The notes beneath the pieces are model-generated. The model was not told the origin of the DNA. It ran no database searches and saw nothing but the letters and a program-made list of their open reading frames with translations. A stretch of 64,000 nt of DNA from Chiloscyllium plagiosum (Eukaryota): NCBI RefSeq assembly GCF_004010195.1, contig NC_057736.1, forward strand, positions 929,452 to 993,451. The letters are read 5' to 3'. Below, one piece after another: positions 1-64,000 of this stretch (within the stretch, counting starts at the first letter, position 1; every line of letters begins with the position of its first letter). The position numbers and the translations under genes were made by a program.

Positions 1-121
1 CTTCTGTTCCTAGGTTTTACTGTTGTAATTACATACATGCATAATGTGAACATAGTCATGAAGATAGCAAATTAATGGAATAAGTTACTGCAACACTCCA
101 TAAGTTGTGTGTTATACTTAC

Positions 122-214
122 AGTATCTTTTGCACAAGAGAACACTAAATCACCTTCTCTGTTGTATTTAATTTGAGTGATTGATCTTTCATGACCTTGT
201 AACAGGATGGGCTT
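122..214 (-). CDS. EIF3I: Eukaryotic translation initiation factor 3 subunit I, coding exon 2 ([31 protein letters not shown]); gene continues beyond the left edge
   Basis: Translation nearly identical to the known EIF3I N-terminus; minus-strand acceptor tttttgcag|AAG at 215/214 and donor ACT|gtaagt at 122/121; 93 nt, phase 0-0. Confidence 0.97.
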
Positions 215-519
215 CTGCAAAAAAAATTTAAGAAGCGATGTGTTACAGCAACAAAACAAGATCCATTAATTACTCAATTTCAAAATTTCAATTCATTGAT
301 AAAATGCTAAAACTCTGTAAATCTCCTCAGGTTTAAGGGCCACAACTCATTTTTGGACTACAGAACCATACTTCTCTCTCCCTCTGCAATACTCATCATG
401 ATCATCCCAGTATATATTATCTACATTATTACATTTTAATACACACCATGACCTCTTTATGTTATCTGCAACATTACTCTTCAATAACTCATATGATAAC
501 CAACAAACTGTCTTGGTCT

Positions 520-1116
520 TCCCATGCAACGGTCATGGCAGCGCAAAACGTCTCTTCTTCCACATGAGGCTTCGGAAATTCAGCATATCCATAAGGACCC
601 TCACCAACTTTTACAAATGCACCCAGAAAGCATCCTATCTGGGTGCATCACGGTCTGGTACAGCAACTGCTCTGCCAGGGACCGTAAGAAACTACAGAAA
701 GTTGTGCGCACATCCTATATCATTACACAAGCAAACCTACCATCCATGGACTCCATCTACACTTCTCGCTGCCACAAAAAGGCAGCCAACATCATCAAAG
801 ACCCAACACATCCCGGTAATGCTCTCCTACAACCTCTTCCATCAAGCAGAAGATACAAAAGTTAAAATGTATGCACCAATAAGTTCAAAAACAGCCTTGA
901 CCCTGCTCATATCAGATTGCTGAATGGATCGTTCTACTATCAAATATTATGATCTTGTTTTTATGCACCTCCTGTATAGCTATAACTTTGTATACCTCAC
1001 TCTGTCTAAACACCCTATGATCTAAGTCCTTGTACGCTATGATCTGCCTGTACTGCTCACAAAACAAAATTTTTCAGCGTACTTAGGTACAAATGACAAC
1101 AATAAATCAAATCAAA
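520..1116 (+). mobile_element. Rex1/Babar-type LINE 3' fragment (EIF3I intron 1)
   Basis: Frameshifted RT C-terminus ...RLRKFS...ESILSGCITVWYSNCS...IIKDPTHPG...LPSSRRY; tail aataaatcaaatcaaa. Confidence 0.8.
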
Positions 1117-1139
1117 AGTACTCACTGTCACCTCTCCAT

Positions 1140-1860
1140 CTCTATATTGTCTACATCACTCTCTAACACTCACTGCATCCCCCCATCACTATATTATTTA
1201 TATTACTCTCTAACACTATATTCTCTATAATATTACTCTCTAACACCATATTATCTATATTACGGGGGAAAGATTTAAAAGGGACCTAAAGGGCAATCTT
1301 TTTGCACAGAGAGTGGTGTGTGTATGTGATGAGTTATCAGAGGAAGTGGTGGAGGCTAGTATAATTTTAACATTTAAAAGGCATCTGGATGGGTATATGA
1401 ATAGGCAGGGTTTAGAGGGATATGGGCCAAGTGTTGGCAAATGGGACTAGATTAGGTTAGGATATCTGGTCAGCATGAACGTGTTGGGCTGAAGGAGCTG
1501 TTTCTGTTCTGTACATCTCTATGACTCTATGGTTACCCTCTAACACCATATTATCTACATTATTACTGTCTAACACCATATTATCTACATTATTACTGTC
1601 TAACACTACATTATTACTCTCTGGTACCATATTATCTACATTATTACTCTCTAACACTACATTGTTACTCTCTGATACCATATTATCTACATTATTACTC
1701 TCTAACACTACATTGTTACTCTCTGATACCATATTATCTATATTATTACTCTCTAACACCATATTATCTACATTATTACTCTCTAACACCAAATTATCTA
1801 CATTATTACTCTCTAACACCAAATTATTACTCTCTGATACCATATTATTACTCTCTAACA
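1140..1860. repeat. AT-rich minisatellite (30-bp and 21-bp units, core tattactctctaacaccata), interrupted by a CR1 3' end at ~1264-1530
   Basis: Tandem copies are visible directly; source of the repetitive ORFs 1457..1861 and 1521..1925. Confidence 0.9.
1264..1530 (+). mobile_element. CR1/HER1-type LINE 3' end
   Basis: gggggaaagatttaaaagggaccta...ctctatgactctat tail, shared with copies at 14510-15228 and 52972-53670. Confidence 0.8.
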
Positions 1861-1865
1861 CTCAC

Positions 1866-1868
1866 CAT
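1866..1868 (-). CDS. EIF3I: EIF3I exon 1 coding part (initiator ATG only, then intron)
   Basis: Minus strand reads gcagcATG|gtgag. Joining in phase 0 to exon 2 gives [10 protein letters not shown]. Lies in the CpG-rich region. Confidence 0.9.
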
Positions 1869-1989
1869 GCTGCTTTTGATGATGATGTGACTCTGAGAGT
1901 CGGCCTGAAAAGAATACGGAAGTGACGCATCTGCACGCCGCCGGAACTGACCCTACGTGGGGTCAGGGGTGAGGGGGTGATGCGATGCC
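1869..1989. promoter_or_regulatory. Bidirectional CpG-rich promoter and 5'UTRs of EIF3I and TMEM234
   Basis: 121 nt between divergent ATGs; ETS/GABP sites CGGAAGTG (1917-1924) and CCGGAA (1941-1946); TGACGC CRE half-site; pyrimidine tract CTTCCGTATTCTTTTC on the EIF3I strand. Confidence 0.85.
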
Positions 1990-2002
1990 ATGGCGACGGT
2001 CG
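1990..2002 (+). CDS. TMEM234: Transmembrane protein 234, coding exon 1 (MATV+G)
   Basis: Kozak gccATGG; donor G|gtgagt; phase 1 matches exon 2. Confidence 0.88.
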
Positions 2003-2040
2003 GTGAGTGATCTCCCCCAGTCTCCACAATGTCCGCCTCT

Positions 2041-2090
2041 CGATCCCGATCCCGATCCCGATCCCGATCCCGATCCGGATCCGGATCCCG
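2041..2090. repeat. (GATCCC)n hexamer microsatellite in TMEM234 intron 1
   Basis: About 8 tandem gatccc/gatccg units. Confidence 0.9.
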
Positions 2091-2342
2091 GGGACAGGCC
2101 ACCCCCGGGTCACTCTCGGTGTTGTTAGGACTGAAAGCCCCCTCCCTCCGGTGTTAATGTGTCATTGGGATTAGGAAGGGAACCAACACGCTCACATTAA
2201 CCTGTCAAACACTATCGTACATTTCTAAAATATATTGACACAAACTGTTTGCTGACATCTGCAGCGAGGTTATGCATCACTTTAAAATATACAGGAGAGA
2301 GATGAATGTCATCCTTCTTATACCTTTATCTATTTAATGAGA

Positions 2343-4188
2343 CAAAGTTTGTGAGAAGATTTGTAGCTCGGGTGCTCGTTGCTGTGGTTCTGTTCGCCGA
2401 GCTGGAAGTTTTTGTTGCAGACGTTTCGTCCCCTGTCTAGGTGACAGCCTCAGTGATTGGGAGCCTCCTGTGAAGCGCTTCTGTGGTGTTTCCTCCGGCA
2501 TTTATAGTGGCCTGTCCCTGCCGCTTCTGGCTGTCAGTTCCAGCTGTCCGCTGCAGTGGCCGGTATAATGGGTCCAGGTCAATGTGTTTGTTGATTGAAT
2601 CTGTGGATGAGTGCCATGCCTCTAGGAATTCCCTGGCTGTCCTCTGTTTGGCTTGTCCTATAATAGTAGTGTTGTCCCAGTCGAACTCATGTTGCTTGTC
2701 ATCTGAGTGTGCGGCNNNNNNNNNNNNNNNNNNNNNNNNNNNNNNNNNNNNNNNNNNNNNNNNNNNNNNNNNNNNNNNNNNNNNNNNNNNNNNNNNNNNN
2801 NNNNNNNNNNNNNNNNNNNNNNNNNNNNNNNNNNNNNNNNNNNNNNNNNNNNNNNNNNNNNNNNNNNNNNNNNNNNNNNNNNNNNNNNNNNNNNNNNNNN
2901 NNNNNNNNNNNNNNNNNNNNNNNNNNNNNNNNNNNNNNNNNNNNNNNNNNNNNNNNNNNNNNNNNNNNNNNNNNNNNNNNNNNNNNNNNNNNNNNNNNNN
3001 NNNNNNNNNNNNNNNNNNNNNNNNNNNNNNNNNNNNNNNNNNNNNNNNNNNNNNNNNNNNNNNNNNNNNNNNNNNNNNNNNNNNNNNNNNNNNNNNNNNN
3101 NNNNNNNNNNNNNNNNNNNNNNNNNNNNNNNNNNNNNNNNNNNNNNNNNNNNNNNNNNNNNNNNNNNNNNNNNNNNNNNNNNNNNNNNNNNNNNNNNNNN
3201 NNNNNNNNNNNNNNNNNNNNNNNNNNNNNNNNNNNNNNNNNNNNNNNNNNNNNNNNNNNNNNNNNNNNNNNNNNNNNNNNNNNNNNNNNNNNNNNNNNNN
3301 NNNNNNNNNNNNNNNNNNNNNNNNNNNNNNNNNNNNNNNNNNNNNNNNNNNNNNNNNNNNNNNNNNNNNNGTCTTTGTTGATAGGTTCCCGGTCTTGTTG
3401 TCTGTTCTGTATGTCCAGCAGTTTGGCTATTGTTTCTCTGGCTAGGGCTTTGTCAATAGAGGTGAACAGTGCTGTTACGTCGAATGAGACCATGGTTTCT
3501 TCCTTGTCTATATGTATGTTTCTGAAGATGTCCAAGAATTCCTGTGTTGATTGTATAGAGTGTCTGGATCCGCTGATCAGGTGTTTCAGTTTCTGCTGTA
3601 GTTCTTTAGCCAGTTTGTGTGATGGTGTCCCTGGTAGTGATACTATGGGTCTGAGTGGGATGTCTGGTTTGTGCACTTTAGGTATTCCATAGAATCTGGG
3701 GGTGTTGTTGCTTTCAGGTTTCATTCTTTGTAGGTCAAACCTGGTTATCTGTCCATTTTTTGTAGATTCCTCAGTGTGTTATTTATCCTATTAGTGAGCT
3801 GTGGGGTGGGGTCAAACTCCATCTTTTGGTAGCAAGACCAGCTATCCCTAGTAGCCACACACGCAGATGACAAGCAATATGAATTCGACTGGGACAACAC
3901 TACTATTATAGGACAAGCCAAACAGAGAACAGCCAGGGAATTCCTAGAGGCATGGCACTCATCCACAGATTCAACCAATAAGCACATTGATCTGGACCCA
4001 ATATACCGACCACTGCAACGGACAGCTAGAGCTGACAACCGGAAGCAGCAGATTCAAACCACTACAAATGCCGGAGGAAAGATCACAGAAGCGCTTCACA
4101 GGAGGCTCCCAAGCACTGAGGATGTCACCTAGACAGGGGACGAAACGTCTGCAACACAAATTCCCAGCTCGGCGAACAGAACCACAAC
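2343..4188 (-). mobile_element. Penelope-like element (Poseidon-type RT), 5'-truncated with an inverted 3' segment, spanning an N gap; 11-bp TSD ATTTAATGAGA
   Basis: ORF 2699..3724(-) PRFYGIPKVHKPDIPLRPIVS...MVSFDVTALFTSI is a PLE RT; 2343-2715(-) and ~3830-4188(+) are inverted copies of the GIY-YIG C-terminus/3' end; TSD at 2332-2342 and 4189-4199. Confidence 0.9.
4113..4152 (+). ncRNA. Minimal hammerhead ribozyme core in the PLE terminal repeat
   Basis: gcaCTGAGGA-tgtcacctagacaggggac-GAAACGTC^tgc: CUGANGA and GAAA boxes, GUC triplet, palindromic ACGU helix III. Confidence 0.7.
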
Positions 4189-5013
4189 ATTTAATGAGAT
4201 GTCAGTGTAGCTGGCTCATACAGCATTTGTTGCTGACCCCTAATTACACTTGAGAATGTGGTAGTATCACCATCATTTATGCCATAATGAACAGCGATTT
4301 GTACAAAATGAGACGTATTTTCAAATGGCCTGAAAAACTCAAACTTTTCATTTCTTGAGTTCCTTGGATGAGTCTGGAAATGGAGACTCATTTTCCTCAA
4401 AGTGTCTATCTTCGTCACGTATCAGGCTGTAATGTGATACCTCAGTGTACTTACGTTTGGGTTTACTAGGTAAAGAAGTTTAGAATATTTATTTTAGCTT
4501 TTTGGAATCAATTCCTAAAAGCTCAGCAGTCCCCAACCTTCTCAATGTAGTTCTAAGGTTACAAGTAGACACAATCAAGAATTTTGCTATTTACATAAAT
4601 ATAAAAATTTAACCAAAAATTAAACTGGTAATGATGACATGTACTCCTGATGTGCTTTCAAACAGTCGTGTTTTGTTTTGATAAGGGGAGCATGTTGAAT
4701 AATATCTTATACTGTGCCCTTGAAATGGAGGTTTGAAATTTGTGTTGGTTCATGACATTATTGTAGGTCCTGTATTTCTGCTGTGCATGAGTACAAAGTG
4801 CTACACTAATAAGCTGATTTATAGAATTTGAAACTGAAGCACTGCATGCTCACAGGACATTGCATAATTCTTGTCTTCTTTTCTCATTTTACTCAAAATA
4901 GCCAATGTGGCTTGGCCACATATTGTAGATATTTTCTTGATATGTCACCAATGGAACAGAAAAATGAATCTATAGGATTTAGTTAGAGTCTTGGTCCATG
5001 CCTTTTATTTCAG

Positions 5014-5165
5014 TGGAAGTTTGCTGCCTGTTCCTCGTGGCACTCCTTTGGGGTGGAACAAACCCCTTTCTGAAAAAGGGCACGGAGGGAATAGAGAAGG
5101 TTAAGTCTAGAAACATTGTCATTCAGCTCTTCGCAGAGGTTAAGTTTTTATTTCTTAATTACAAG
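5014..5165 (+). CDS. TMEM234: TMEM234 exon 2 (VEVCCLFLVALLWGGTNPFLKKGTEGIEKVKSRNIVIQLFAEVKFLFLNYK)
   Basis: LWGGTNPFLK family motif; acceptor ttttatttcag|, donor AAG|gtaaga. Confidence 0.95.
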
Positions 5166-5712
5166 GTAAGAAAATTACTTTGGAATACTGTACTTTATTG
5201 CATTCTTAAAATCATGTGGACTGCCATAAGGAGAATTACCGAGTTTTAGTTTTAGTCATCTCTATTTTAATTGATAAATATTTCTAGGTTGTAAACCTGT
5301 CCATGATTTGCCATTAATGCACTTTTACCATCTTCCTTTCTCTACACTAACCAAAACCACAAAGTTAGCGTTCATTTATTATCAGCCCAAGGCCAAGCAT
5401 GTATCTGTTTAGCATTTCGTTTCCAATAGCCTGCCCGCTGCAGTTATGACAGAATGCATGCCTGCTTTTCATTGCTTTTTCCCTAACCTTACCAAACTGT
5501 TCAATTAAACCCATAGAACAATTCACTGAATTGATGTTTTCTTACTGTTGTTGCCCAATTCTCCAACTCTGACAGCCATTAGTCTAACCATGAACACCAT
5601 GCTTCCCCCAACCTGATCTCCGTCCTGCTCTTTAACTGTGCCAGAATGACTTTGATCCTTGCAGCTAGTCAGTGTTTGCTCCCCAGTCTTTCTCTGACAG
5701 AGTTTAAAAAAC

Positions 5713-6080
5713 TGAAAGAACTACAGATGCTGGAAATCAGAAACAAAAAACAAATTGCTAGAAAAGCTCAGCAGTTCAGGCAGCATCTGTGGAGAGGAAT
5801 CAGGGTTAATATTTTGAGTCTGGTGTCTCTTCCTCAGCAATTTCTGTGTTTGTAGCCAGGAAAAAAGTTGATTGCAATGCAGAAGATAGGCTGGTGGGGC
5901 TGGGGGCATGGTAAGGAATAAACGATAGGTGGACATAGAGTCCAAGAGGGAGAATAGTTGGAGTGGATAAAGGTAGGTTCTGGAGCATGAATGCTACTAA
6001 TGGGGACTAACAGTGGCTAACAATAAGTAGCGTATAATAGCAGACCATGTGATAACAAGATTTGGTGTGTGGGGATTGCC
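5713..6080 (-). mobile_element. Older PLE-derived terminal-repeat fragment
   Basis: cagatgctggaaatcagaaacaaaa...ctcagcagttcaggcagcatc, related to the PLE ends elsewhere (e.g. 12625-12720, 48490-48590, 50810-50900). Confidence 0.55.
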
Positions 6081-6095
6081 CAATCTATAAATCAG

Positions 6096-6314
6096 GCAGC
6101 ATCCAGGGAACAGGAGAATCGACGTTTCGGGCATAAGCCCTTCTTCAGGAATGAGGAAAGTGTGTCCAGCAGGCTAAGATAAAAGGTAGGGAGGAGGGAC
6201 TTGGGGGAGGGGCGTCGGAAATGCGATAGGTGGAAAGAGGTCAAGGTGAGGGTGATAGTCCAGCAACACATTTTCAGCTCTGATCTCCAGCATCTGCAGA
6301 CCTCACTTTCTCCT
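6096..6314 (-). mobile_element. Short inverted PLE insertion with intact hammerhead (6121-6148, minus); 15-bp TSD CAATCTATAAATCAG
   Basis: Minus strand CTGAAGA-AGGGC-TTAT-GCCC-GAAACGTC; orientation flips at ~6259; TSD at 6081-6095 and 6315-6329. Confidence 0.8.
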
Positions 6315-6774
6315 CAATCTATAAATCAGACAATCTGTCAACTGGTGAGCCACATCAAACAGCACATCTCACTGACCATTCTCAGCTGGAAGCAGCCCAT
6401 TTATACTCAACCCACCCCATGCTTGCCAGGCTCAGAAAAGTGTATCCGCCATTAAATGTGATTCTGTTATTGTAAGACATTTATTAAACAATTAAGTTTG
6501 CACTAAAAGTAAGACTGGAAACCAAGATCATCAGCGTTGCTTGCAGTGCTTATTTTCGAAGCTACGTACAAAAATACTTAGGACCCTGTTTAATGTAGGC
6601 AAAAGGAATTTATATGTACATTGCACTGTTTTCATGGAGAAATGATATGGCCATGGGGAACTGCCAATCTTTGCTGTATTCCCATGGAGATACTGGTAAA
6701 TCAGAATCTACTTGCCTGCTCTGAAAATTAAAATTAATACCATTGGTGTCCCAGCCAATTACCATGCTTATAAA

Positions 6775-7185
6775 GTCATACAGCACAGAAACAGACTCTT
6801 CAGTCCAACCAATCCACGCCAAACATCACCCTCATACACTCCATGAAAAACATCCCAACCCATCTATATAACTCAAACATTCCATACCTGGCAACATCCT
6901 GGTAAATCTCTTCTAAACCTTCTCCAGCATAATAATATCCTTCCTATAACTGGGAGACTTAGAACTGGACAAAGTATTCCAGAGGACGCCTCAACAATGT
7001 CCTGTATGACCTCAACATGACTTCCCAACTACCAAAGGACTGAGCAATGAAGGCAAGCATGCCTTTTTAACCAACTTGTCTATATGTGTCGCCAACTTTA
7101 AACATTATGTACCTGAACTCTTGGATCTCTCTGTTCTAAAACACTACCCATGGCCCTACCATTCATTGTATAAATCCTACCCTAC
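6775..7185 (-). mobile_element. CR1 LINE 3' fragment
   Basis: Homologous to 8396-9425. Confidence 0.65.
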
Positions 7186-7575
7186 CTCTCCTTGTTAGGT
7201 AAACAGCACTTCCCAGCAATACTAGGAATTTTAAGAAGAATCAAAAATTGAAGGAACTACAGTTTTCAACCATTGCTATCCGACCTCATGTTCAAACATG
7301 TTCTTTGAAACTTGTACAAACACATCACAGGATTTTTCTCGATGACATTTTCTGCCAATGATGGAAACGGAACAATATCAACATGTAGCTCTACTGGGCG
7401 ATCCGTATTTTAGTATCGACATACATTTTCTGTATAAATTGGTGTCCATTTTAAACATTTTTTTTGCATTCTAGTTCTTGATGAGAACTGTTTGTCTCCT
7501 TTTAGCAGTGTTTAAGCAGGAACTGTTATTATGAATGCAATGGGTAAGCATTTTCAACAAAAAGATTCCACATAT

Positions 7576-7875
7576 GGGCACGGTGGCACGGTGATTAGCA
7601 CTGCTGCCTCACAGCGCCGGAGACCCGGGTTCAATTCCCGCCTCAGGCGACTGACTGTGTGGAGTTTGCACATTCTCCCCGTGTCTGCGTGGGTTTCGTC
7701 CGGATGCACCGGTTTCCTCCCACGTTCCAAAAATGTGCAGGTTAGGTGAATTGACCATGCTAAATTGCCCATAGTGCTAGGTGCAGGAGTAAATGTCGGG
7801 GAATGGGTCTGGGTTGGTGGGTCAGTGTGGACTTGTTGGGCTGAAGGGCCTGTTTCCACACTAAGTAATCTAAGT
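7576..7875 (+). mobile_element. HE1-type tRNA-derived V-SINE
   Basis: A/B-box head gggcacggtggcacggtgattagc...gggttcaattccc; V-core gtgtggagtttgcacattctccccgtgtctgcgtgggttt; CR1-derived tail gggcctgtttccacac. Confidence 0.85.
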
Positions 7876-8395
7876 AAAAGTCAGCACTGAGATAAGTATC
7901 CAGTTACTCTGTTTGTGGTGATGTGAATTGAGAAGAAATTATGCTTAACACACTGGGAGACAGCTGGATATAATATGTTGGAAGCCTTACTCTGAGAAAA
8001 TCTTGTCACTGCTTTGTTAGCAGAACTGCCTGCAATGACCTCAAAGTACTCCTACATTCCTCAATCCTGGAGTGCTACTCTTGTTGATTCCTCCAAATGT
8101 TTTCAGATCCTTTTCCTAATAATTCCAAATGACACTTCTCCTGCTAGCAATGCGATATTCCATAACAGCTTCGACCTTTTTCCCTTGACTTCTCCAGTGC
8201 TCTGTCACAACAACCCTGTCCTTCATGGTGAATCTTGATGGCCGTGCTAATTCTCAATTACTGCCACGTGCAATTCCTTTGATCTAATACCTAACCACCT
8301 ACAATCTGGAGCATCTTGCAACTTCTTTCTCTATGTTCTGTGTTTCCTTTTAAAAATAAAGGTTCAAAGATCTATTGTTCACAATTATCGCCACT

Positions 8396-9425
8396 GATAG
8401 AGTCATACAATACGGAAACAGACCCTTTGGTCCAATTTGTCCACGCCAACCAACTTTCCCAAACTAATCTACTACTTGCCTGCATTTGGCTCATATCCCT
8501 GTAAACCTTCCTGTTCACGTACCTGTCCAAATGCCTTTTAAATGTCGTAACTGAACCTGTATCTACCCCTTCCAGCAGCAGTCCATTCCACATATGAACC
8601 ACCTGTGCGTGAAAAGGTTGCCCCGCAAATCCCTTTTAAATCTTTCTCCTTTCACTTTAAAAATATGTTTTGAACTTCCTAACCCTAGGGAAAAGACCTT
8701 TGTTATTCACCTTATCTGTGCCCCTCGTGATTTTATAAACCTCAATAAGGTGACCCTCAACCTCCACCGTGCCGCCCACCTGTGCGTGAAAAGGTTGCCC
8801 CGCAAATCCCTTTTAAATCTTTCTCCTTTCATTTTAAAAATATGTTTTGAACTTCCTAACCCTAGGGAAAAGACCTTTGTTATTCACCTTATCTGTGCCC
8901 CTCATGATTTTATAAACCTCAATAAGGTGACCCTCAACCTCCTAAGCTCCAGTGAGAAAAGTCCCAGCCTATCCAGCCTCTCGTAATAACTCAAACCCTC
9001 CAGTCCTGGCAACATCCTTGTAAATGTTTTCTGAACCCTCTCCAGCTTAATAATGTCGTCCTACAGCAGGGTGACCAGAACTGTATGCAATACTCCAAAA
9101 GTGACCTCGCCAATATCCTGTACAATCGCAACATGACTCCAATCCTCAATGGAGCAATGAAGGAAAGCATGCTGAATACCTTCATAACCACTGTGTCTAC
9201 TTGTAATACAACTTTCACAGAACTATTTATCTGAACTCTTAGGTTTATCAACACTCCCCAGGACCTTACCATTCACTGTATGAGTCCTGCCCTGTTCATT
9301 TTACAAAAATGCAACAGCTCACATTTATCCAAGTTAAATTCCATATATCACTCCTCGGTCCATTTGATTAAAGCCCTTTTGTAATCTTAGGTAAAATTCT
9401 TCACTTTGGTGTCATCTACAAACTT
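8396..9425 (-). mobile_element. CR1 LINE 3' portion with internal 177-bp-period duplication
   Basis: ORF 8991..9272 LYRILARSLLEYCIQFWSP; 8599-8765 repeated at 8776-8942. Confidence 0.8.
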
Positions 9426-9594
9426 ATAAAGATTAGCGTAGATTTAGACTTTGAACAATAAAAAAAATTGCTAATTCAATGCAATATGCCATAACAAAAA
9501 AAATGAGTGTGTGTGGTTTGTTTACCCTGATAATAATTTGAGCATGTTGTAGGAAGGAACAGTATCTCCTCTCTTTGAACACAGCAAATCCAAT

Positions 9595-11035
9595 AGACAA
9601 TAGGTGCAGGAGTAGGCCATTCTGCCCTTGGAGTCTGCACCACCATTCAATATGATCATGGCTGATCATCCTTAATCAGTATCCTGTTCCTGCCTTATCT
9701 CCATAACCCTTGATTCCACTATCCTTGAGAGCTCTATCCAACTCTTTCTTAAATGAATCCAGAGATTGAGCAGCACAGAACAGGCCCTTCAGCCCACGAT
9801 GTNNNNNNNNNNNNNNNNNNNNNNNNNNNNNNNNNNNNNNNNNNNNNNNNNNNNNNNNNNNNNNNNNNNNNNNNNNNNNNNNNNNNNNNNNNNNNNNNNN
9901 NNNNNNNNNNNNNNNNNNNNNNNNNNNNNNNNNNNNNNNNNNNNNNNNNNNNNNNNNNNNNNNNNNNNNNNNNNNNNNNNNNNNNNNNNNNNNNNNNNNN
10001 NNNNNNNNNNNNNNNNNNNNNNNNNNNNNNNNNNNNNNNNNNNNNNNNNNNNNNNNNNNNNNNNNNNNNNNNNNNNNNNNNNNNNNNNNNNNNNNNNNNN
10101 NNNNNNNNNNNNNNNNNNNNNNNNNNNNNNNNNNNNNNNNNNNNNNNNNNNNNNNNNNNNNNNNNNNNNNNNNNNNNNNNNNNNNNNNNNNNNNNNNNNN
10201 NNNNNNNNNNNNNNNNNNNNNNNNNNNNNNNNNNNNNNNNNNNNNNNNNNNNNNNNNNNNNNNNNNNNNNNNNNNNNNNNNNNNNNNNNNNNNNNNNNNN
10301 NNNNNNNNNNNNNNNNNNNNNNNNNNNNNNNNNNNNNNNNNNNNNNNNNNNNNNNNNNNNNNNNNNNNNNNNNNNNNNNNNNNNNNNNNNNNNNNNNNNN
10401 NNNNNNNNNNNNNNNNNNNNNNNNNNNNNNNNNNNNNNNNNNNNNNNNNNNNNNNNNNNNNNNNNNNNNNNNNNNNNNNNNNNNNNNNNNNNNNNNNAAG
10501 CTTTCTGAAAGTCCAGGTACACTACATCTATTGGATCTCCCTCGTCCATCTCCAGAGTTACATCCTCTAAAAATTCCAGAAGATTAGTCAAGTATGATTT
10601 CCCCTTCATAAATCCATGCTGACTCTGACCTATCCTGTTACTACTACCCAGATGTGTCATAATTTCATCCTTTATAATAGACTCCAGCATCTTTCCCACC
10701 ACTGAGGTCAGACTAACTGATCTATAATTTCCTGCTTTCTCTCTCCCACCTTTCTTGAAAAGTGGTACAACATTAGCCACCTTCCAATCCGCAGGAACTG
10801 ATCCCGATTCTATTGAACTCTGGAAAATAATCACCAACGCATCCACGATTTCTCGAGCCACCTCCTTCAGTACCCTGGGATGTAGACCATCAGGCCCCAG
10901 GGAATTATCAACAGTCTCTCCAACACCAATTCCTGGCAAATATAAATTCCCTTAAGTTCAGGTCCTTCAGCCACTGTTACCTCTGGGAGATTGCTTGAGT
11001 CTTCCCCAGTGAACACAGATCTGAAGTACCAATTC
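9595..11035 (-). mobile_element. CR1 LINE fragments on both sides of an N gap (RT N-terminal part)
   Basis: ORF 9749..10939 GPDGLHPRVLKE...VPADWKVANVVPLFKKG...QHGFMKGKS...VYLDFQKA. Confidence 0.85.
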
Positions 11036-11053
11036 ATAAGGATGGCAGTTTGA

Positions 11054-11369
11054 TTAGATTAGATTCCTTACAGTGTGGAAACAGGCCCATCAGCCCAACC
11101 AGTCCATTCCGACCCTCCGAAGAGTAACCCACCCAAACCCATTTCCCTCTGACTAATGCACCTCACAATATGGGCAATTTAGCATGGCCAATTTACCTGA
11201 CCTGCACATCTTTGGACTGTGGGAGGAAACCAGAGTACCCGAAGGAAACCCACGCAGAGATGGGGAGAATGTGCAAACTCCACACAGACAGTCGCCCAAG
11301 GTTGTAATTGAACCTGGGACCCTGGTGCTGTGAGACAGCAGTGCTAACCATCGAGCCACTGTGCCGCCC
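11054..11369 (-). mobile_element. HE1-type V-SINE
   Basis: Reverse complement of 7576-7875 family; (ttaga)n tail. Confidence 0.85.
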
Positions 11370-11617
11370 TATCCCACTGGGATATCTCAGTGTGTTGTCT
11401 GGCTCTGAGCTGGACCTGGATTCACATTTGCCTGTAAAATAACCTCAGTAATTAATACCTACTACAATTACCTGGATTAGTCTGTCTGGCATAAGGATTT
11501 TAAAGGGCAGAGCAAAGTACCAGGCCTATTCCAGACTCCAGCCAACACATAAACAACATCTTCGGATCTTGTGAAAAACAGTGTCTACTTGTTTTTCTTT
11601 CATTTAATGTCTTTCAG

Positions 11618-11684
11618 TATTTAGTGCCTTTTCTTCTCAATCAAAGTGGATCAGTCATCTACTACTTCACTTTGGCTTCTACAG
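11618..11684 (+). CDS. TMEM234: TMEM234 exon 3 (YLVPFLLNQSGSVIYYFTLAST)
   Basis: PFLLNQxGS motif; acceptor ctttcag|, donor CAG|gttggt; phase 0 to 1. Confidence 0.95.
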
Positions 11685-11809
11685 GTTGGTGTCTCTGTTC
11701 ATTCTAATAAATGCTTTACATTACTGATGTTTTATTAAAGTCATGACTACTTACTGCAGTTTCTTTATCAATTGCCAGTTTTTGAGGCTTTTCCCATTTC
11801 TTGAGAGAA

Positions 11810-12240
11810 AGTGATGGTTATTGGTTTTGTCACTGGACCTAAGTTTTGTCCAGAGACCTAGGTAATGCTTTGGGGATCAAAGTTTGAATCCCACCTCAGC
11901 AAATGGTGGCATTTAAATTAAAAGAAAATAACCTGGAATGAGGAGTCCATTGAAGATCATGAAACAATGGTCATAAAAGCCCATCTGTTACACTGATGAC
12001 CTTTGAGGTGGGCAAGCTTGTACATCTCTGGACCCACAGTAATGTGGTTGACTCTTAACTGCCTTCTGAAATGGGCTATCCATTGTAGCAAAACTGGTCA
12101 GAAGTCTCAAACGTTGTGGTGTACCTATACCACGGCGATTCAATAAAGCAACTCCCCACCACCTCCTCAAGAGCAATTGTGGCATGTGATAGGCAATAAA
12201 CATTTACCCAGCCAGCAATGCCCACCTCTCACGAATGAAT
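11810..12240 (+). mobile_element. Degenerate tRNA-headed shark SINE (related copies ~34270-34590 +, ~22630-22960 -)
   Basis: gtcactggac...ccagagacc...gtttgaatcccacc head; shared cagacccacagcaatgtgg...tcttaa body. Confidence 0.55.
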
Positions 12241-13535
12241 AGAATTCCAACTATTTGAGACTATAAGTGTAATTTGGAGCATATGTGTATAACTTAAAAT
12301 TATTCCCATCTGTTATTGTGGGTCATCAATAGCCTCAGTTTTATTTATCCACAATTTCTAACCTCATAGCTTGGCACATTTCCCCATCATGCTATTATCA
12401 TAATGCAAGGAGATCAACCCTGCAACAATTAAGAATGCAGGAGGGCATGTCAGGAGCAGCAACAGGCATTTTTATAAACGAGCTGCCATCCTGGTGAAAT
12501 GATAACACAGGGCTCCTTGAGTGCCAAACAGCAGAAATTGTGTACGATAGACAGCTAAGTGATTGCACAACCATTAGATCATTTGCAGCCGTGCCATATC
12601 TAGTCATAAATGGCCAAATAAAATAAAAATATTGCAGATATTGGGTACCTGAAACAAAACCGAATATGCTTGAGAAACTCAGCTGGTCTGGCAAGTTGTA
12701 GAGTGAGAAACAGAGTTCTCAGAATGGTCCTCCTCCAGACCACACACTATCCTGATTTAGAACTACTGTATCTGTGAAATTGTTTCCCGCGATTTACCAT
12801 GGCCTGACATATTGCAGGGAACATTCTAGAACAAGGGACAGGGCTGCCGGGAAGGTAAAATTCCTATTTAAATGAATGTGTTCACTCCTATCCTTGGTTT
12901 CAGGTTTCCGCGGTAGAGTCATAGAGATGCACAGCACGGCAACAGACTCTTCGAAGGTCTTGGAATGTATCCCCCGTGGTTATGGGGGGACTACTGTGTA
13001 TGCTATGCATTCACTGTCACTGGACTCCCTTCCTAATAACGCTGTGTGTACCTACATAACATGGCCTTCAAGATTCTGCACCACCTTCTGAAGGACAGTT
13101 AGCGATAGCCCATCAATGCTGGCTGAACTGACGAGATCCACATCCCATGAGTTAATGTAAAAAAGTCCTTCCCGTTTCCAAATGGTTGTGCCTGTGAATG
13201 AAACTTAGCTCCTGTAAATAGTGACTGGTATATCTCATTAGATCAATTTCAAGCAAAATTTTAACAGCTTCTAAGATTAAAAATGTCCTCATTGTTTAAA
13301 GAATTTTAATTTTGAGATAAATGGTAAGACCAAGGAAAGGTAAAAATATAGGTAAAAACAATGACTGCAGATGCTGGAAACCAGATTCTGGATTAGTGGT
13401 GCTGGAAGAACACTGTTTATCTTACATTTTAATTCACATTTGTGATGTGTTCATTGATAATGGACACAACAATTACTCTTCTTTCTGTAATTTTTGAGAG
13501 GTAGTTAGTCAATAATAAATATTTATTCGTTGCAG

Positions 13536-13628
13536 ATCTGTCATTGGCTGTGCTTTTATCAAACTCGCTGACATTTCTCTTCACATTACTGACTGGAAAG
13601 TTGCTTGGTGAAGAGATTGGTGGCAAAT
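13536..13628 (+). CDS. TMEM234: TMEM234 exon 4 ([31 protein letters not shown])
   Basis: DLSLAVxxxNSL...LGE motif; acceptor ttgcag|, donor T|gtaagt; phase 1-1. Confidence 0.95.
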
Positions 13629-13814
13629 GTAAGTGCAGCATTGATACACAATGTTTCTCCTAGTGTTTACAGTATAGAACCAAACCACTTACTCATGAGA
13701 CCTAGTCAGTATTCAAGTTCCAGTCAAGCATCCTCCTAGCCTTCGTCCTCCAACCCATCAACCTCCCATGTATTTCTTTTTCTCACATACATTTATCTTG
13801 TTTCTTCTGAAATG

Positions 13815-15720
13815 CTAGTGAGCATGGGAATAGGTCGATAGAACAAATAAATGTGTAGCTAAAGAGTTGGAGCGGAATGGAGGGCTTTAGATTCCTGGAT
13901 GACTTTGTTCATTGCTGGGGAAGGTGGAACCTGTAAAACTCCAAAGGGTTGAACCTGAACTGAAACAGGATCAACGTCCTTGCAGGGGGTTTGGTAGTTC
14001 AGTTGTTTAGGGTTTAAATTAATTTGAAAAGGTCATGAGATACAGAATGGAGATACAGTAGGACATAATGCACAAACAGGTATAGAAGATCCAAGTCAGT
14101 CTAGAAGGCAGTGCAAATGTAATCGAGTTAAGGCACAAAAGAACCTGGCAAGGCTAGATGGCATTTATTTTAATGCTAGATGTTTTGCAAGTAGTGCAGA
14201 TGACTTGAGGGTGTTAAGTAATGTGTGGGGATATGGCTGGCGGTTCAGTATCCTAAGATATAAAATCTTTGGGTAAGATGCAAGGTTTGTAAAAGAGGAG
14301 ATGGTGTTGCAATATTGATCAAGGTGCCAATGATTGCTGTAAGGTGGAGTGATAACTTAGAAGGTTCCTCAAACAAAGTCGTAGAGGTAGAACTTAAAAA
14401 CATAAAAGGGGCAATCATTTTGCTTGGGGTGTACTATAGATCACCAAACAATCAGGGAGAGATAGAAAGACACATATGGAGGCAAATCTAAGGGAACTGT
14501 AAAACTAATGTTGGTGAACAAAGAGACCTTGGAGTGCAGGTTCATAGTTTCTTGAAAGTGGAGTCGCAGATAGACATGATAGTGAAGAAAATGCCAGAAA
14601 TGCTTGCTTTTATTGGTCATTCATTGGATATAGGAGTTGGAAGATCATGTTGTGGCTGTACAGGATATTGATTAGGCCACTTTTGGAATACTGCATGCAA
14701 TACTGGTCTCCCTGTTATAGAAAAGATGTTGTGAAACTTGAAAGGGTTGAGAAAAGATTTACAAGGATGTTGTCAGAGTTGGAGGGTTTGAGCTATAAGG
14801 AGAGGCTGAATAGGCTGGGGCTATTTTCACTGGAGTGTCGGAGGCTGAGGGGTGACTTCATAGAAGTCTATAAAATCATGAGGGGCGTAAGTAGTGAGTA
14901 GCCAAGGTCTTTTTCCAGGGTAGGAAAGTCCAGAACCAGAGGGAACAGGTTTAAGGTGAGAGGGGAAAGATTTAAAAGAGATTTAAAGGGCAATCTTTTA
15001 AGGGGCAGAGGGCGGAGTTTGCATGGAATGAACTGCCAGAGGAAGTGGTGGAGGCTGGTACAATAACAACATTTAAAAAGCATTTGGATGGGTATATGAA
15101 TAGGAAGGGTTTAAAGGGATATGGGCCAAATGCTGGCAAATGGGACTAGATTAATTTAGGATATCTGGTCGGCATGTACAAGTTGGACAGAAGGGTCTGT
15201 TTCCATGCTGTTCAGCTCTATGACTCTACTAGGGTAATGATAGAAGGGGATTTCAACTTCTCCAGCATTCATTGGGATGGACAAACTGTGAAAGGCTTAG
15301 AGGGGGCTTACAGGAGAACATTTTGAAATAGCATGTAAGTGCTACAAGAAAGGGAATTTAGATCTAATTTTTAAGGAATGAGGCTGGGCAAGTGGTAGCT
15401 GTGGCAGTGGTGGGAAGCAGGTCTGTCTGGTAATTTGGTGATAAAGTAAAATTTAAAGTAATTATGGATAACGACAAAGATAAGCCAGAAATAAAGGAAG
15501 GCCAATTTTAATAAGACAGGATAGGATATGGCCAAAGTGGATAGGAAGTAGCTACTTGCAGGAAAATCCACATCAGAGCAGTGAGTGTCTGTCATAAGGA
15601 CGATAACAAGAGTGCCTGGTCAACATGTTGTTGTAAAGGTGAAGTGTGGGACCAACAGATGCAGAGATCACTGGATGTCGGGGGATGTATACAATTGAAT
15701 AAGAAAAGAGAGGAAGCTTC
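13815..15720 (+). mobile_element. Old CR1 (endonuclease region) split by a younger CR1 3' fragment at ~14510-15228
   Basis: APE-like LLGVYYRSPN before and GDFNF after the insert; insert encodes LYRILIRPLLEYCMQYWSPCYRKD and ends in ctatgactct. Confidence 0.7.
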
Positions 15721-15759
15721 GGGTACTTATCCAAAGGTTGAGGTAGCAGATGCCTCATT

Positions 15760-16520
15760 TGGTCTTTTCAGACTGTTCTAATATTTATTATGATGATAGT
15801 TGATCATCCAACTCAGTATCCTCTTCCTGGTATCCCCCAGATTGTTTGATCCCTTTAATCCCAAGTGCTATATCCAAATCCTTAACAAAGTCATACAATG
15901 TTTTGTCTGTAGCTGCTTTCGGTGGTAGTGAATTCGATAGGCTCATCATTCTCTGGGTGAAGAAATTTCTCCTTATCTCAGTCCTAACTGGTTTACCCCA
16001 TATCCTTAGACTGTGACTCCCTGGTTTTGAACCATTAGCAAAATCCCTCTTGCATCGATCTGTCTAATCATGTTAGAATTTTATAGGTTTTTCTGTGATA
16101 CCCCTTTCATTCCTCGGAATTCAAGCGTATAGTGCCCTCACTGATTTACCCTCTGTTCATACATTAGTCCTGTCATCCCAGTTTGCTAACCTTATAGCAA
16201 GAACGTTCTTCTTCCGATATGGAGACCAAAAGGTGCACAAAATATTTAAGTTGTTGTCCCATTAAGACTCTGTATAATTGCAGCAAGACATTCCTGCTCC
16301 AGTACTTGAATCCTGTCACTGTGAAGGCCAACATTTCATTTACCTTCTTTACTGCCTGCTGTACCTGCATGCTTACCATAGCAGCTGGAGTATGAGGACA
16401 CCCAGGTCTCATTGCACATTTCCCCTCTATCAGTTTTGCAATTCAGGTAACAATCTGCCTTCAAAGTTTAGTACCAAAAGCTCACATTATATTACATGTG
16501 CCATGCTTTTGCGTACTCAC
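15760..16520 (-). mobile_element. CR1-like LINE 3' fragment
   Basis: ORF 16173..16412 VQQAVKK...LLQLYRVL. Confidence 0.65.
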
Positions 16521-16695
16521 TCAGCTTTGCACCACTGCATTGTCCACTGTCTGAGCAGACAGTTTTACAGCAAATGTGTCAATGTGCATCGTCTTCTTTT
16601 AAATAAAACCATTGAGGTGGCATTGGGAGTCGTCTTGCTCATTGTACATTTGTCAAGTAATTCTAAAAACATGTTTTTTCATATTTCTTTTGCAG

Positions 16696-16772
16696 TGGCT
16701 CTGATAGGAATGCTGCTGATTATTGTAGGTGTTACGCTGTGTGTTGCCAGCACAGTCAACAAGGAGAGTTAA
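16696..16772 (+). CDS. TMEM234: TMEM234 last coding exon (LALIGMLLIIVGVTLCVASTVNKES*); total CDS 402 nt = 133 aa
   Basis: Acceptor tttcttttgcag|; hydrophobic 4th TM helix; TAA at 16770-16772; AATAAA at 16838-16843. Confidence 0.92.
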
Positions 16773-18695
16773 CACCAAGACAGCTAAAAGATTAAATCAA
16801 GCTTTTGGTGGTATTGCTGTGCTTGATCAACTCGTAAAATAAAGATGACATGAAGTAAAGAATGGCAAATGAGAACAACTCTTACCTGGACGTAACTAAG
16901 AATTGGAGAAGAATAAGTAATCACTCTCTAAGATAAACACTTTAAAGATATAAAACTGTCCCACTATTGTTGTGTTTACATTACATCATAGACCTGTACA
17001 GGGGATAAATACTCCAGCTGTCTTCAGTCAGTTGTCAGGTTAGAGTCATTTCTGTTTGGTTAGGAGTCAGCCTTTTTAGATCAAGATCTATTATTGATCT
17101 TTATTAAAATGAATGGGAGGAGCAGCCATTTCCTGATATAGAACAATAATGTGTATTTTTTCCCCCCCGTGATATGTGAGGCTTGCAACACATGATAATC
17201 AAATTTTTTAAAGTCATGCTGGAGACAGATATCTCCACTCCAGTGAATGAGTGACATTGAAAAATTGTAATTGATAATGTCAGTTTGCTGTCTTCTGACC
17301 TTTTAAATGTAATCCCAGAATAATCTTGTGTGACTAGTATTTTTTAAAAATTCTGTGATGCCTTCTTTCTGCCACTAGATGGTATTAATACATTTATAAA
17401 TGTACAACTACTGATTAACAATGTTGTCCCACATGTATCCATAAAATCATAGGCATGTGATAGCCATATATTTTCTATGGAATTTCCAAGATTTTCTCAA
17501 ATAATTTTCTCAAATAATTATGGGCACACACATAAATAATTGCAATTGAAAATACATGGAGTTTCCCACTGGGTGCTCTGGGATATGGAAATAATTTATC
17601 CCCTGCATTAAGCAGATGAGTTTATGAATCTGAAGGACAAATTGGACAAAATGCAAATAGGTAATCATTGTGACCTATTGTGAAGGGATCCTTTTAAATA
17701 ACATTTGTTATCCAGACAGATATAACGTTTGACTAAAAATGATTGTGTTTGACGTGAGTTAATTTAAATAAAAGACCATTTTGTTTTGTATTTATGTTAA
17801 TCTTTTTAGTCACTAGATACATATGTGGAAGATGTTTCCACGTAGCTAGTTTGTTCCTCTTCTAAGTTATAGATCGGTTTGAAAACTGCAAAAACGCAAT
17901 GAGCTGGAATATGGCAGGGGACAACTGTTCTCTTTAAAAAAATCCAATTGTATGAACAAATAATGCAGAATATAGCCACATATGGCAAAAATGTAGAGAT
18001 TAGATTCATGTGCAATGTTCACCCGTTTCCTTACAAACCTGAACATTAAGCTAAGGTATATAAATATAGACATGGACTTGTGGTTAAATTTTAAGATTAT
18101 TCTCCAACCCATTTTGCTGTCTCCCTTGTCTATAATGCAAATGCCAAATTTCTTTTAAAAATCTAAAATGTTTGATCTTCTGTACTGATTAGAACTGCAA
18201 TAAGATTTGCAAATCGCTGAAATTGTTGTATTGAACCAAAATATAATTCAGGGATACATTACAAGTAACTATTGTGCATCCCAAGGTGATAACTAATGGT
18301 CTTTCAGTGTATCTGAACAGCAAAGCCTGATTGACTGCTGAAGGTCAAGGGTAAAGAAATGTTAAGGATCTTATAATTAGAGTGGCTAGCTAGAGTTTAT
18401 TCACAATACCCTTCAAACAACAATATAAGGACATTTGGAGGACAGTTGTACCATGCTGTTGCTGTGGAATCAACAAATGAGGGGTTCTTTGTGAGTGAAG
18501 TATTATGTGCATTATGCCAAAAATTGAAAGCATCTTGATTTTTTTTTTAAAAATGTACTTTTATACAACATTTGGAATTTTACATATTCCTCTCATTTGT
18601 TTCTGCCAGTTTTCACCCATCTTTTCTTTGAAGACTTTCATACATTGCTGGGCACAATTTCATTGTGGTCATTCTCCTTTTCTATCTTCTTGAAG

Positions 18696-18896
18696 TTAAA
18701 AATCACACAACACCAGGTTATAATCCAACAGGTTTATTTCAAAGTACTAACTTTCAAAGTACTAACTAGTTACCTGATGAAGGAGCAGTGCTCTGAAAGC
18801 TAGTGCTTCCAAATAAACCTGTTGGACTGTAATCTGGTGTGGTGTGATTTTTAACTTTGCCCACTCCAATCCAACACCAGCACCTCCACATCATGG
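18696..18896 (+). mobile_element. Inverted PLE terminal-repeat pair (second family) with hammerhead at 18774-18802
   Basis: CTGATGA-AGGAGC-AGT-GCTCT-GAAAGCTA; arms aaaaatcacacaacaccagg / ctggtgtggtgtgattttt; degenerate 14-bp TSD 18682-18695 and 18897-18910. Confidence 0.75.
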
Positions 18897-19364
18897 CTAC
18901 CTTTTTGAAGGTAATTTTGTCTCTTTACTACTGTCCAAAAGACATAATTGATTTCTCGCTGGGTAAGATTCTTCAGTTGGTCTCTTATACCTCAGACACA
19001 ATAGTAATCTTTCTATGAAGACCTCATCTGTGAGTGTCAGCAAATAGTGAGAAATGAGAAGAGATGGAAACAACTGCACTGGTCTGATTGTTACCCATAT
19101 ATTCACACTTCTTGAATGTCTCAGTGGATAGCTTTTCAGATCAGTGATCCATTTTACCTCTTTAATCTATACAGAGATAAACTATAGCACTCGCACTGGC
19201 ATGCTAACTAATTCAGCTAATTTAGCATAGACTGTCAATGAAGTCTGGAAGTTTCTAGTTTGTATGAGTCATGCATTAGTCATTAAGGTTCACAAGATAG
19301 GCTAAGAGAGCAGTTAATAAGAAAACAGTGTTCAAGGCTTTTTTAGTAGGTGTAAGGATATGAA

Positions 19365-20330
19365 GATATGAAATAGGAGCAGAAGTACACAATCGGCCTC
19401 TTAAGCCTGCTCTGCCAATCAATCAAATCTTTGCTGATTGGTTTGTGTTTTGAATTTTACATTCCCATCAATCCCTGATAACTTTTGATTCCCTTGACTT
19501 AAAATAATCTGCGTATCTCTAAAAATATTCAGTGACCCTGCCTTCTGAGGCAGAAAGTTCCAAAGTTGGATCATATTATAAGAAGAATTCTCTTAATTTC
19601 TATCCTAAAAGGGCAGCCCATAATTTTAAGTGTCTCCTGGTTCTGCACTGACCCACATGAAGAAACATTGCTTCCACATCCACCTTGTCAAGACCATTTT
19701 TTTATCGTACATGCTTCAATTAAGTCATCCCACTCCTAAATTGCAGCAGAAACAAGTTCAATGTGTCCAATCTGTTCACATTTGATAAGTTACTCATTCC
19801 AGGCATCAAATTAGTAAGCCTCCTCTGAACCCTCTCCAATGCATTTATGTCTTTACTTAAATAATAAGATCAAAACTGCACATAATATTTGAATTGTGTT
19901 CTCACTAATGCCTTGGATAACTGATGAATAACATCTTAACTTTTACAATTCCTGTTATAAGAAAGGAAAATATCTCATTAAGTTAGTTGATTACATGCTG
20001 TACCTGAAAACCAGCTTTTTTAAAAATTCAGGCACCAGAACATAAATCACTCTGCACCTTAGAATTACACAGTTCTTCTCCATTTAAGTAATACTCTGCA
20101 TTTTCATCTTTCTTGACAGTGGCCAATATCATATATCCTACAATTTACTCTCATCTTTCAGATTTTTGCCAAATTTTTCTACATACCTAGATCCTTCTGT
20201 AAACTCCTTATATCTTCTTCACAACATACTTTCCTACCTATCTTGGTGTGATCTGTAAATTTAGCTACCATGCCTTCACTTTCGTCATCTCAGTATTGAT
20301 GTGAATTGCAAACAGCTGAGACACTAGTCA
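19365..20330 (-). mobile_element. Degenerate CR1 LINE
   Basis: 3' end similar to 62380-62660; RT-like ...tcgtcatc... at 20280. Confidence 0.6.
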
Positions 20331-21496
20331 GCAGCCCCTCTAATCTGCATATGTGCAACCATTCCAATGGCAATCAGTATTGGCAAATGGCTACTTTTTG
20401 CATTGGACTAATGTTATGATTCTGTGATATGGTTGAAGCTTTGGACTGTTTTAAAGAATTCCTTTAAGTATGTCATTTATTCTTTCATAACAGTGCAAGA
20501 TACAGGTTAACTAAAGAATGAGAGAAAATAAACAGAAAATGAGCCACTTAAGTGTATGCTCCAAGCGAAGGTACATGAGAATACACAATTTAAGGGCCAT
20601 GTCTTTTTATTTTGTACTTTTAAAAATTGGGGATTGAAATGAGAAAAAGTGGTTTTAAAAGCTAGTGTTTAAGAGTGGCTGTAGTTTTGAGAAGCATCTA
20701 ACCTGAGATTTATGCCAGACATCATGTTTGAACTGTTTGAACAAGCAGTTATTTTGCAGTTGAAGATGATTTGAAGCTGTAGATGTGCCAAAACAGCTTT
20801 TGCTGCAATGCAAAGTTGCTCAGACTAGTGACCAGTTATTGATGACAGAGACCTTTTTGCTTGTTAGCAACTGCATGATTGGTTCTCAGATAACTGCATA
20901 GCTTGAAGCTGGGATCGGGTTGTAAATAGACAGAAAGAAGTGCGGCTCTTTCCCAGCTCAGGAGTGGTCTCCCTGTTCTCTGCAGTCAAAACTCACTATA
21001 AACCTGAAGACAAACAATTTAACTTCCCTGCAACAGTTGTTTTAATTTTAATTTTAATAAGTACTATATGTTGGCAGTTGATAGTGAAATCACCATAGTC
21101 CCACTTTCTCATGAGAGAGACAGACAACTGAGATCAACCATGCCTCAAGTGAGACCTTCATGATAATTTCAGCTGATACAAGAACTGAACCCATAATGTT
21201 GGCAACACTGCATCTCAGGTTAGCCATCCAAGTAACCAATCCCTCTGACAGTTTCTAGCTGTTTAACTGTATCTACAGTCTAATTAATTGTGTAAAAATC
21301 ACTATTTATTACTTAATGCAGAAACCTGATTCACCACTTCTATCAACCTGAGTTTGAAAGTCAAATAAATTATGAAACATTGCCAAAATATTTAACTTTT
21401 GAAACAACTCCAGGAACAGCAGGGATCAATTTCCAGCAGGTTACATTAGCAAGTCATAAAACAGAATAAAAGTTAACTATTCTCTAGCTCAAGAAT

Positions 21497-21779
21497 TATA
21501 GAATCCCTACAGTGTAGAAACAGGCCCTTCGGCCTAACAGGTCCACAGTGACCCTCCAAAGAGTAACTCATCCAGACCTATTTCCCTGCATTTGCCCCTA
21601 ATGCACCTAATCTACACATCCTTGAACACGATGGGCAATTTTAATGGCCCATTCACCTAACCAGAGCACCCAGCAGAAACAGGGAGAATGTGCAAACTGC
21701 ACAGACCTGAGGCTGGAATCAAACCCAGGTCCCCAGCGCTGTAAGGTAGCAGTGCTAACCACTGAGCCACCGTGCCACC
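21497..21779 (-). mobile_element. HE1-type V-SINE (internally deleted)
   Basis: cagtgctaaccactgagccaccgtgcc head; acaggcccttcggcc tail. Confidence 0.8.
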
Positions 21780-21879
21780 GTGTGGTTTAGTTGAGGTGTC
21801 CCATTAAAGGCTAATCAGAATCCAGCAGATAACAACGACATCAGGAATCTTTCTGAATTTTACGATAAGTGCCAAGATT

Positions 21880-22215
21880 AGCTGACACCTCATTTCAATG
21901 CGGTGATAATAAAATATTCTTTCAGATAGGATGCTAAACTAAAGGCAATTATTTATTCTCTGAGGTGGATGTAAAATATCTCATTGCCACTACTCAGAGA
22001 ACTGCGGGACAGTCTCCCTTGCTCTAGTCAATATTTATTTTTGAACAAGCATGACTTAACCATAATCTGGTCATTTCTCTGTTGCTACTGGAGTTTGCTG
22101 TGCTGAATTTCACTGCACTTTCGTTTGCTTTACAATAGTGACATCACCAATTTGGCTGTTGCACACTTTGCAATATCCTGAAGTTGTGAAAATAGCTATA
22201 TTAATGCAACGTCTT
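21880..22215 (+). mobile_element. Deu-domain SINE (SacSINE1/AmnSINE1-like); second copy at ~44660-45062
   Basis: gtggatgtaaaatatctcattgccact core and 3' cactttg...atcctgaagttgtgaaaatagctatattaatgcaa. Confidence 0.6.
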
Positions 22216-23077
22216 TTAAGAAATTAAGTAAATCCAGCAAAGGACCTTTGATATTGTTTGCAGTGATAGATAAGTATTATATTCTTGGTTAGTGGATTAA
22301 AAACGTTTTTTGAATGGTTGGCATATTGTATTATGGAAGCATATCTATGGACCTTTTGTAAGAATATCTATCCATTTTCGAAACTGGAAAAACTGGAAAT
22401 ACATCCAGTATTCAAACTGTGTAATTTTTGTGACTGTGTGTTAGTGGTGTGAAGTCAGAACAGTCTCTTTTAATAATTGAGTTAGACTTTGTTTATTTTG
22501 ACACAAGGACTTCAGTAGCAGAGCCAATGCTGAATTTTGACACTCTTTGTTGAATTGTAGGGCTGCACTATGTAACTGTGCCAAATGGCTTGGTAGAGCT
22601 GTTCATTTAGTACTACTCCTTGTTTTCTTTAAAATTTATGTTTAGGATGTGGACATCTGTGGCGATACCAGCATCTGTTAGTAGTCATCCCTAATTGCCC
22701 AGAATGTGATTAAGAGTCAACCACATTCTATGGGTCTGGAGTTACCTGGAGGCCTGACTAGGTTACAACAGCAGATTTACTTCCCTAAAAGACATTAGTG
22801 ATGCAGATGGGATTTTACAACAATTGACAGTGGTTACAAGATCCCAATAGGCTAGCTTTTAATTTGAGATTTTTATTGAACTCAAATTTCACTATTTGCA
22901 ATGGTGGAATGCACACCCTCAACAGGCTTGCTGAATTACTCATCCAGTTTCAATACCATATGTCACCAACTCTTCAATTCTCCATAGCCTTACAAATTTG
23001 TTTCCTTCAAACACTTAATCAGATCTCTTTTAAATACTGCTTCTAAATCTACTCTCCCACAGCGATAGTGGAGGCAG

Positions 23078-24333
23078 GCCAATAACAGAAACCCTGGAGC
23101 CTGTAACCAAGACCCCCACAGCCCGTTACAGAGATTCTGGAGCCTGTTACAGAGACCCCGGAGCGTGTTACAGAGACCCCAGGGCCCGTTACAGAGACCC
23201 TGGAGCCCATTACAAAGACCCTGGAGCCCGTTACAGAGACCCTGAGCATGTTACAGAGACCCCGGGGCGTGTTATAGAGACCCCGGAGCCTGTTACAGAG
23301 ACCCCGGGGTGTGTTACAGAGACCCCAGGGCGTGTTATAGAGACCCCGGAGCCTGTTACAGAGACCCTGGAGCGTGTTACAGAGACCCTGGAGCCCATTA
23401 CAAAGACCCTGGAGCCCATTACAGAGACCCTGAGCATGTTACAGAGACCCCGGAGCGTGTTACAGAGACCCCGGAGCGTGTTACAGAGACCCTGGAGCGT
23501 GTTACAGAGACCACGGAGCATGTTACAGAGACCCCAGGGGTGTTACAGAGACCCCGGAGCGTGTTACAGAGACCACGGAGCGTGTTACAGAGACCACGGA
23601 GCGTGTTACAGAGACCCCAGGGTGTGTTACAGAGACCCCAGGGCCCGTTACAGAGACCCCGGAGCCCATTACAGAGACCCTGGAGCATGTTACAGAGACT
23701 CCGGGGAGCATTACAGAGACCCCGGAGTCAGTAACCGAGACCCCGGAGTCAGTAACCGAGACCCCGGAGCCCGTAACTGAGACCCCGGAGCCCGTAACTG
23801 AGACCCCGGAGTCCGTAACCAAGAGCATGGAGCCCGTAACCGAGCCCCCGGAGCCCATAACCGAGAACATGGAGCCCGTAACCGAGACCCCGGAGCCCGT
23901 AACCGAGACCCAGGAGTCAGTAACCGAGACCCCGGAGCCCGTAACCGAGACCCCGGAGCCCGTAACCGAGACCCCGGAGTCAGTAACCGAGACCTCGGAG
24001 TCAGTAACCGAGACCCCGGAGCCCGTAACCAAGACCCCGGAGTCAGTAACCGAGACCCCGGAGCCCGTAACCGAGACCCCGGAGCCCGTAACCGAGACCC
24101 CGGAGTCAGTAACCGAGACCCCGGAGTCAGTAACCGGGACCTCGGAGTCAGTAACCGAGACTCTGGAGCCAGTAACCGAGATCCCGGAGCCAGTAACCGA
24201 GAGCATGGAGCCCGTAACCGAGACCCCGGAGTCAGTAACCGAGACCCCGGAGCCAATAACCGAGACCCTGGAGCCAGTAACCGAGACCCCGGAGTCAGTA
24301 ACCGAGAGCATGGAGCCCGTAACAGAAACCCTG
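23078..24333. repeat. 21-bp GC/CpG-rich minisatellite, ~59 units (GTTACAGAGACCCCGGAGCGT grading to GTAACCGAGACCCCGGAGCCC/TCA)
   Basis: Direct tandem array; + frame reads (VTETPE[P/S/R])n. Confidence 0.97.
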
Positions 24334-24622
24334 GCCGATGTCAAACAGCAACAGAGAATTAGCAGAGGGTAGCAAGAAGGGGTGATGAACCTTATTGCAG
24401 TAAAATCTTGCTTTATATTCAGTATTTCAGGATGGCATCAGAGCATGGCGACTTTTTTTTCGCATGCGAGAAAACACTTTTCGCTTTTTTGTATACATGT
24501 GACAATCAATCTAAGTCTCAGCTGTCCATTCCAGATCACAACTTTCTGCCGAAGTAATGTTTTCCTCATGTTGTCTTTGATTCTTTCACCAATTAAACCA
24601 GGATCTTCTGTCTCAATGACCT

Positions 24623-24809
24623 CTGTGAACCCCCCCCCACCTATTTATCTCTCAGCCCCTTTCCCTCCCTCCCCACATTCCTGATGAAGGGCTTATGCCT
24701 GAAACATTGATTCTCCTGCTTCTTGGATGCTGCTGGCCCTACTGTACATTTCCAGCACCGCACTCTTTGACTCTGATCTCCAGCATCTGTAGTCCTTATT
24801 TTCTCTGGA
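24623..24809 (+). mobile_element. Short PLE insertion with CpG-decayed hammerhead (24681-24709); 11-bp TSD CTCAATGACCT
   Basis: CTGATGA-AGGGC-TTAT-GCCT-GAAACATT; TSD at 24612-24622 and 24810-24820. Confidence 0.75.
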
Positions 24810-25538
24810 CTCAATGACCTGCAAATACTCAGACTGATCCTTTAGGAAAGCTACTGGAGGCATGGTAATGAATGCTATGCCTGATTCACCTGCTTCCACT
24901 AAATTAAAGGATCGTTGCGGCAGGCAGCAAGGCCACAGAGACTGGAAATGTCAAATAGAAGCTTTCTGTTTAAAAAAGCTAGGTACATAGAACTTTGGAC
25001 CAGAAATGTGTTGCTTTGTTTGAGCTATAAGACATGATTTTTGCCATGATTCTTGGTATGTGTCCCTGTTAAAGCCGAGGGGACTTTGGACCAATGCTTC
25101 TTGCAGATGGCAGTAAGTCGCGCCAAGTAGAATGCACTTTGAATGTGCTTGCTGGAACAGCCTCGGCAGGAAAATGGGTTCTATATTGAACACATCGTCT
25201 AAGGTTTAATTTTAACATTACAGATTTTGACAGACAAGAAGATTGCAGACAAAATTCAAGGAAACATAATAGTTTCCAGTCGTAAGAAACCTTAGGTAGA
25301 GATTTTCAGTCGTCAGAAATACTAAAGATTAAAAGGTCAAAGTATCTCTTGTATGATGTCACAATTATTTGTTTAGAATATCTGTTACTAAGGCGATTGC
25401 TCGGAAACAATTGTACTTCTCACTTTTGAATCTTTGGTGTTTATGACATATCTGGACATTGCTCTCCTATTGGGTACACTGTTTCAAAACTTGAGGTTGA
25501 TTTGACTCTAAGAGGTCAATCATTTTTTCCCTTAACAG

Positions 25539-25562
25539 TTTAGCCTTTACGCTGTGCAACAG
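25539..25562 (+). other. Candidate 24-nt micro-exon of the unknown gene (5'UTR or coding LAFTLCN)
   Basis: Acceptor ttttttcccttaacag| and perfect donor CAG|gtaagt 24 nt apart; phase 2-2 reading is open into 30423. Confidence 0.5.
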
Positions 25563-27339
25563 GTAAGTTTAACAAAAATGAAACAGAATAAGACATTTCT
25601 TTCCCTTGAGGGGTAAGAATATGCAATTTCGTATGGAGTTGTTGAAAGGAAAAGCATAAGAAGGAGATTGGAATAGAAGATTATGGTGATTGGGTAAGAT
25701 GGAGGAGCGTTGTGTTCTATATATTATGATTAGCATTGACCAATTGAAGTGAATGGTAGGTTTCTGTGCTATGCACTCAATTATCATGATAATATAGAAT
25801 GCAGACTTTTACTCCTTGAAATATCATCCACTAACACAAAAGCTCTGGGCTTGAGAGCAGAACAGTTAAAAATGAGCTGTGATACTTGAAAATGGCCACT
25901 AAAATCCTGCAAATAGATATACTCTCAAGAATGTACAAGAAATGTTTGATGGTTGGCACTGACGATTACATTCAGAAAAGGCTATCAAAGGGGATAGTCA
26001 CCTGGACATTAAGATTCATCAGTTGGAATATATAGCTCACAATGAAACCATCAAATGTCTCTGTGGGGGTGAAAGTTCTCCACTATTGGTGTCATTGGAA
26101 CAAAGACTTCAATCTAAAACCTGTTCTGCAAAGAAGAGTGAAACTTTCCTACTTTCAAAGGATACCAGGAGATCTCCAATAGTGGACCAGAAAAACTCTA
26201 GGAATTAATTGTTCCCACTACGGACCACTCACTCAACTCAACGGATCACTAAATCACCTTGAAGCCTCCTTGCATCCTTGTCACAACATTGCTCAAATTT
26301 GTGTTGTCAATAAATTTGGAAATGTTGCATTTGGTTCGCTCATCCAGGTGATTTATAAATCTTGAATAGCTGGGGCCCAAGCACTGATCCCTGAGGTACT
26401 CTACTAGTCACTGCCTCACTCAGAAAAATAACCATTTATTCCCACTCTCTATTTCCTGTCTGTCAACCAATTCGTGATCCATGACAGTATATTTTCTTCA
26501 TCCCATGTGCTTTAACTTTGCCCACTAACCTCTTATGAGGGATCTTATCAAAATGGAAGTTATTAAGTTATATTTTTGTTGCAAAGTATGGATCTTCAAA
26601 CAAAATAACTTGAAGTCTGAATTTTATTTTGGGTTTATTCAATGAAGCCATTAAAAACACTCAACAAAACAACAAATCATATTTGTAGAACCTTTAATGT
26701 AGTTACTGTCCTGAAGTGCTTCATAGGAATATTACAAACACGAATTGGCACCAAGCCTCCTAAAGAGGCAATAGGGCAGATAAATAAAAGCTTGGACAGA
26801 GACATGGGTTATAAGAAGCTTTTTTTCCAGAGGAAAGAGTGATCGAAATTTGAAGAACTTTAGGTAGAGATTTCCGGACTGTGGAACCCTGTCATTTGAA
26901 GTTACAAGTGACCCAGTGGTGAAGCAATTAAAATTGGGAATGGGCAAGAGCTCAGAATTGGAGGAGCACTGACATCTTGAAGTATTGCTCGAGCTGGAGG
27001 TGATTACAAGATAGGAAAGTAGAGATTATGGAGGGATTTGAAAACAAGGATAAAAATATAAAATTGATGTGTTTGCTTAACTGGAAGCCGATATAGGTCA
27101 AGGAGCACAGGGATGATGGATGATTAGCTTACCACAACAGAATCTTTCTCCCCTTGGACCTTACTCACCCTGAAATGCTTTACATCTTGGAAATGCTCCG
27201 AGCTACAAACATCACCTTATCACTAATGATCCACATTAAACAAGCACTGGGTCAAACAGGACTGCTCCTCTAATCCTGGTGATCAGGGTAGATTGACTAT
27301 AAAGTAACAATGCTCCACAAATTGCAGCAAAGATGTTTG

Positions 27340-28605
27340 AGTGGAATGTAACTCTGGCTTTTTAATTCATTACCATTGCACTAGAAAGATTCAGAAAGGC
27401 TGCATTTTGATTTTTGGAAGACATTTGATAAGGTAGCACATAACAGACTACTTATTATGATAAGAGCCCATGTGGTTGGAAGTAGTGTGTTAGCATGGAT
27501 AGAGGAATCGAGACTGTGGTGCTGGAAAAATACAGCAGGTCAGAAAGCATCCGAGGAGCAGGAGAATCAATATTTTGGGCATAAGCCTTCATCAGAAATG
27601 ACTAACATTTTCAGATGACAACATGGAACTAGTGGAGTGCCATGAAGATCAGTGCTGGGGCCATAATTATTTACACTTTACAGTAATGATTTGGTTGAGG
27701 AAAATGAATGCACCATTGTCAAGTTTATGAGTGATGCAACAATAGGAGGGAAGAGAAGTGGTGAGAATGGCAAAGAGTTTGCAGAGAGATAGAGGCAGTT
27801 TAAGTGAGTACACAAGAACTAGGTAGGTGGAATATAATGTGAAGAAATGTGAAATTATATATTTGGCAAGAAAAATCAAGGAGCTGAATAATATTTAAAT
27901 GGAAAAAGACAGTGGAGGACATAAGAACAGAGAAATTTGGGAAATCACTACAAGCTAGCATACATGTTCAGCTGGTATAGGGCTGGCAAATGGAGTGCGG
28001 GCATCTATTTCAAAGGAATTGGAATCTAAAAACAGGAAAGTTTTGCTAGAACTGTACAAGGCACTAACCATACCACAGCTGGAATACGAAGGAGTCTAAA
28101 CCTATGAAAGACTGATATTGGAGGCAGTCCAGAGAAACCTCTGGTATGGAGGGACTGCCTTATGAAGAGAGATTGAGTAGGTTGGGTCTATATTTGTTTA
28201 AATTTAGAAGAATGAGAAGTGACATTAATGAAACATATAAAATTCTAAAGGAGCTTGACAGGGTAGATAGGGAGAGGTTGTTTCCCCTTGTGGGAGAGTC
28301 TAGGTCCAGAGGGCATCATCTCAATAACAGTTACACATTTAAGACAGAGTTGAAGAGGAATTTGTTCTGTTCGATGCTAGTGAACCTTAGAATTCTTTAC
28401 CACAGAGGCTTGTCAAGGTTGGGTCACTAAGTATATTCAAGGCTGAGATAGACAGATTTTTAACCAGTATGGGAATCATGGGTTATGGAGAAAAGGCAGG
28501 AAAGTGGAGTTAAGGATCATCAGATCAGCCATGATCTCATTGGATGGTGGATCAGATTCGATGGGCTGAATGGCCTGCTTCTACATCTCTGACGTATGGT
28601 CTGTA
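27340..28605 (+). mobile_element. Degenerate CR1 RT/3' region with a nested PLE fragment (~27510-27597, minus)
   Basis: DF.KTFDKVAH, GVP.RSVLGP, MEGLPYEERLSRLGLY remnants. Confidence 0.7.
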
Positions 28606-29254
28606 TTACAAATATACTTAGTCTTCTTGTTAAGGTGCCCTAATTTCTGGCAAGGAAGCGATTTTATTCTTCATAATTGAGATGCTGAATATGTAATAGA
28701 TTCAAAGTTGAGCAAATTAAGTAATTTCCACTTCTATCTGTAAATTACACCAACAAAATATTTTTTGAGAAGAACATTTTAATAGTTAAAAGGCTAAATT
28801 TGAGTGGGAATTAACCTCATCCCTAGCTCTTGATATTGTACTGATGATCTGGAGCATGTGTCTTTAGCTCCTCTGGTACTCCATCCAACTGGCTATTATA
28901 ATGGGAGAGTCTTAACCAATTGCTGAATCATAGCAAGCATGACAATCTCATCCCATTCTGTCCTCACCCCATATACAAACGTATGCACAGAATGATTTAC
29001 TAGATAACCGTTACGATTAAGAATTTATCTCTCACCTGCCTATTGGTACCACAATGAATATTGTTGAATTTATAAAAAGATTTATTATGAGCTTGACCCA
29101 TTGTTTATCTCTCTCACCCAATAATATTGTATTTGCAAATCTTGATAGACCGTACATCTGGTGAAATCTACATTGATGGAGTAATTATGCAACAAAGTGA
29201 TGTTGTTACAGTGAAATTGAAATGAACAGTATTACACTTAAACGTTTCTCAGCT

Positions 29255-30040
29255 CCACAGACACTGAAGCAGTCCGTGTCCAAATGCAACAAGACCTCGA
29301 CAATATTCAGGCTTGGGCTGACAAGTACCTCATAACATTTGCAACACACAAATGCCAGTCAATTACCATCTTCAATAAGGGACAGTCTAACCACTGCCCT
29401 TGTGATTCAATGAGGATATTACAACACTGAATTCCTTACTATGAACTTCCTGGGGGTTATACTTGACCAGAAACTCAGCTGGACTCACCATATAAATACA
29501 ACATCAGATCAGAGGCTGGGATATTGCAACAAGTAACTCACCTCCTGGCTCGTTAAAGCTTGTCCACCATCTACAAGGCTCAAATCAGAGTTGTGATGGA
29601 ATACTCCCCACTTGCCTAGATGGGTGCAGCTCCACTCATTCAGGACAAAGTAGCCTGCTTGATTGAACACGTCCACAAACATTCACTCCCTACAGTACCA
29701 ATGCTCAGTACCAGGTCTGTACACAGAAATTCATCAAGGCTCTTTAGACAGAACCTTCCAAACCCACAACCACTATGAGAATAGGAAGGGCAGATACATG
29801 GGAACATTACCACCTGCAAGTTCTTCTCCAAGCCACTCACCATCCTGATTCGGAAATATATTGTTCCTTTTGTGTCGATGGGTCAAAATCTTGGCAATCC
29901 CTCCCTAAGGGCATTGTGATCCTACCAATAGCACATGGAATGCAGTGGTTCAAGGCAGCTCACCCCCACTTTCTTAAGGGCAAATAGGCATGGGCGATAA
30001 ATGTTGGCCCAGCCAGTGACACCCACATTCCATGACAGAA
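29255..30040 (+). mobile_element. LINE RT C-terminus/3' end (family shared with 60575-61420)
   Basis: QQDLDNIQAWADK...DQKLSWTHHINT...IYKAQIR..MEYSPLA. Confidence 0.7.
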
Positions 30041-30093
30041 CATTTTTTCGCAGTATAGAGTATGTGTATAATGTTACATTATATATTATTCAG

Positions 30094-30280
30094 GAGTTAG
30101 TTAGCTCAGTTGGCTTACAGCTGGTTTGTACTGCAGATTGACACCAACATTGAGGGTTCAATTCCCTTATCAGCTGAGGTTACCTTGAAGATTTTCCTTG
30201 CCACTTGCCTGAAGTGTGATGACCCTCAGGTTAAACTCACCATCAGTTGCCTCTCTCTAATGAGAGACTAGCATCATGGT
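30094..30280 (+). mobile_element. tRNA-derived SINE (copies at ~36965-37146 - and ~21100-21245 -)
   Basis: ttagctcagttgg A-box, gggttcaattcc B-box; tail ctctctctaatgagag. Confidence 0.6.
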
Positions 30281-30435
30281 GACCTTATTTACATTATGTA
30301 AGGAAATTGGTGGGCTTATAAGGCTAGAAAAGATTTCAAATTACACTGTAGATGTTGGTAGTCAGGCTGAAGCAATATTAATGTAAGATTCACAGCTTCA
30401 GTAAATTATTCCTTCTCTACAGATTTTTTAGAAGT

Positions 30436-30585
30436 ATGACTGAGGTTTTGGGGGAGTCTGAGCCACAAACTGAGTCAGTGACATTAAATTCAGAAACTAA
30501 AGCACTTGCCGAGGATGGTGAAGCACCATCGGTACGTACAAAAGTGAAGAAAGATATTGAACAGAATAAAAAATATACATGTGAG
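30436..30585 (+). CDS. Unknown gene X, coding exon A (MTEVLGESEPQTESVT...KKYTCE); exon starts at 30423
   Basis: Acceptor ccttctctacag|, donor GAG|gtaaga; stop-free; phase 0. Confidence 0.7.
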
Positions 30586-30965
30586 GTAAGAGGTAGAAAA
30601 ATATTTTAATAAAGCAGATGTTTCAGTCTTCTCATTGTAAGAATAATCTTGAACATTTGTGCATGATATTAGATCTTATGCAAGAATCAGTACAGCCTGA
30701 GGTAGTTCTAACTGACTAATATAAATAATTCACTATTCTATCCTAGTTTCTGTTTTGGCTTCCAGACTTATCACTGACTAATGTTTCTATTCTCCCCCTT
30801 TGCTTATATAACTATACTTAATCTACAATAATTCAGGAAATTCGCAGCAGCCATAAATAGTATTTAGAAACAGTATTTAATATGCCTCAAAACAAGTAAT
30901 TAGCTTCAATGGCAATTAATTAAGTAATCACTTGCAGAAGATTTTACACTTCTTTCCAAAACATT

Positions 30966-33120
30966 GGGTAGAATTTTCCCCAGCCTCTGAATGACGTGGG
31001 CCATGATGTGAAAATTGGGAGGATCACCTGAGTTAGCCAATCAGGAACAAAAAGGTCAATTTTCCAACCGAGTATGAACAGTGACACAAGATTGTCACGG
31101 GGGAACGGTGAGAAGACTATTTACATATATTAACATATATTAACATCTCATTTGGATGCTATTTCTCTTCATTAATAAACAGTTTTCTATGAACTTATAA
31201 TCACACACGAGGACATATTTACAATGAAGCTCGTCTGTCCAAGCCCTCAGCTTTCTCTGTCCCTCCCAGAGCGTTTTGGTATACTTGAGGTGGAGGGAGC
31301 CTGCTCCACCATGGAGCCCACTGACCTTGGAATTTTGGTCCGGGGGTGTTTGCGGTTAGGGGGCCCAGGCATAGTGCACAGGCAGCCTGGAAATGGAACC
31401 CCAGTGCAGTGTCCTGAGAGGAGACACCCTGTATATGCGTCCTCCTGGTCCCAGCCTGTCTCCCTGTGAGATACCTACAGAATTGCCTTGATGGAGCAAG
31501 TCCACATGTAAATCCAGCAGATCCTGAGGGGGCTGCACCTAACTGTCCAAGGCAGCCCCCAACCTGTCCATAGAAGCACTCTTTGCATCAAAGACAGCTT
31601 GATGCAAACTGCATTGGTGGCGCCCTCAAAACTTCAAGTCAGCTTTCCCCCACCTGCTTCTCCTGTGGGTGTCTGCTTTTGTATTTCAATAAAATCCCTG
31701 ATTGCCCACACCACGGGCTCCTCTCCTGCCTGGGCCAGCCCTCCAAGCCTGGGCTGGTTCTTCCTCAGCCAGCTGCAGAGACTTGCCAGTGATGTGCTCC
31801 TGAGTCTAACTGAGCTGAAGTGGGGGAGCAGGGTGCAGGAGGCAGCTGTACCTCTCAGGGATCTGCAGTTCATCCCTCTGAGGTGGAGGAGGGGGTATGG
31901 GGGGAGTGATAGTCTCTGGGCTCCGAGGTCTGTGCAGGTACTTGCAGGAGATGAAAGAGAGAATGTATCACAAACGGGGTAGACCTTCAGGCAGGTTAGA
32001 GTGCACTCACAGGAGCAACGATGGCAGAGTAACGCATCAATGAACAGTGGTTCTTTTTTGTTGTTGGGACATGACAGTTTCAGCATCACTGAACAGTCAT
32101 TGGCCAGGGCCAGGATTTTCTCTCTGTAGGGAATGAGGAGGCGAATGTTTGAGGATCTCTCCCAACTGTAGGCCAATTTCTCTTGGAATGAGAGAAAGAT
32201 TTGTTTAAACAGAGGTGGCTGGCACAGGTATTAATAATGGAACTGCGTGTGTGCGTGCGTGCGTGTGTGTTTGTGCGTGTTTGTTTGTTTGTTGTGGGGG
32301 GGGGGGGTGGAATTGGTGGTGAGCTGTCCCAAGTGAGTGAATAGGGGGTACAGGGCTCGATGGTTGGGGAGTAGGGTAGGATTGAGTGAATGAGTGAGCG
32401 AAGATGCTGCAGGTAATACAGAGGTACACTGTTAGCCTTGGTAGGGGTGTGTGCACTGATGGAGATAGAGTGAGTGTGAGGTATCACAGTGAGAGGATGG
32501 TGTTACTGAAAGAGTGGAGAAGATCATTGATCTTGTTCTGGCATTGCTGGATATTCTTCAAGACTGTAGGTAGGTACTTCACTACCGAAGTGGTAACCTT
32601 GGACCAGGCTGGCAGCATCACCTCTGCCCATCCTGGAGGAAGTGGACAGCCATCATCCTGTGACTCTCCATCTACCAGCACCTCCAGGTTCCTGTCGGCA
32701 AAGCAGATTGTCAATTCTCTCCTGCCCAGTATGTCCAGGACAATTGTCAGGAATTGTCTTGGTCCGTGCTGCATAGAACATAGAACATTATAGCACAGAA
32801 CCAATCTGATGCTCATCTATCCTATATTATTCCATTATCATCCATATGTTTATCCAATGACCATTTAAATGCCCTTAAAGTTGGCGAGTCTATTAATGTT
32901 GCAGGCAGTGCATTCCATGCCCCTACTTCTCTCTGAGTAAGTGCAGTTTAAAGATAGCACCAAGGGATCCTGGCAATGGTGAGTGGATAAGTGGGGTACA
33001 ACAGGGACATGGGGCACAGGCAGCAAGGTGAGCCTGGGAGGATAATGTGAAAAATTTCATGAGGCCTCATAGAGAGAAACCTTTCAGAAAACTCAGGCTG
33101 ATTTCCAGTAAAGTTCATTC
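30966..33120. mobile_element. Degenerate PIF/Harbinger-type DNA transposon with Myb/SANT-like remnant; related shorter copy at ~48640-49352
   Basis: ORF 32484..32816(-) FADRNLEVLVDG...AWSKV...QQCQNKINDLL resembles Harbinger/NAIF1-type Myb domains; both copies share ttaacatatattaacat and terminal gtaaagtt(c/t)a; CR1 tail nested at ~32775-32940. Confidence 0.5.
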
Positions 33121-33293
33121 ATAGTTTTCATGCATATCTGTTAACCCACAAACAGTGCTTTCAGAGTTGTTCAAAGAACTTCACAATATGACATCAAGAA
33201 AACAGAGTATCATTTTTCTGAAGACAAAGGGCCAGGTGGAGGAGGGGGTATGGGCCAGCATACTAAACTCAAATGGAATATTTACACCTCAGC

Positions 33294-34132
33294 ATTTGAT
33301 TTGATTTAATTTGATTTGATTTATTATTGTCACGTGTACTGAGATATAGTGAAAAATATTGTCTTGCATTCTAACCAGACAAATCAAACCTTCCATTCTA
33401 CATCAGGGTAATAGAACAGAATGCAGAATATAGTCTCACAGCTACAGAGAAGGGGCAGAGAAAGATCAATTTTAATATATGAGATGTCCGTTCATAAGTC
33501 TGATAACAGCAGGGAAGAAGCTGTTCTTAAGTGTATTCAAACTTTTGTGACTTCTCCCTGATGGAAGAGGGCTCAGGAGTATAACCGGGATGAGAGGGCT
33601 CTTTGATTATGTTGGCTGCTTTCCGAGGCAGCAGGAAGTGGAGACGGAGTCAAAAGATGGAAGGCTGGTATGTGTGATGGACTGGGCTGTGTTCATGACT
33701 CTCCGTAATTTCTTGCAGTCTTGGGCAGAGCAGTTGCCATACCAAGATGTGAAACACCTGGAAAGGATGCTTTCTAAGGTGCATGTATAAAGATTGACAA
33801 GAGTCACTGTGGACATGCTAAATTTCCTTAACCTCCTGAGGAAGTAGAGGCGTTGGTGTGCTTTCTTGACCATAGCATCGATGTGAATGAACCAGGACAG
33901 ATTGTTGATGATATTTACTGATAGGAACTTGATGCTCTTGACCACCTCCACCTCAGCCGCATTGTTACAGACAGGGGTGTGCGCTCCACTCCGCTTCCTG
34001 AAGTCAATGACCAGCTCCTACATTTCGCTGACATTGAAGGAGAGATTGTTGTCTTTACAACATGCGAGTGACCTGTCTGTCTCTTTCCTGTACTCTGTCT
34101 CGTTGATGTTTGAGATTCGAGCCACCACAATG
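33294..34132 (-). mobile_element. Rex1/Babar-type LINE 3' part
   Basis: ORF 33607..33951 KKAHQRLYFLRRLRKF...ESILSRCFTSWYGNC; (atttg)n tail. Confidence 0.85.
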
Positions 34133-34758
34133 GCGGAATCAGCAGATTGTGAAATGGTGAAATGTGGCAAGTTCTGCTGTTTTATATGTTCATTCTACTT
34201 GTCATTTCAAATGGACTGCCAGGATTTCAACAGGGCAAGACAAGTGGTCAGTTGGGAAAGAGTAGGTAAGTGGTAATGTCATTAGACCAATCTTTAAGAG
34301 TCCAGGCTAATACTCTGAGAGCCAGAGTTCAAATCCCACCAACCTGGAATATATACCATGATTCTCAAAAATCATGGTAAATGGATTGTTTGTAAGAATC
34401 CAAATGATTTGCCAATACTCTTAATGGAAGGGATCCTGCCACCTTTAACTGGTCTGACCTACACGTGACTCCAGACCCACAGCAATGTGGCTGACCCTTA
34501 ATGACCTTCTGAAATGCTTAGCAATCTCTCAGTTCAAAGGTAAATGGAGCTAGGAAAGAAACACCCACCTTGCTAGATGTTCTATAACCTAGGAACAGAT
34601 AATGAGAAAAGAAAATTAGCTTGACCACTTTTGACATTCATTAAATCAGACAATACTTTGGTCATTTTCACTGTTTAGTTTGCTTGTATCTAAGCTGTAC
34701 TTTTCTATATAAATATATGTCACAGCATCACCAAAACACCTGCCATCTCTTTCCACAG

Positions 34759-34844
34759 AAATGCGCTGAATGCGGAAATGGTCAGCACTTAAAGAGAAAT
34801 TACCAGGGAAACGGTGAACAAACTCCAGCAATTAAGTCCTGCAG
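34759..34844 (+). CDS. Unknown gene X, exon B (KCAECGNGQHLKRNYQGNGEQTPAIKSC)
   Basis: Acceptor ctctttccacag|, donor CAG|gtattt; phase 0 to 2. Confidence 0.7.
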
Positions 34845-35559
34845 GTATTTTATGAATGAGATGAGAAGCAGCAGGAAGGTGTTTGTAAGGATAGGGTCAT
34901 ATTTACCTAAGTTATCGAATTTCACATTATTGTAAATAACAGCTACTTGTTTTAAGAAACTTCTGAAATTCACTTCTTTCTTCGCAATCTTTTATAAAAT
35001 TGAAGTTTATCTATCAGTGTTCCAAAATACTAAAATGAAAAATAATATAGTAGCTCAGCGTTCACATTTTCTTCTGCATGAAAATGCACTTTGCAGCTAA
35101 GGTCAGTCAGACCCAATTAGTGACACAATATTGTTCACTGGGGCTTGGAATCAATGCATTGTATTCAGAGGTGGCTTGTCTTCTCTGATAGCTGCAAGAG
35201 ACCAAAGTAGAAATCATTTGGAAAATCTTAAGCTACTGGAGATAGACCTATGTTGTTAAACATTCCATAATTTGGCGTAGGTTGTCAAATTGGATATTTC
35301 TGTCTGAAAACTGCTTCCATAAGAATGGAAAGTGTAAAAGTAAAAGTGATCTTCAGTGATCAGAGTTCTGACACATTATTGGGTTCTTTAGATCCTTAGT
35401 GATCAGTTCTCGTTATTTCTCAGTGCTATGATTAGTCTGTGGGAGTGATGTAACTGCCTTTAGTCTCTGGTAGACAGTTATCACTTGTCTGAAATAGCCC
35501 TGTGGTTGTAGCAAAGAATGGTGTAACAACAGCAAATTCCTCTAAAATGTACAGCCTCA

Positions 35560-36130
35560 CACGTTGTGCAGCACCTAGTTGGAAAGGCAAATGGTACACT
35601 CACCTTCATTAGAAGAGAGGTTAAAGATGGAGCAATTAGGTTTTACTGCAGTTGTCAGAGACATCCCACCTGGAGTTTTGTCTACTTAACTCAGAAATGT
35701 ATACTTGTGATAAAGGGAGTGCAGAGAAGGTTTACCAGACTGATTCCTGAGATTTAGAATTTAAAATTCTGGAATCTTAGACTCATAGGACAGATGAAGG
35801 ACATTCGGCCTCAGGTGTCTGTACCAGCTCCTGAAAGAGCAACGCAGCTACTCCCATTCTCCAGCCATATCTCCGTATTCCTCTAACTTCATCCCTTTCA
35901 AATATATATCCAGCTCGTTCTGAAACCTCCTCTGGAATCTGCCTCCACCACTCTCCCAGGCAGCATATTCCAAATCCTGACAACTCGCTGAGTAAAGAAG
36001 CTTCTCCTCATCTCACTCCTAGCTCTCTTGCTGACAACCTTGAAATTGTGACCCTAGTTACTGATGTACCAACCAGTGGAAACAGAATATCCTTCTTTAT
36101 CCTGTCAACATTGTTCATTACACCTCAATG
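35560..36130. mobile_element. Two tail-to-tail CR1 3' fragments
   Basis: VQRRFTRLIP (+) and cataggacagatgaaggacattcggcc (-). Confidence 0.55.
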
Positions 36131-36638
36131 AGGTCATCACTAAACATGGCTTACTCCTGTTCCTAGTTCCGATCTATGAAAAATAATAAAAACACATTAA
36201 CTGGGAAAGGAGGCTTGAAAATTGTCTTACCTTAAAAAAAAGACAACTTTATGCATTCTCTTGATTTCTCTGTTTCTGAGTCAGCTCTCAAAAGTTTGCT
36301 GCATTTCGACTGATTGTCTGTGTCAAATATAAAGAAACAACAAAAAATTACCAATGAGCTGGTGGAGAACACATCAATCAATAAGTAACAAGCAGGAATG
36401 AATCCATTATGAATGACAGTTAAAAAGTTATGATTTAAACTTTCTATCAGTGAGATTTATCAATAAAGTTGATTCAAGTTGATCAACATATTTTTTAAAA
36501 CCTTCTCAGACTTTTCTTAACTTCTTCACTAAACTAAATATGAGAAATATAACTATAATAAAGACATGGAGAATTTAAGGGAAGTTGTTAAGCTTTCCTG
36601 TAAAGAATATTTTCTTTGAGGAGCTCTGTATCTTTCAG

Positions 36639-36805
36639 AAACCTTTATGTTCTCAGACACCCCGAGGCCTTCACTCAGCTGGAAGAACATGTAAAACTTC
36701 CAGGAAGGATTGAATCTGTGCATCCATTTGGGAGAAATGTTTTGCCTTTTGATCATAATACTTGCCTGCAGACAAATCAAAGTCAGCAAACGATAAGCTG
36801 TTACA
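36639..36805 (+). CDS. Unknown gene X, exon C (RNLYVLRHPEAFTQLEEHVKLPGRIESVHPFG...TISCY)
   Basis: Acceptor tgtatctttcag|, donor ACA|gtaatt; phase 2 to 1. Confidence 0.65.
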
Positions 36806-38668
36806 GTAATTATGTCTATTTTCATAACTTAATCTTTTTGAGGTATATTTTAACAATTTATTTGAGTTTTTTTATTGCTTAAAAAGAAGGGGAGAAACTT
36901 AAATATTTTTCATCAATAATTCCAAGGTAAAAATAAAGAATTCATGGGCCATCGTCCAGCTCTTGCATTAGAGAGAGATGATTGGTGGTGGGTTCACTTG
37001 AGAATCACCATGCCTCAGATGAGGGGCGAGGTTGAGAAGGAGAGTCCTTTATGGTAATCTCAGCCAGTGCAGGAATTGAACCCATACTATTGGCATCACT
37101 CTGTATTACAAACCAGGCATCCAGCAACCTGAACTAACTGACCCCCAAATTGGGGGAATTTGATATTCAGTCACTGAACCAGTGATCCTGATGATGCACT
37201 GTGCATTGTATGGTATCCTGTAATGCCCTTGCCAGTGCAAAACTACAGCTCTCTCTTACACATGACCAACTTTATGCAAACAATTTAGTATAAAACTATA
37301 ATATATAATGTATGCATACTACTGACAAATAAACATTAACATAGTGGAATTTAAATTTTTAATGATTCAATTAACATAATTAATATATGTTTATAAATAA
37401 AGTGATGGTTCAAGTCATTTTTAAATTTTACCAGTGAGGATCGACTCGTAGAAAAGAGAGGTAGCCCAACAAATGGAAGGAAAAGTTCTCAGAAGACCAT
37501 GAACTACGATGATGGTAGGTCTATGTTCAAGATCCTGAGAAATGATCAGATTCAGTGTCAACACTAAATTACAAATACTGACATAGAGCTCACAATATTG
37601 AATGGGCCCCATGTTCAGGAGGCAGCAAACAGCAACAGCTCTTAAATGCAGCACGTACCATGTGAGTATTGTCTTGGCCAACTGAAGACATAGCTGGAAC
37701 AGCATCTCCTTCAGATGCTCCTTGCAAGCTGCTCACATTGGAAAGGCAGCAAAGGTTGATTGTTCTCAATGAGATGTCAATTTACTTTCAGATCCAGGTT
37801 TCTTGACTAACCAAGTAAATACAATGTTCACCAGCAGAAGGACCTGGAAATAGGTTTGTCAGAAACTTTAGCACTCGTTACAAGGTATTACACTTACTGT
37901 TCCATTTCACTTTTGAACATACTAACTGTTGGTCCTCAGAAAGGACTTCTTCTGAAGCATTGAATGAATTCCCATATCATTGTGAAGCTCTTTATTCCCA
38001 GTATTTAAAATGTATTTCGTGCATGTTTGGAAAGATGAACCTGCAAAGCATGTTTCATTTCTTATTAACACATAATGCACAGTACAAAGTCACTGGTTTA
38101 TTCCCATTTGACCATGTGCTGCGAGATCTCATTCCTTCTGTTTGCAGTATAAAGCTAGTCAAAACAAAAGAGAGCAGACTTGAATCAGAGGAGGACTTTT
38201 ACTGCTTAAACTCCTCATATGGTCCAATTACGCTTCATCGGATAGAGAGGATGTGGGCCATTGAAGCTGGAGGACTGAAATATCAGGAAAGTGCTGTTCT
38301 TTTCACATGACCCTGTCTCGCCCTCCTCCCACACTCACTTTCCCATTCACACAAATATTTCAGAATCCAATATTGACCAAGCCACCACTCTAACACATTA
38401 TTCTTTTTTTGTTCTGTAGGTTTATGGAGAAAAAGGCAGCCTGAAGCTAGCACCCCCACAACACTCAGTGTCACTAAGTCCATCCATAGCAGCTCAGTTA
38501 CATGCACCAGCCTCACCTGGTAAAGTGCAGGGTGTTGAGGTGGATACTTTCCACCAATCCCTGTGAAACAACTTACAATGTTCCACATGTGGGAGTTCTG
38601 TAAAATTCACCATAGCAAGAACAAGGAGAACCAAAATAAATTTCTTCCGTTTCGATAATTGTTACAGA

Positions 38669-38979
38669 TGCTGCCTGAACTGCTGTGCTCTTCCAGCACC
38701 ATTGATCCAGAATCTGGTTTTCAGCATCTGCAGTCATTGTTTTTACTAGTTGATTTTAACCCTACTGCGAATCCTCTTGCAAGGATGCCTGCCTTGAAGA
38801 AGTTTTCCTCCTCTCTCTACAAGCCACGCTTCAGGCTCTCTGCCTTTATTCCTGATGAAGGGCTTTTGCCCGAAACGTCGATTTTGCTGAAGCTCCTCGA
38901 TGCTGCCTGAACTGCTGTGCTCTTCCAGCACCATTGATCCAGAATCTGGTTTCCAGCATCTGCAGTCATTGTTTTTACC
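38669..38979 (+). mobile_element. PLE-derived element: 232-bp unit plus ~80-bp terminal direct repeat, intact hammerhead at 38852-38879, 13-bp TSD TAATTGTTACAGA
   Basis: 38667-38746 repeated at 38899-38978 (1 mismatch); CTGATGA-AGGGC-TTTT-GCCC-GAAACGTC; TSD 38656-38668 and 38980-38992. Confidence 0.85.
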
Positions 38980-39089
38980 TAATTGTTACAGAAAGCCCAT
39001 TGACCTGGAGGTTTCCCGTGTTTCCGTTGGGGTTATTTTGTCACAGTTCTCTAATACAAGTGCTGCACGATATCACAGAATTTTAAGCG

Positions 39090-40010
39090 CACCCCAGGGA
39101 TCGTTAATGGGATCTTTCCTTTTAATGATCTGGATCTTGCTGTGCTGGGGACAATTTCAAATTTTCCAGGTGATGCTAAACCTGGAAAGAATTGTAAACT
39201 CTGAGGAGGATAGTGTGGGACTGTGAAAGGACATCAACGAGTTGGTGGCATAAGCAGAAAGGTGGCAGATGAGGTTCAGTGCAGACAAGTGAGAGGTGAT
39301 GCACTTTGAAAGGCAACAAGAAATAGGGTGTATAATAAAGGTGGTGCAGGAGCAGAAGGAGCTGGGTGTATACATGCACAGATCAATGAGGGCAGCAGGA
39401 CAGGCAGAGGGAGCCATTAATAAAGCTTATAGTGTCCTTGGCTTTATTAATAGGACATAGGAGCAAGGAGGTGATGATGAACTTGTACAAGACACTTGTT
39501 AGACCTCAGCTGGAGTACTGTGTACAGTTGTGGGTGCCACATTATAGGAAAGGTATGAATGCATTGGAGAGAGTGCAGCTTTGCAAGAATGGTTCAAGGA
39601 ATACAAACATCAGTGATGAGGATAGATTAAAGAAGATGGGAAACACAGGAATAGGAATAGGCCAGTCAGCCCCTAAAGCCTATTTCACCATTCAGTGAGG
39701 TCATGGCTGATCTGGCTAAATCCAGATTTCTTTCCTTTGCTCTGTATCCCTTAATACCTCAGCTTAACAAAAATGTACCTGTCTCAGATTTAAAAATAAC
39801 AACTGATTCAACTGTCTCCTGGGTGAGAAGACAACTGAGTGGAAATTTGATAGAGGTTTTCAAAATCATAAGATGATTATTTGGGTTGAAATAGTGTACA
39901 AGGGTACAGGGAGAAAGCAGGAGATTGGCATCAGGTAATGAAGGCTCATTTGGTAAGAGTTGGTGCAGCCAGGATGGGCTGAATGGCCTCATTTTGTGCC
40001 GTAAATATCT
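39090..40010 (+). mobile_element. Degenerate CR1 RT/3' region
   Basis: NLYKTLVRPQLEYCVQLWVPHYRK (ORF 39432..39698). Confidence 0.7.
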
Positions 40011-40391
40011 TGTGGTTCTGCCAAGAGGTTCAATGGCATTAAATGTTTCATGGTCTTTACACTAGTTTAAAAAACATTAAGCTAACAGTCAGGCAATTGG
40101 GAGTTTCTGCTAATTCTGCTTGTTTGCAGATTTTCAAGGAGACTCTGGGTTATCAATATCAAAGAATTAGAATGTCGTTTTACTTAATTTACTGAGGAAC
40201 TGATATTGTCCTGCAATCTAACTGGAAAACAGCTATTAAATATAATGTTCTATCATTTAAAATTAGGTTGACACAGGATTGACACAAAGTAAAAGTGTTT
40301 GCAGTAACAAATGCTCAAACCCACCGTAACTTAAGAGAATCAATTGCACCTAAGGACAGTGGTGCTTTTTCCTATTTGTACATAAGATGAA

Positions 40392-40594
40392 GTTAAAAAT
40401 CACACAACACCAGGTTATAGTCCAACAGATTTAATTGGAAGCACACTAGATTTCGGAGCATCGCTCCTTCATCAGATGAAGGAGCGATGCTCCAAAAGCT
40501 AGTGTGCTTCCAATTAAACCTGTTGGACTATAACCTGGTGTTGTGTGATTTTTAACATTGTACACCCCAGTCCTACACTGGCATCTCCAAATCA
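40392..40594. mobile_element. Near-perfect palindromic PLE end pair (82-bp arms around A40474), hammerhead core on minus strand
   Basis: 40392-40473 is the reverse complement of 40475-40556 (3 mismatches); minus strand CTGATGA-AGGAGC-GAT-GCTCC-GAAATCTA; TSD tacata(a/g)gatgaag at 40379-40392 and 40595-40608. Confidence 0.85.
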
Positions 40595-41429
40595 TACATA
40601 GGATGAAGGCATCATTGACAAAGGCAGCATTTACTGCCCAGAAGGTAATTAAGAATAAACAACATTGCTGTGCGTCTGTTGTCATTAAGACTTCTGTCAT
40701 TAATTTGAGCACCAAGGTATGGCGATTGACAAAACCTTTCACTCTTTTTTTGTAAAGTGCATGTGACAATGAATTGCTATTCTAATCTATTCTATTCTAT
40801 AAAGACCAGGAAATTTCCCTTCCCAAAAGGGTGTTAGTGGACCTGACTGATTTTCCTCTTGTGATAATCGGTGCCATTAGGTTAGCTTTTTATTGAATTC
40901 ACATTTCTGTATCTATACATGAGCAATATTGCTGAGGTGCAGATTGTGCTGTGACTATTTCAGCCCTAAAGTCAAACAGCAGATAGAAGACATTGAAGAA
41001 GACATTGTTGATGAAGATCTTGATTTGATTAACAACTTGATCAATCATTTAACAGAGTGGGTTTTGAACCCACAACTCAGAACATTTACCTGGGATTAGG
41101 TGGATTATGAGTCCAGTGACATTACTACTATAAACTATATCCCTATGTTTGATGGCTTGATGCCACCTGTCTATTAGATAACCATTTTATTGGATTGACA
41201 TTAAAAAATATTAGTGATTTCCTCTAATAAGATGGGACAGTGGTGAAAGGATTAGGAGATGAATTTGTGTAAAGAGTCTGAAATTCACCAGAAGTGAATT
41301 TGAGTCAGATTTCCACTCAGTGATCTGACTCATCACATCCTGGGGCTGACTGGCTCTCAATCATATCTCAGCATGGTACAGTCCCAGGAGCCTGAAATTG
41401 CACTGCTGACTGCAACAGCTTAAAGGGAC

Positions 41430-43910
41430 TGGTCAATAACGGGCTAGTGAGAAATGCTTGAATGGGAGAGGAACAAGGATGATTTGGTAGAATAAATTAT
41501 GTTTTTTTTTCAGGTGTGTCCATATTGGATTTGGTGCTTGGCAATGAACCATGCCAGGTGTCAGATCTTCTGGTGGGAGAGCATTTTGGTGATAGTGATC
41601 ACAACTGCCTGACCAATACAATACTCATGGAGAGGGCTACAAGCAGACAGTATGGGAAAGTATTTAATTGGGGACAGGGTTAATTACAATGCCATTAGGC
41701 AGGAACTGGGGCACCTAGATTGGGAACAGATGTTCTCAGGAAAATGCACAACAGAAATAGGGAGCACTTCCTGAAGAAGGGCTTATGCCCGAAACGTCGA
41801 TTCTCCTGTTCCTTGGATGCTGCCTGACCTGCTGCGCTTTTCCAGCAACACATTTTCAGCACTTGCTGATAGTGCAAGATAGGTTTGTCCCACTGAGGCA
41901 AGGAAGGGATGGAAGGATGAAGGAACTTTGGGTGACAAGGAATGTGGAACATCTCGTCAAGAAGAGGTTAAGGTTGGGGAGGCAAGGATCAGGCAGAGCT
42001 TTAGAGGGTTACAAGGTAGCCAGGAAGGAACTGAAGAATGGACTAAGGAGAGCTAGAAGGGGGCATGAAAAAGCTTTGGTGGGTAGGATAAAGGAAAACC
42101 CTAAGGCATTCTACATGTATGTGAGGAACAAGAAGATGGCCAGAGTGGGGTTAGGGCTGATCAGGGATAATGGAGGTAACTTGTGCCTGGAGTTGGAGGA
42201 AGTAAGGGAGGTCCTTAATGAATACTTTGCTTTGATATTCATTACTGAGAGGGACCTTGACATTTGTGAGGACAGCATGAAACAGGCTGATATGCTCGAA
42301 CAGGTTGATGTTATGAAGGAGATATGCTGAAAGGTTTGTAAAAGGTAAGGATAAATAAGTTCCCTGGCCCAGACGGGATATGCCCAAGGTTACAGCAGGA
42401 AGCAAGGGAACTGATTGCAGTGCTTCTGGTGATGATCTTTGCATCCTCACTGTCCGCTGGAGTAGTACCAGATAATTGGAGGGTGGCAAATGTTATTCCC
42501 TTGTTCAAGAAAGGGAATAGGGATAATCCTGGGAATTACAGACCAATCGGTCTTAAATCTGTGGTAGGCAAAGTATTGGAGAGGACTCTAAGTGATAGAA
42601 TTTATGATTACTTGGAAAACCATAGATTGATTAGAGATGGTCAGTATGGCTTTGTGAGAGGCAGGTCATGCCTCACAAACCTTATTGAACTATTTGAGGA
42701 TGTGACAAAGCATGTTGATGAAGATAGAGCAGTGGATGTGGTGGACAAGGATTTTCGCAAGATGTTTGATAAGATTCCCTGTGGTAGGCTCATTCAGAAA
42801 GTAAGGAGACATGTGATACAGGGAAATCTGGATGTCTGGATACAGAATTGGCTGGGCCACAGAAGACAGAGAATGGTAGTAGATGGAAAGTATTCAGCCT
42901 GGAGCTCGGTGGCCGCTGGTGTACCACAGGGACCTGTATGGGGACCTCTGCTCTTTATGATTTTTATAAATGACTTGGATAAGGAGGTGCAAGGGTGGGT
43001 TAGTAAGTTTGCGAATGACACGAAGGTTGGTGGAGTTGTGAATAGTGTGGAGGACTGTTGGAGGATGCAACTAGACATTGACAGGATTCAGAGCTGGGCT
43101 GAGAAGTGGCAGATTGGGTTCAACCTGGAAAAGTGAGAAGTAATTTATTTTGGAAGGTTGAATTTGAATGCAGAATACAAGGTTAAAAGCAGGATTCTTG
43201 GCAGTGTGGAGGAACTTAGGAATCTTGGGGTTCATTGTCCATAGATCCCTCAAAGTTGCCACCCAAGTTGATAGGGTTGTTAAGAAGCATTATGATGTGT
43301 TGGATTTCATTAACGGGGATAGTGAGTTTAAGAGCCACGAGGTTATGCTGCAACTCTACAGAGCCCTTGTTAAGACCACACTTGGAATATTGTGTTCAGT
43401 TCTGGTTGCCTCATTATAGGAAAGATGTGGAAGCTTTAGAGAGATGTAGAAGAGATTTACCAGGGTGCTGCCTGGACTGGAGGGTATGTCTTATGAAGAA
43501 AGGTTAAGGGAGCTAGGGCTTTTCTCATTTGAGCGAAGAAGGCCAAAGATGACTTGATAGAGGTGTACATGATGATGAGAGTCATAGATGGAATGAATAG
43601 TCAGAGACTTTTTCCCAGGACAGTAATGTCTATCATGAGGGGGGCATTTTTAAAGTGATTGGAGGAAGCTTTAGGGGAGATGTCAGAGGTAGGTTCGTTA
43701 CACAGAGAGTGGTGGGTTCATGGAATGCACTGCCAGCGGTGAGAGTAGAGTCAGAGACGTTAGGGACATTTAAGGGACTCTTGGATAGGCACATGGAAGT
43801 TAGTAAAATAAAGGGTTTGTAGGTTAGTCTGACCTTAGAGTAGGATAAAAGGCAAAACACTGAGAGCCAAAGGGCCTGTACTGTGCTGTACTGTTCTACA
43901 TTCTGTGTTG
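41430..43910 (+). mobile_element. Long CR1 LINE (ORF2 linker, RT, 3'UTR), frameshifted
   Basis: ORFs 41785..42330 (IKENPKAFYMYV) and 42420..43136 (VPDNWRVANVIPLFKKG, GVPQGPVWGPLLF, KFAND), 43235..43507. Confidence 0.92.
41770..41857 (+). mobile_element. 88-bp PLE hammerhead fragment nested in the CR1; 7-bp TSD AGCACTT
   Basis: Intact CTGAAGA-AGGGC-TTAT-GCCC-GAAACGTC (41771-41798); TSD 41763-41769 and 41858-41864. Confidence 0.75.
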
Positions 43911-44325
43911 GTACATGCCAGGAAGTTGTAGAAATGTTTTATTCTTAAATTGTTGGTCTTGGCAATGATGCTGCTTGGTTGCCGTTCACTAACACTCAGC
44001 GCACAGTGTCTTAGTAAGGCAAAACCAGACTGGACAATAAGCAGAGTGCAAAGGTCTGTCCTGAAGTCACTCACCAGGTTTGTAATGGAACCGTGAGTGA
44101 TAGCAGATGGTTTGACTTTGTGGAGTATCAAAGTTGAACTGAAATTGTCCTCACCCGGTTTCCACACGGAAGTTCGTTACTGGCAATGAGCAGCTAGAGC
44201 TCACCATATCCAGGCTATCTGGGATATCAAACAGAGATTTCCTGGGTTGTATTTGGCTGCTAAACCATCAGGGGACACCATCGTTTGTGTGTGTCATGAT
44301 TGTGAATGTTTCAATTTCTGCACAG

Positions 44326-44530
44326 ATTGTGAGCTTCAGTCTGATCATGGGCAATGTAAAGTCCATCACATCAGATGTTACAACTGTGGTCGTAGAAAGA
44401 GTAAGCAAGAAGATGATTGTTGTGGGGACAAAGGCAGTTACAGTCATCGCTGTGTCAAAGAGAAAACAGATGAACACTACTTTGATTCCAGGATAAATGA
44501 TGTTCCCTCGAAACACCTTCAAGAAAAGAG
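44326..44530 (+). CDS. Unknown gene X, exon D, Cys/His-rich (NCELQSDHGQCKVHHIRCYNCGRRK...HLQEK)
   Basis: Acceptor tttcaatttctgcacag|, donor GAG|gttagt; phase 1 to 2. Confidence 0.7.
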
Positions 44531-47500
44531 GTTAGTCATAAAAAGATTTTATAAAAGTATGAACACAGGTCTTAAAGGGGCAAATGTTTGCTATCCAACT
44601 GCAAACTAATATACGTAAGCATTCCCATGACAATATCATTGTGTACTATCTGAGAGATGCTGTCATTCTGCCCTCTGTGTAACAAGGTTCTGCATGAAGT
44701 CCCACTCCAGGGCTTCAGGATAAGCATCAAGGTGACACTCTGATACATTACTGAGGGAATGTGTTACCAGGGTCGCATTTGCCTGCACAGCTGGATGTAC
44801 ATAAAATCCCAGAGTATTAATGTGAAGGAGAGCAGGACAGTTCTCGTTAGTGTTCTAACCAAAATTTACCCCATCCATCAACATCACACAAAACAGCATC
44901 TGAGCATGATCACATGTTCCTTTGTGGGATCTTGCTGTGTACCAACTGTCTGTGTGTTCCCCCCATTATAGTAGTATATCCACTTCAAACGGTACTTCAC
45001 TGGCTACATGTAAAGTGCTTTGGAACATCCAGTGGCTGTGAAAATGACTATAAATATGAATCTTTATCGGCAGAACTTTCAGTAATATCATCTCTTCACC
45101 ATCATTACTCAATGTCAGTTTAGTTTGATATTAATCATCAGAGTGAAGGCTTTGATTTTATGAGGGTAATTGTTCTCATAATTTGTTGGCACTGTACCAC
45201 TTTTCTCTTGTTAACTAGGCTCCAGAGCCTAGAATACCGTGGGCAGGGGCACAGGCTCGGAGCCAGGCATGTGCCGTCTGCCATGTTGGGCTGAATCTAA
45301 TGCTTTTTATTTGGCTAACTGCCTGTTCCATTGAGTTGCTTAGTAAGAAACCTCTCCTTAAAGTCTTTATCCTTCTCCCTGAAGGACTGCTCTCATTCCT
45401 CAGCCCCTCAGCCTCGATTCCTGCTGCGATCATACAGAATCCAGCATGCCAGAGGGTGCAGCATCCTCTGTCCCGATTATACCATAGAGCCTTCCCTAGG
45501 CCACTCCAAGCTACATCCTCAGCAGCCCTACTGCTGGCCAATACATTACAACTAAAAGAGGTGTGCCTACTGCTCTGCCAACCCCTTTCCCAGGCCAGAA
45601 CCACATTAATCAATCAACATTTTGTAGCATTCAATAGACTCCATTGTCATAGTCACATGATAATGATGTAGGGATGCCCCCTTCCCCCACAGTACCTTTG
45701 GAAACAAGTGATGGGATACTTTTGGCCAAGGTTCATCTCCTTGTAAGTCATCAACACTAACATCTACATCACTGAGATGACAATGGTCAATTTGAATGAT
45801 CCCATGACTTGGTGTAAATTGCCTTTCACCAGGATTTGAACTGTGAGCACATTCACTCTGTATTGCAAATGATTGGAGAAATTATTGCAGATGAAATGTA
45901 GCTGGAATTTGCAAATGTATTTGCCTGTTCACTGTCCAGCAGACATGTACGTAGCAAACTCTCCCTCAAACTGACACCGCCTGGCCCCTTTCTGGGTGTG
46001 ATCCTGATTGTTTTTCAGTTGTATTTCTCAAACAGAGAACAGGAGGTGAGGGCAGGGAGCAGAGTTCACGGTGAACACCATCAGCACTGGGTGCCACGCG
46101 TCACCAGCCAACAACATACCCGCTCTCCCCCTTCCCCCTCCTCCTCACCCCTAAGAGCCTCCATGCCCCCTCTGACTTCGCTCTACCCCGGCAGCTCATC
46201 TCCACCCACCTGCACGCCCCATATAGAGAGCCAGTTACCTCCTACTGCCCCTCCGTGCTCCCGAAACCCAGCATTACACCTGAATGATAACCGTCCTGCT
46301 CTTCCACACTCCTCCCTCCCCCACCCCCACACTGGAGATCATGGTCGCAATAAGTGCCAATTACCCACCTCCTGGAGCCTGTCATACCCTCTGATGCTGC
46401 TCTGCATACCTTCGCCAAATACCTCAAAAGTCACCTATCACANNNNNNNNCACCCCAGCCCTGACTCCCATTGCTGTTTAGTGCTGCCACAAATCGAACC
46501 CTAACCCACCTCCCCCAGACCCTGTCCAGATTCCATCCACAACTCGATGGATGCCCAGGACATTTGCAGGCCTAGACAGTTCGCCTAAAAAGCCACTCTT
46601 CTTGTGATGCAGTGGTGGCGTCTGAACAAGGAAGCCTGGGTTTAAGTCCTACCTCCTCCAGAGCTGTGTAATAATAACTCCAAATGAACGGATCAGAAAA
46701 TATCTACATTAGCAGGCAATCTTCTCAAGTGAGTTCGTGAAAAAACGTTGCTGCAGCTCACTGTTCCCCACTACTGTCTCAACCCTCTCCTCATGACTCT
46801 AGTCTGGACCCCATATTCTGGTCTGCCACAAACCAGTCCCTCTCTCTCTCAGTTGTCTCAATCCTATTTTAGCATAAAGCTGAGAGCCACTTTCTCTGAA
46901 GGCAATTTGCCTAGCAGCTTGCTGCAGGTGAACCCAGCTCCCAGGTTTCCTCGAAATGAGGACTAAGCCACCAGGAGTGGCCAGCACCATCAGGTACCCA
47001 TTGCTAGGTCACTGTGTAATGCCACTCTATTATGAAAGCAACTGATTATTGTAAATGGTGCTGAGTAATGTATGGGACATCATGTACAGAATGACTAGCC
47101 AACCCTGAATTGGGACTGGCTTCTATTTATTCTGCTCAAGAAATTTTCAACAAATTTCTAACGGTATGTACGAAACAAATCCATTCAAGCACTCAACGCT
47201 CAGACTATTCCTTGTGTATGTTATCGGTAAATTGCCTGTCATCATTCCTCACATGAAGCAACAAATGACTTCATTTAGAAAAGTAATCCATCAGTTGTAA
47301 AACCATCTTGGAACATCCTGAGGATTTGATTGTGATTTTATTTTACTTTCATGAGTTTTTCTATAGTCCAGAAGCATTTCATTTTTCAATCAGGTTCTGA
47401 ATTTCTCAAATCTATATTATGGGTTGTAGCTGTCAGGAATCGCCTTTCTCACTGTTGCATTATCTCTCAAGCATTATGAAATTATAGCAATAGACTAGAT

Positions 47501-47993
47501 CAAGTGTGTGGTATCCTAGATACAGAAACAAACTGAGAGTGAAGAATAAACAAGTTGAGATTAAGGTGGCCACAGAAACCAGTTGAAGTATTTTGAAAAG
47601 AAATAACAAATGGTTAGCAGAGTCAGAAAGAACCTCATAAGGTTTGGTCCAGACAGACTTGAGGTAGTAACTCTGAGAGAAGGCAATGGATAGAGAGAAA
47701 AGGTAGAGAATTCACAAGATTATCGTAATTTACAACTGGAATGAATGCCCTTCTGCTACTTCTTCCTCAGGAAATTTCAGTCTCTCAAAAAAAATTCAAG
47801 AGAATATTTAGTAAAAAGAAAAACACAGGCTTGTTAGCACCCCAGTCTGATGGTTCCAATGTTTTTAAATGTTACAAGATAAACTTGTTCTTCTGCAAAT
47901 TGAGCTAAGATTTTCTAAATTATTTCCATTTGTGCATGACAATTTATTTTCACAGGCTATCTATTTATCATTTCAATGTTCCTCTTTCTCTAG

Positions 47994-48282
47994 TCTCTTT
48001 GCTTGGAATAACGCAAATCCTGAAAACCAGACTGGCAGAGCTTGGATCAGGCAGAGTTCCTCACTTCTTCCCTATGACTGGGAGGATGACTGTGAGATGG
48101 TTGATTGGGTAATTGATCAGTATGTACAGGATGATCACAGCATCGCTGCATTCTACAAGGGCAAGATCATTCAAACCTTGAATGATGCTTTGGGAATCAC
48201 ATCAGAGACTGCAAACTCTGAAAACCTTCCAAAAAAACTCCAAAACCAATTGCTTGATACAAACATTCCAGACATCCCAAAG
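47994..48282 (+). CDS. Unknown gene X, exon E (SLFAWNNAN...YDWEDDCEMVDWVIDQYVQDDHSIAAFYKGKIIQTLNDALG...DIPK)
   Basis: Acceptor ttcctctttctctag|, donor AAG|gtagtc; phase 2 to 0; 289 nt stop-free. Confidence 0.7.
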
Positions 48283-49622
48283 GTAGTCCAGCCAATCATG
48301 TGCTTTCTTTTTCGTTAAATTTAAGTTGAAATGAAAATGTTCATTCTGTCTTATTTATGTCTTCTGTAGTCGATACCATTGGTTCTGGCTTACTCCCACA
48401 TATGGCAACTCAAGCGTCTTTCTTCTTGTAAGAATCTGGATGATAAAAGGTGACAGTTTGCCTACTGTCAGCACTATATCAGCTGAATTCTGGAGAAGAG
48501 TCAAAACTGGACTCGAAACATTTGTCTCCCACCACAGACACTGCGGGACTTGCTGAATTTCTCCAGCACTTTCTGTGTTTGCTTCTGGTTCTCCTCTCAT
48601 TCAATGAGAATGGATGTACAGTTTCCACCAATATTGGTGACAAATTTGGGAGAATTGTGTGATTTGGCCAATGAACAGCTTCCCAATATCGAGAGCAAAA
48701 TGTCCCATTTTCCAGCTGAGTGTTGAAGAATGAGATGTGATTCTCACAGAAAAATGGTGAGAGGGCTCTTTACATACATTAACATATATTAACATTAATT
48801 AACAACCCATTATTTCATCACCTCTCCTCACTAATATGCAATTTCCTATTCTACTCATACCTCCAACTCCCTGCAGATAGAAACCAGATGGAGACAATTC
48901 CCTATATGAAAGTCCAAATAGGTTCCTGGAGACTCCAGTTCACCTCTTGCCCCTCCAGACCTCCATCAAACACCATCATCTCACGGCACACTCCATAGGT
49001 AGTGACCACACACACCTTTCCCCCCACCTCCATTCATCAGGACCCCATGTGCCAATTCCTCTCTGCATGATACACCTGGAACAATTGGCAGGAATTGTAT
49101 GGGGAAGCTGTGGATAGCCAGCACTTGACTGGGTGCCTGGCTGGACTTTAAAAATAGTGCCAGGAATCCCGGGACATCTCACCAGTGGACAGTGTTTCTG
49201 CCTGTGGTGAGTGGGACAATACAGGTGTCATAGGAAGTAATGAGGAGAGTGTGGGAAGATAGTGTGAGCAAACTCAGTAGAACTCACAGAGAGAATCCCT
49301 CCGTGAAACTCAACAAAACTGACACTTTATCGATTTCTGGTAAAGTTTAGCCCAGTATTTTTGAGGCCTTGAATATCTACAGTCTATTGGAATGTTGGCC
49401 TTTCACCTGAAGGATAAGGTTCAGCACGGGATACTTCAAACTCACGTAACACAGTTGTCACATGTTGGACAATCTGAAATGGAGGCTGGCATTTTCTGAA
49501 CGAATTTCTGTGTTGGTAGGTGTTTTAGCTTGTGGGGCACACTCTGATTACCACAGAGGGAACCCAGTGGATCTTGAGCCTATCAGAAACCTAATTGGTT
49601 TCCTGGTTAGCTTTTTGGTGCA

Positions 49623-49822
49623 GCAGGTCAGGCAGCATCCAAGGAATAGGAGAATCGACGTTTCGGGCATAAGCCCTTCTTCAGGAATGCATTCCTGAAG
49701 AAGGGCTTATGCCCGAAATGTCGATTCTCCTGTTCCTTGGATGTTGCCTGACCTGCTGCGCTTTTCCAGCAACGCATTTTCAGCTCTGATCTCCAGCATC
49801 TGCAGTCCTCACTTTCTCCCCA
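49623..49822. mobile_element. Palindromic PLE end pair with hammerhead cores on both strands; 14-bp TSD AGCTTTTTGGTGCA
   Basis: ~70-bp arms centred on aatg|catt (49689/49690); TSD 49609-49622 and 49823-49836. Confidence 0.85.
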
Positions 49823-51224
49823 AGCTTTTTGGTGCATCACTTCCTGGGATGTTAATATCACACCTTAATGGCCAACTAGAGGCCAGCAGCCTTGGTGAGC
49901 AACAGTGCCTCCAGAGGATGAGGTGGAACAGCAACAGCAAAGTCCAGGAACAGTGACCTTTCCAAGGGAGCGCATCATGGGTGGGAGTCATGAGGTCAGA
50001 GGGACGCAGTGGTACAAAGGCATGAGGGTTGCTTTATATGAAAGCATCCTAATCCCAACCCCTGACCATCCCCAGACTGGGGAGGATTGAGCCCCCTCAA
50101 AACAGCTGGAAGGCTGCTTTGTTTTACCATTCAGGGGATTGGTACTGGGAGCTGAATTCAGTCTGATGACAACTCAGTCAGCATCACTGACTGAGCCCTG
50201 AAAGGCCTCAGTGGGTGGTGTGGCAGGCAGGTGAACATTGCCAACCCGAACGTCATTCCTCAGGTGGCAAGAAGATAGCAGGTGACAGGCCACCAATTAT
50301 CACAAACCTCCTCCCTCCCCACCATGCCCCAGGAGAGGACAGTTCTGCCCTAAATTGTGCTGGCCTATGGGACGGGGTAAAGGAGGGGGTGGTGTGGAGT
50401 GAGTGGGATGCTGTGCAATTGAGAGTGTGCAGTAACTTTGACCAAACAGTGCACAAACAAAATGGTGCATCCACAAAATGGAGCGTGATGCGCTTCTGTA
50501 CCCAGAAAACATCAACCAATCAGGAAGTGGGCTGGTTTACTCAGGTGCAGACTTCTTTTGAATGACAGTATGTGAAGCCAAGATTTTTATCTGTACATAG
50601 TGCTAATTTTTATTAAATAAAACAGGAATCTTCTCCAGGGGATTGAGTAGCCCAAAGCTGAGGGAGTGGACAACCCCTTGAACATGGCACACAGATTCAC
50701 CTATTTCTCCTACAAACAGGGAATACCTGAAAGACGTAAAAGGTCAGGTTGCTTCTGACAACAGAGTATCTGTTTGTTCCCAATGACCAGAGCATTAACT
50801 CGGTCTCATTCCCCACAGACACTGCTAAAACTGCTGAGTGCTTCCACCATTTTCTGCTTTTATTTCAGATATCCAGGATTCGTAGTATTCTGATTTTCAC
50901 TTAAGTCACCTATTTGTCACTCTGGCTATAGAATGCTGGAGATTTGTTCTTCCTATAATCCAAAATTAGCAAAGTTAATTTGTCATCAGCAATACGAAAT
51001 ATTCTCTAGTGTCAGCCCCTCAAGAAAGCCACATTTCTATTCACACACATTTTGAGCATTTTGGCTTCAAGGTGACTGGTTCAGATAGTGCAGCCTCAAA
51101 TTGGAGAATGTACTGTGTGTGACTGATGTAATATAACAAAGACTAAAGGGCATAGTTAATATGTTAGACAGCATAAGAGCTATTCCACTTATACTAAAAG
51201 CTTAGAATAATCTCAAATAAGCTT

Positions 51225-51238
51225 GTTTCCATAGCGAC
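51225..51238. promoter_or_regulatory. RFX X-box GTTTCCATAGCGAC
   Basis: Matches the X-box consensus RTHNYY-WT-RRNRAC; partial second site GTTGCTATGTGAC at 51437-51449. Confidence 0.5.
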
Positions 51239-52035
51239 AGTGTCAGCAGATTACTAACCACACTGCTGATGGAATTGAAGCCTACTGTGGTCTTTTTCAT
51301 AATGTGGTTGATGAAGAGTTTCAGGACTCTTCACACGGACCTTTGAAGTCTCTGGATTAGTTGCTTTATTTACACGGCTGATATTCCTGACATCAATCCC
51401 CCACCTTCTGTTGAGCTCAGTGCTGCAATGATTTTGGTTGCTATGTGACTGTTGTTGAAATTCAGACTTCTATCATAGCTCAGAATTTTGCATTAGGCAA
51501 TTTCAACTGAGGTCTGACAGACTGAAGAGGAATCAATTTCCCAATGTTTCATTATTGTGCAGCTTTCAGTTCACAGAATGCCATCCTCGCGATAATTATT
51601 TTAATAAGTCACAAAAACAAATCAAATCAAATCCGAAATCCAAATATGAACCATAGCTCCAAGTTTCTTTGGTGAAAACACAGGCTTTTTTTTTAACTGA
51701 TTAATAATAAAATCAATTTAGGCATTTAATAAACGTTTAGTGCCATGTTAAGGTGTTTGATTAATTTACATTCGTTTTAGCATGTTACAAGTACACACAC
51801 TTACAAAGTAGACTAGTTTACTGTGATGTAATATTCACATTTACAGCAAAGTAGGAACAAGATTTAATATGATCATAGAGCAAATTGAATATCAACACTT
51901 TAAATGTAATTAAGATACATTAGACCTGAACCATGATTTGTCTTAACTGAAGACTTCAGCTCGGGACTTTGCATGTTTGCCACTCCTCTACTTGGCTACA
52001 TCTTGTTAATTCTTCTCTCATTGTCTTTCCTTCAG

Positions 52036-52198
52036 CTCTGTTCTGAGTCTGCTGTGAGTGATTGCCAACCAGCTGAAGAACTCCCAGAAATAGAATCCCT
52101 AAAACCCCTGAATTCACGCCCTCCAACTCCCTGCAGCAGCCCTCCTGTATTATCAGATATTGCTCCTCCACCAGTTGAGCCTGATATATGCCAACAAG
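52036..52198 (+). CDS. Unknown gene X, exon F, Pro/Ser/Glu-rich (LCSESAVSDCQPAEELPEIE...PPPVEPDICQQ)
   Basis: Acceptor tgtctttccttcag|, donor AAG|gtacag; phase 0 to 1. Confidence 0.7.
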
Positions 52199-52971
52199 GT
52201 ACAGTGGCAAAAAAGACTAGAGTTTTTCAGTCAATGTCCCATGTTTATGCCTCACGGTTGTGAACATGTACAGTAATTAATTGCAATTTTTAGAATGTAA
52301 AATGCAATATACGTTAGAATAACATATAGCGAATGCCCACTCTTCAATCCGTCACACTTCAGGACATTTTGTCTGGTACAAATTCCTGTGTCTAGTTTTT
52401 TAAGAAAGCTCAGGGAAATGGATACACTCTCTCAGGGGATGGAAAGCCCGAGAGCCAAGCTATCTGCAAACTCTGAACTGATTCAGTTTTTACCTGCCAG
52501 TTACTGATCTCCAACAAAAACAAATTACAGATTGTTCAATGAACCCATCCCAATGTTACTCTCATCTGAAGCTTTGGTGAGATAAACACCTCAGGCAGCA
52601 GAATAAAACCTGTATTGAGGCAATTGTCATCTAATGGCAAACATTATTCATCTCTCAAAATATGGCAGAAGCAGGAGTAACATTGTGGAGAGGGTTGAGC
52701 TGTTGGCTTAGCCACTGACTCTAATTTTTGGATGGCCCTAATGAAGATGAAAATATGCAAAAGTTTCATTTCAATATGAAAATGGAGGTCCACTGCCACC
52801 GTGAAGACTCAGGACTGGTACTTTAGTCTGGGGTCAGGACTAGTAAGAGATTTTGGGTCCTGACTCCAAACTGAGTTGAAAAGAATTGTTGGAAGCAATT
52901 TTCACGAACCTTGTCATTAATTGACTAAGAGGTGGTTAGGTGAAGAACACAGCCCAATGCAAAATCAAATC

Positions 52972-53670
52972 AGCGAAAGGGTTACCTCAGATTACAACAG
53001 GATCTGGACCAGATGGACCAATGGGCTGAGAAGTGGCAGATGGAGTTTAATTCAGATAAATGTGAGGTGCTGCATTTTGGGAAAGCAAATCTTAGCAGGA
53101 CTTATACACTTAATGGGAAGGTCCTAGGGAGTGTTGCTGAACAAAGAGCCCTTGGAGTGCAGGTTTATAGCTCCTTGAAAGTGGAGTCTCAGGTAGATAG
53201 GATAGTGAAGGTGGCATTTGGTATGCTTACCTTTATTGGTCAGAGTATTGAGTACAGGAGTTGGGAATCATGCTGTGGCTGTACAGGACATTGGTTAGGC
53301 CACTGTTGGAATATTGCGTGCAATTCTGGTCTCCTTCCTTTCGGAAAGATGTTGTGAAATGTGAAAGGGTTTAGAAAAGATTTACAAGGATGTTGCTAAG
53401 GTTGGAGGATTTGAGCTATAGGAAGAGGCTGAACAGGCACACAGAAGGTGGTACGTGTATGGAATGAGCTGCCAGAGGAAGTGATGGAGGCTGGTACAAT
53501 TGCAACATTTAAGATGCATTTGGATGGGTATATGAATAGGAAGGGTTTGGAGGGATATGAGCCGGGTGCTGGCAGGTGGGACTAGATTGGGTTGGGATAT
53601 CTGGTTGGCATGGACGGGTTGGACCAAAGGGTCTGTTTCCATGCTGTACATCTCTATGACTCTATGACTC
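52972..53670 (+). mobile_element. CR1 LINE 3' fragment with internal deletion
   Basis: MDQWAEKWQMEFNSDKCEVLHFG; tail ctctatgactctatgactct. Confidence 0.85.
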
Positions 53671-53929
53671 TAAATCAAACATTGCTGCCGTGGAAATTTA
53701 CATACTGGGCTTCAGATTGGTTTCACAGGTCTGCGCAACAGCTCGGGGCAAAGGGCCTGTTCTGCGCTGTAACGTTCTATGTTCTATAAAGAAGGTGTAC
53801 AAACAAAAAGGTGGGGTGGTGAGAGTGGAAATCAGAAAGGGACGAAACATTGGTTAATAGATGACAAACATTTGCAGTTAAGTCATACTTACAGTCTACA
53901 ATTCATTTTTTGGTTTGATCTTTGTCCAG

Positions 53930-53976
53930 CTGAGGAAGACCAACATTGCAAAGAGAATCCTGAAGAATGTGATTAA
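53930..53976 (+). CDS. Unknown gene X, last coding exon (AEEDQHCKENPEECD*); exon extends to donor at 54017
   Basis: Acceptor gatctttgtccag|, phase 1; TAA 53974-53976; donor CAG|gtaaag at 54017. Confidence 0.55.
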
Positions 53977-56900
53977 ACAATGTCTCTTTAAACATCAGTA
54001 AAAGAAACTACACCCAGGTAAAGAGGTTTGCAACCATCGTTATATCATGGGAAGGGAAAATCACCGGTTTTGGCAATTAATGCTAAATTATACTCAGCTT
54101 TGAATTTCTTTAGAATGGCCATTGGTAGATCAAAGAATCACAAATATGTCTGAACCAGAATCTAAATTCAACAGAAACTAATGACAAAGCGTTGATCAGT
54201 AAAATATTTTCATTCCAATTTGTGACTCATTTTCTGACATAAAGACTTCATCATTTTGTTGTAACAGTATTCATTGCTTTAGCAACAAGGTCAAGGTTAT
54301 TGATAAAGAGATACCTATCATGTTGGTTTTATCCCTTTCTATATTTGTTTCCCAGGAAAGCTAACAGCAGCTCCAGCAGAGCTGGACAACAGCAACTTGC
54401 TGGTGTTCCAATGTTGCAATGATGATAATGAAACAACTTCAGACATTTAACATGCCTTAATTATTGCCACATTAGCCAAGTTTTGCCAGTTATTGGATAG
54501 TGTTTCCACATCACTGGAAGTGACACCAGATAATTACTCCTTGATCAGAAATGGACAGAAATTTAACAGAATACTTAGTATTCTCCCTTTGCATATCCAA
54601 GCTACATCAGAAATCTCCCCAACATAACGTGAGGGAAAATTATCCTTGGTTGTTTTAAATGCAAAACTACTTTAAATTTTGGCATTGTGCTTATTCAAAT
54701 AATGATTAAGTAGTTAAATAATTTACTCATTTCTCTGATAAATATGAATGAAAGAGAATCAATCACTCCTAATATTCATAAAGTAAATAAGCAGAACAAG
54801 ATTTTAAATCAGAGTTTAATTTTCCACAGTAAACACCACATCATGTGATTCCCAGAGATCAGCTGAAATTGAATGTATATCTAACAGTTTGATAAGAGTT
54901 TTATGAAACGGAAGATTATAGTGTTAAAATGTTTATTAAAAATTAACTGTGACTAACATTGCAGAGTACCTTTTTTTGTTGCACGTAGCCCACAATACTC
55001 TTTGGAAAAGTTATAATACAATTCAAGCACTTTTTTTAACAAACAACCTTTATTACTGAAATCCATTTACTAACTGCCATTACAAGAGCAAACAAAGCAT
55101 CAGAGATTGATTGTTTGATATAAAATAATCTAGAAGGTAACAAAAATAAACAAAGAGTTAACAGAATTTAATGTTTTATATTTTTCTGTTCCTTACCACA
55201 GGGAAAAGGAACAAAAGATTCTACATTCGTCTGTGACACACAGTACATTAGAAATACCACAATCTGCTAAATCTTACAGCAATTTAGAAATTTAAGTACC
55301 CCGACAAAATACCGTGCTGTAACAGTCAAGCTTTTAGGTGCAGGAAATAGTAACTGCTTTAAGAAGTCATGGAAATTAAAAGTTCATCATATTCTCTGGT
55401 CATTGTGTGTCTGCACATCTCTGAAAATTGCTTTTTTTTATTTTTTAACAGTCATCAATGCAGTTTTAAAAAATCTCATGAAACCTTTTTTTCATAGTGT
55501 CACATTGTTTATATCTCACCCCATTCCATCTTTCCTGATACATTAATACATTAGTATCGTCAATCAGAGATTAGTTTTTGTTCAGGATGGACAGGCAGCT
55601 GTAGATACAATGCTGGAAAATTATGCCTCCAAGTCTGATAATTGAAGTAGACAAGAACAAGTGGGGAAATGTATGATGCTGGCAGAATTTGGGTGAAGTG
55701 TGAAGATGGCAGAGAAGGTGTAAAATAAACAAAACTGGTTATTTTATAAGGAACCTCTTAATATCACCAAGCTCCCATCATTTCTCACCTTCTTCCTGCC
55801 TTGTCTTTTCTTTCTCCTTCCCTTTATTCACAAGAGGAAGAACATGAAAGTGAAATGGATATAAAAATGTTACCACACCAAGCAGCACACAGAGATAACA
55901 CAGAGTTAATGACATTTTGTTTGTCCACACAAATCCAGTATTTAGAAATTACATCTAAACTGAAAAATACATCTGACTGTTCAGAGTGAGGTAAAGAGGG
56001 AGCCCTAATAAACTTCAAGAGAAGCACCAAACATTGTTAGTTTGAAGGGTTTTCCAAACAGTCTCTTTTGACTTTATGTAACTGAACCCAAGATAAAGAA
56101 GAAATGCACACAGAATTATTGTTATCTCAATCCTTTCATGTCAGTATGTCTATAAAAAGTTTTGAAAAACCCCTCATAATCAGAAAGGCCAGTATAATTT
56201 CTACCAAGCTTATAATTTGAAAAGTTAACGTGGAGGATTAATGGTAAAATGTGGAAAGTTTCTATGAAAGAATAACAGTGGAATAAAAAGTTATTTCAAA
56301 AAATCATGTTGAAAATCAAGCACGTGGTAGATTTTAGAGTTTCATCATTGGATCATGAATTTGATTTCAACCCAATGTAAATGGCCCCAATGGCTCACTG
56401 TAAAAGTTTTGGCAATCTCAGTACAGTGTTCACCAGCTGATGCAATTTTCCAGATGCAACTTTACCAAAATTTTATGGATCAGAAAGACCCAGGATGGGG
56501 TGAATGCATGAGACCGGGCAAGGATGGAAGTGTTTACTCCCAGATTTAATCATGATTGTATTTCAGCTAAGAAAGAGATTTTGCTGAGAAGGGATGTGAA
56601 ATTATTGAAGTGTCAGATTTTACCCAGCCTGTTAATCAGAAATGGGAGCAGGTGCAGCTCTCTCACTACCCCGCTCAGCTTTACACTTGACAGAAAGTGC
56701 AAATCAAATGAGATTTAAAACAATATCTGAGCAGAACCCATTCCATTCCCACTAGGTTGGTGGCTTAATAACGATCTTCCATGCCCTTGCAATAATCCTC
56801 TTGAAAGGATGAATTTCACAAATAAAAACTAATAAAATTCTGTAATCCAGTTGAGAAAAATTCATGAACATATTTATAAAACAAATCCTGGAGCTGGTAG

Positions 56901-57329
56901 GTGAGACAGTTGAATCTGTTAATCAGAACACCCCGGGTCTAAATGACACTTTCAACATATCCTTCATTTTCATGTTAATTAAGACCTGCAAGTTTTAGGT
57001 AAATTCTCTTTGTCATGGATGTCTAAACAATTGAATTATCAGACAAATGGTACATTACTGAGGGTAGTGCTTCCATGCAGCGCACAGCCCACGTAGTTTT
57101 GTGTATGAACTTAACAGCACAATGCCAGCAGAATGCAGTTACAGTCTGCTAATATTCCAGGGAGAGGGCTTCAGTTCAGAGAGATATTCATCCACATCTT
57201 TCTCATTTTCCTGCATTCAAGTTATGAATAAAGTTAAAAACAAAACCTAATCTGTTAATAAGCAAACAGAACTGTTATCAGATCATTTGTTCGGTTTGAT
57301 TACTAAAGACCCAAACATCATTGTCCCAT

Positions 57330-57343
57330 ATCTCCATGGTAAC
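57330..57343. promoter_or_regulatory. RFX X-box ATCTCCATGGTAAC upstream of DCDC2B
   Basis: Full consensus match ~560 bp before the ATG; partial site GCACCATGGAAAC at 57785-57797. Confidence 0.6.
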
Positions 57344-57901
57344 TATCCTGTTGAAAGCCAGCAACAACGAAGCTTTATCTATTTTACACATCACCTGAGG
57401 ATGCTGGAGCACTGCTATATGATGGCGCCATTAGCAGGGTGTAGATCATTCCTTATGATGATCTGATATTAATTCTTGATGGAATTCTATTCTGTGCATT
57501 TCTACATAAGGTTAGATGGTATAATCTGTGCCCACAAACTAAAACCAAACTAAGCTCGGATTAGAAATTTGAGACAGAATGCTGTCCCATTTCGAAAGGC
57601 GGATGTAGTTGACATGGGGAGTGGGGCTTCACTCCATCCCCATTTACTGGAAATGGGAATGGCTTAGGGTTCAGACACTTTGATTTAGAAGCATGTAACC
57701 AAACAATAGATGTAAATTTATCTTATTGACTTGAGCTATGTTCTACTGGCTGCACAACACACAAAGCAACCATTGATGAAAACAGCACCATGGAAACCAA
57801 AGGTAGCTTTGCACAGCACAGTCACTCACGGCACTCAATAACTTTCGAAGCAGCTGAAGTATGTGATAAAGGGGAGAAAAGCTGGGCTTAAGTTGAGGGA
57901 A

Positions 57902-58179
57902 ATGGCCTCAGCAGGTACCCCTCTTGTGCCTCAAGCAAAGAATGTGGTGGTCTTTAGGAATGGAGACCCTTTCTTCACTGGAAGAAAGCTTGTGGTGAAC
58001 CAGAGGCAGATCCTGACTTTTGAGTCTTTTTTAAATGAAGTGACCAATAACATCAATGCCCCTGTGGCTGTGAGAAATATTTACACACCAAGTGGGGGAC
58101 ATCGGGTTCTTCAGTTAAATGATCTACAGAATGGATCCCATTATGTGGCTGCAGGATTTGAAAAGTTTAAAAAAATAGA
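57902..58179 (+). CDS. DCDC2B: Doublecortin domain-containing protein 2B, coding exon 1 (first DCX domain); later exons not identified in the window
   Basis: [37 protein letters not shown]...[13 protein letters not shown]...[11 protein letters not shown]; donor GA|gtaagt; linkage to TMEM234/EIF3I as in human 1p35. Confidence 0.92.
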
Positions 58180-58591
58180 GTAAGTACGTTTATGCATTTC
58201 CATCTTACTCTGTCCACGAGCTAAAGTTCCTGTGAGTTTGAAAACCTTTGTGAATTTGTTTTTACAGAGCCAGTAAAAAAAAACAGACCATGCCTGACCT
58301 TCAACATTTGTAAGAAGTCCATAGCGATAGACTAGGGAAGTCACAGTTTAATCCAGTTTACTAAAATTCCTTTAAATTCTGCCTATGCATCAATCCAGAT
58401 TATTGCAGGACAAATCTCAAATTATTTACTTTCAACTTTTCTGTCTTTTTCATTCCTCCTTTTCCCAATCTTTATTTTACTTTCTATTCCTCACTTAAAT
58501 AGATGGAATTTATTTTTCTCGAGGTTCAATTCATGGTTTGGATTCTGTGAACAGAGCCTTTAGTCCCCGACAGGGGCAAGAGTAGATTAGT

Positions 58592-58726
58592 CAACATTTC
58601 AGGCATAAACCTTTCATCAGGAACGTCGATTTTCCTGCTTCTTGGATGCTGCCTGACCTGCTGTGCTTTTCCAGCACCATACTCTCGACTCTGATCTCCA
58701 GCATCTGCAGTCCTTATTTTCTCTTA
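58592..58726. mobile_element. Short inverted PLE end fragment
   Basis: Degenerate minus-strand hammerhead followed by plus-strand aacgtcgattttcctgct...ctgatctccagcatctgcagtcc. Confidence 0.6.
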
Positions 58727-59102
58727 GTTGGAAGATTAGACAGCAGCTAAATTCATCAATTGCCCCAAGCTCCTTTTCCAGAAGTGGGGCTGTGAGATTG
58801 GGATGGGGGTGAGGCCAGGGCTTTGGAGGAATATAGGTGAACATACTTACCATATTGGGCCTCCACGTCAAGGTGAATCAGGCCACTGTACATCATTTGC
58901 AAGTTTTAGAGGTTTTGTTTTCCTCTGGGAGGCTGCCCTCTCCCTGAGCAAGTGTAATCCATTAACTTGCTGAATTTTCCAGTCGGGAAACAGGATAAGA
59001 ACAGGGGGAAAGGTGTACAGCTTTTGAGATCTAAGAGAAGGCTACACTAACTCCACTTCAAAGAGTTGCTCTCTATTGGGACCAGTGTTCAAGCAAACCA
59101 CT

Positions 59103-59556
59103 TGACCAGGGAAGTGGCTATGGAGTATAATGTATGACCAGGGAAGTGGCGATGGAGTATAATGTATGACCAGGGAAGTGGCGATGGAGTATAATTAGAT
59201 TAGATTACTTACAGTGTGGAAACAGGCCCTTCAGCCCAACAAGTCCACACCGACCCTCTGAAGAGCAATCCACCCAGACCCATTCGTCTACATTTACCCC
59301 TTCACCTAATGCATGGCCAATTCACCTAACCTGGACATTTGTGGACTGTGGGAGGAAACCGGAGCACCCGGAGAAAACCCACGCAGACATAAGGAGAAAT
59401 GTGCAAACTCCACACAGACAGTTGCCCGAGGCGGGAATTGAACCCGGGTCTCTGGCACAGTGAGGCAGCAGTGCTAGCCACTGTGCCATTGTGCTGCCAA
59501 ATGTATGACCAGGGAAGTGGCGATGGAGTATAATGTATGACCAGGGAAGTGGCGAT
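59103..59556. repeat. 32-bp tandem repeat (aatgtatgaccagggaagtggcgatggagtat), ~5 copies, split by an HE1 SINE
   Basis: Copies start at 59103, 59135, 59167 and resume at ~59499. Confidence 0.9.
59195..59498 (-). mobile_element. HE1-type V-SINE
   Basis: Same family as 7576-7875; (tagat)n tail. Confidence 0.85.
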
Positions 59557-59839
59557 GTACGAAAATGGTAGTTTTTCACTTTGGAAGGAAAGGTAAATAA
59601 AAGTATTACTTAAACAGGGAATAACTACAGAATTTAGAGATGCAGAGGGCTCCAGGTGTTTTTGTGCATGAGTTATGAAAGTTGGATTTTTCTACTCATC
59701 TATTGGATGCATCAATGATAAGACCAACTTTTATTACCCATTCCTAAACACCCTTAACTGGAACAACTTTCCAGCTCTTTTCAGAGGCCGGTTAAAAATC
59801 AACCACATTGCTGTGGGTCTGAACTTGCATGTCACTGCA

Positions 59840-60317
59840 ATCAGTATGCCCACAATGACCGTCACCAATTTGTATAGATGCACATAGAAAGTATTCTATC
59901 TGGATGCATCACAGCTCAGTATGGCAACTGTTCTGCCCAAGAACACAAAAAATTACAGAGAGTTGTGAACACAGCCCAGTCCATCATGCAAATCAGCCAA
60001 CAGAATCAAAGACCACCCCCACCCCAGTTATATTCTATTCCACCCTCTTCCATCAGACAGAAGATAAAAAAAAGTTTGAAAACAGGTACAAACAAATTCA
60101 AGGACAGCTTCTTCCCTGCTATTATCAAACTTATGAATGGACCTCTCATATATTCAAGTTGATCTTTCTCTGTACCTACTCTGTGGCTGTAACAGTACAT
60201 TTTGCATTCTGTTCCATTGCCCTGATGTACTTATGTAAGGTATGATTTGTCTAGATAGCATGTAAAACAATACTTTTCAGTGTACTTTGGTACCTGTGAC
60301 AATAATCAAATCAAATG
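59840..60317 (+). mobile_element. Rex1/Babar LINE 3' fragment
   Basis: IESILSGCITAQYGNCSAQEHKKLQRVVNTAQSI; aatcaaatcaaat tail. Confidence 0.8.
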
Positions 60318-60574
60318 TAGGCCAGACCAGGTAAGGACAGCAGATTCCCTTCTCTAAAAGGCATGCATAAAACAGATAGGTTTTACAATAGTCATTACAC
60401 AGTCCATATTAACCTAACTTTTCAATTGCAATTTCTTTTCTCTGTTGAACTCCAGTCTCACTATCTTTCATGGTGAGATTTAAACCTTATCCCCGAATTG
60501 TCAGCCTGGGTTTCTGAATTAATCATCCAATGACAATAGCACTTCACCACCACCTCCCCTTGATGTCACAGTTG

Positions 60575-61420
60575 ATTGAGTATGGCGTCAAGGAGCCCTG
60601 GCAAAACTGGAATCAATTGGAATCAGCAGGAAAACTCTCCACTGGTCGGAGTCAAACTTGGCACATTGGAAGATGGCTGTGGTTGTTGGATGTCAGTCAT
60701 CTCAGCTCCAGGACATCTCTGCAGGAGTTCCTCAGGGTAGTGTCCTAGGCCCAACCATTTTCAGCTGCTTCAGCTATGACCTTTGCTCCATCATAAGGTC
60801 AGATGTGGGATGGTCGCTGATGATTGCACAATGTTCAGCACCATTCACAACTCTGCAGATATTGAGACAGTTCATGTCCACATGCAGCAAGACCTGGACA
60901 ATATCCAGGTTTAGGCAGACAAGGGGCAGATAATATACACACCACACAAATGCCCGGCAATGACTTTCAACAAAAGTGAATCTAACCATCACCCTTTGAC
61001 ATTCAATGGCTTTACCATCACTGAATGCTCCACTATCAACATCCTGGGGGTTACAATTGACCAGAAGCTCAACTGGACTCATTGTATCAATACAGTGAGT
61101 ACAAGAGCAGGTCCGAGATTCAGAATCCTACAGCAAGTAACTCACCCCCGATTCCCCAACCTGTCCATCATCTATGAGGCATAAGTCAAGAATGTGATGG
61201 AATACTCCCCACCTGCCTGGAGGGTGATAAGTCCAACAACAAGGATCTTGACATTACCCAGGACAAGCAGCTCCTACTTAATTGACACCATATCCACAAA
61301 CATCCACTCCCTTTAGCACCGACGCTCAGTAGCAGCAATGTGTACCATCTACAAGATGCTCTGCAGAAATTCACAAAGATCCTCAGACAGCACCTTCCAA
61401 ACACACAGCCACTTCCATTC
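60575..61420 (+). mobile_element. LINE RT fragment
   Basis: GVPQGSVLGPTIFSCF, ADDC, ILGVTIDQKLNW. Confidence 0.8.
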
Positions 61421-62379
61421 AAAGGCAGGCTGCCACCTGTGTGGGTCTGGGAGGGATTATCTAAATAAGGAAAGGTGAGATGCTGAAGGAATTTGAAAGT
61501 GATGTTGAATCAATGCATAACTTTATCAGCCCACTGTGGGTTACCAGGCACAGGGATGATCAGTGAACACGGTGTGGTGTGAATATGGGCACAGACAGCA
61601 GAGTTTCACCTTGTAAGAAGAGGGTAGGATTTTTGAGGCTAAGATGAAGTGCATTAAAATGGTCAAGTCTAGAGGTGATGACAACCTGAGTGAGGGCTCC
61701 TGTAGCTGATAAACTGAAATGGCTGAGGTTATGGATGCGGAGTAATTCAGTCTCAGAAAAATGGGGATGGAATCTGTATTTGGGAAACTTGGTTTAGAAA
61801 GGGGATTGAAAACAATGGCTTCGGTTTTACCAATGTTAACCATCAGTCATTTAAAGTTTAATACATTTTTCACAGTTTCCAAATCATGTCTGTATATTTT
61901 ATCCTTCTTTACAATTGACCCATGTATCATGTTTAATGTTTCAGTGTGTATATCATTCAAATTTAAATGCATCTTTTATCTGTTAATCTGTCTACTAAGT
62001 TTAAATGGATTGTTGGAAATGCTATCAATCAGCTTCATAGCATTCACCTGACCACAAGCTGTGGTGCTATCTGAAAGTTTACAATACATCATCATTAAAA
62101 GTTCCCTCCACCATATCATTTATGGACAGCGTAAATAATAAAAGGGCACAGATCAGATTCCTGCTCAGATTCATTCATTAATTGCCTTCCAGATAGCCTT
62201 TCATATTTCCCTCCTGCTTTCTACTGCCAAGATAATATTCAGTCCAAGTTGACAAACCTGTCCTGAATTCTGCACATGGCAGCATTCTGTTTGAAAATCT
62301 TGTGTTTGAACTTTATCAAATACCTTCTGAAACATAATTATTACCAGCTTAATTTTGTCTTTGACTGTTTATTTTTAAT

Positions 62380-62660
62380 CATAAAGTCATAAGAAATAGG
62401 AACAGAAGTAGACCATTCGGCCCCTTGACCTTGCTCTGCCATTCAGTAGGGTCATGGCTGATCAAACATTCCTCACATCCATTTTCCCACATTTCTCCAT
62501 CACCCTTGATTCCCCGACTGATCAAAAATCTATTGATCTCAGCCTTAAATATATACAAGGACTCTAGTCCCAGAGCTCTCTGTGGCCAGGAATTCCAAAG
62601 ACTCACAACCCTCTGAGAGAAGAAATTCCTCCTCATCTCAGTCTTACAGTGGTGTCTCCT
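62380..62660 (-). mobile_element. CR1 LINE 3' end
   Basis: MRRNFFSQRVVSLWNSWP...FKAEINRFL. Confidence 0.8.
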
Positions 62661-64000
62661 AGAGTATATAAGCTGAAAGTGTTAATAGGTTATGTCAAAA
62701 TGCTTAATTTAACATACTTTTCATTTATTAGACAATTTGTTTTTGGTGATTTGTAAAATAAATCAAACATTTAACTCCAGACAAAATGAGAACAAAATAA
62801 CTTCCTATTTGTCCAACTATTTTACTAGTTTGCTACTTGCTCTTAAATTATGGTTGGTACACCTGGCCCAGGCTGCCTGCCCTGGCCATACCCAGTTCCT
62901 TCCACTGCTGGTACTATTGGTGTGTGCCAGTTTGTCAGTGCCAGGACTGGTTTGCACCTCATTGTTCACTGCTCAGAGAGATGTCTGTTCCACCAGCATC
63001 CCATTCTCTCCTCTGTCTCTCACTGGCTTCCAGCCCCAAGCCCTCAGCACCTCTCCTCTGATTGGTGGTCCTTGTATGTCCTTCATTCCTGAGGGTCCCT
63101 TGCATTGCAATCACTCCTGGAGTTTTGCCACTTGTACCGTGCTGTCTCGCTATACAAACCACTCCCACTGTCCTTCTCTCTTTGTTTTACCTGAGTTTGG
63201 TGACTGTGTTTTTGATTTTCCTGGCAGCTGTGTTTGGTGAGTTTGCCCATCTTTAATGGGGGCAGCTGTTTATTGTGTTTCTGAGTTTGGCACCACAGGG
63301 CAGGGCAGCTAGCCCACACGGGTACTGTAGAGATGGCAGTGCAGTGTTAAAGCCATTGGATGGATAATTCCTAACCTCAGCCTCTCTCATGCTCTGGAGA
63401 ATCAGATGCTGTCATATCAGCTGTTGGAATTTGAAAGCTCGTCTCAGCCATGGGATCTTATTGTTTGAAGTTCTCACAATACCTACAGAATCGGTTTGCT
63501 TCAGTAGATATTTCAGACACTCAGTGCCCTTTGAAGGTGTTTCAGGGTTTTGAACTCATTTTTATGACCAGAGTATGGTAATCAACTGGATTTCCTCTTC
63601 TGACACCAGTGGATGCAGGATTTATGTCTTAAGTTCACTTTTTCCGTAAGGTTTTAATCCTTCTCAAGTCATTAAAATATTCCATTTAAAATTATCCAAT
63701 TGTTTTGGAAACTGAATGGTGCCTCATATCACAACAAACCCTCCAGAATTTCTCGACGTCGAGTTTACAGTGTTACCCCACAAAGTATCTCAATGTTGTA
63801 ATTCAAGCTGCGGGTCAGATGTTTTGAGATCTTTAACAGTTTGTCTTCCACACATTTATTATTTCTTTTTCCTGAAGGAGTCCATTTCTGTGGATTCTTA
63901 TACGTTCTCATTAAGTAGCTCTTTCAGTTCCTCCATTCTTTGGAATGCACACTTTCATGATGTCATGAAACTATCATCACATTAAAACCCACCTGGTTCA

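Follow-up and report, generated by a model that had tools for sequence, protein, structure and literature searches.

A seven-exon gene between TMEM234 and DCDC2B in the bamboo shark Chiloscyllium plagiosum, probably restricted to cartilaginous fishes

The Locus and Its Gene Structure

The window, i.e., the whole analysed stretch of 64,000 nucleotides of Chiloscyllium plagiosum contig NC_057736.1 (positions 929,452 to 993,451, forward strand), contains a spliced, protein-coding gene with seven coding exons once the third of them is corrected (Table 1). Its placement between TMEM234 and DCDC2B, proposed in an earlier note, was confirmed on both flanks, and both neighbours lie on the plus strand. 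The same note had chained seven stop-free segments into a reading frame of 1107 nt for a 368-aa protein. Rechecking the sequence reproduced this chain, with no stops in the proposed frames, six introns with AG/GT borders, phases 0, 2, 1, 2, 0 and 1, and the same total; the protein was judged by eye to agree with the per-exon translations. Exons 1, 2 and 4–7 of that model stand, as they match annotated shark proteins, and exons 1, 2, 4 and 5 are also matched by the chimaera protein, but its exon 3 has a counterpart in none of nine orthologous proteins. This segment is unique DNA without a Pfam hit. Simple rules give four stop-free AG..GT candidates leading from phase 2 to phase 1 in its intron (three distinct donors), and it is one of them, so that chance accounts for it; most likely it is a chance pseudo-exon outside the gene. 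The 368-aa protein, to which it contributes 55 residues, has to be abandoned. The true exon 3, of 80 nt with AG/GT borders and leading from phase 2 to 1, is matched by all five orthologue models covering that part (P0001, P0003, P0004, P0006 and P0009), and the corrected coding sequence of 1020 nt encodes 339 aa without an internal stop.

Table 1. Features of the gene and its neighbours (positions in the window)
Feature	Positions	Strand	Remarks
TMEM234, upstream neighbour, CDS span	1990..16772	+	exon 2 at 5014-5165, phase-0 donor
Probable upstream or alternative first exon, 3' end only	20556..20570	+	ATG, five codons, GT donor
Coding exon 1	30423..30585	+	acceptor 30423, ATG 30436, phase-0 donor
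Exon 2	34759..34844	+	phase 0 to 2; conserved CxxC
Exon 3 of the earlier note, most likely a pseudo-exon	36639..36805	+	
Exon 3, true	37435..37514	+	basic Arg/Lys-Ser-Pro segment; orthologue matches, X12 contig end
Exon 4	44326..44530	+	phase 1 to 2; Cys/His cluster, basic patch
Exon 5	47994..48282	+	phase 2 to 0; hydrophobic core, invariant Trp-acidic motif
Exon 6	52036..52198	+	phase 0 to 1; Pro/Ser/Glu-rich, weakly conserved
Exon 7, coding part	53930..53976	+	TAA stop
DCDC2B, downstream neighbour, first coding exon	57902..58179	+	later exons beyond the window, L006-L011

Exon 1 is 94% identical to P0006, 73% to P0009 and 58% to the chimaera protein P0003. The in-frame ATG at 37499 in exon 3 encodes Met101, the start of the RefSeq model P0005. 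The Cys/His cluster of exon 4 reads C-x2-H-H-x2-C-x2-C and is followed by CC, and the nearest AATAAA 3' of exon 7 is at 55145. As for the probable upstream exon, four of its five residues agree with those that open the C. punctatum isoform P0004, whose sequence then runs directly into exon 2. Spliced to the acceptor of exon 1, it would yield a 7-codon uORF; no reads of it were seen.

Orthologues and Sequence Conservation

The gene had been described as unannotated, yet RefSeq or GenBank models of it exist in five cartilaginous fish species. The C. plagiosum model LOC122563402 (XP_043573075.1) is identical, letter for letter, to residues 101–339 of the corrected protein but lacks the first 100 residues, that is, exons 1 and 2 and most of exon 3. 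The same gene is represented by LOC103185676 in Callorhinchus milii (XP_007902505.1), LOC119964798 in Scyliorhinus canicula, XP_072356455.1 in S. torazame, and chiPu_0017830 and the "TMEM234 isoforms X1-X3" in C. punctatum, where the RefSeq models are merged with TMEM234. All models other than XP_043573075.1 align over exons 1–7 or exons 4–7. Every database model is listed as uncharacterized, none having a name or function of its own, and no paper was found that names five of the locus identifiers. The five species represent three lineages (a second bamboo shark, two catsharks and the elephant shark, a chimaera, beside C. plagiosum), so that the gene is present in both holocephalans and elasmobranchs, with exon order and frame conserved. 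It is single-copy in the genome; a possible second copy on contig C22 (E 0.036; 40% identity to the chimaera protein and 27% to that of the catshark) resembles an exon of another gene and was treated as chance.

Nor is the gene fast-evolving, as had been suggested, its identity to the chimaera protein being 58.6% vs. 59.7% for the neighbouring DCDC2B. The parts encoded by exons 1–5 are 66–78% identical to the chimaera protein (exon 4, 71–78%; exon 5, 71–72%), the N-terminal part shows 66–72% identity, and exons 6–7 are 30–35% identical to the chimaera. Among bamboo shark, catshark and chimaera, 171 of the 270 columns of exons 1–5 are invariant, including W (4/4), Y (7/8), K (20/23) and R (10/12); Cys conservation is at background (9/14 invariant vs. 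63%). Three R/K-R/K-x-S/T motifs, one S-P site and the Trp-acidic motif are retained in all three full-length orthologues, although short motifs of this kind are frequent by chance.

Transcript Evidence

Two of the six exon junctions of the corrected gene, 3–4 and 4–5, are present in a single contig of run X12 (depth 3.8; the RNA status of the run is a guess); the other four come from gene models and were not found in reads. In this contig 29 of 30 nt are identical to 37484–37513, the end of the true exon 3, joined to exon 4, and the joint between exons 4 and 5 is a GT..AG skip of 3463 nt. The overhang beyond exon 4 is 34 nt on the exon-3 side and 26 nt on the exon-5 side, the latter being below the 31-nt bar of the tool. 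Record 3 of run X2 coincides exactly with the borders of exon 4. The depth of 2.6–3.8 in X1 and X12, both presumed to be RNA runs, fits low expression, and the gene likely has weak activity confined to a few cell types. The best, though rather doubtful, guess would be germ cells or ciliated cells, made solely from the neighbour DCDC2B. The zero depth of run X6 in the exon 1 and 4 bins was obtained with a repeat-swamped 19.6-kb query and has no bearing on expression, nor have the empty results of runs X7 and X9.

Protein Features

The 339-aa protein has an overall pI of 4.9, a GRAVY of −1.04 and a maximum 19-residue hydropathy of 0.67, with no hydrophobic membrane or signal segment. FoldIndex is negative over residues 16–216. 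AF2 places helices mainly in the exon-5 part (a helical hairpin and a short helix, pLDDT about 50–63), in models of low confidence (mean pLDDT 34 and 48). As AF2 ran on only five sequences or one, the apparent disorder partly reflects a lack of alignment depth.

No Pfam domain was found for the gene in six exons and five orthologues. NCBIfam gave weak noise only, the one hit of the PDB sequence search, to a Kunitz-type peptide (E 0.25), was rejected, and the ESM Atlas provided no usable feature match (TM ≤ 0.25). With the low-confidence exon-5 model as a query, Foldseek returned nothing at E ≤ 0.001, and the best VIA-align Z, 4.5, was obtained on the model of pLDDT 48. Rfam and phage tblastn searches gave no matches. 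The gene's own exons contain neither the TMEM234 (PF10639) nor the doublecortin (PF03607) domain, PF10639 being confined to the portion of P0001 that comes from read-through, and none of 120 DCDC2B proteins is similar to the gene. The ligand spacing of RING, LIM and CCHC-knuckle domains is incomplete, with only CxxC, CxxH and HxxC fragments and no Pfam hit.

Distribution among Vertebrates

A profile search (hmmsearch) of 1.84 billion representatives gave three hits, two chondrichthyan and one a summed repeat artefact, and thus no credible relative outside cartilaginous fishes. The latter, a match to the saposin-like type B repeats of a snail protein, KAG5690865.1 (P0010), was rejected because its E-value sums seven near-identical repeats, the best single repeat scoring 9.9 bits. 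The similarity comprises a single short amphipathic helix (10 of 20 residues), whereas saposins require six Cys and the exon-5 part has one, with no Pfam SapB hit. In a sensitivity control, simulated relatives at 25% identity were recovered in 20 of 20 cases. DCDC2B, as distant from its chimaera counterpart as the gene is, has bony-vertebrate orthologues at 44–55% identity. Absence of the gene from annotated proteomes outside chondrichthyans passes a test against detection failure that assumes constant rates and follows the logic of PMC7660931. The gene is probably restricted to cartilaginous fishes. The earlier view of a lineage-restricted gene of no recognised family holds, in that no named family matches and the gene is apparently confined to one lineage in protein collections.

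Tan et al. 2021 (PMC8455134) reported 276 chondrichthyan-derived gene families, 142 of them annotated. Like those families as described there, the gene is found in sharks and a holocephalan, has no homologue detected outside and has no domain. The locus identifiers are absent from 13 of the 24 supplementary files of that paper. Probably, the gene belongs to this known class of chondrichthyan-restricted families.

Alternative Origins and Identities

Lineage restriction could also result from loss or annotation gaps rather than birth, the gene being an older one of jawed vertebrates that some bony vertebrates still carry in unannotated or strongly altered form, or that was lost on their stem. 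Among 19 cartilaginous fish species with annotated DCDC2B, 15 gave no match for the protein, including all seven rays and skates, which implies that the gene is often missed by annotation, or often lost, and could be hidden in bony fishes too. Moreover, the locus lies at a rearrangement, with taxilin and CCDC28 genes on contigs C29 and C9 and none on C27. An older origin nevertheless seems rather unlikely, given the zero hits outside in the 1.84 billion representatives, a collection that includes deeply annotated bony vertebrates, where an exon 5 identity of 52–67% would be expected at DCDC2B-scaled rates. Comparison with the human interval, in which the earlier note saw no protein-coding gene, says little, because DCDC2B and TMEM234, tandem here, are convergent in human, and the intervals do not correspond. 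That the gene is a shark IQCC altered beyond recognition is highly improbable. IQCC, a largely low-complexity protein of unknown function, lies in mammals next to DCDC2B, upstream of it and in the same orientation, the place that the gene has in the shark. No IQCC was located elsewhere, and no IQ-like motif was accepted in the 624 kb scanned near DCDC2B and CCDC28 (the window with 100 kb before it and 300 kb after it, and 160 kb after CCDC28 on C29), all matches being LINE-derived or stop-flanked, although an intron could split such a motif. However, the three full-length orthologues have no IQ motif or Pfam IQ hit, and the profile hits include no IQCC protein, even though the gene's rate of evolution does not exceed that of DCDC2B. 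The gene is therefore not recognisably IQCC, homology having been judged from hit lists. In favour of that identity, IQCC, DCDC2B and TMEM234 are named together in the literature.

It is also very unlikely that the gene mainly provides TMEM234 with an alternative 3' end, with read-through making a membrane-tethered chimeric protein. In RefSeq the C. punctatum models carry the TMEM234 name, and isoform X1 (P0001) fuses TMEM234 residues 1–55 to exon 2, using the same acceptor; the joined ends of TMEM234 exon 2 and the gene's exon 2 are both of phase 0 in the window too. On the other hand, the chimaera and catshark have stand-alone models that begin in the conserved exon 1, TMEM234 residues are absent from two of the three C. 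punctatum RefSeq isoforms, and TMEM234 ends with a stop and an AATAAA of its own (16772/16838). More weight, though still not much, is given to a nuclear zinc- and nucleic-acid-binding regulator whose working part would be the Cys/His cluster and basic patches. The invariance of the CxxC of exon 2 and of the exon 4 cluster, the strongly invariant K and R, and the bipartite NLS-like patterns in two of three orthologues would suit such a protein; against it stand the acidic pI, Cys conservation no higher than background and the lack of any Pfam zinc-finger hit at E ≤ 1 to 10.

Proposed Function and Significance

The preferred reading, to which we assign a probability of about 0.55, is that of a single-copy seven-exon gene, probably chondrichthyan-restricted, whose product is likely a soluble, mostly disordered intracellular adaptor. 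In the working model that we infer, partners would be bound by the exon 5 helical hairpin, in which Trp/Tyr and acidic residues are invariant, the conserved basic Ser/Thr motifs of exons 1–4 would be kinase sites that switch the adaptor, possibly serving also as a nuclear import signal, the exon 4 Cys/His cluster may bind zinc, and the Pro-rich tail would act as a linker. A bolder and improbable reading is that a new family arose on the stem of the cartilaginous fishes, at the point of the TMEM234/DCDC2B rearrangement, and came under strong selection before the shark–chimaera split; it would act together with DCDC2B, which binds microtubules, in building sperm tails or cilia of the shark type, read-through giving a membrane-tethered form.

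The analysis corrects the gene models, providing the full 339-aa frame in place of a RefSeq model that is truncated in one bamboo shark and merged with TMEM234 in another, and it exposes the absence of a model in 15 of the 19 species checked. The interest of the gene is limited in that it is one of hundreds in its class, already annotated as uncharacterized and linked to no trait so far. Its exon structure is clean, its conserved core is small and lends itself to expression and testing, and old, conserved genes found only in cartilaginous fishes, with search failure not explaining their distribution, are candidates for clade-specific biology.

Gene structure and existing annotation

The seven-exon gene lying between TMEM234 and DCDC2B in Chiloscyllium plagiosum (LOC122563402) is real, its exon structure is corrected here, and it is already annotated as uncharacterized. 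The earlier note had placed it between these two genes, and mapping in the window confirmed both, on the plus strand. Its chain of seven segments (1107 nt), stop-free, with AG/GT ends in all six introns and chained phases, stands except for exon 3, for which none of nine orthologue proteins has a match. In all five orthologue proteins covering that part, exon 3 is a different segment of 80 nt, running from phase 2 to phase 1 with AG/GT ends; simple splice rules offer four candidate exons in that intron, including both the rejected and the true one. The corrected coding sequence of 1020 nt encodes a protein of 339 aa and ~38 kDa.

A single 264-nt contig (depth 3.8) from the sequencing run X12, guessed to be RNA, lies on exon 4 and after a 3463-nt GT..AG skip enters exon 5, where it extends for 26 nt, less than the 31-nt bar of the tool; its loose upstream letters match 37484-37513, within exon 3, at 29 of 30 positions. 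Record 3 of run X2 also ends at the exon 4 borders. The other four junctions are based on orthologous gene models.

Positions of the gene, its neighbours, and other features (window positions unless prefixed; C and L denote contigs of the assembly and stretches outside the window)
Feature	Position	Strand	Remark
TMEM234	ATG 1990, stop 16772	+	upstream neighbour
Coding exons 1-7	30423-30585, 34759-34844, 37435-37514, 44326-44530, 47994-48282, 52036-52198, 53930-53976	+	uncharacterized gene
Rejected exon 3	36639-36805	+	
DCDC2B	ATG 57902	+	downstream neighbour
Minisatellite	23083-24331		21 bp, 59.6 copies, GC- and CpG-rich, long open frames on both strands
Degenerate retrotransposon-like fragments	2699-3778, 9749-10951, 41761-43507		presumably LINE- and Penelope-like; two adjoin N gaps (2716-3370, 9803-10497)
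FAM167/MTMR/EIF3I/TMEM234/DCDC2B block	C27, 0.83-1.06 Mb		compared with C29, 48.07-48.17 Mb
HMG-box (SOX-like) exon	L038:1513-2196	-	downstream on C27
Intermediate-filament exon	L058:2110-2964	-	on C29
AG/GT-bounded segment	L061:2141-2322	-	on C22

The gene had been taken for unannotated, yet models exist in five cartilaginous fish species. An exon 5 query returned three clusters out of 76 candidates, and the chimaera protein the same three out of 1629; their nine members, from C. plagiosum, C. punctatum, Scyliorhinus canicula, S. torazame, and Callorhinchus milii, are named 'uncharacterized' or 'hypothetical', apart from the RefSeq entries of C. punctatum, which are assigned to TMEM234. For C. 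plagiosum, the RefSeq protein (XP_043573075.1) is identical to residues 101-339 of the corrected product. None of the papers found by literature search names any of five identifiers of the gene. It is present in a single copy in this genome; a stop-free segment on C22 with a CxxC, weakly resembling chimaera residues 36-90 (E 0.036), is probably an exon of an unrelated gene.

The 5' end and TMEM234 read-through

The five codons before a GT donor at 20570 match the start of the C. punctatum isoform P0004 at four of five positions, so a first exon probably ends there; splicing of this donor to the acceptor at 30423 would give a short uORF ahead of the ATG at 30436. The chimaera model starts six residues earlier, and the four codons ahead of the ATG (30423-30435) read similarly there; they may lengthen the N terminus slightly or reflect conservation around the acceptor. 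The minisatellite separates the probable first exon from coding exon 1, and its Pfam matches are repeat noise. In another C. punctatum RefSeq isoform, P0001 (X1), TMEM234 exon 2 (here 5014-5165) is joined in frame to exon 2 of the uncharacterized gene, and in the window both ends of this joint are in phase 0, making the read-through phase-compatible. It is probably minor, since conservation of exon 1 extends to catshark and chimaera, and TMEM234 is closed by a stop and a poly(A) signal of its own.

Genomic neighbourhood

Contig C27 carries, in order, a FAM167-family gene (-), a myotubularin-related gene (+), EIF3I (-), TMEM234 (+), the uncharacterized gene (+), DCDC2B (+), and an HMG-box gene (-); matches to taxilin and CCDC28 are found on C29, C9, and C12, with none on C27. 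In the human genome, IQCC lies ahead of DCDC2B, which is convergent with TMEM234. Set against this order, the tandem TMEM234 and DCDC2B and the location of taxilin and CCDC28 off C27 indicate a rearranged shark locus with the uncharacterized gene at the IQCC place, the separation of the FAM167-DCDC2B block from the taxilin/CCDC28 contig being due to either rearrangement or misassembly. The gene could by its position be the shark IQCC, a reading that keeps a small share because a scan of 624 kb with IQ-type motifs did not locate IQCC elsewhere; however, the gene shows neither an IQ motif nor a match to Pfam IQ profiles, and IQCC is absent from its matches. IQCC, DCDC2B, and TMEM234 are listed together in the literature, a co-listing that gives no order. 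It is also worth mentioning that the C. plagiosum RefSeq DCDC2B model (P0024) has 174 aa and looks truncated; nine exons spread over ~80 kb, from 57902 onward and in L006-L011, match a relative of 427 aa.

Lineage range and evolutionary rate

The suggested lineage restriction is probable, a five-sequence profile searched against 1.84 billion representatives finding no credible relative outside cartilaginous fishes. Two of its three matches were chimaera and catshark; the third, a saposin-repeat protein from a snail, is rejected because its score adds up seven repeats, none above 9.9 bits. Homology detection failure, in the sense outlined in PMC7660931, is an unlikely cause, since DCDC2B scaling predicts 52-67% exon 5 identity for bony vertebrates and simulated relatives were detected in 20/20 cases down to 25% identity and 13/20 at 20%, in an optimistic simulation using substitutions only and starting from a profile member. 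Against the restriction, 19 cartilaginous fish species were among the best 120 of 359 matches in a DCDC2B control search; a model of the uncharacterized gene turned up in only four of the 19, and in none of the seven rays and skates, in two word-indexed protein searches covering 169-2000 and 204-651 residues. Either frequent annotation misses or frequent losses of the gene account for this, and in basal bony fishes it could be concealed by the same gap.

Nor is the gene fast-evolving, as had been proposed, since bamboo shark and chimaera share 58.6% identity in its product versus 59.7% in DCDC2B, and identity to chimaera reaches 66-78% over exons 1-5, though it drops to 30-35% over exons 6-7. 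DCDC2B identity to six bony vertebrates is 44-55%.

Protein features and possible role

The gene is conserved, single-copy, and spliced, and encodes a soluble protein that fits no known family. This protein lacks hydrophobic segments (19-residue hydropathy peaks at 0.67) and has a pI of 4.9, and its first 216 residues are mostly predicted unfolded. The AF2 models are unconfident (mean pLDDT 34 with five sequences, 48 with exon 5 alone); in both, the part encoded by exon 5 is modelled as a helical hairpin plus one short helix. Among three full-length orthologues 171 of 270 columns in exons 1-5 are invariant, including W 4/4, Y 7/8, K 20/23, and R 10/12, but C only 9/14. All three keep two CxxC, a CxxH/HxxC pair, three basophilic kinase-type motifs, an R-x-S-P site, and a Trp-acidic motif, short putative motifs that serve as leads only.

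The protein would act as an adaptor binding a partner via the exon-5 helices and switched by phosphorylation of its basic region, the exon 4 part perhaps binding zinc. The low contig depth in two presumed RNA runs, X1 and X12, and the patchy annotation would fit low, restricted expression. PMC6615865 assigns mouse testis Dcdc2b to a spermatocyte component enriched for axoneme genes, and accessory flagellar structures are described in PMC11276731 as first appearing in cartilaginous fish; a germ-cell or cilia link, drawn from the neighbouring DCDC2B, is a doubtful possibility. The gene fits the class of 276 chondrichthyan-derived families, 142 of them annotated, reported in PMC8455134.

Follow-up and report, generated by a model that had tools for sequence, protein, structure and literature searches.

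A hammerhead-bearing 311-bp insertion in an intron of the shark Chiloscyllium plagiosum probably derives from a Penelope-like element

Genomic setting and structure of the insertion

The 64-kb window analyzed here, which comprises positions 929,452 to 993,451 of contig NC_057736.1 of Chiloscyllium plagiosum, contains a gene model on the forward strand with exons at 5013-5165, 30421-30579, 34756-34842, 37430-37561, 44313-44534, 47992-48288, 52039-52194 and 53926-53973. A protein of Chiloscyllium punctatum shares 97% identity with the exon at 47992-48288. The C. punctatum protein designated 'TMEM234 isoform X1' combines a TMEM234-like first exon (5013-5165) with exons of LOC103185676 in Callorhinchus, the latter of which begins with the exon at 30421, and the C. 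punctatum isoform may fuse two genes. The insert under study lies on the sense strand between the exons at 37430-37561 and 44313-44534. A 100-nt stretch at 38421-38520 (+), 135 nt upstream of the insert, is preceded by a pyrimidine tract and AG and followed by GGTAAAG; it is unmatched by either homologue and possibly is an alternative exon or a chance occurrence. The open frame at 37819-38307 retrieved nothing from Pfam, PDB sequences or the Atlas.

The insert spans 311 bp (38669-38979), equivalent to 1.34 units, and is flanked by a 13-nt target-site duplication (TSD), TAATTGTTACAGA, with the left copy at 38656-38668 and the right copy at 38980-38992. A direct-repeat search of 38300-39400 identified an 80-nt repeat at 38667-38746 and 38899-38978 with a spacing of 232 nt and identity at 79 of 80 positions, the sole mismatch being T at 38721 and C at 38953. 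The initial annotation had described a TSD-flanked insert of this length composed of one 232-bp unit plus a direct repeat of ~80 bp, and both descriptions were borne out. The final 2 nt of the left TSD copy (GA) and the initial 2 nt of the right copy (TA) fit the element as well as the target, and therefore the boundaries are uncertain by 2 nt. At the 3′ join the unit reads on as TAGTTG and the target as TAATTG, with five of six letters matching. When the tandem array at 23.0-24.4 kb was left out, exact 13-mer pairs separated by 250-400 bp occurred at four places in the 64-kb window; two of these are parts of longer duplications, and the TAATTGTTACAGA pair is located exactly at both insert ends.

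Four public sequencing runs, from 24 that were listed, were aligned to 38450-39200 at 88% likeness. Runs X1 and X5 are DNA of organism A, X10 is DNA of the related organism C, and X21 is poly(A) single-cell RNA. Contig 9 of organism C, with a depth of 2, covers 38451-38655 with 68 letters left, and depth 2 is seen again from 38996 to ~39045. An empty allele would end at 39047, which compares with the observed end of the contig at ~39045. This single depth-2 contig appears to represent the orthologous site in its empty state with one copy of the target, and the duplication thus looks genuine. The right-hand junction of the insert is present in X1 and X5 with no mismatches, the flank depths in X5 being uneven (33 and 7). 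The insertion is real and clean, and probably is recent.

The upstream copy of the terminal repeat (38667-38746, +), which corresponds to the 3′ part of the pseudo-LTR (pLTR), is truncated at its 5′ end as judged from the repeat search and the contigs. It begins 20-22 nt downstream of the equivalent of the hammerhead cut site that is described below, and it lacks one C at 38745 that is found in 35-42 contigs per DNA run. The next segment (38747-38823, +) is post-pLTR sequence of the parent element and consists of a 38-nt leader and 13 codons from an ATG at 38785 that presumably mark the start of the open reading frame (ORF) of a Penelope-like element (PLE); it is delineated by the joint 38979→38747 in X5 and by a continuation shared by 41 X1 contigs. 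The frame reads MPALKKFSSSLYK from the ATG at 38785 to 38823. The internal junction (38823-38824, +), a deletion or template jump, is marked by loose contig ends behind 38823 and before 38824, and is followed by a remnant of the 3′ region of the parent directly upstream of the hammerhead (38824-38847, +), at which 192, 126 and 187 contigs arrive in X1, X5 and X10, respectively. A complete end module headed by the hammerhead occupies 38848-38979 (+), as supported by contig starts at 38848, and includes the downstream copy of the 80-nt repeat (38899-38978, +), which is the 3′ end of the element.

The 83-aa frame that runs across the insert had no relative of similar length, with none among 303 longer candidates at E values up to 10, and matched no Pfam family. 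The 31-aa ORF-start peptide produced one match (E = 1.8e-4), to a mussel tandem-repeat protein with 8 identities in 17 positions, which was rejected as chance. A six-frame scan by the family fragments in the window for the reverse transcriptase (RT) or endonuclease motifs of the parent yielded three stretches, none of them credible, and no GIY-YIG/RT ORF adjoining these fragments was found within the 64 kb; 13 codons are all that is present at the insert. Four scans of metagenome, viral and prokaryote collections for exact matches to the junction, ORF start and hammerhead patterns returned nothing, a result that carries no evidential weight as shark DNA is not expected there.

A minimal hammerhead motif in the terminal repeat

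A minimal type I hammerhead motif, CUGAUGA-A-GGGC-UUUU-GCCC-GAAA-CG-UC, is located at 38852-38879 (+) within the terminal repeat, as is the case in PLEs, and was assigned from its sequence, its fold and the features set out by Cervera and De la Pena (PMC4209133). The predicted cleavage site is 38879|38880, and the motif includes an ACGU palindrome for a dimeric helix III. In the fold of the focal motif, helix II has a pair probability of 0.97-0.98, compared with values of at most 0.026 for helix I and 0.0 for helix III. The hammerhead had been regarded as intact; the core indeed is complete and the prediction for helix II is strong, but this description does not extend to helices I and III. 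The combination of a 6-bp helix I, a helix III stem and a loop 1-2 contact that characterizes canonical type I hammerheads is not displayed at the focal locus. Searches with Rfam revealed no hammerhead at the gathering score in the whole window, nor at E values up to 10 in 38640-39010. Two Rfam matches at E values of 1-1.8 were attributed to chance.

The pattern comprising the core plus helix II had five matches in the 64-kb window versus none in 100 shuffles. An alignment of 11 motifs of the window misplaced the Poseidon-type copy, and pair counts were made independently of this alignment. The circular fold of the 232-nt unit is unremarkable (z -1.16), 25 of 200 shuffles being equally good, and the linear fold has a z of -0.68. 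The focal hammerhead resembles the minimal hammerheads of PLEs in possessing the full core, an extra base after A9, the G10.1-C11.1 pair, a palindromic CG at 15.2-16.2 and a short helix I, as well as in the absence of a helix III stem and the occurrence of many solo copies (PMC4209133). It differs in that helix II is 4 bp in length versus 7-8 bp in the Schistosoma motifs, and sharks are not named for minimal PLE hammerheads in the accessible portion of that article. A literature search that combined hammerhead ribozyme, cartilaginous fish and Penelope found no paper.

The internal junction in sequencing runs

Behind position 38823, the continuations of 41 X1 contigs share a single consensus (agreement 0.66), which is absent among the entries listed for X5 and X10. 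This consensus keeps the frame of the ATG over the 10 codons shown, a weak indication at such length. Before position 38824, the arriving contigs of all three DNA runs enumerated above share one pyrimidine-rich consensus (agreement 0.61-0.65). Moreover, four of the eight X10 pieces listed span 38746 to 38821-38823 and then end. There is no microhomology at the join. As the continuations on both sides are shared, the two halves normally are apart and the junction is a break in a longer repeat. Thus, at 38823|38824 the ORF start of a longer, very abundant element abuts its 3′ region. The initial annotation had proposed as its alternative an internally deleted PLE, made up of 5′ pLTR, ORF start and 3′ pLTR, and had named as a refutation of its main proposal a junction that is unique to the locus and has both flanks aligning to the ends of a full-length PLE. 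Both flanks read into other shared sequence in many contigs, which answers to half of that refutation and supports the alternative.

No piece that spans the junction was present among the 24 pieces listed of ~138,000, and a contig with a unique junction may have been too short to rank among them. Contigs spanning 38823|38824 leave no loose end and therefore are uncounted in the loose-end tally. A second copy of the middle of the unit (38740-38852) was not found in the 64-kb window. Depth throughout the insert exceeds that of the flanks thousands of times over. The summed contig depth over the insert in X1 ranges from ~8e4 to 6e6 compared with 7-8 on the unique flanks, which shows that the repeat is very abundant but is not a copy number. 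Both copies of the 80-nt repeat carry letters that are in the minority or evenly split in the family (T at 38702/38934 and G at 38704/38936). Such shared minority letters fit one template copied twice as well as they fit a subfamily, and count against the single-event reading that is favored below.

The 5′ edges of the family fall most commonly at 38848, 4 nt ahead of the hammerhead core, at which 569, 504 and 571 contigs start in X1, X5 and X10, respectively, with unrelated sequence upstream (agreement 0.32-0.33). This accumulation of edges lies 32 nt upstream of the cut site and suggests that transcripts start or the RT stops at this position.

Joints between different parts of the element were recorded on 96 occasions. 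Among the 15 that were listed, positions 38692, 38710, 38776, 38802, 38805 and 38813 are connected to 38833-38857, such that the joints run from the end of the pLTR or the beginning of the ORF into the hammerhead region; the normal end-to-start joint 38979→38747 (X5) and the opposite-strand joints 38665/38848 and 38668/38899 also are included. The joint 38776→38848 leaves a 30-nt extension, which is the size of the PLE 'tail' (PMC8557442; PMC11167929), and would connect an end module with such a tail to another module that follows. Its depth is 42 in X1 and 114 in X5, against flanks of ~7-8 and 7-33, respectively, and it is not among the joints listed for X10. Some short derivatives may be multi-copy on the basis of this depth, which also counts against the favored reading. 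A head-to-tail joint, 38980→38850, that would correspond to modules of ~131 nt is present in all three DNA runs. This joint would put two hammerheads in tandem, and the focal insert is the weaker retrozyme candidate of the two. The sides of the joints are short (20-36 nt) at 88% likeness with mostly unknown letters between, such that other repeats could yield them. Singly the joints are weak, but jointly they suggest that the family repeatedly makes such connections with differing breakpoints. A spectrum of breakpoints is expected if the joints form anew during insertion.

In X21, of which ~2% was read, 1437 reads were aligned, and 98% of the reads diverge from the locus; six reads cover 38805. 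No pile-up of read starts or ends was seen in this run, and a poly(A) library cannot reveal circles or cut ends.

Origin of the insert and relationship to known elements

The family to which the insert belongs has the layout of a PLE, with a partial tandem of pLTRs, 5′ truncation, inverted adjacent copies (49621-49820) and a tail, and the parent appears to be a PLE on the strength of the RNA motif and this architecture. The parent may belong to the Neptune clade of PLEs. A PLE integrates as a partial tandem in which a 5′-truncated copy ahead of a fuller copy forms the pLTR (Craig et al., 2021; PMC8557442). The PLE protein of an anole cuts AT-rich DNA at ATT and initiates reverse transcription at an internal site of its RNA (Frangieh et al., 2024; PMC11167929), and in rotifers the pLTRs of PLEs hold the first 12 codons, the TSDs are 8-10 bp and one internally deleted derivative has been described (Arkhipova et al., 2013; PMC3846280). 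The focal insert is like insertions of endonuclease-bearing PLEs in possessing a direct terminal repeat followed by an ORF start, 5′ truncation, a short TSD, a 2-nt overlap at the 5′ join, an AT-rich target with ATT, and inverted copies elsewhere in the family. It is unlike these insertions in being without nearly the whole body, and the parent is known here from its terminal parts alone. Moreover, 77 nt follow the upstream repeat in contrast to the 30-40-nt tail described for PLEs, the TSD is 13 nt versus 8-10 in rotifer PLEs (PMC3846280), and the RT start site of the anole PLE as characterized in the accessible text is not homologous to the target (PMC11167929), unlike the TAGTTG/TAATTG similarity at the focal insert.

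Overall, the focal insert most likely is an ordinary deleted PLE insertion. More specifically, it probably is a single retrotransposition product of an abundant shark PLE, that is, a template-jump insertion that would be private or low-copy. The endonuclease of the element would make cuts staggered by ~13 nt in an AT-rich intronic target, and reverse transcription would start at the usual 3′ end of the family (38979), perhaps aided by the similarity between unit and target at that join. After 156 nt, the RT would jump, within the same or to another transcript, to codon 13 of the ORF and would then copy 77 nt of ORF start and leader followed by 80 nt of the upstream pLTR, whereupon the product would join the target via the 2-nt GA overlap. 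The arrangement of a 232-bp unit plus repeat would be the usual partial tandem of pLTR, body and pLTR, from which almost all of the body is absent. As the insert stops 20-22 nt inside the upstream equivalent of the cut site, a linear RNA that extends from pLTR to pLTR suffices as template, and with one copy of the junction and one hammerhead no circle or multimer is required.

Two other histories would involve linear RNA or DNA only. The locus could be a daughter copy of a recurrent non-autonomous mini-PLE, in which a deleted master composed of pLTR, ORF start, 3′ end and pLTR is transcribed into linear RNA that is mobilized in trans by a PLE protein. In favor of this history, pLTRs are sufficient in trans in a rotifer (PMC3846280), MRC1 is an example of a non-autonomous PLE that has pLTRs (PMC8557442), and the ORF start that the unit retains is where the proposed protein-binding and RT-initiation region of the anole PLE lies (PMC11167929). 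The clean TSD, the near-identity of the repeats and the apparent multi-copy state of the 38776→38848 joint also are as would be anticipated. Nevertheless, there is no second copy in the window and no junction-spanning piece among those listed, and related joints differ in breakpoint, leaving this history rather unlikely. The focal insert shares the retention of both element ends and loss of the ORF with MRC1 of Chlamydomonas (PMC8557442) and the R2 SIDEs (PMC6765202), but these are families mobilized in trans, whereas the insert is known from one copy. Alternatively, a longer PLE copy may have inserted with the same TSD and lost its middle later through ordinary DNA deletion. The same sequence would result and both flanks of the junction match the parent; that the upstream repeat is without one C and differs at one base means that some later change happened. 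Against such a deletion, the family consists mostly of short end modules (38848 is the start of ~500-570 contigs in each run) with long precursors in the minority, and no longer allele was seen, although contig alignment could not have shown one. A deletion after insertion is judged to be distinctly improbable.

The principal proposal of the initial annotation was that the insert is a greater-than-unit cDNA of a small circular or self-cleaved RNA, possibly from an undescribed shark retrozyme family. Multimers of a non-LTR retrozyme would self-cleave to a 232-nt monomer that circularizes, and a PLE RT would copy the circle 1.34 times. Metazoan non-LTR retrozymes occur as dimers to multimers with mostly canonical hammerheads and are expressed as circles (Cervera and de la Pena, 2020; PMC7229834). 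Li, Clavereau and Pollet (2026; bioRxiv 10.64898/2026.07.22.740005) require at least two hammerhead-bearing units, accept minimal hammerhead motifs too, and found such elements, which they derive from pLTRs, in 20 of 31 vertebrates including the sole chondrichthyan sampled. The focal insert is similar to these retrozymes in that it encodes no protein, has a unit of 200-300 bp within the metazoan range (220-240 bp in a coral; PMC7229834), a type I hammerhead, a GC content below 50% (47%), a TSD that exceeds 4 bp and pLTR-related sequence. Rolling-circle copying has been proposed for PLE tandems (PMC4209133), and the head-to-tail joint 38980→38850 recurs in all three DNA runs. However, retrozymes have a hammerhead in each of two or more units, whereas the insert has 1.34 units with one minimal hammerhead, and therefore it is not classed as a retrozyme. 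With one hammerhead at the locus, monomer release by double cleavage is impossible. Furthermore, minimal motifs are inactive as monomers and have low activity as dimers (PMC4209133), cleavage was observed in one of nine dimers by Li et al. (10.64898/2026.07.22.740005), the eight other frog retrozyme dimers being uncleaved, and insertion by the anole PLE in vitro needs no hammerhead cleavage (PMC11167929). The unremarkable circular fold noted above and the commonest 5′ edge of the family, which is 38848 and not the cut site, point in the same direction. The retrozyme proposal thus is without positive support, given that the locus has a single, minimal hammerhead and a single copy of the junction and that a linear template accounts for its length, and we regard it as very unlikely. 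Equally doubtful is that the locus belongs to a recurring shark mini-element that retains only PLE cis signals (pLTR, ORF start and hammerhead) and moves as a self-cleaved circular RNA, which would be a retrozyme at birth from a Penelope parent with the founding deletion preserved; a recurring family that relies on linear RNA alone is likelier, if still improbable.

Retrozymes derived from PLE ends already have been reported, including from one cartilaginous fish. As a single dead copy the focal insert is minor, since the repeat family populates the genome densely and has yielded very many products. Its value is as a specimen of how one PLE template jump may generate a hammerhead-bearing 232-bp unit in a greater-than-unit layout, and in the proposal of Li et al. 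(2026; 10.64898/2026.07.22.740005) retrozymes originate from seeds of such a kind. Should the junction recur, the unit would define the smallest cis-acting sequence that PLE mobilization requires and would allow the circular-template model of PLE tandems to be tested directly.

The window includes at least eight related end fragments. One of these had been placed at ~13349-13412 on the reverse strand in the initial annotation and was recovered at 13350-13413 (-); it is a separate 3′-end fragment of the same subfamily with the same end point and 93% identity. Pairs of end modules that are head-to-head or rearranged, with the inversion at or close to the hammerhead, are situated at 49621-49820, 58591-58730 and 6092-6320, of which that at 49621-49820 is head-to-head. 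A second, different PLE-like element at 2380-4189 has an inverted structure (2380-2715 versus 3854-4189, 91%) and carries, at 4116, a minimal hammerhead of its own in which helix II is different. An RT-like frame in this element (3372-3778, -) scored 0.96 to eukaryotic clusters in the Atlas, with DUF8422 on 24-28% of members and RVT_1 on 14-15% of lower matches. A third hammerhead-bearing repeat family is represented at 18774 (+) and 40475 (-) with a helix II of GGAGC/GCUCY; the sequence at 40388-40595 is palindromic and related to 18691-18894. Finally, units of ~21 nt form a tandem array at 23077-24334, both strands of which contain long open frames.
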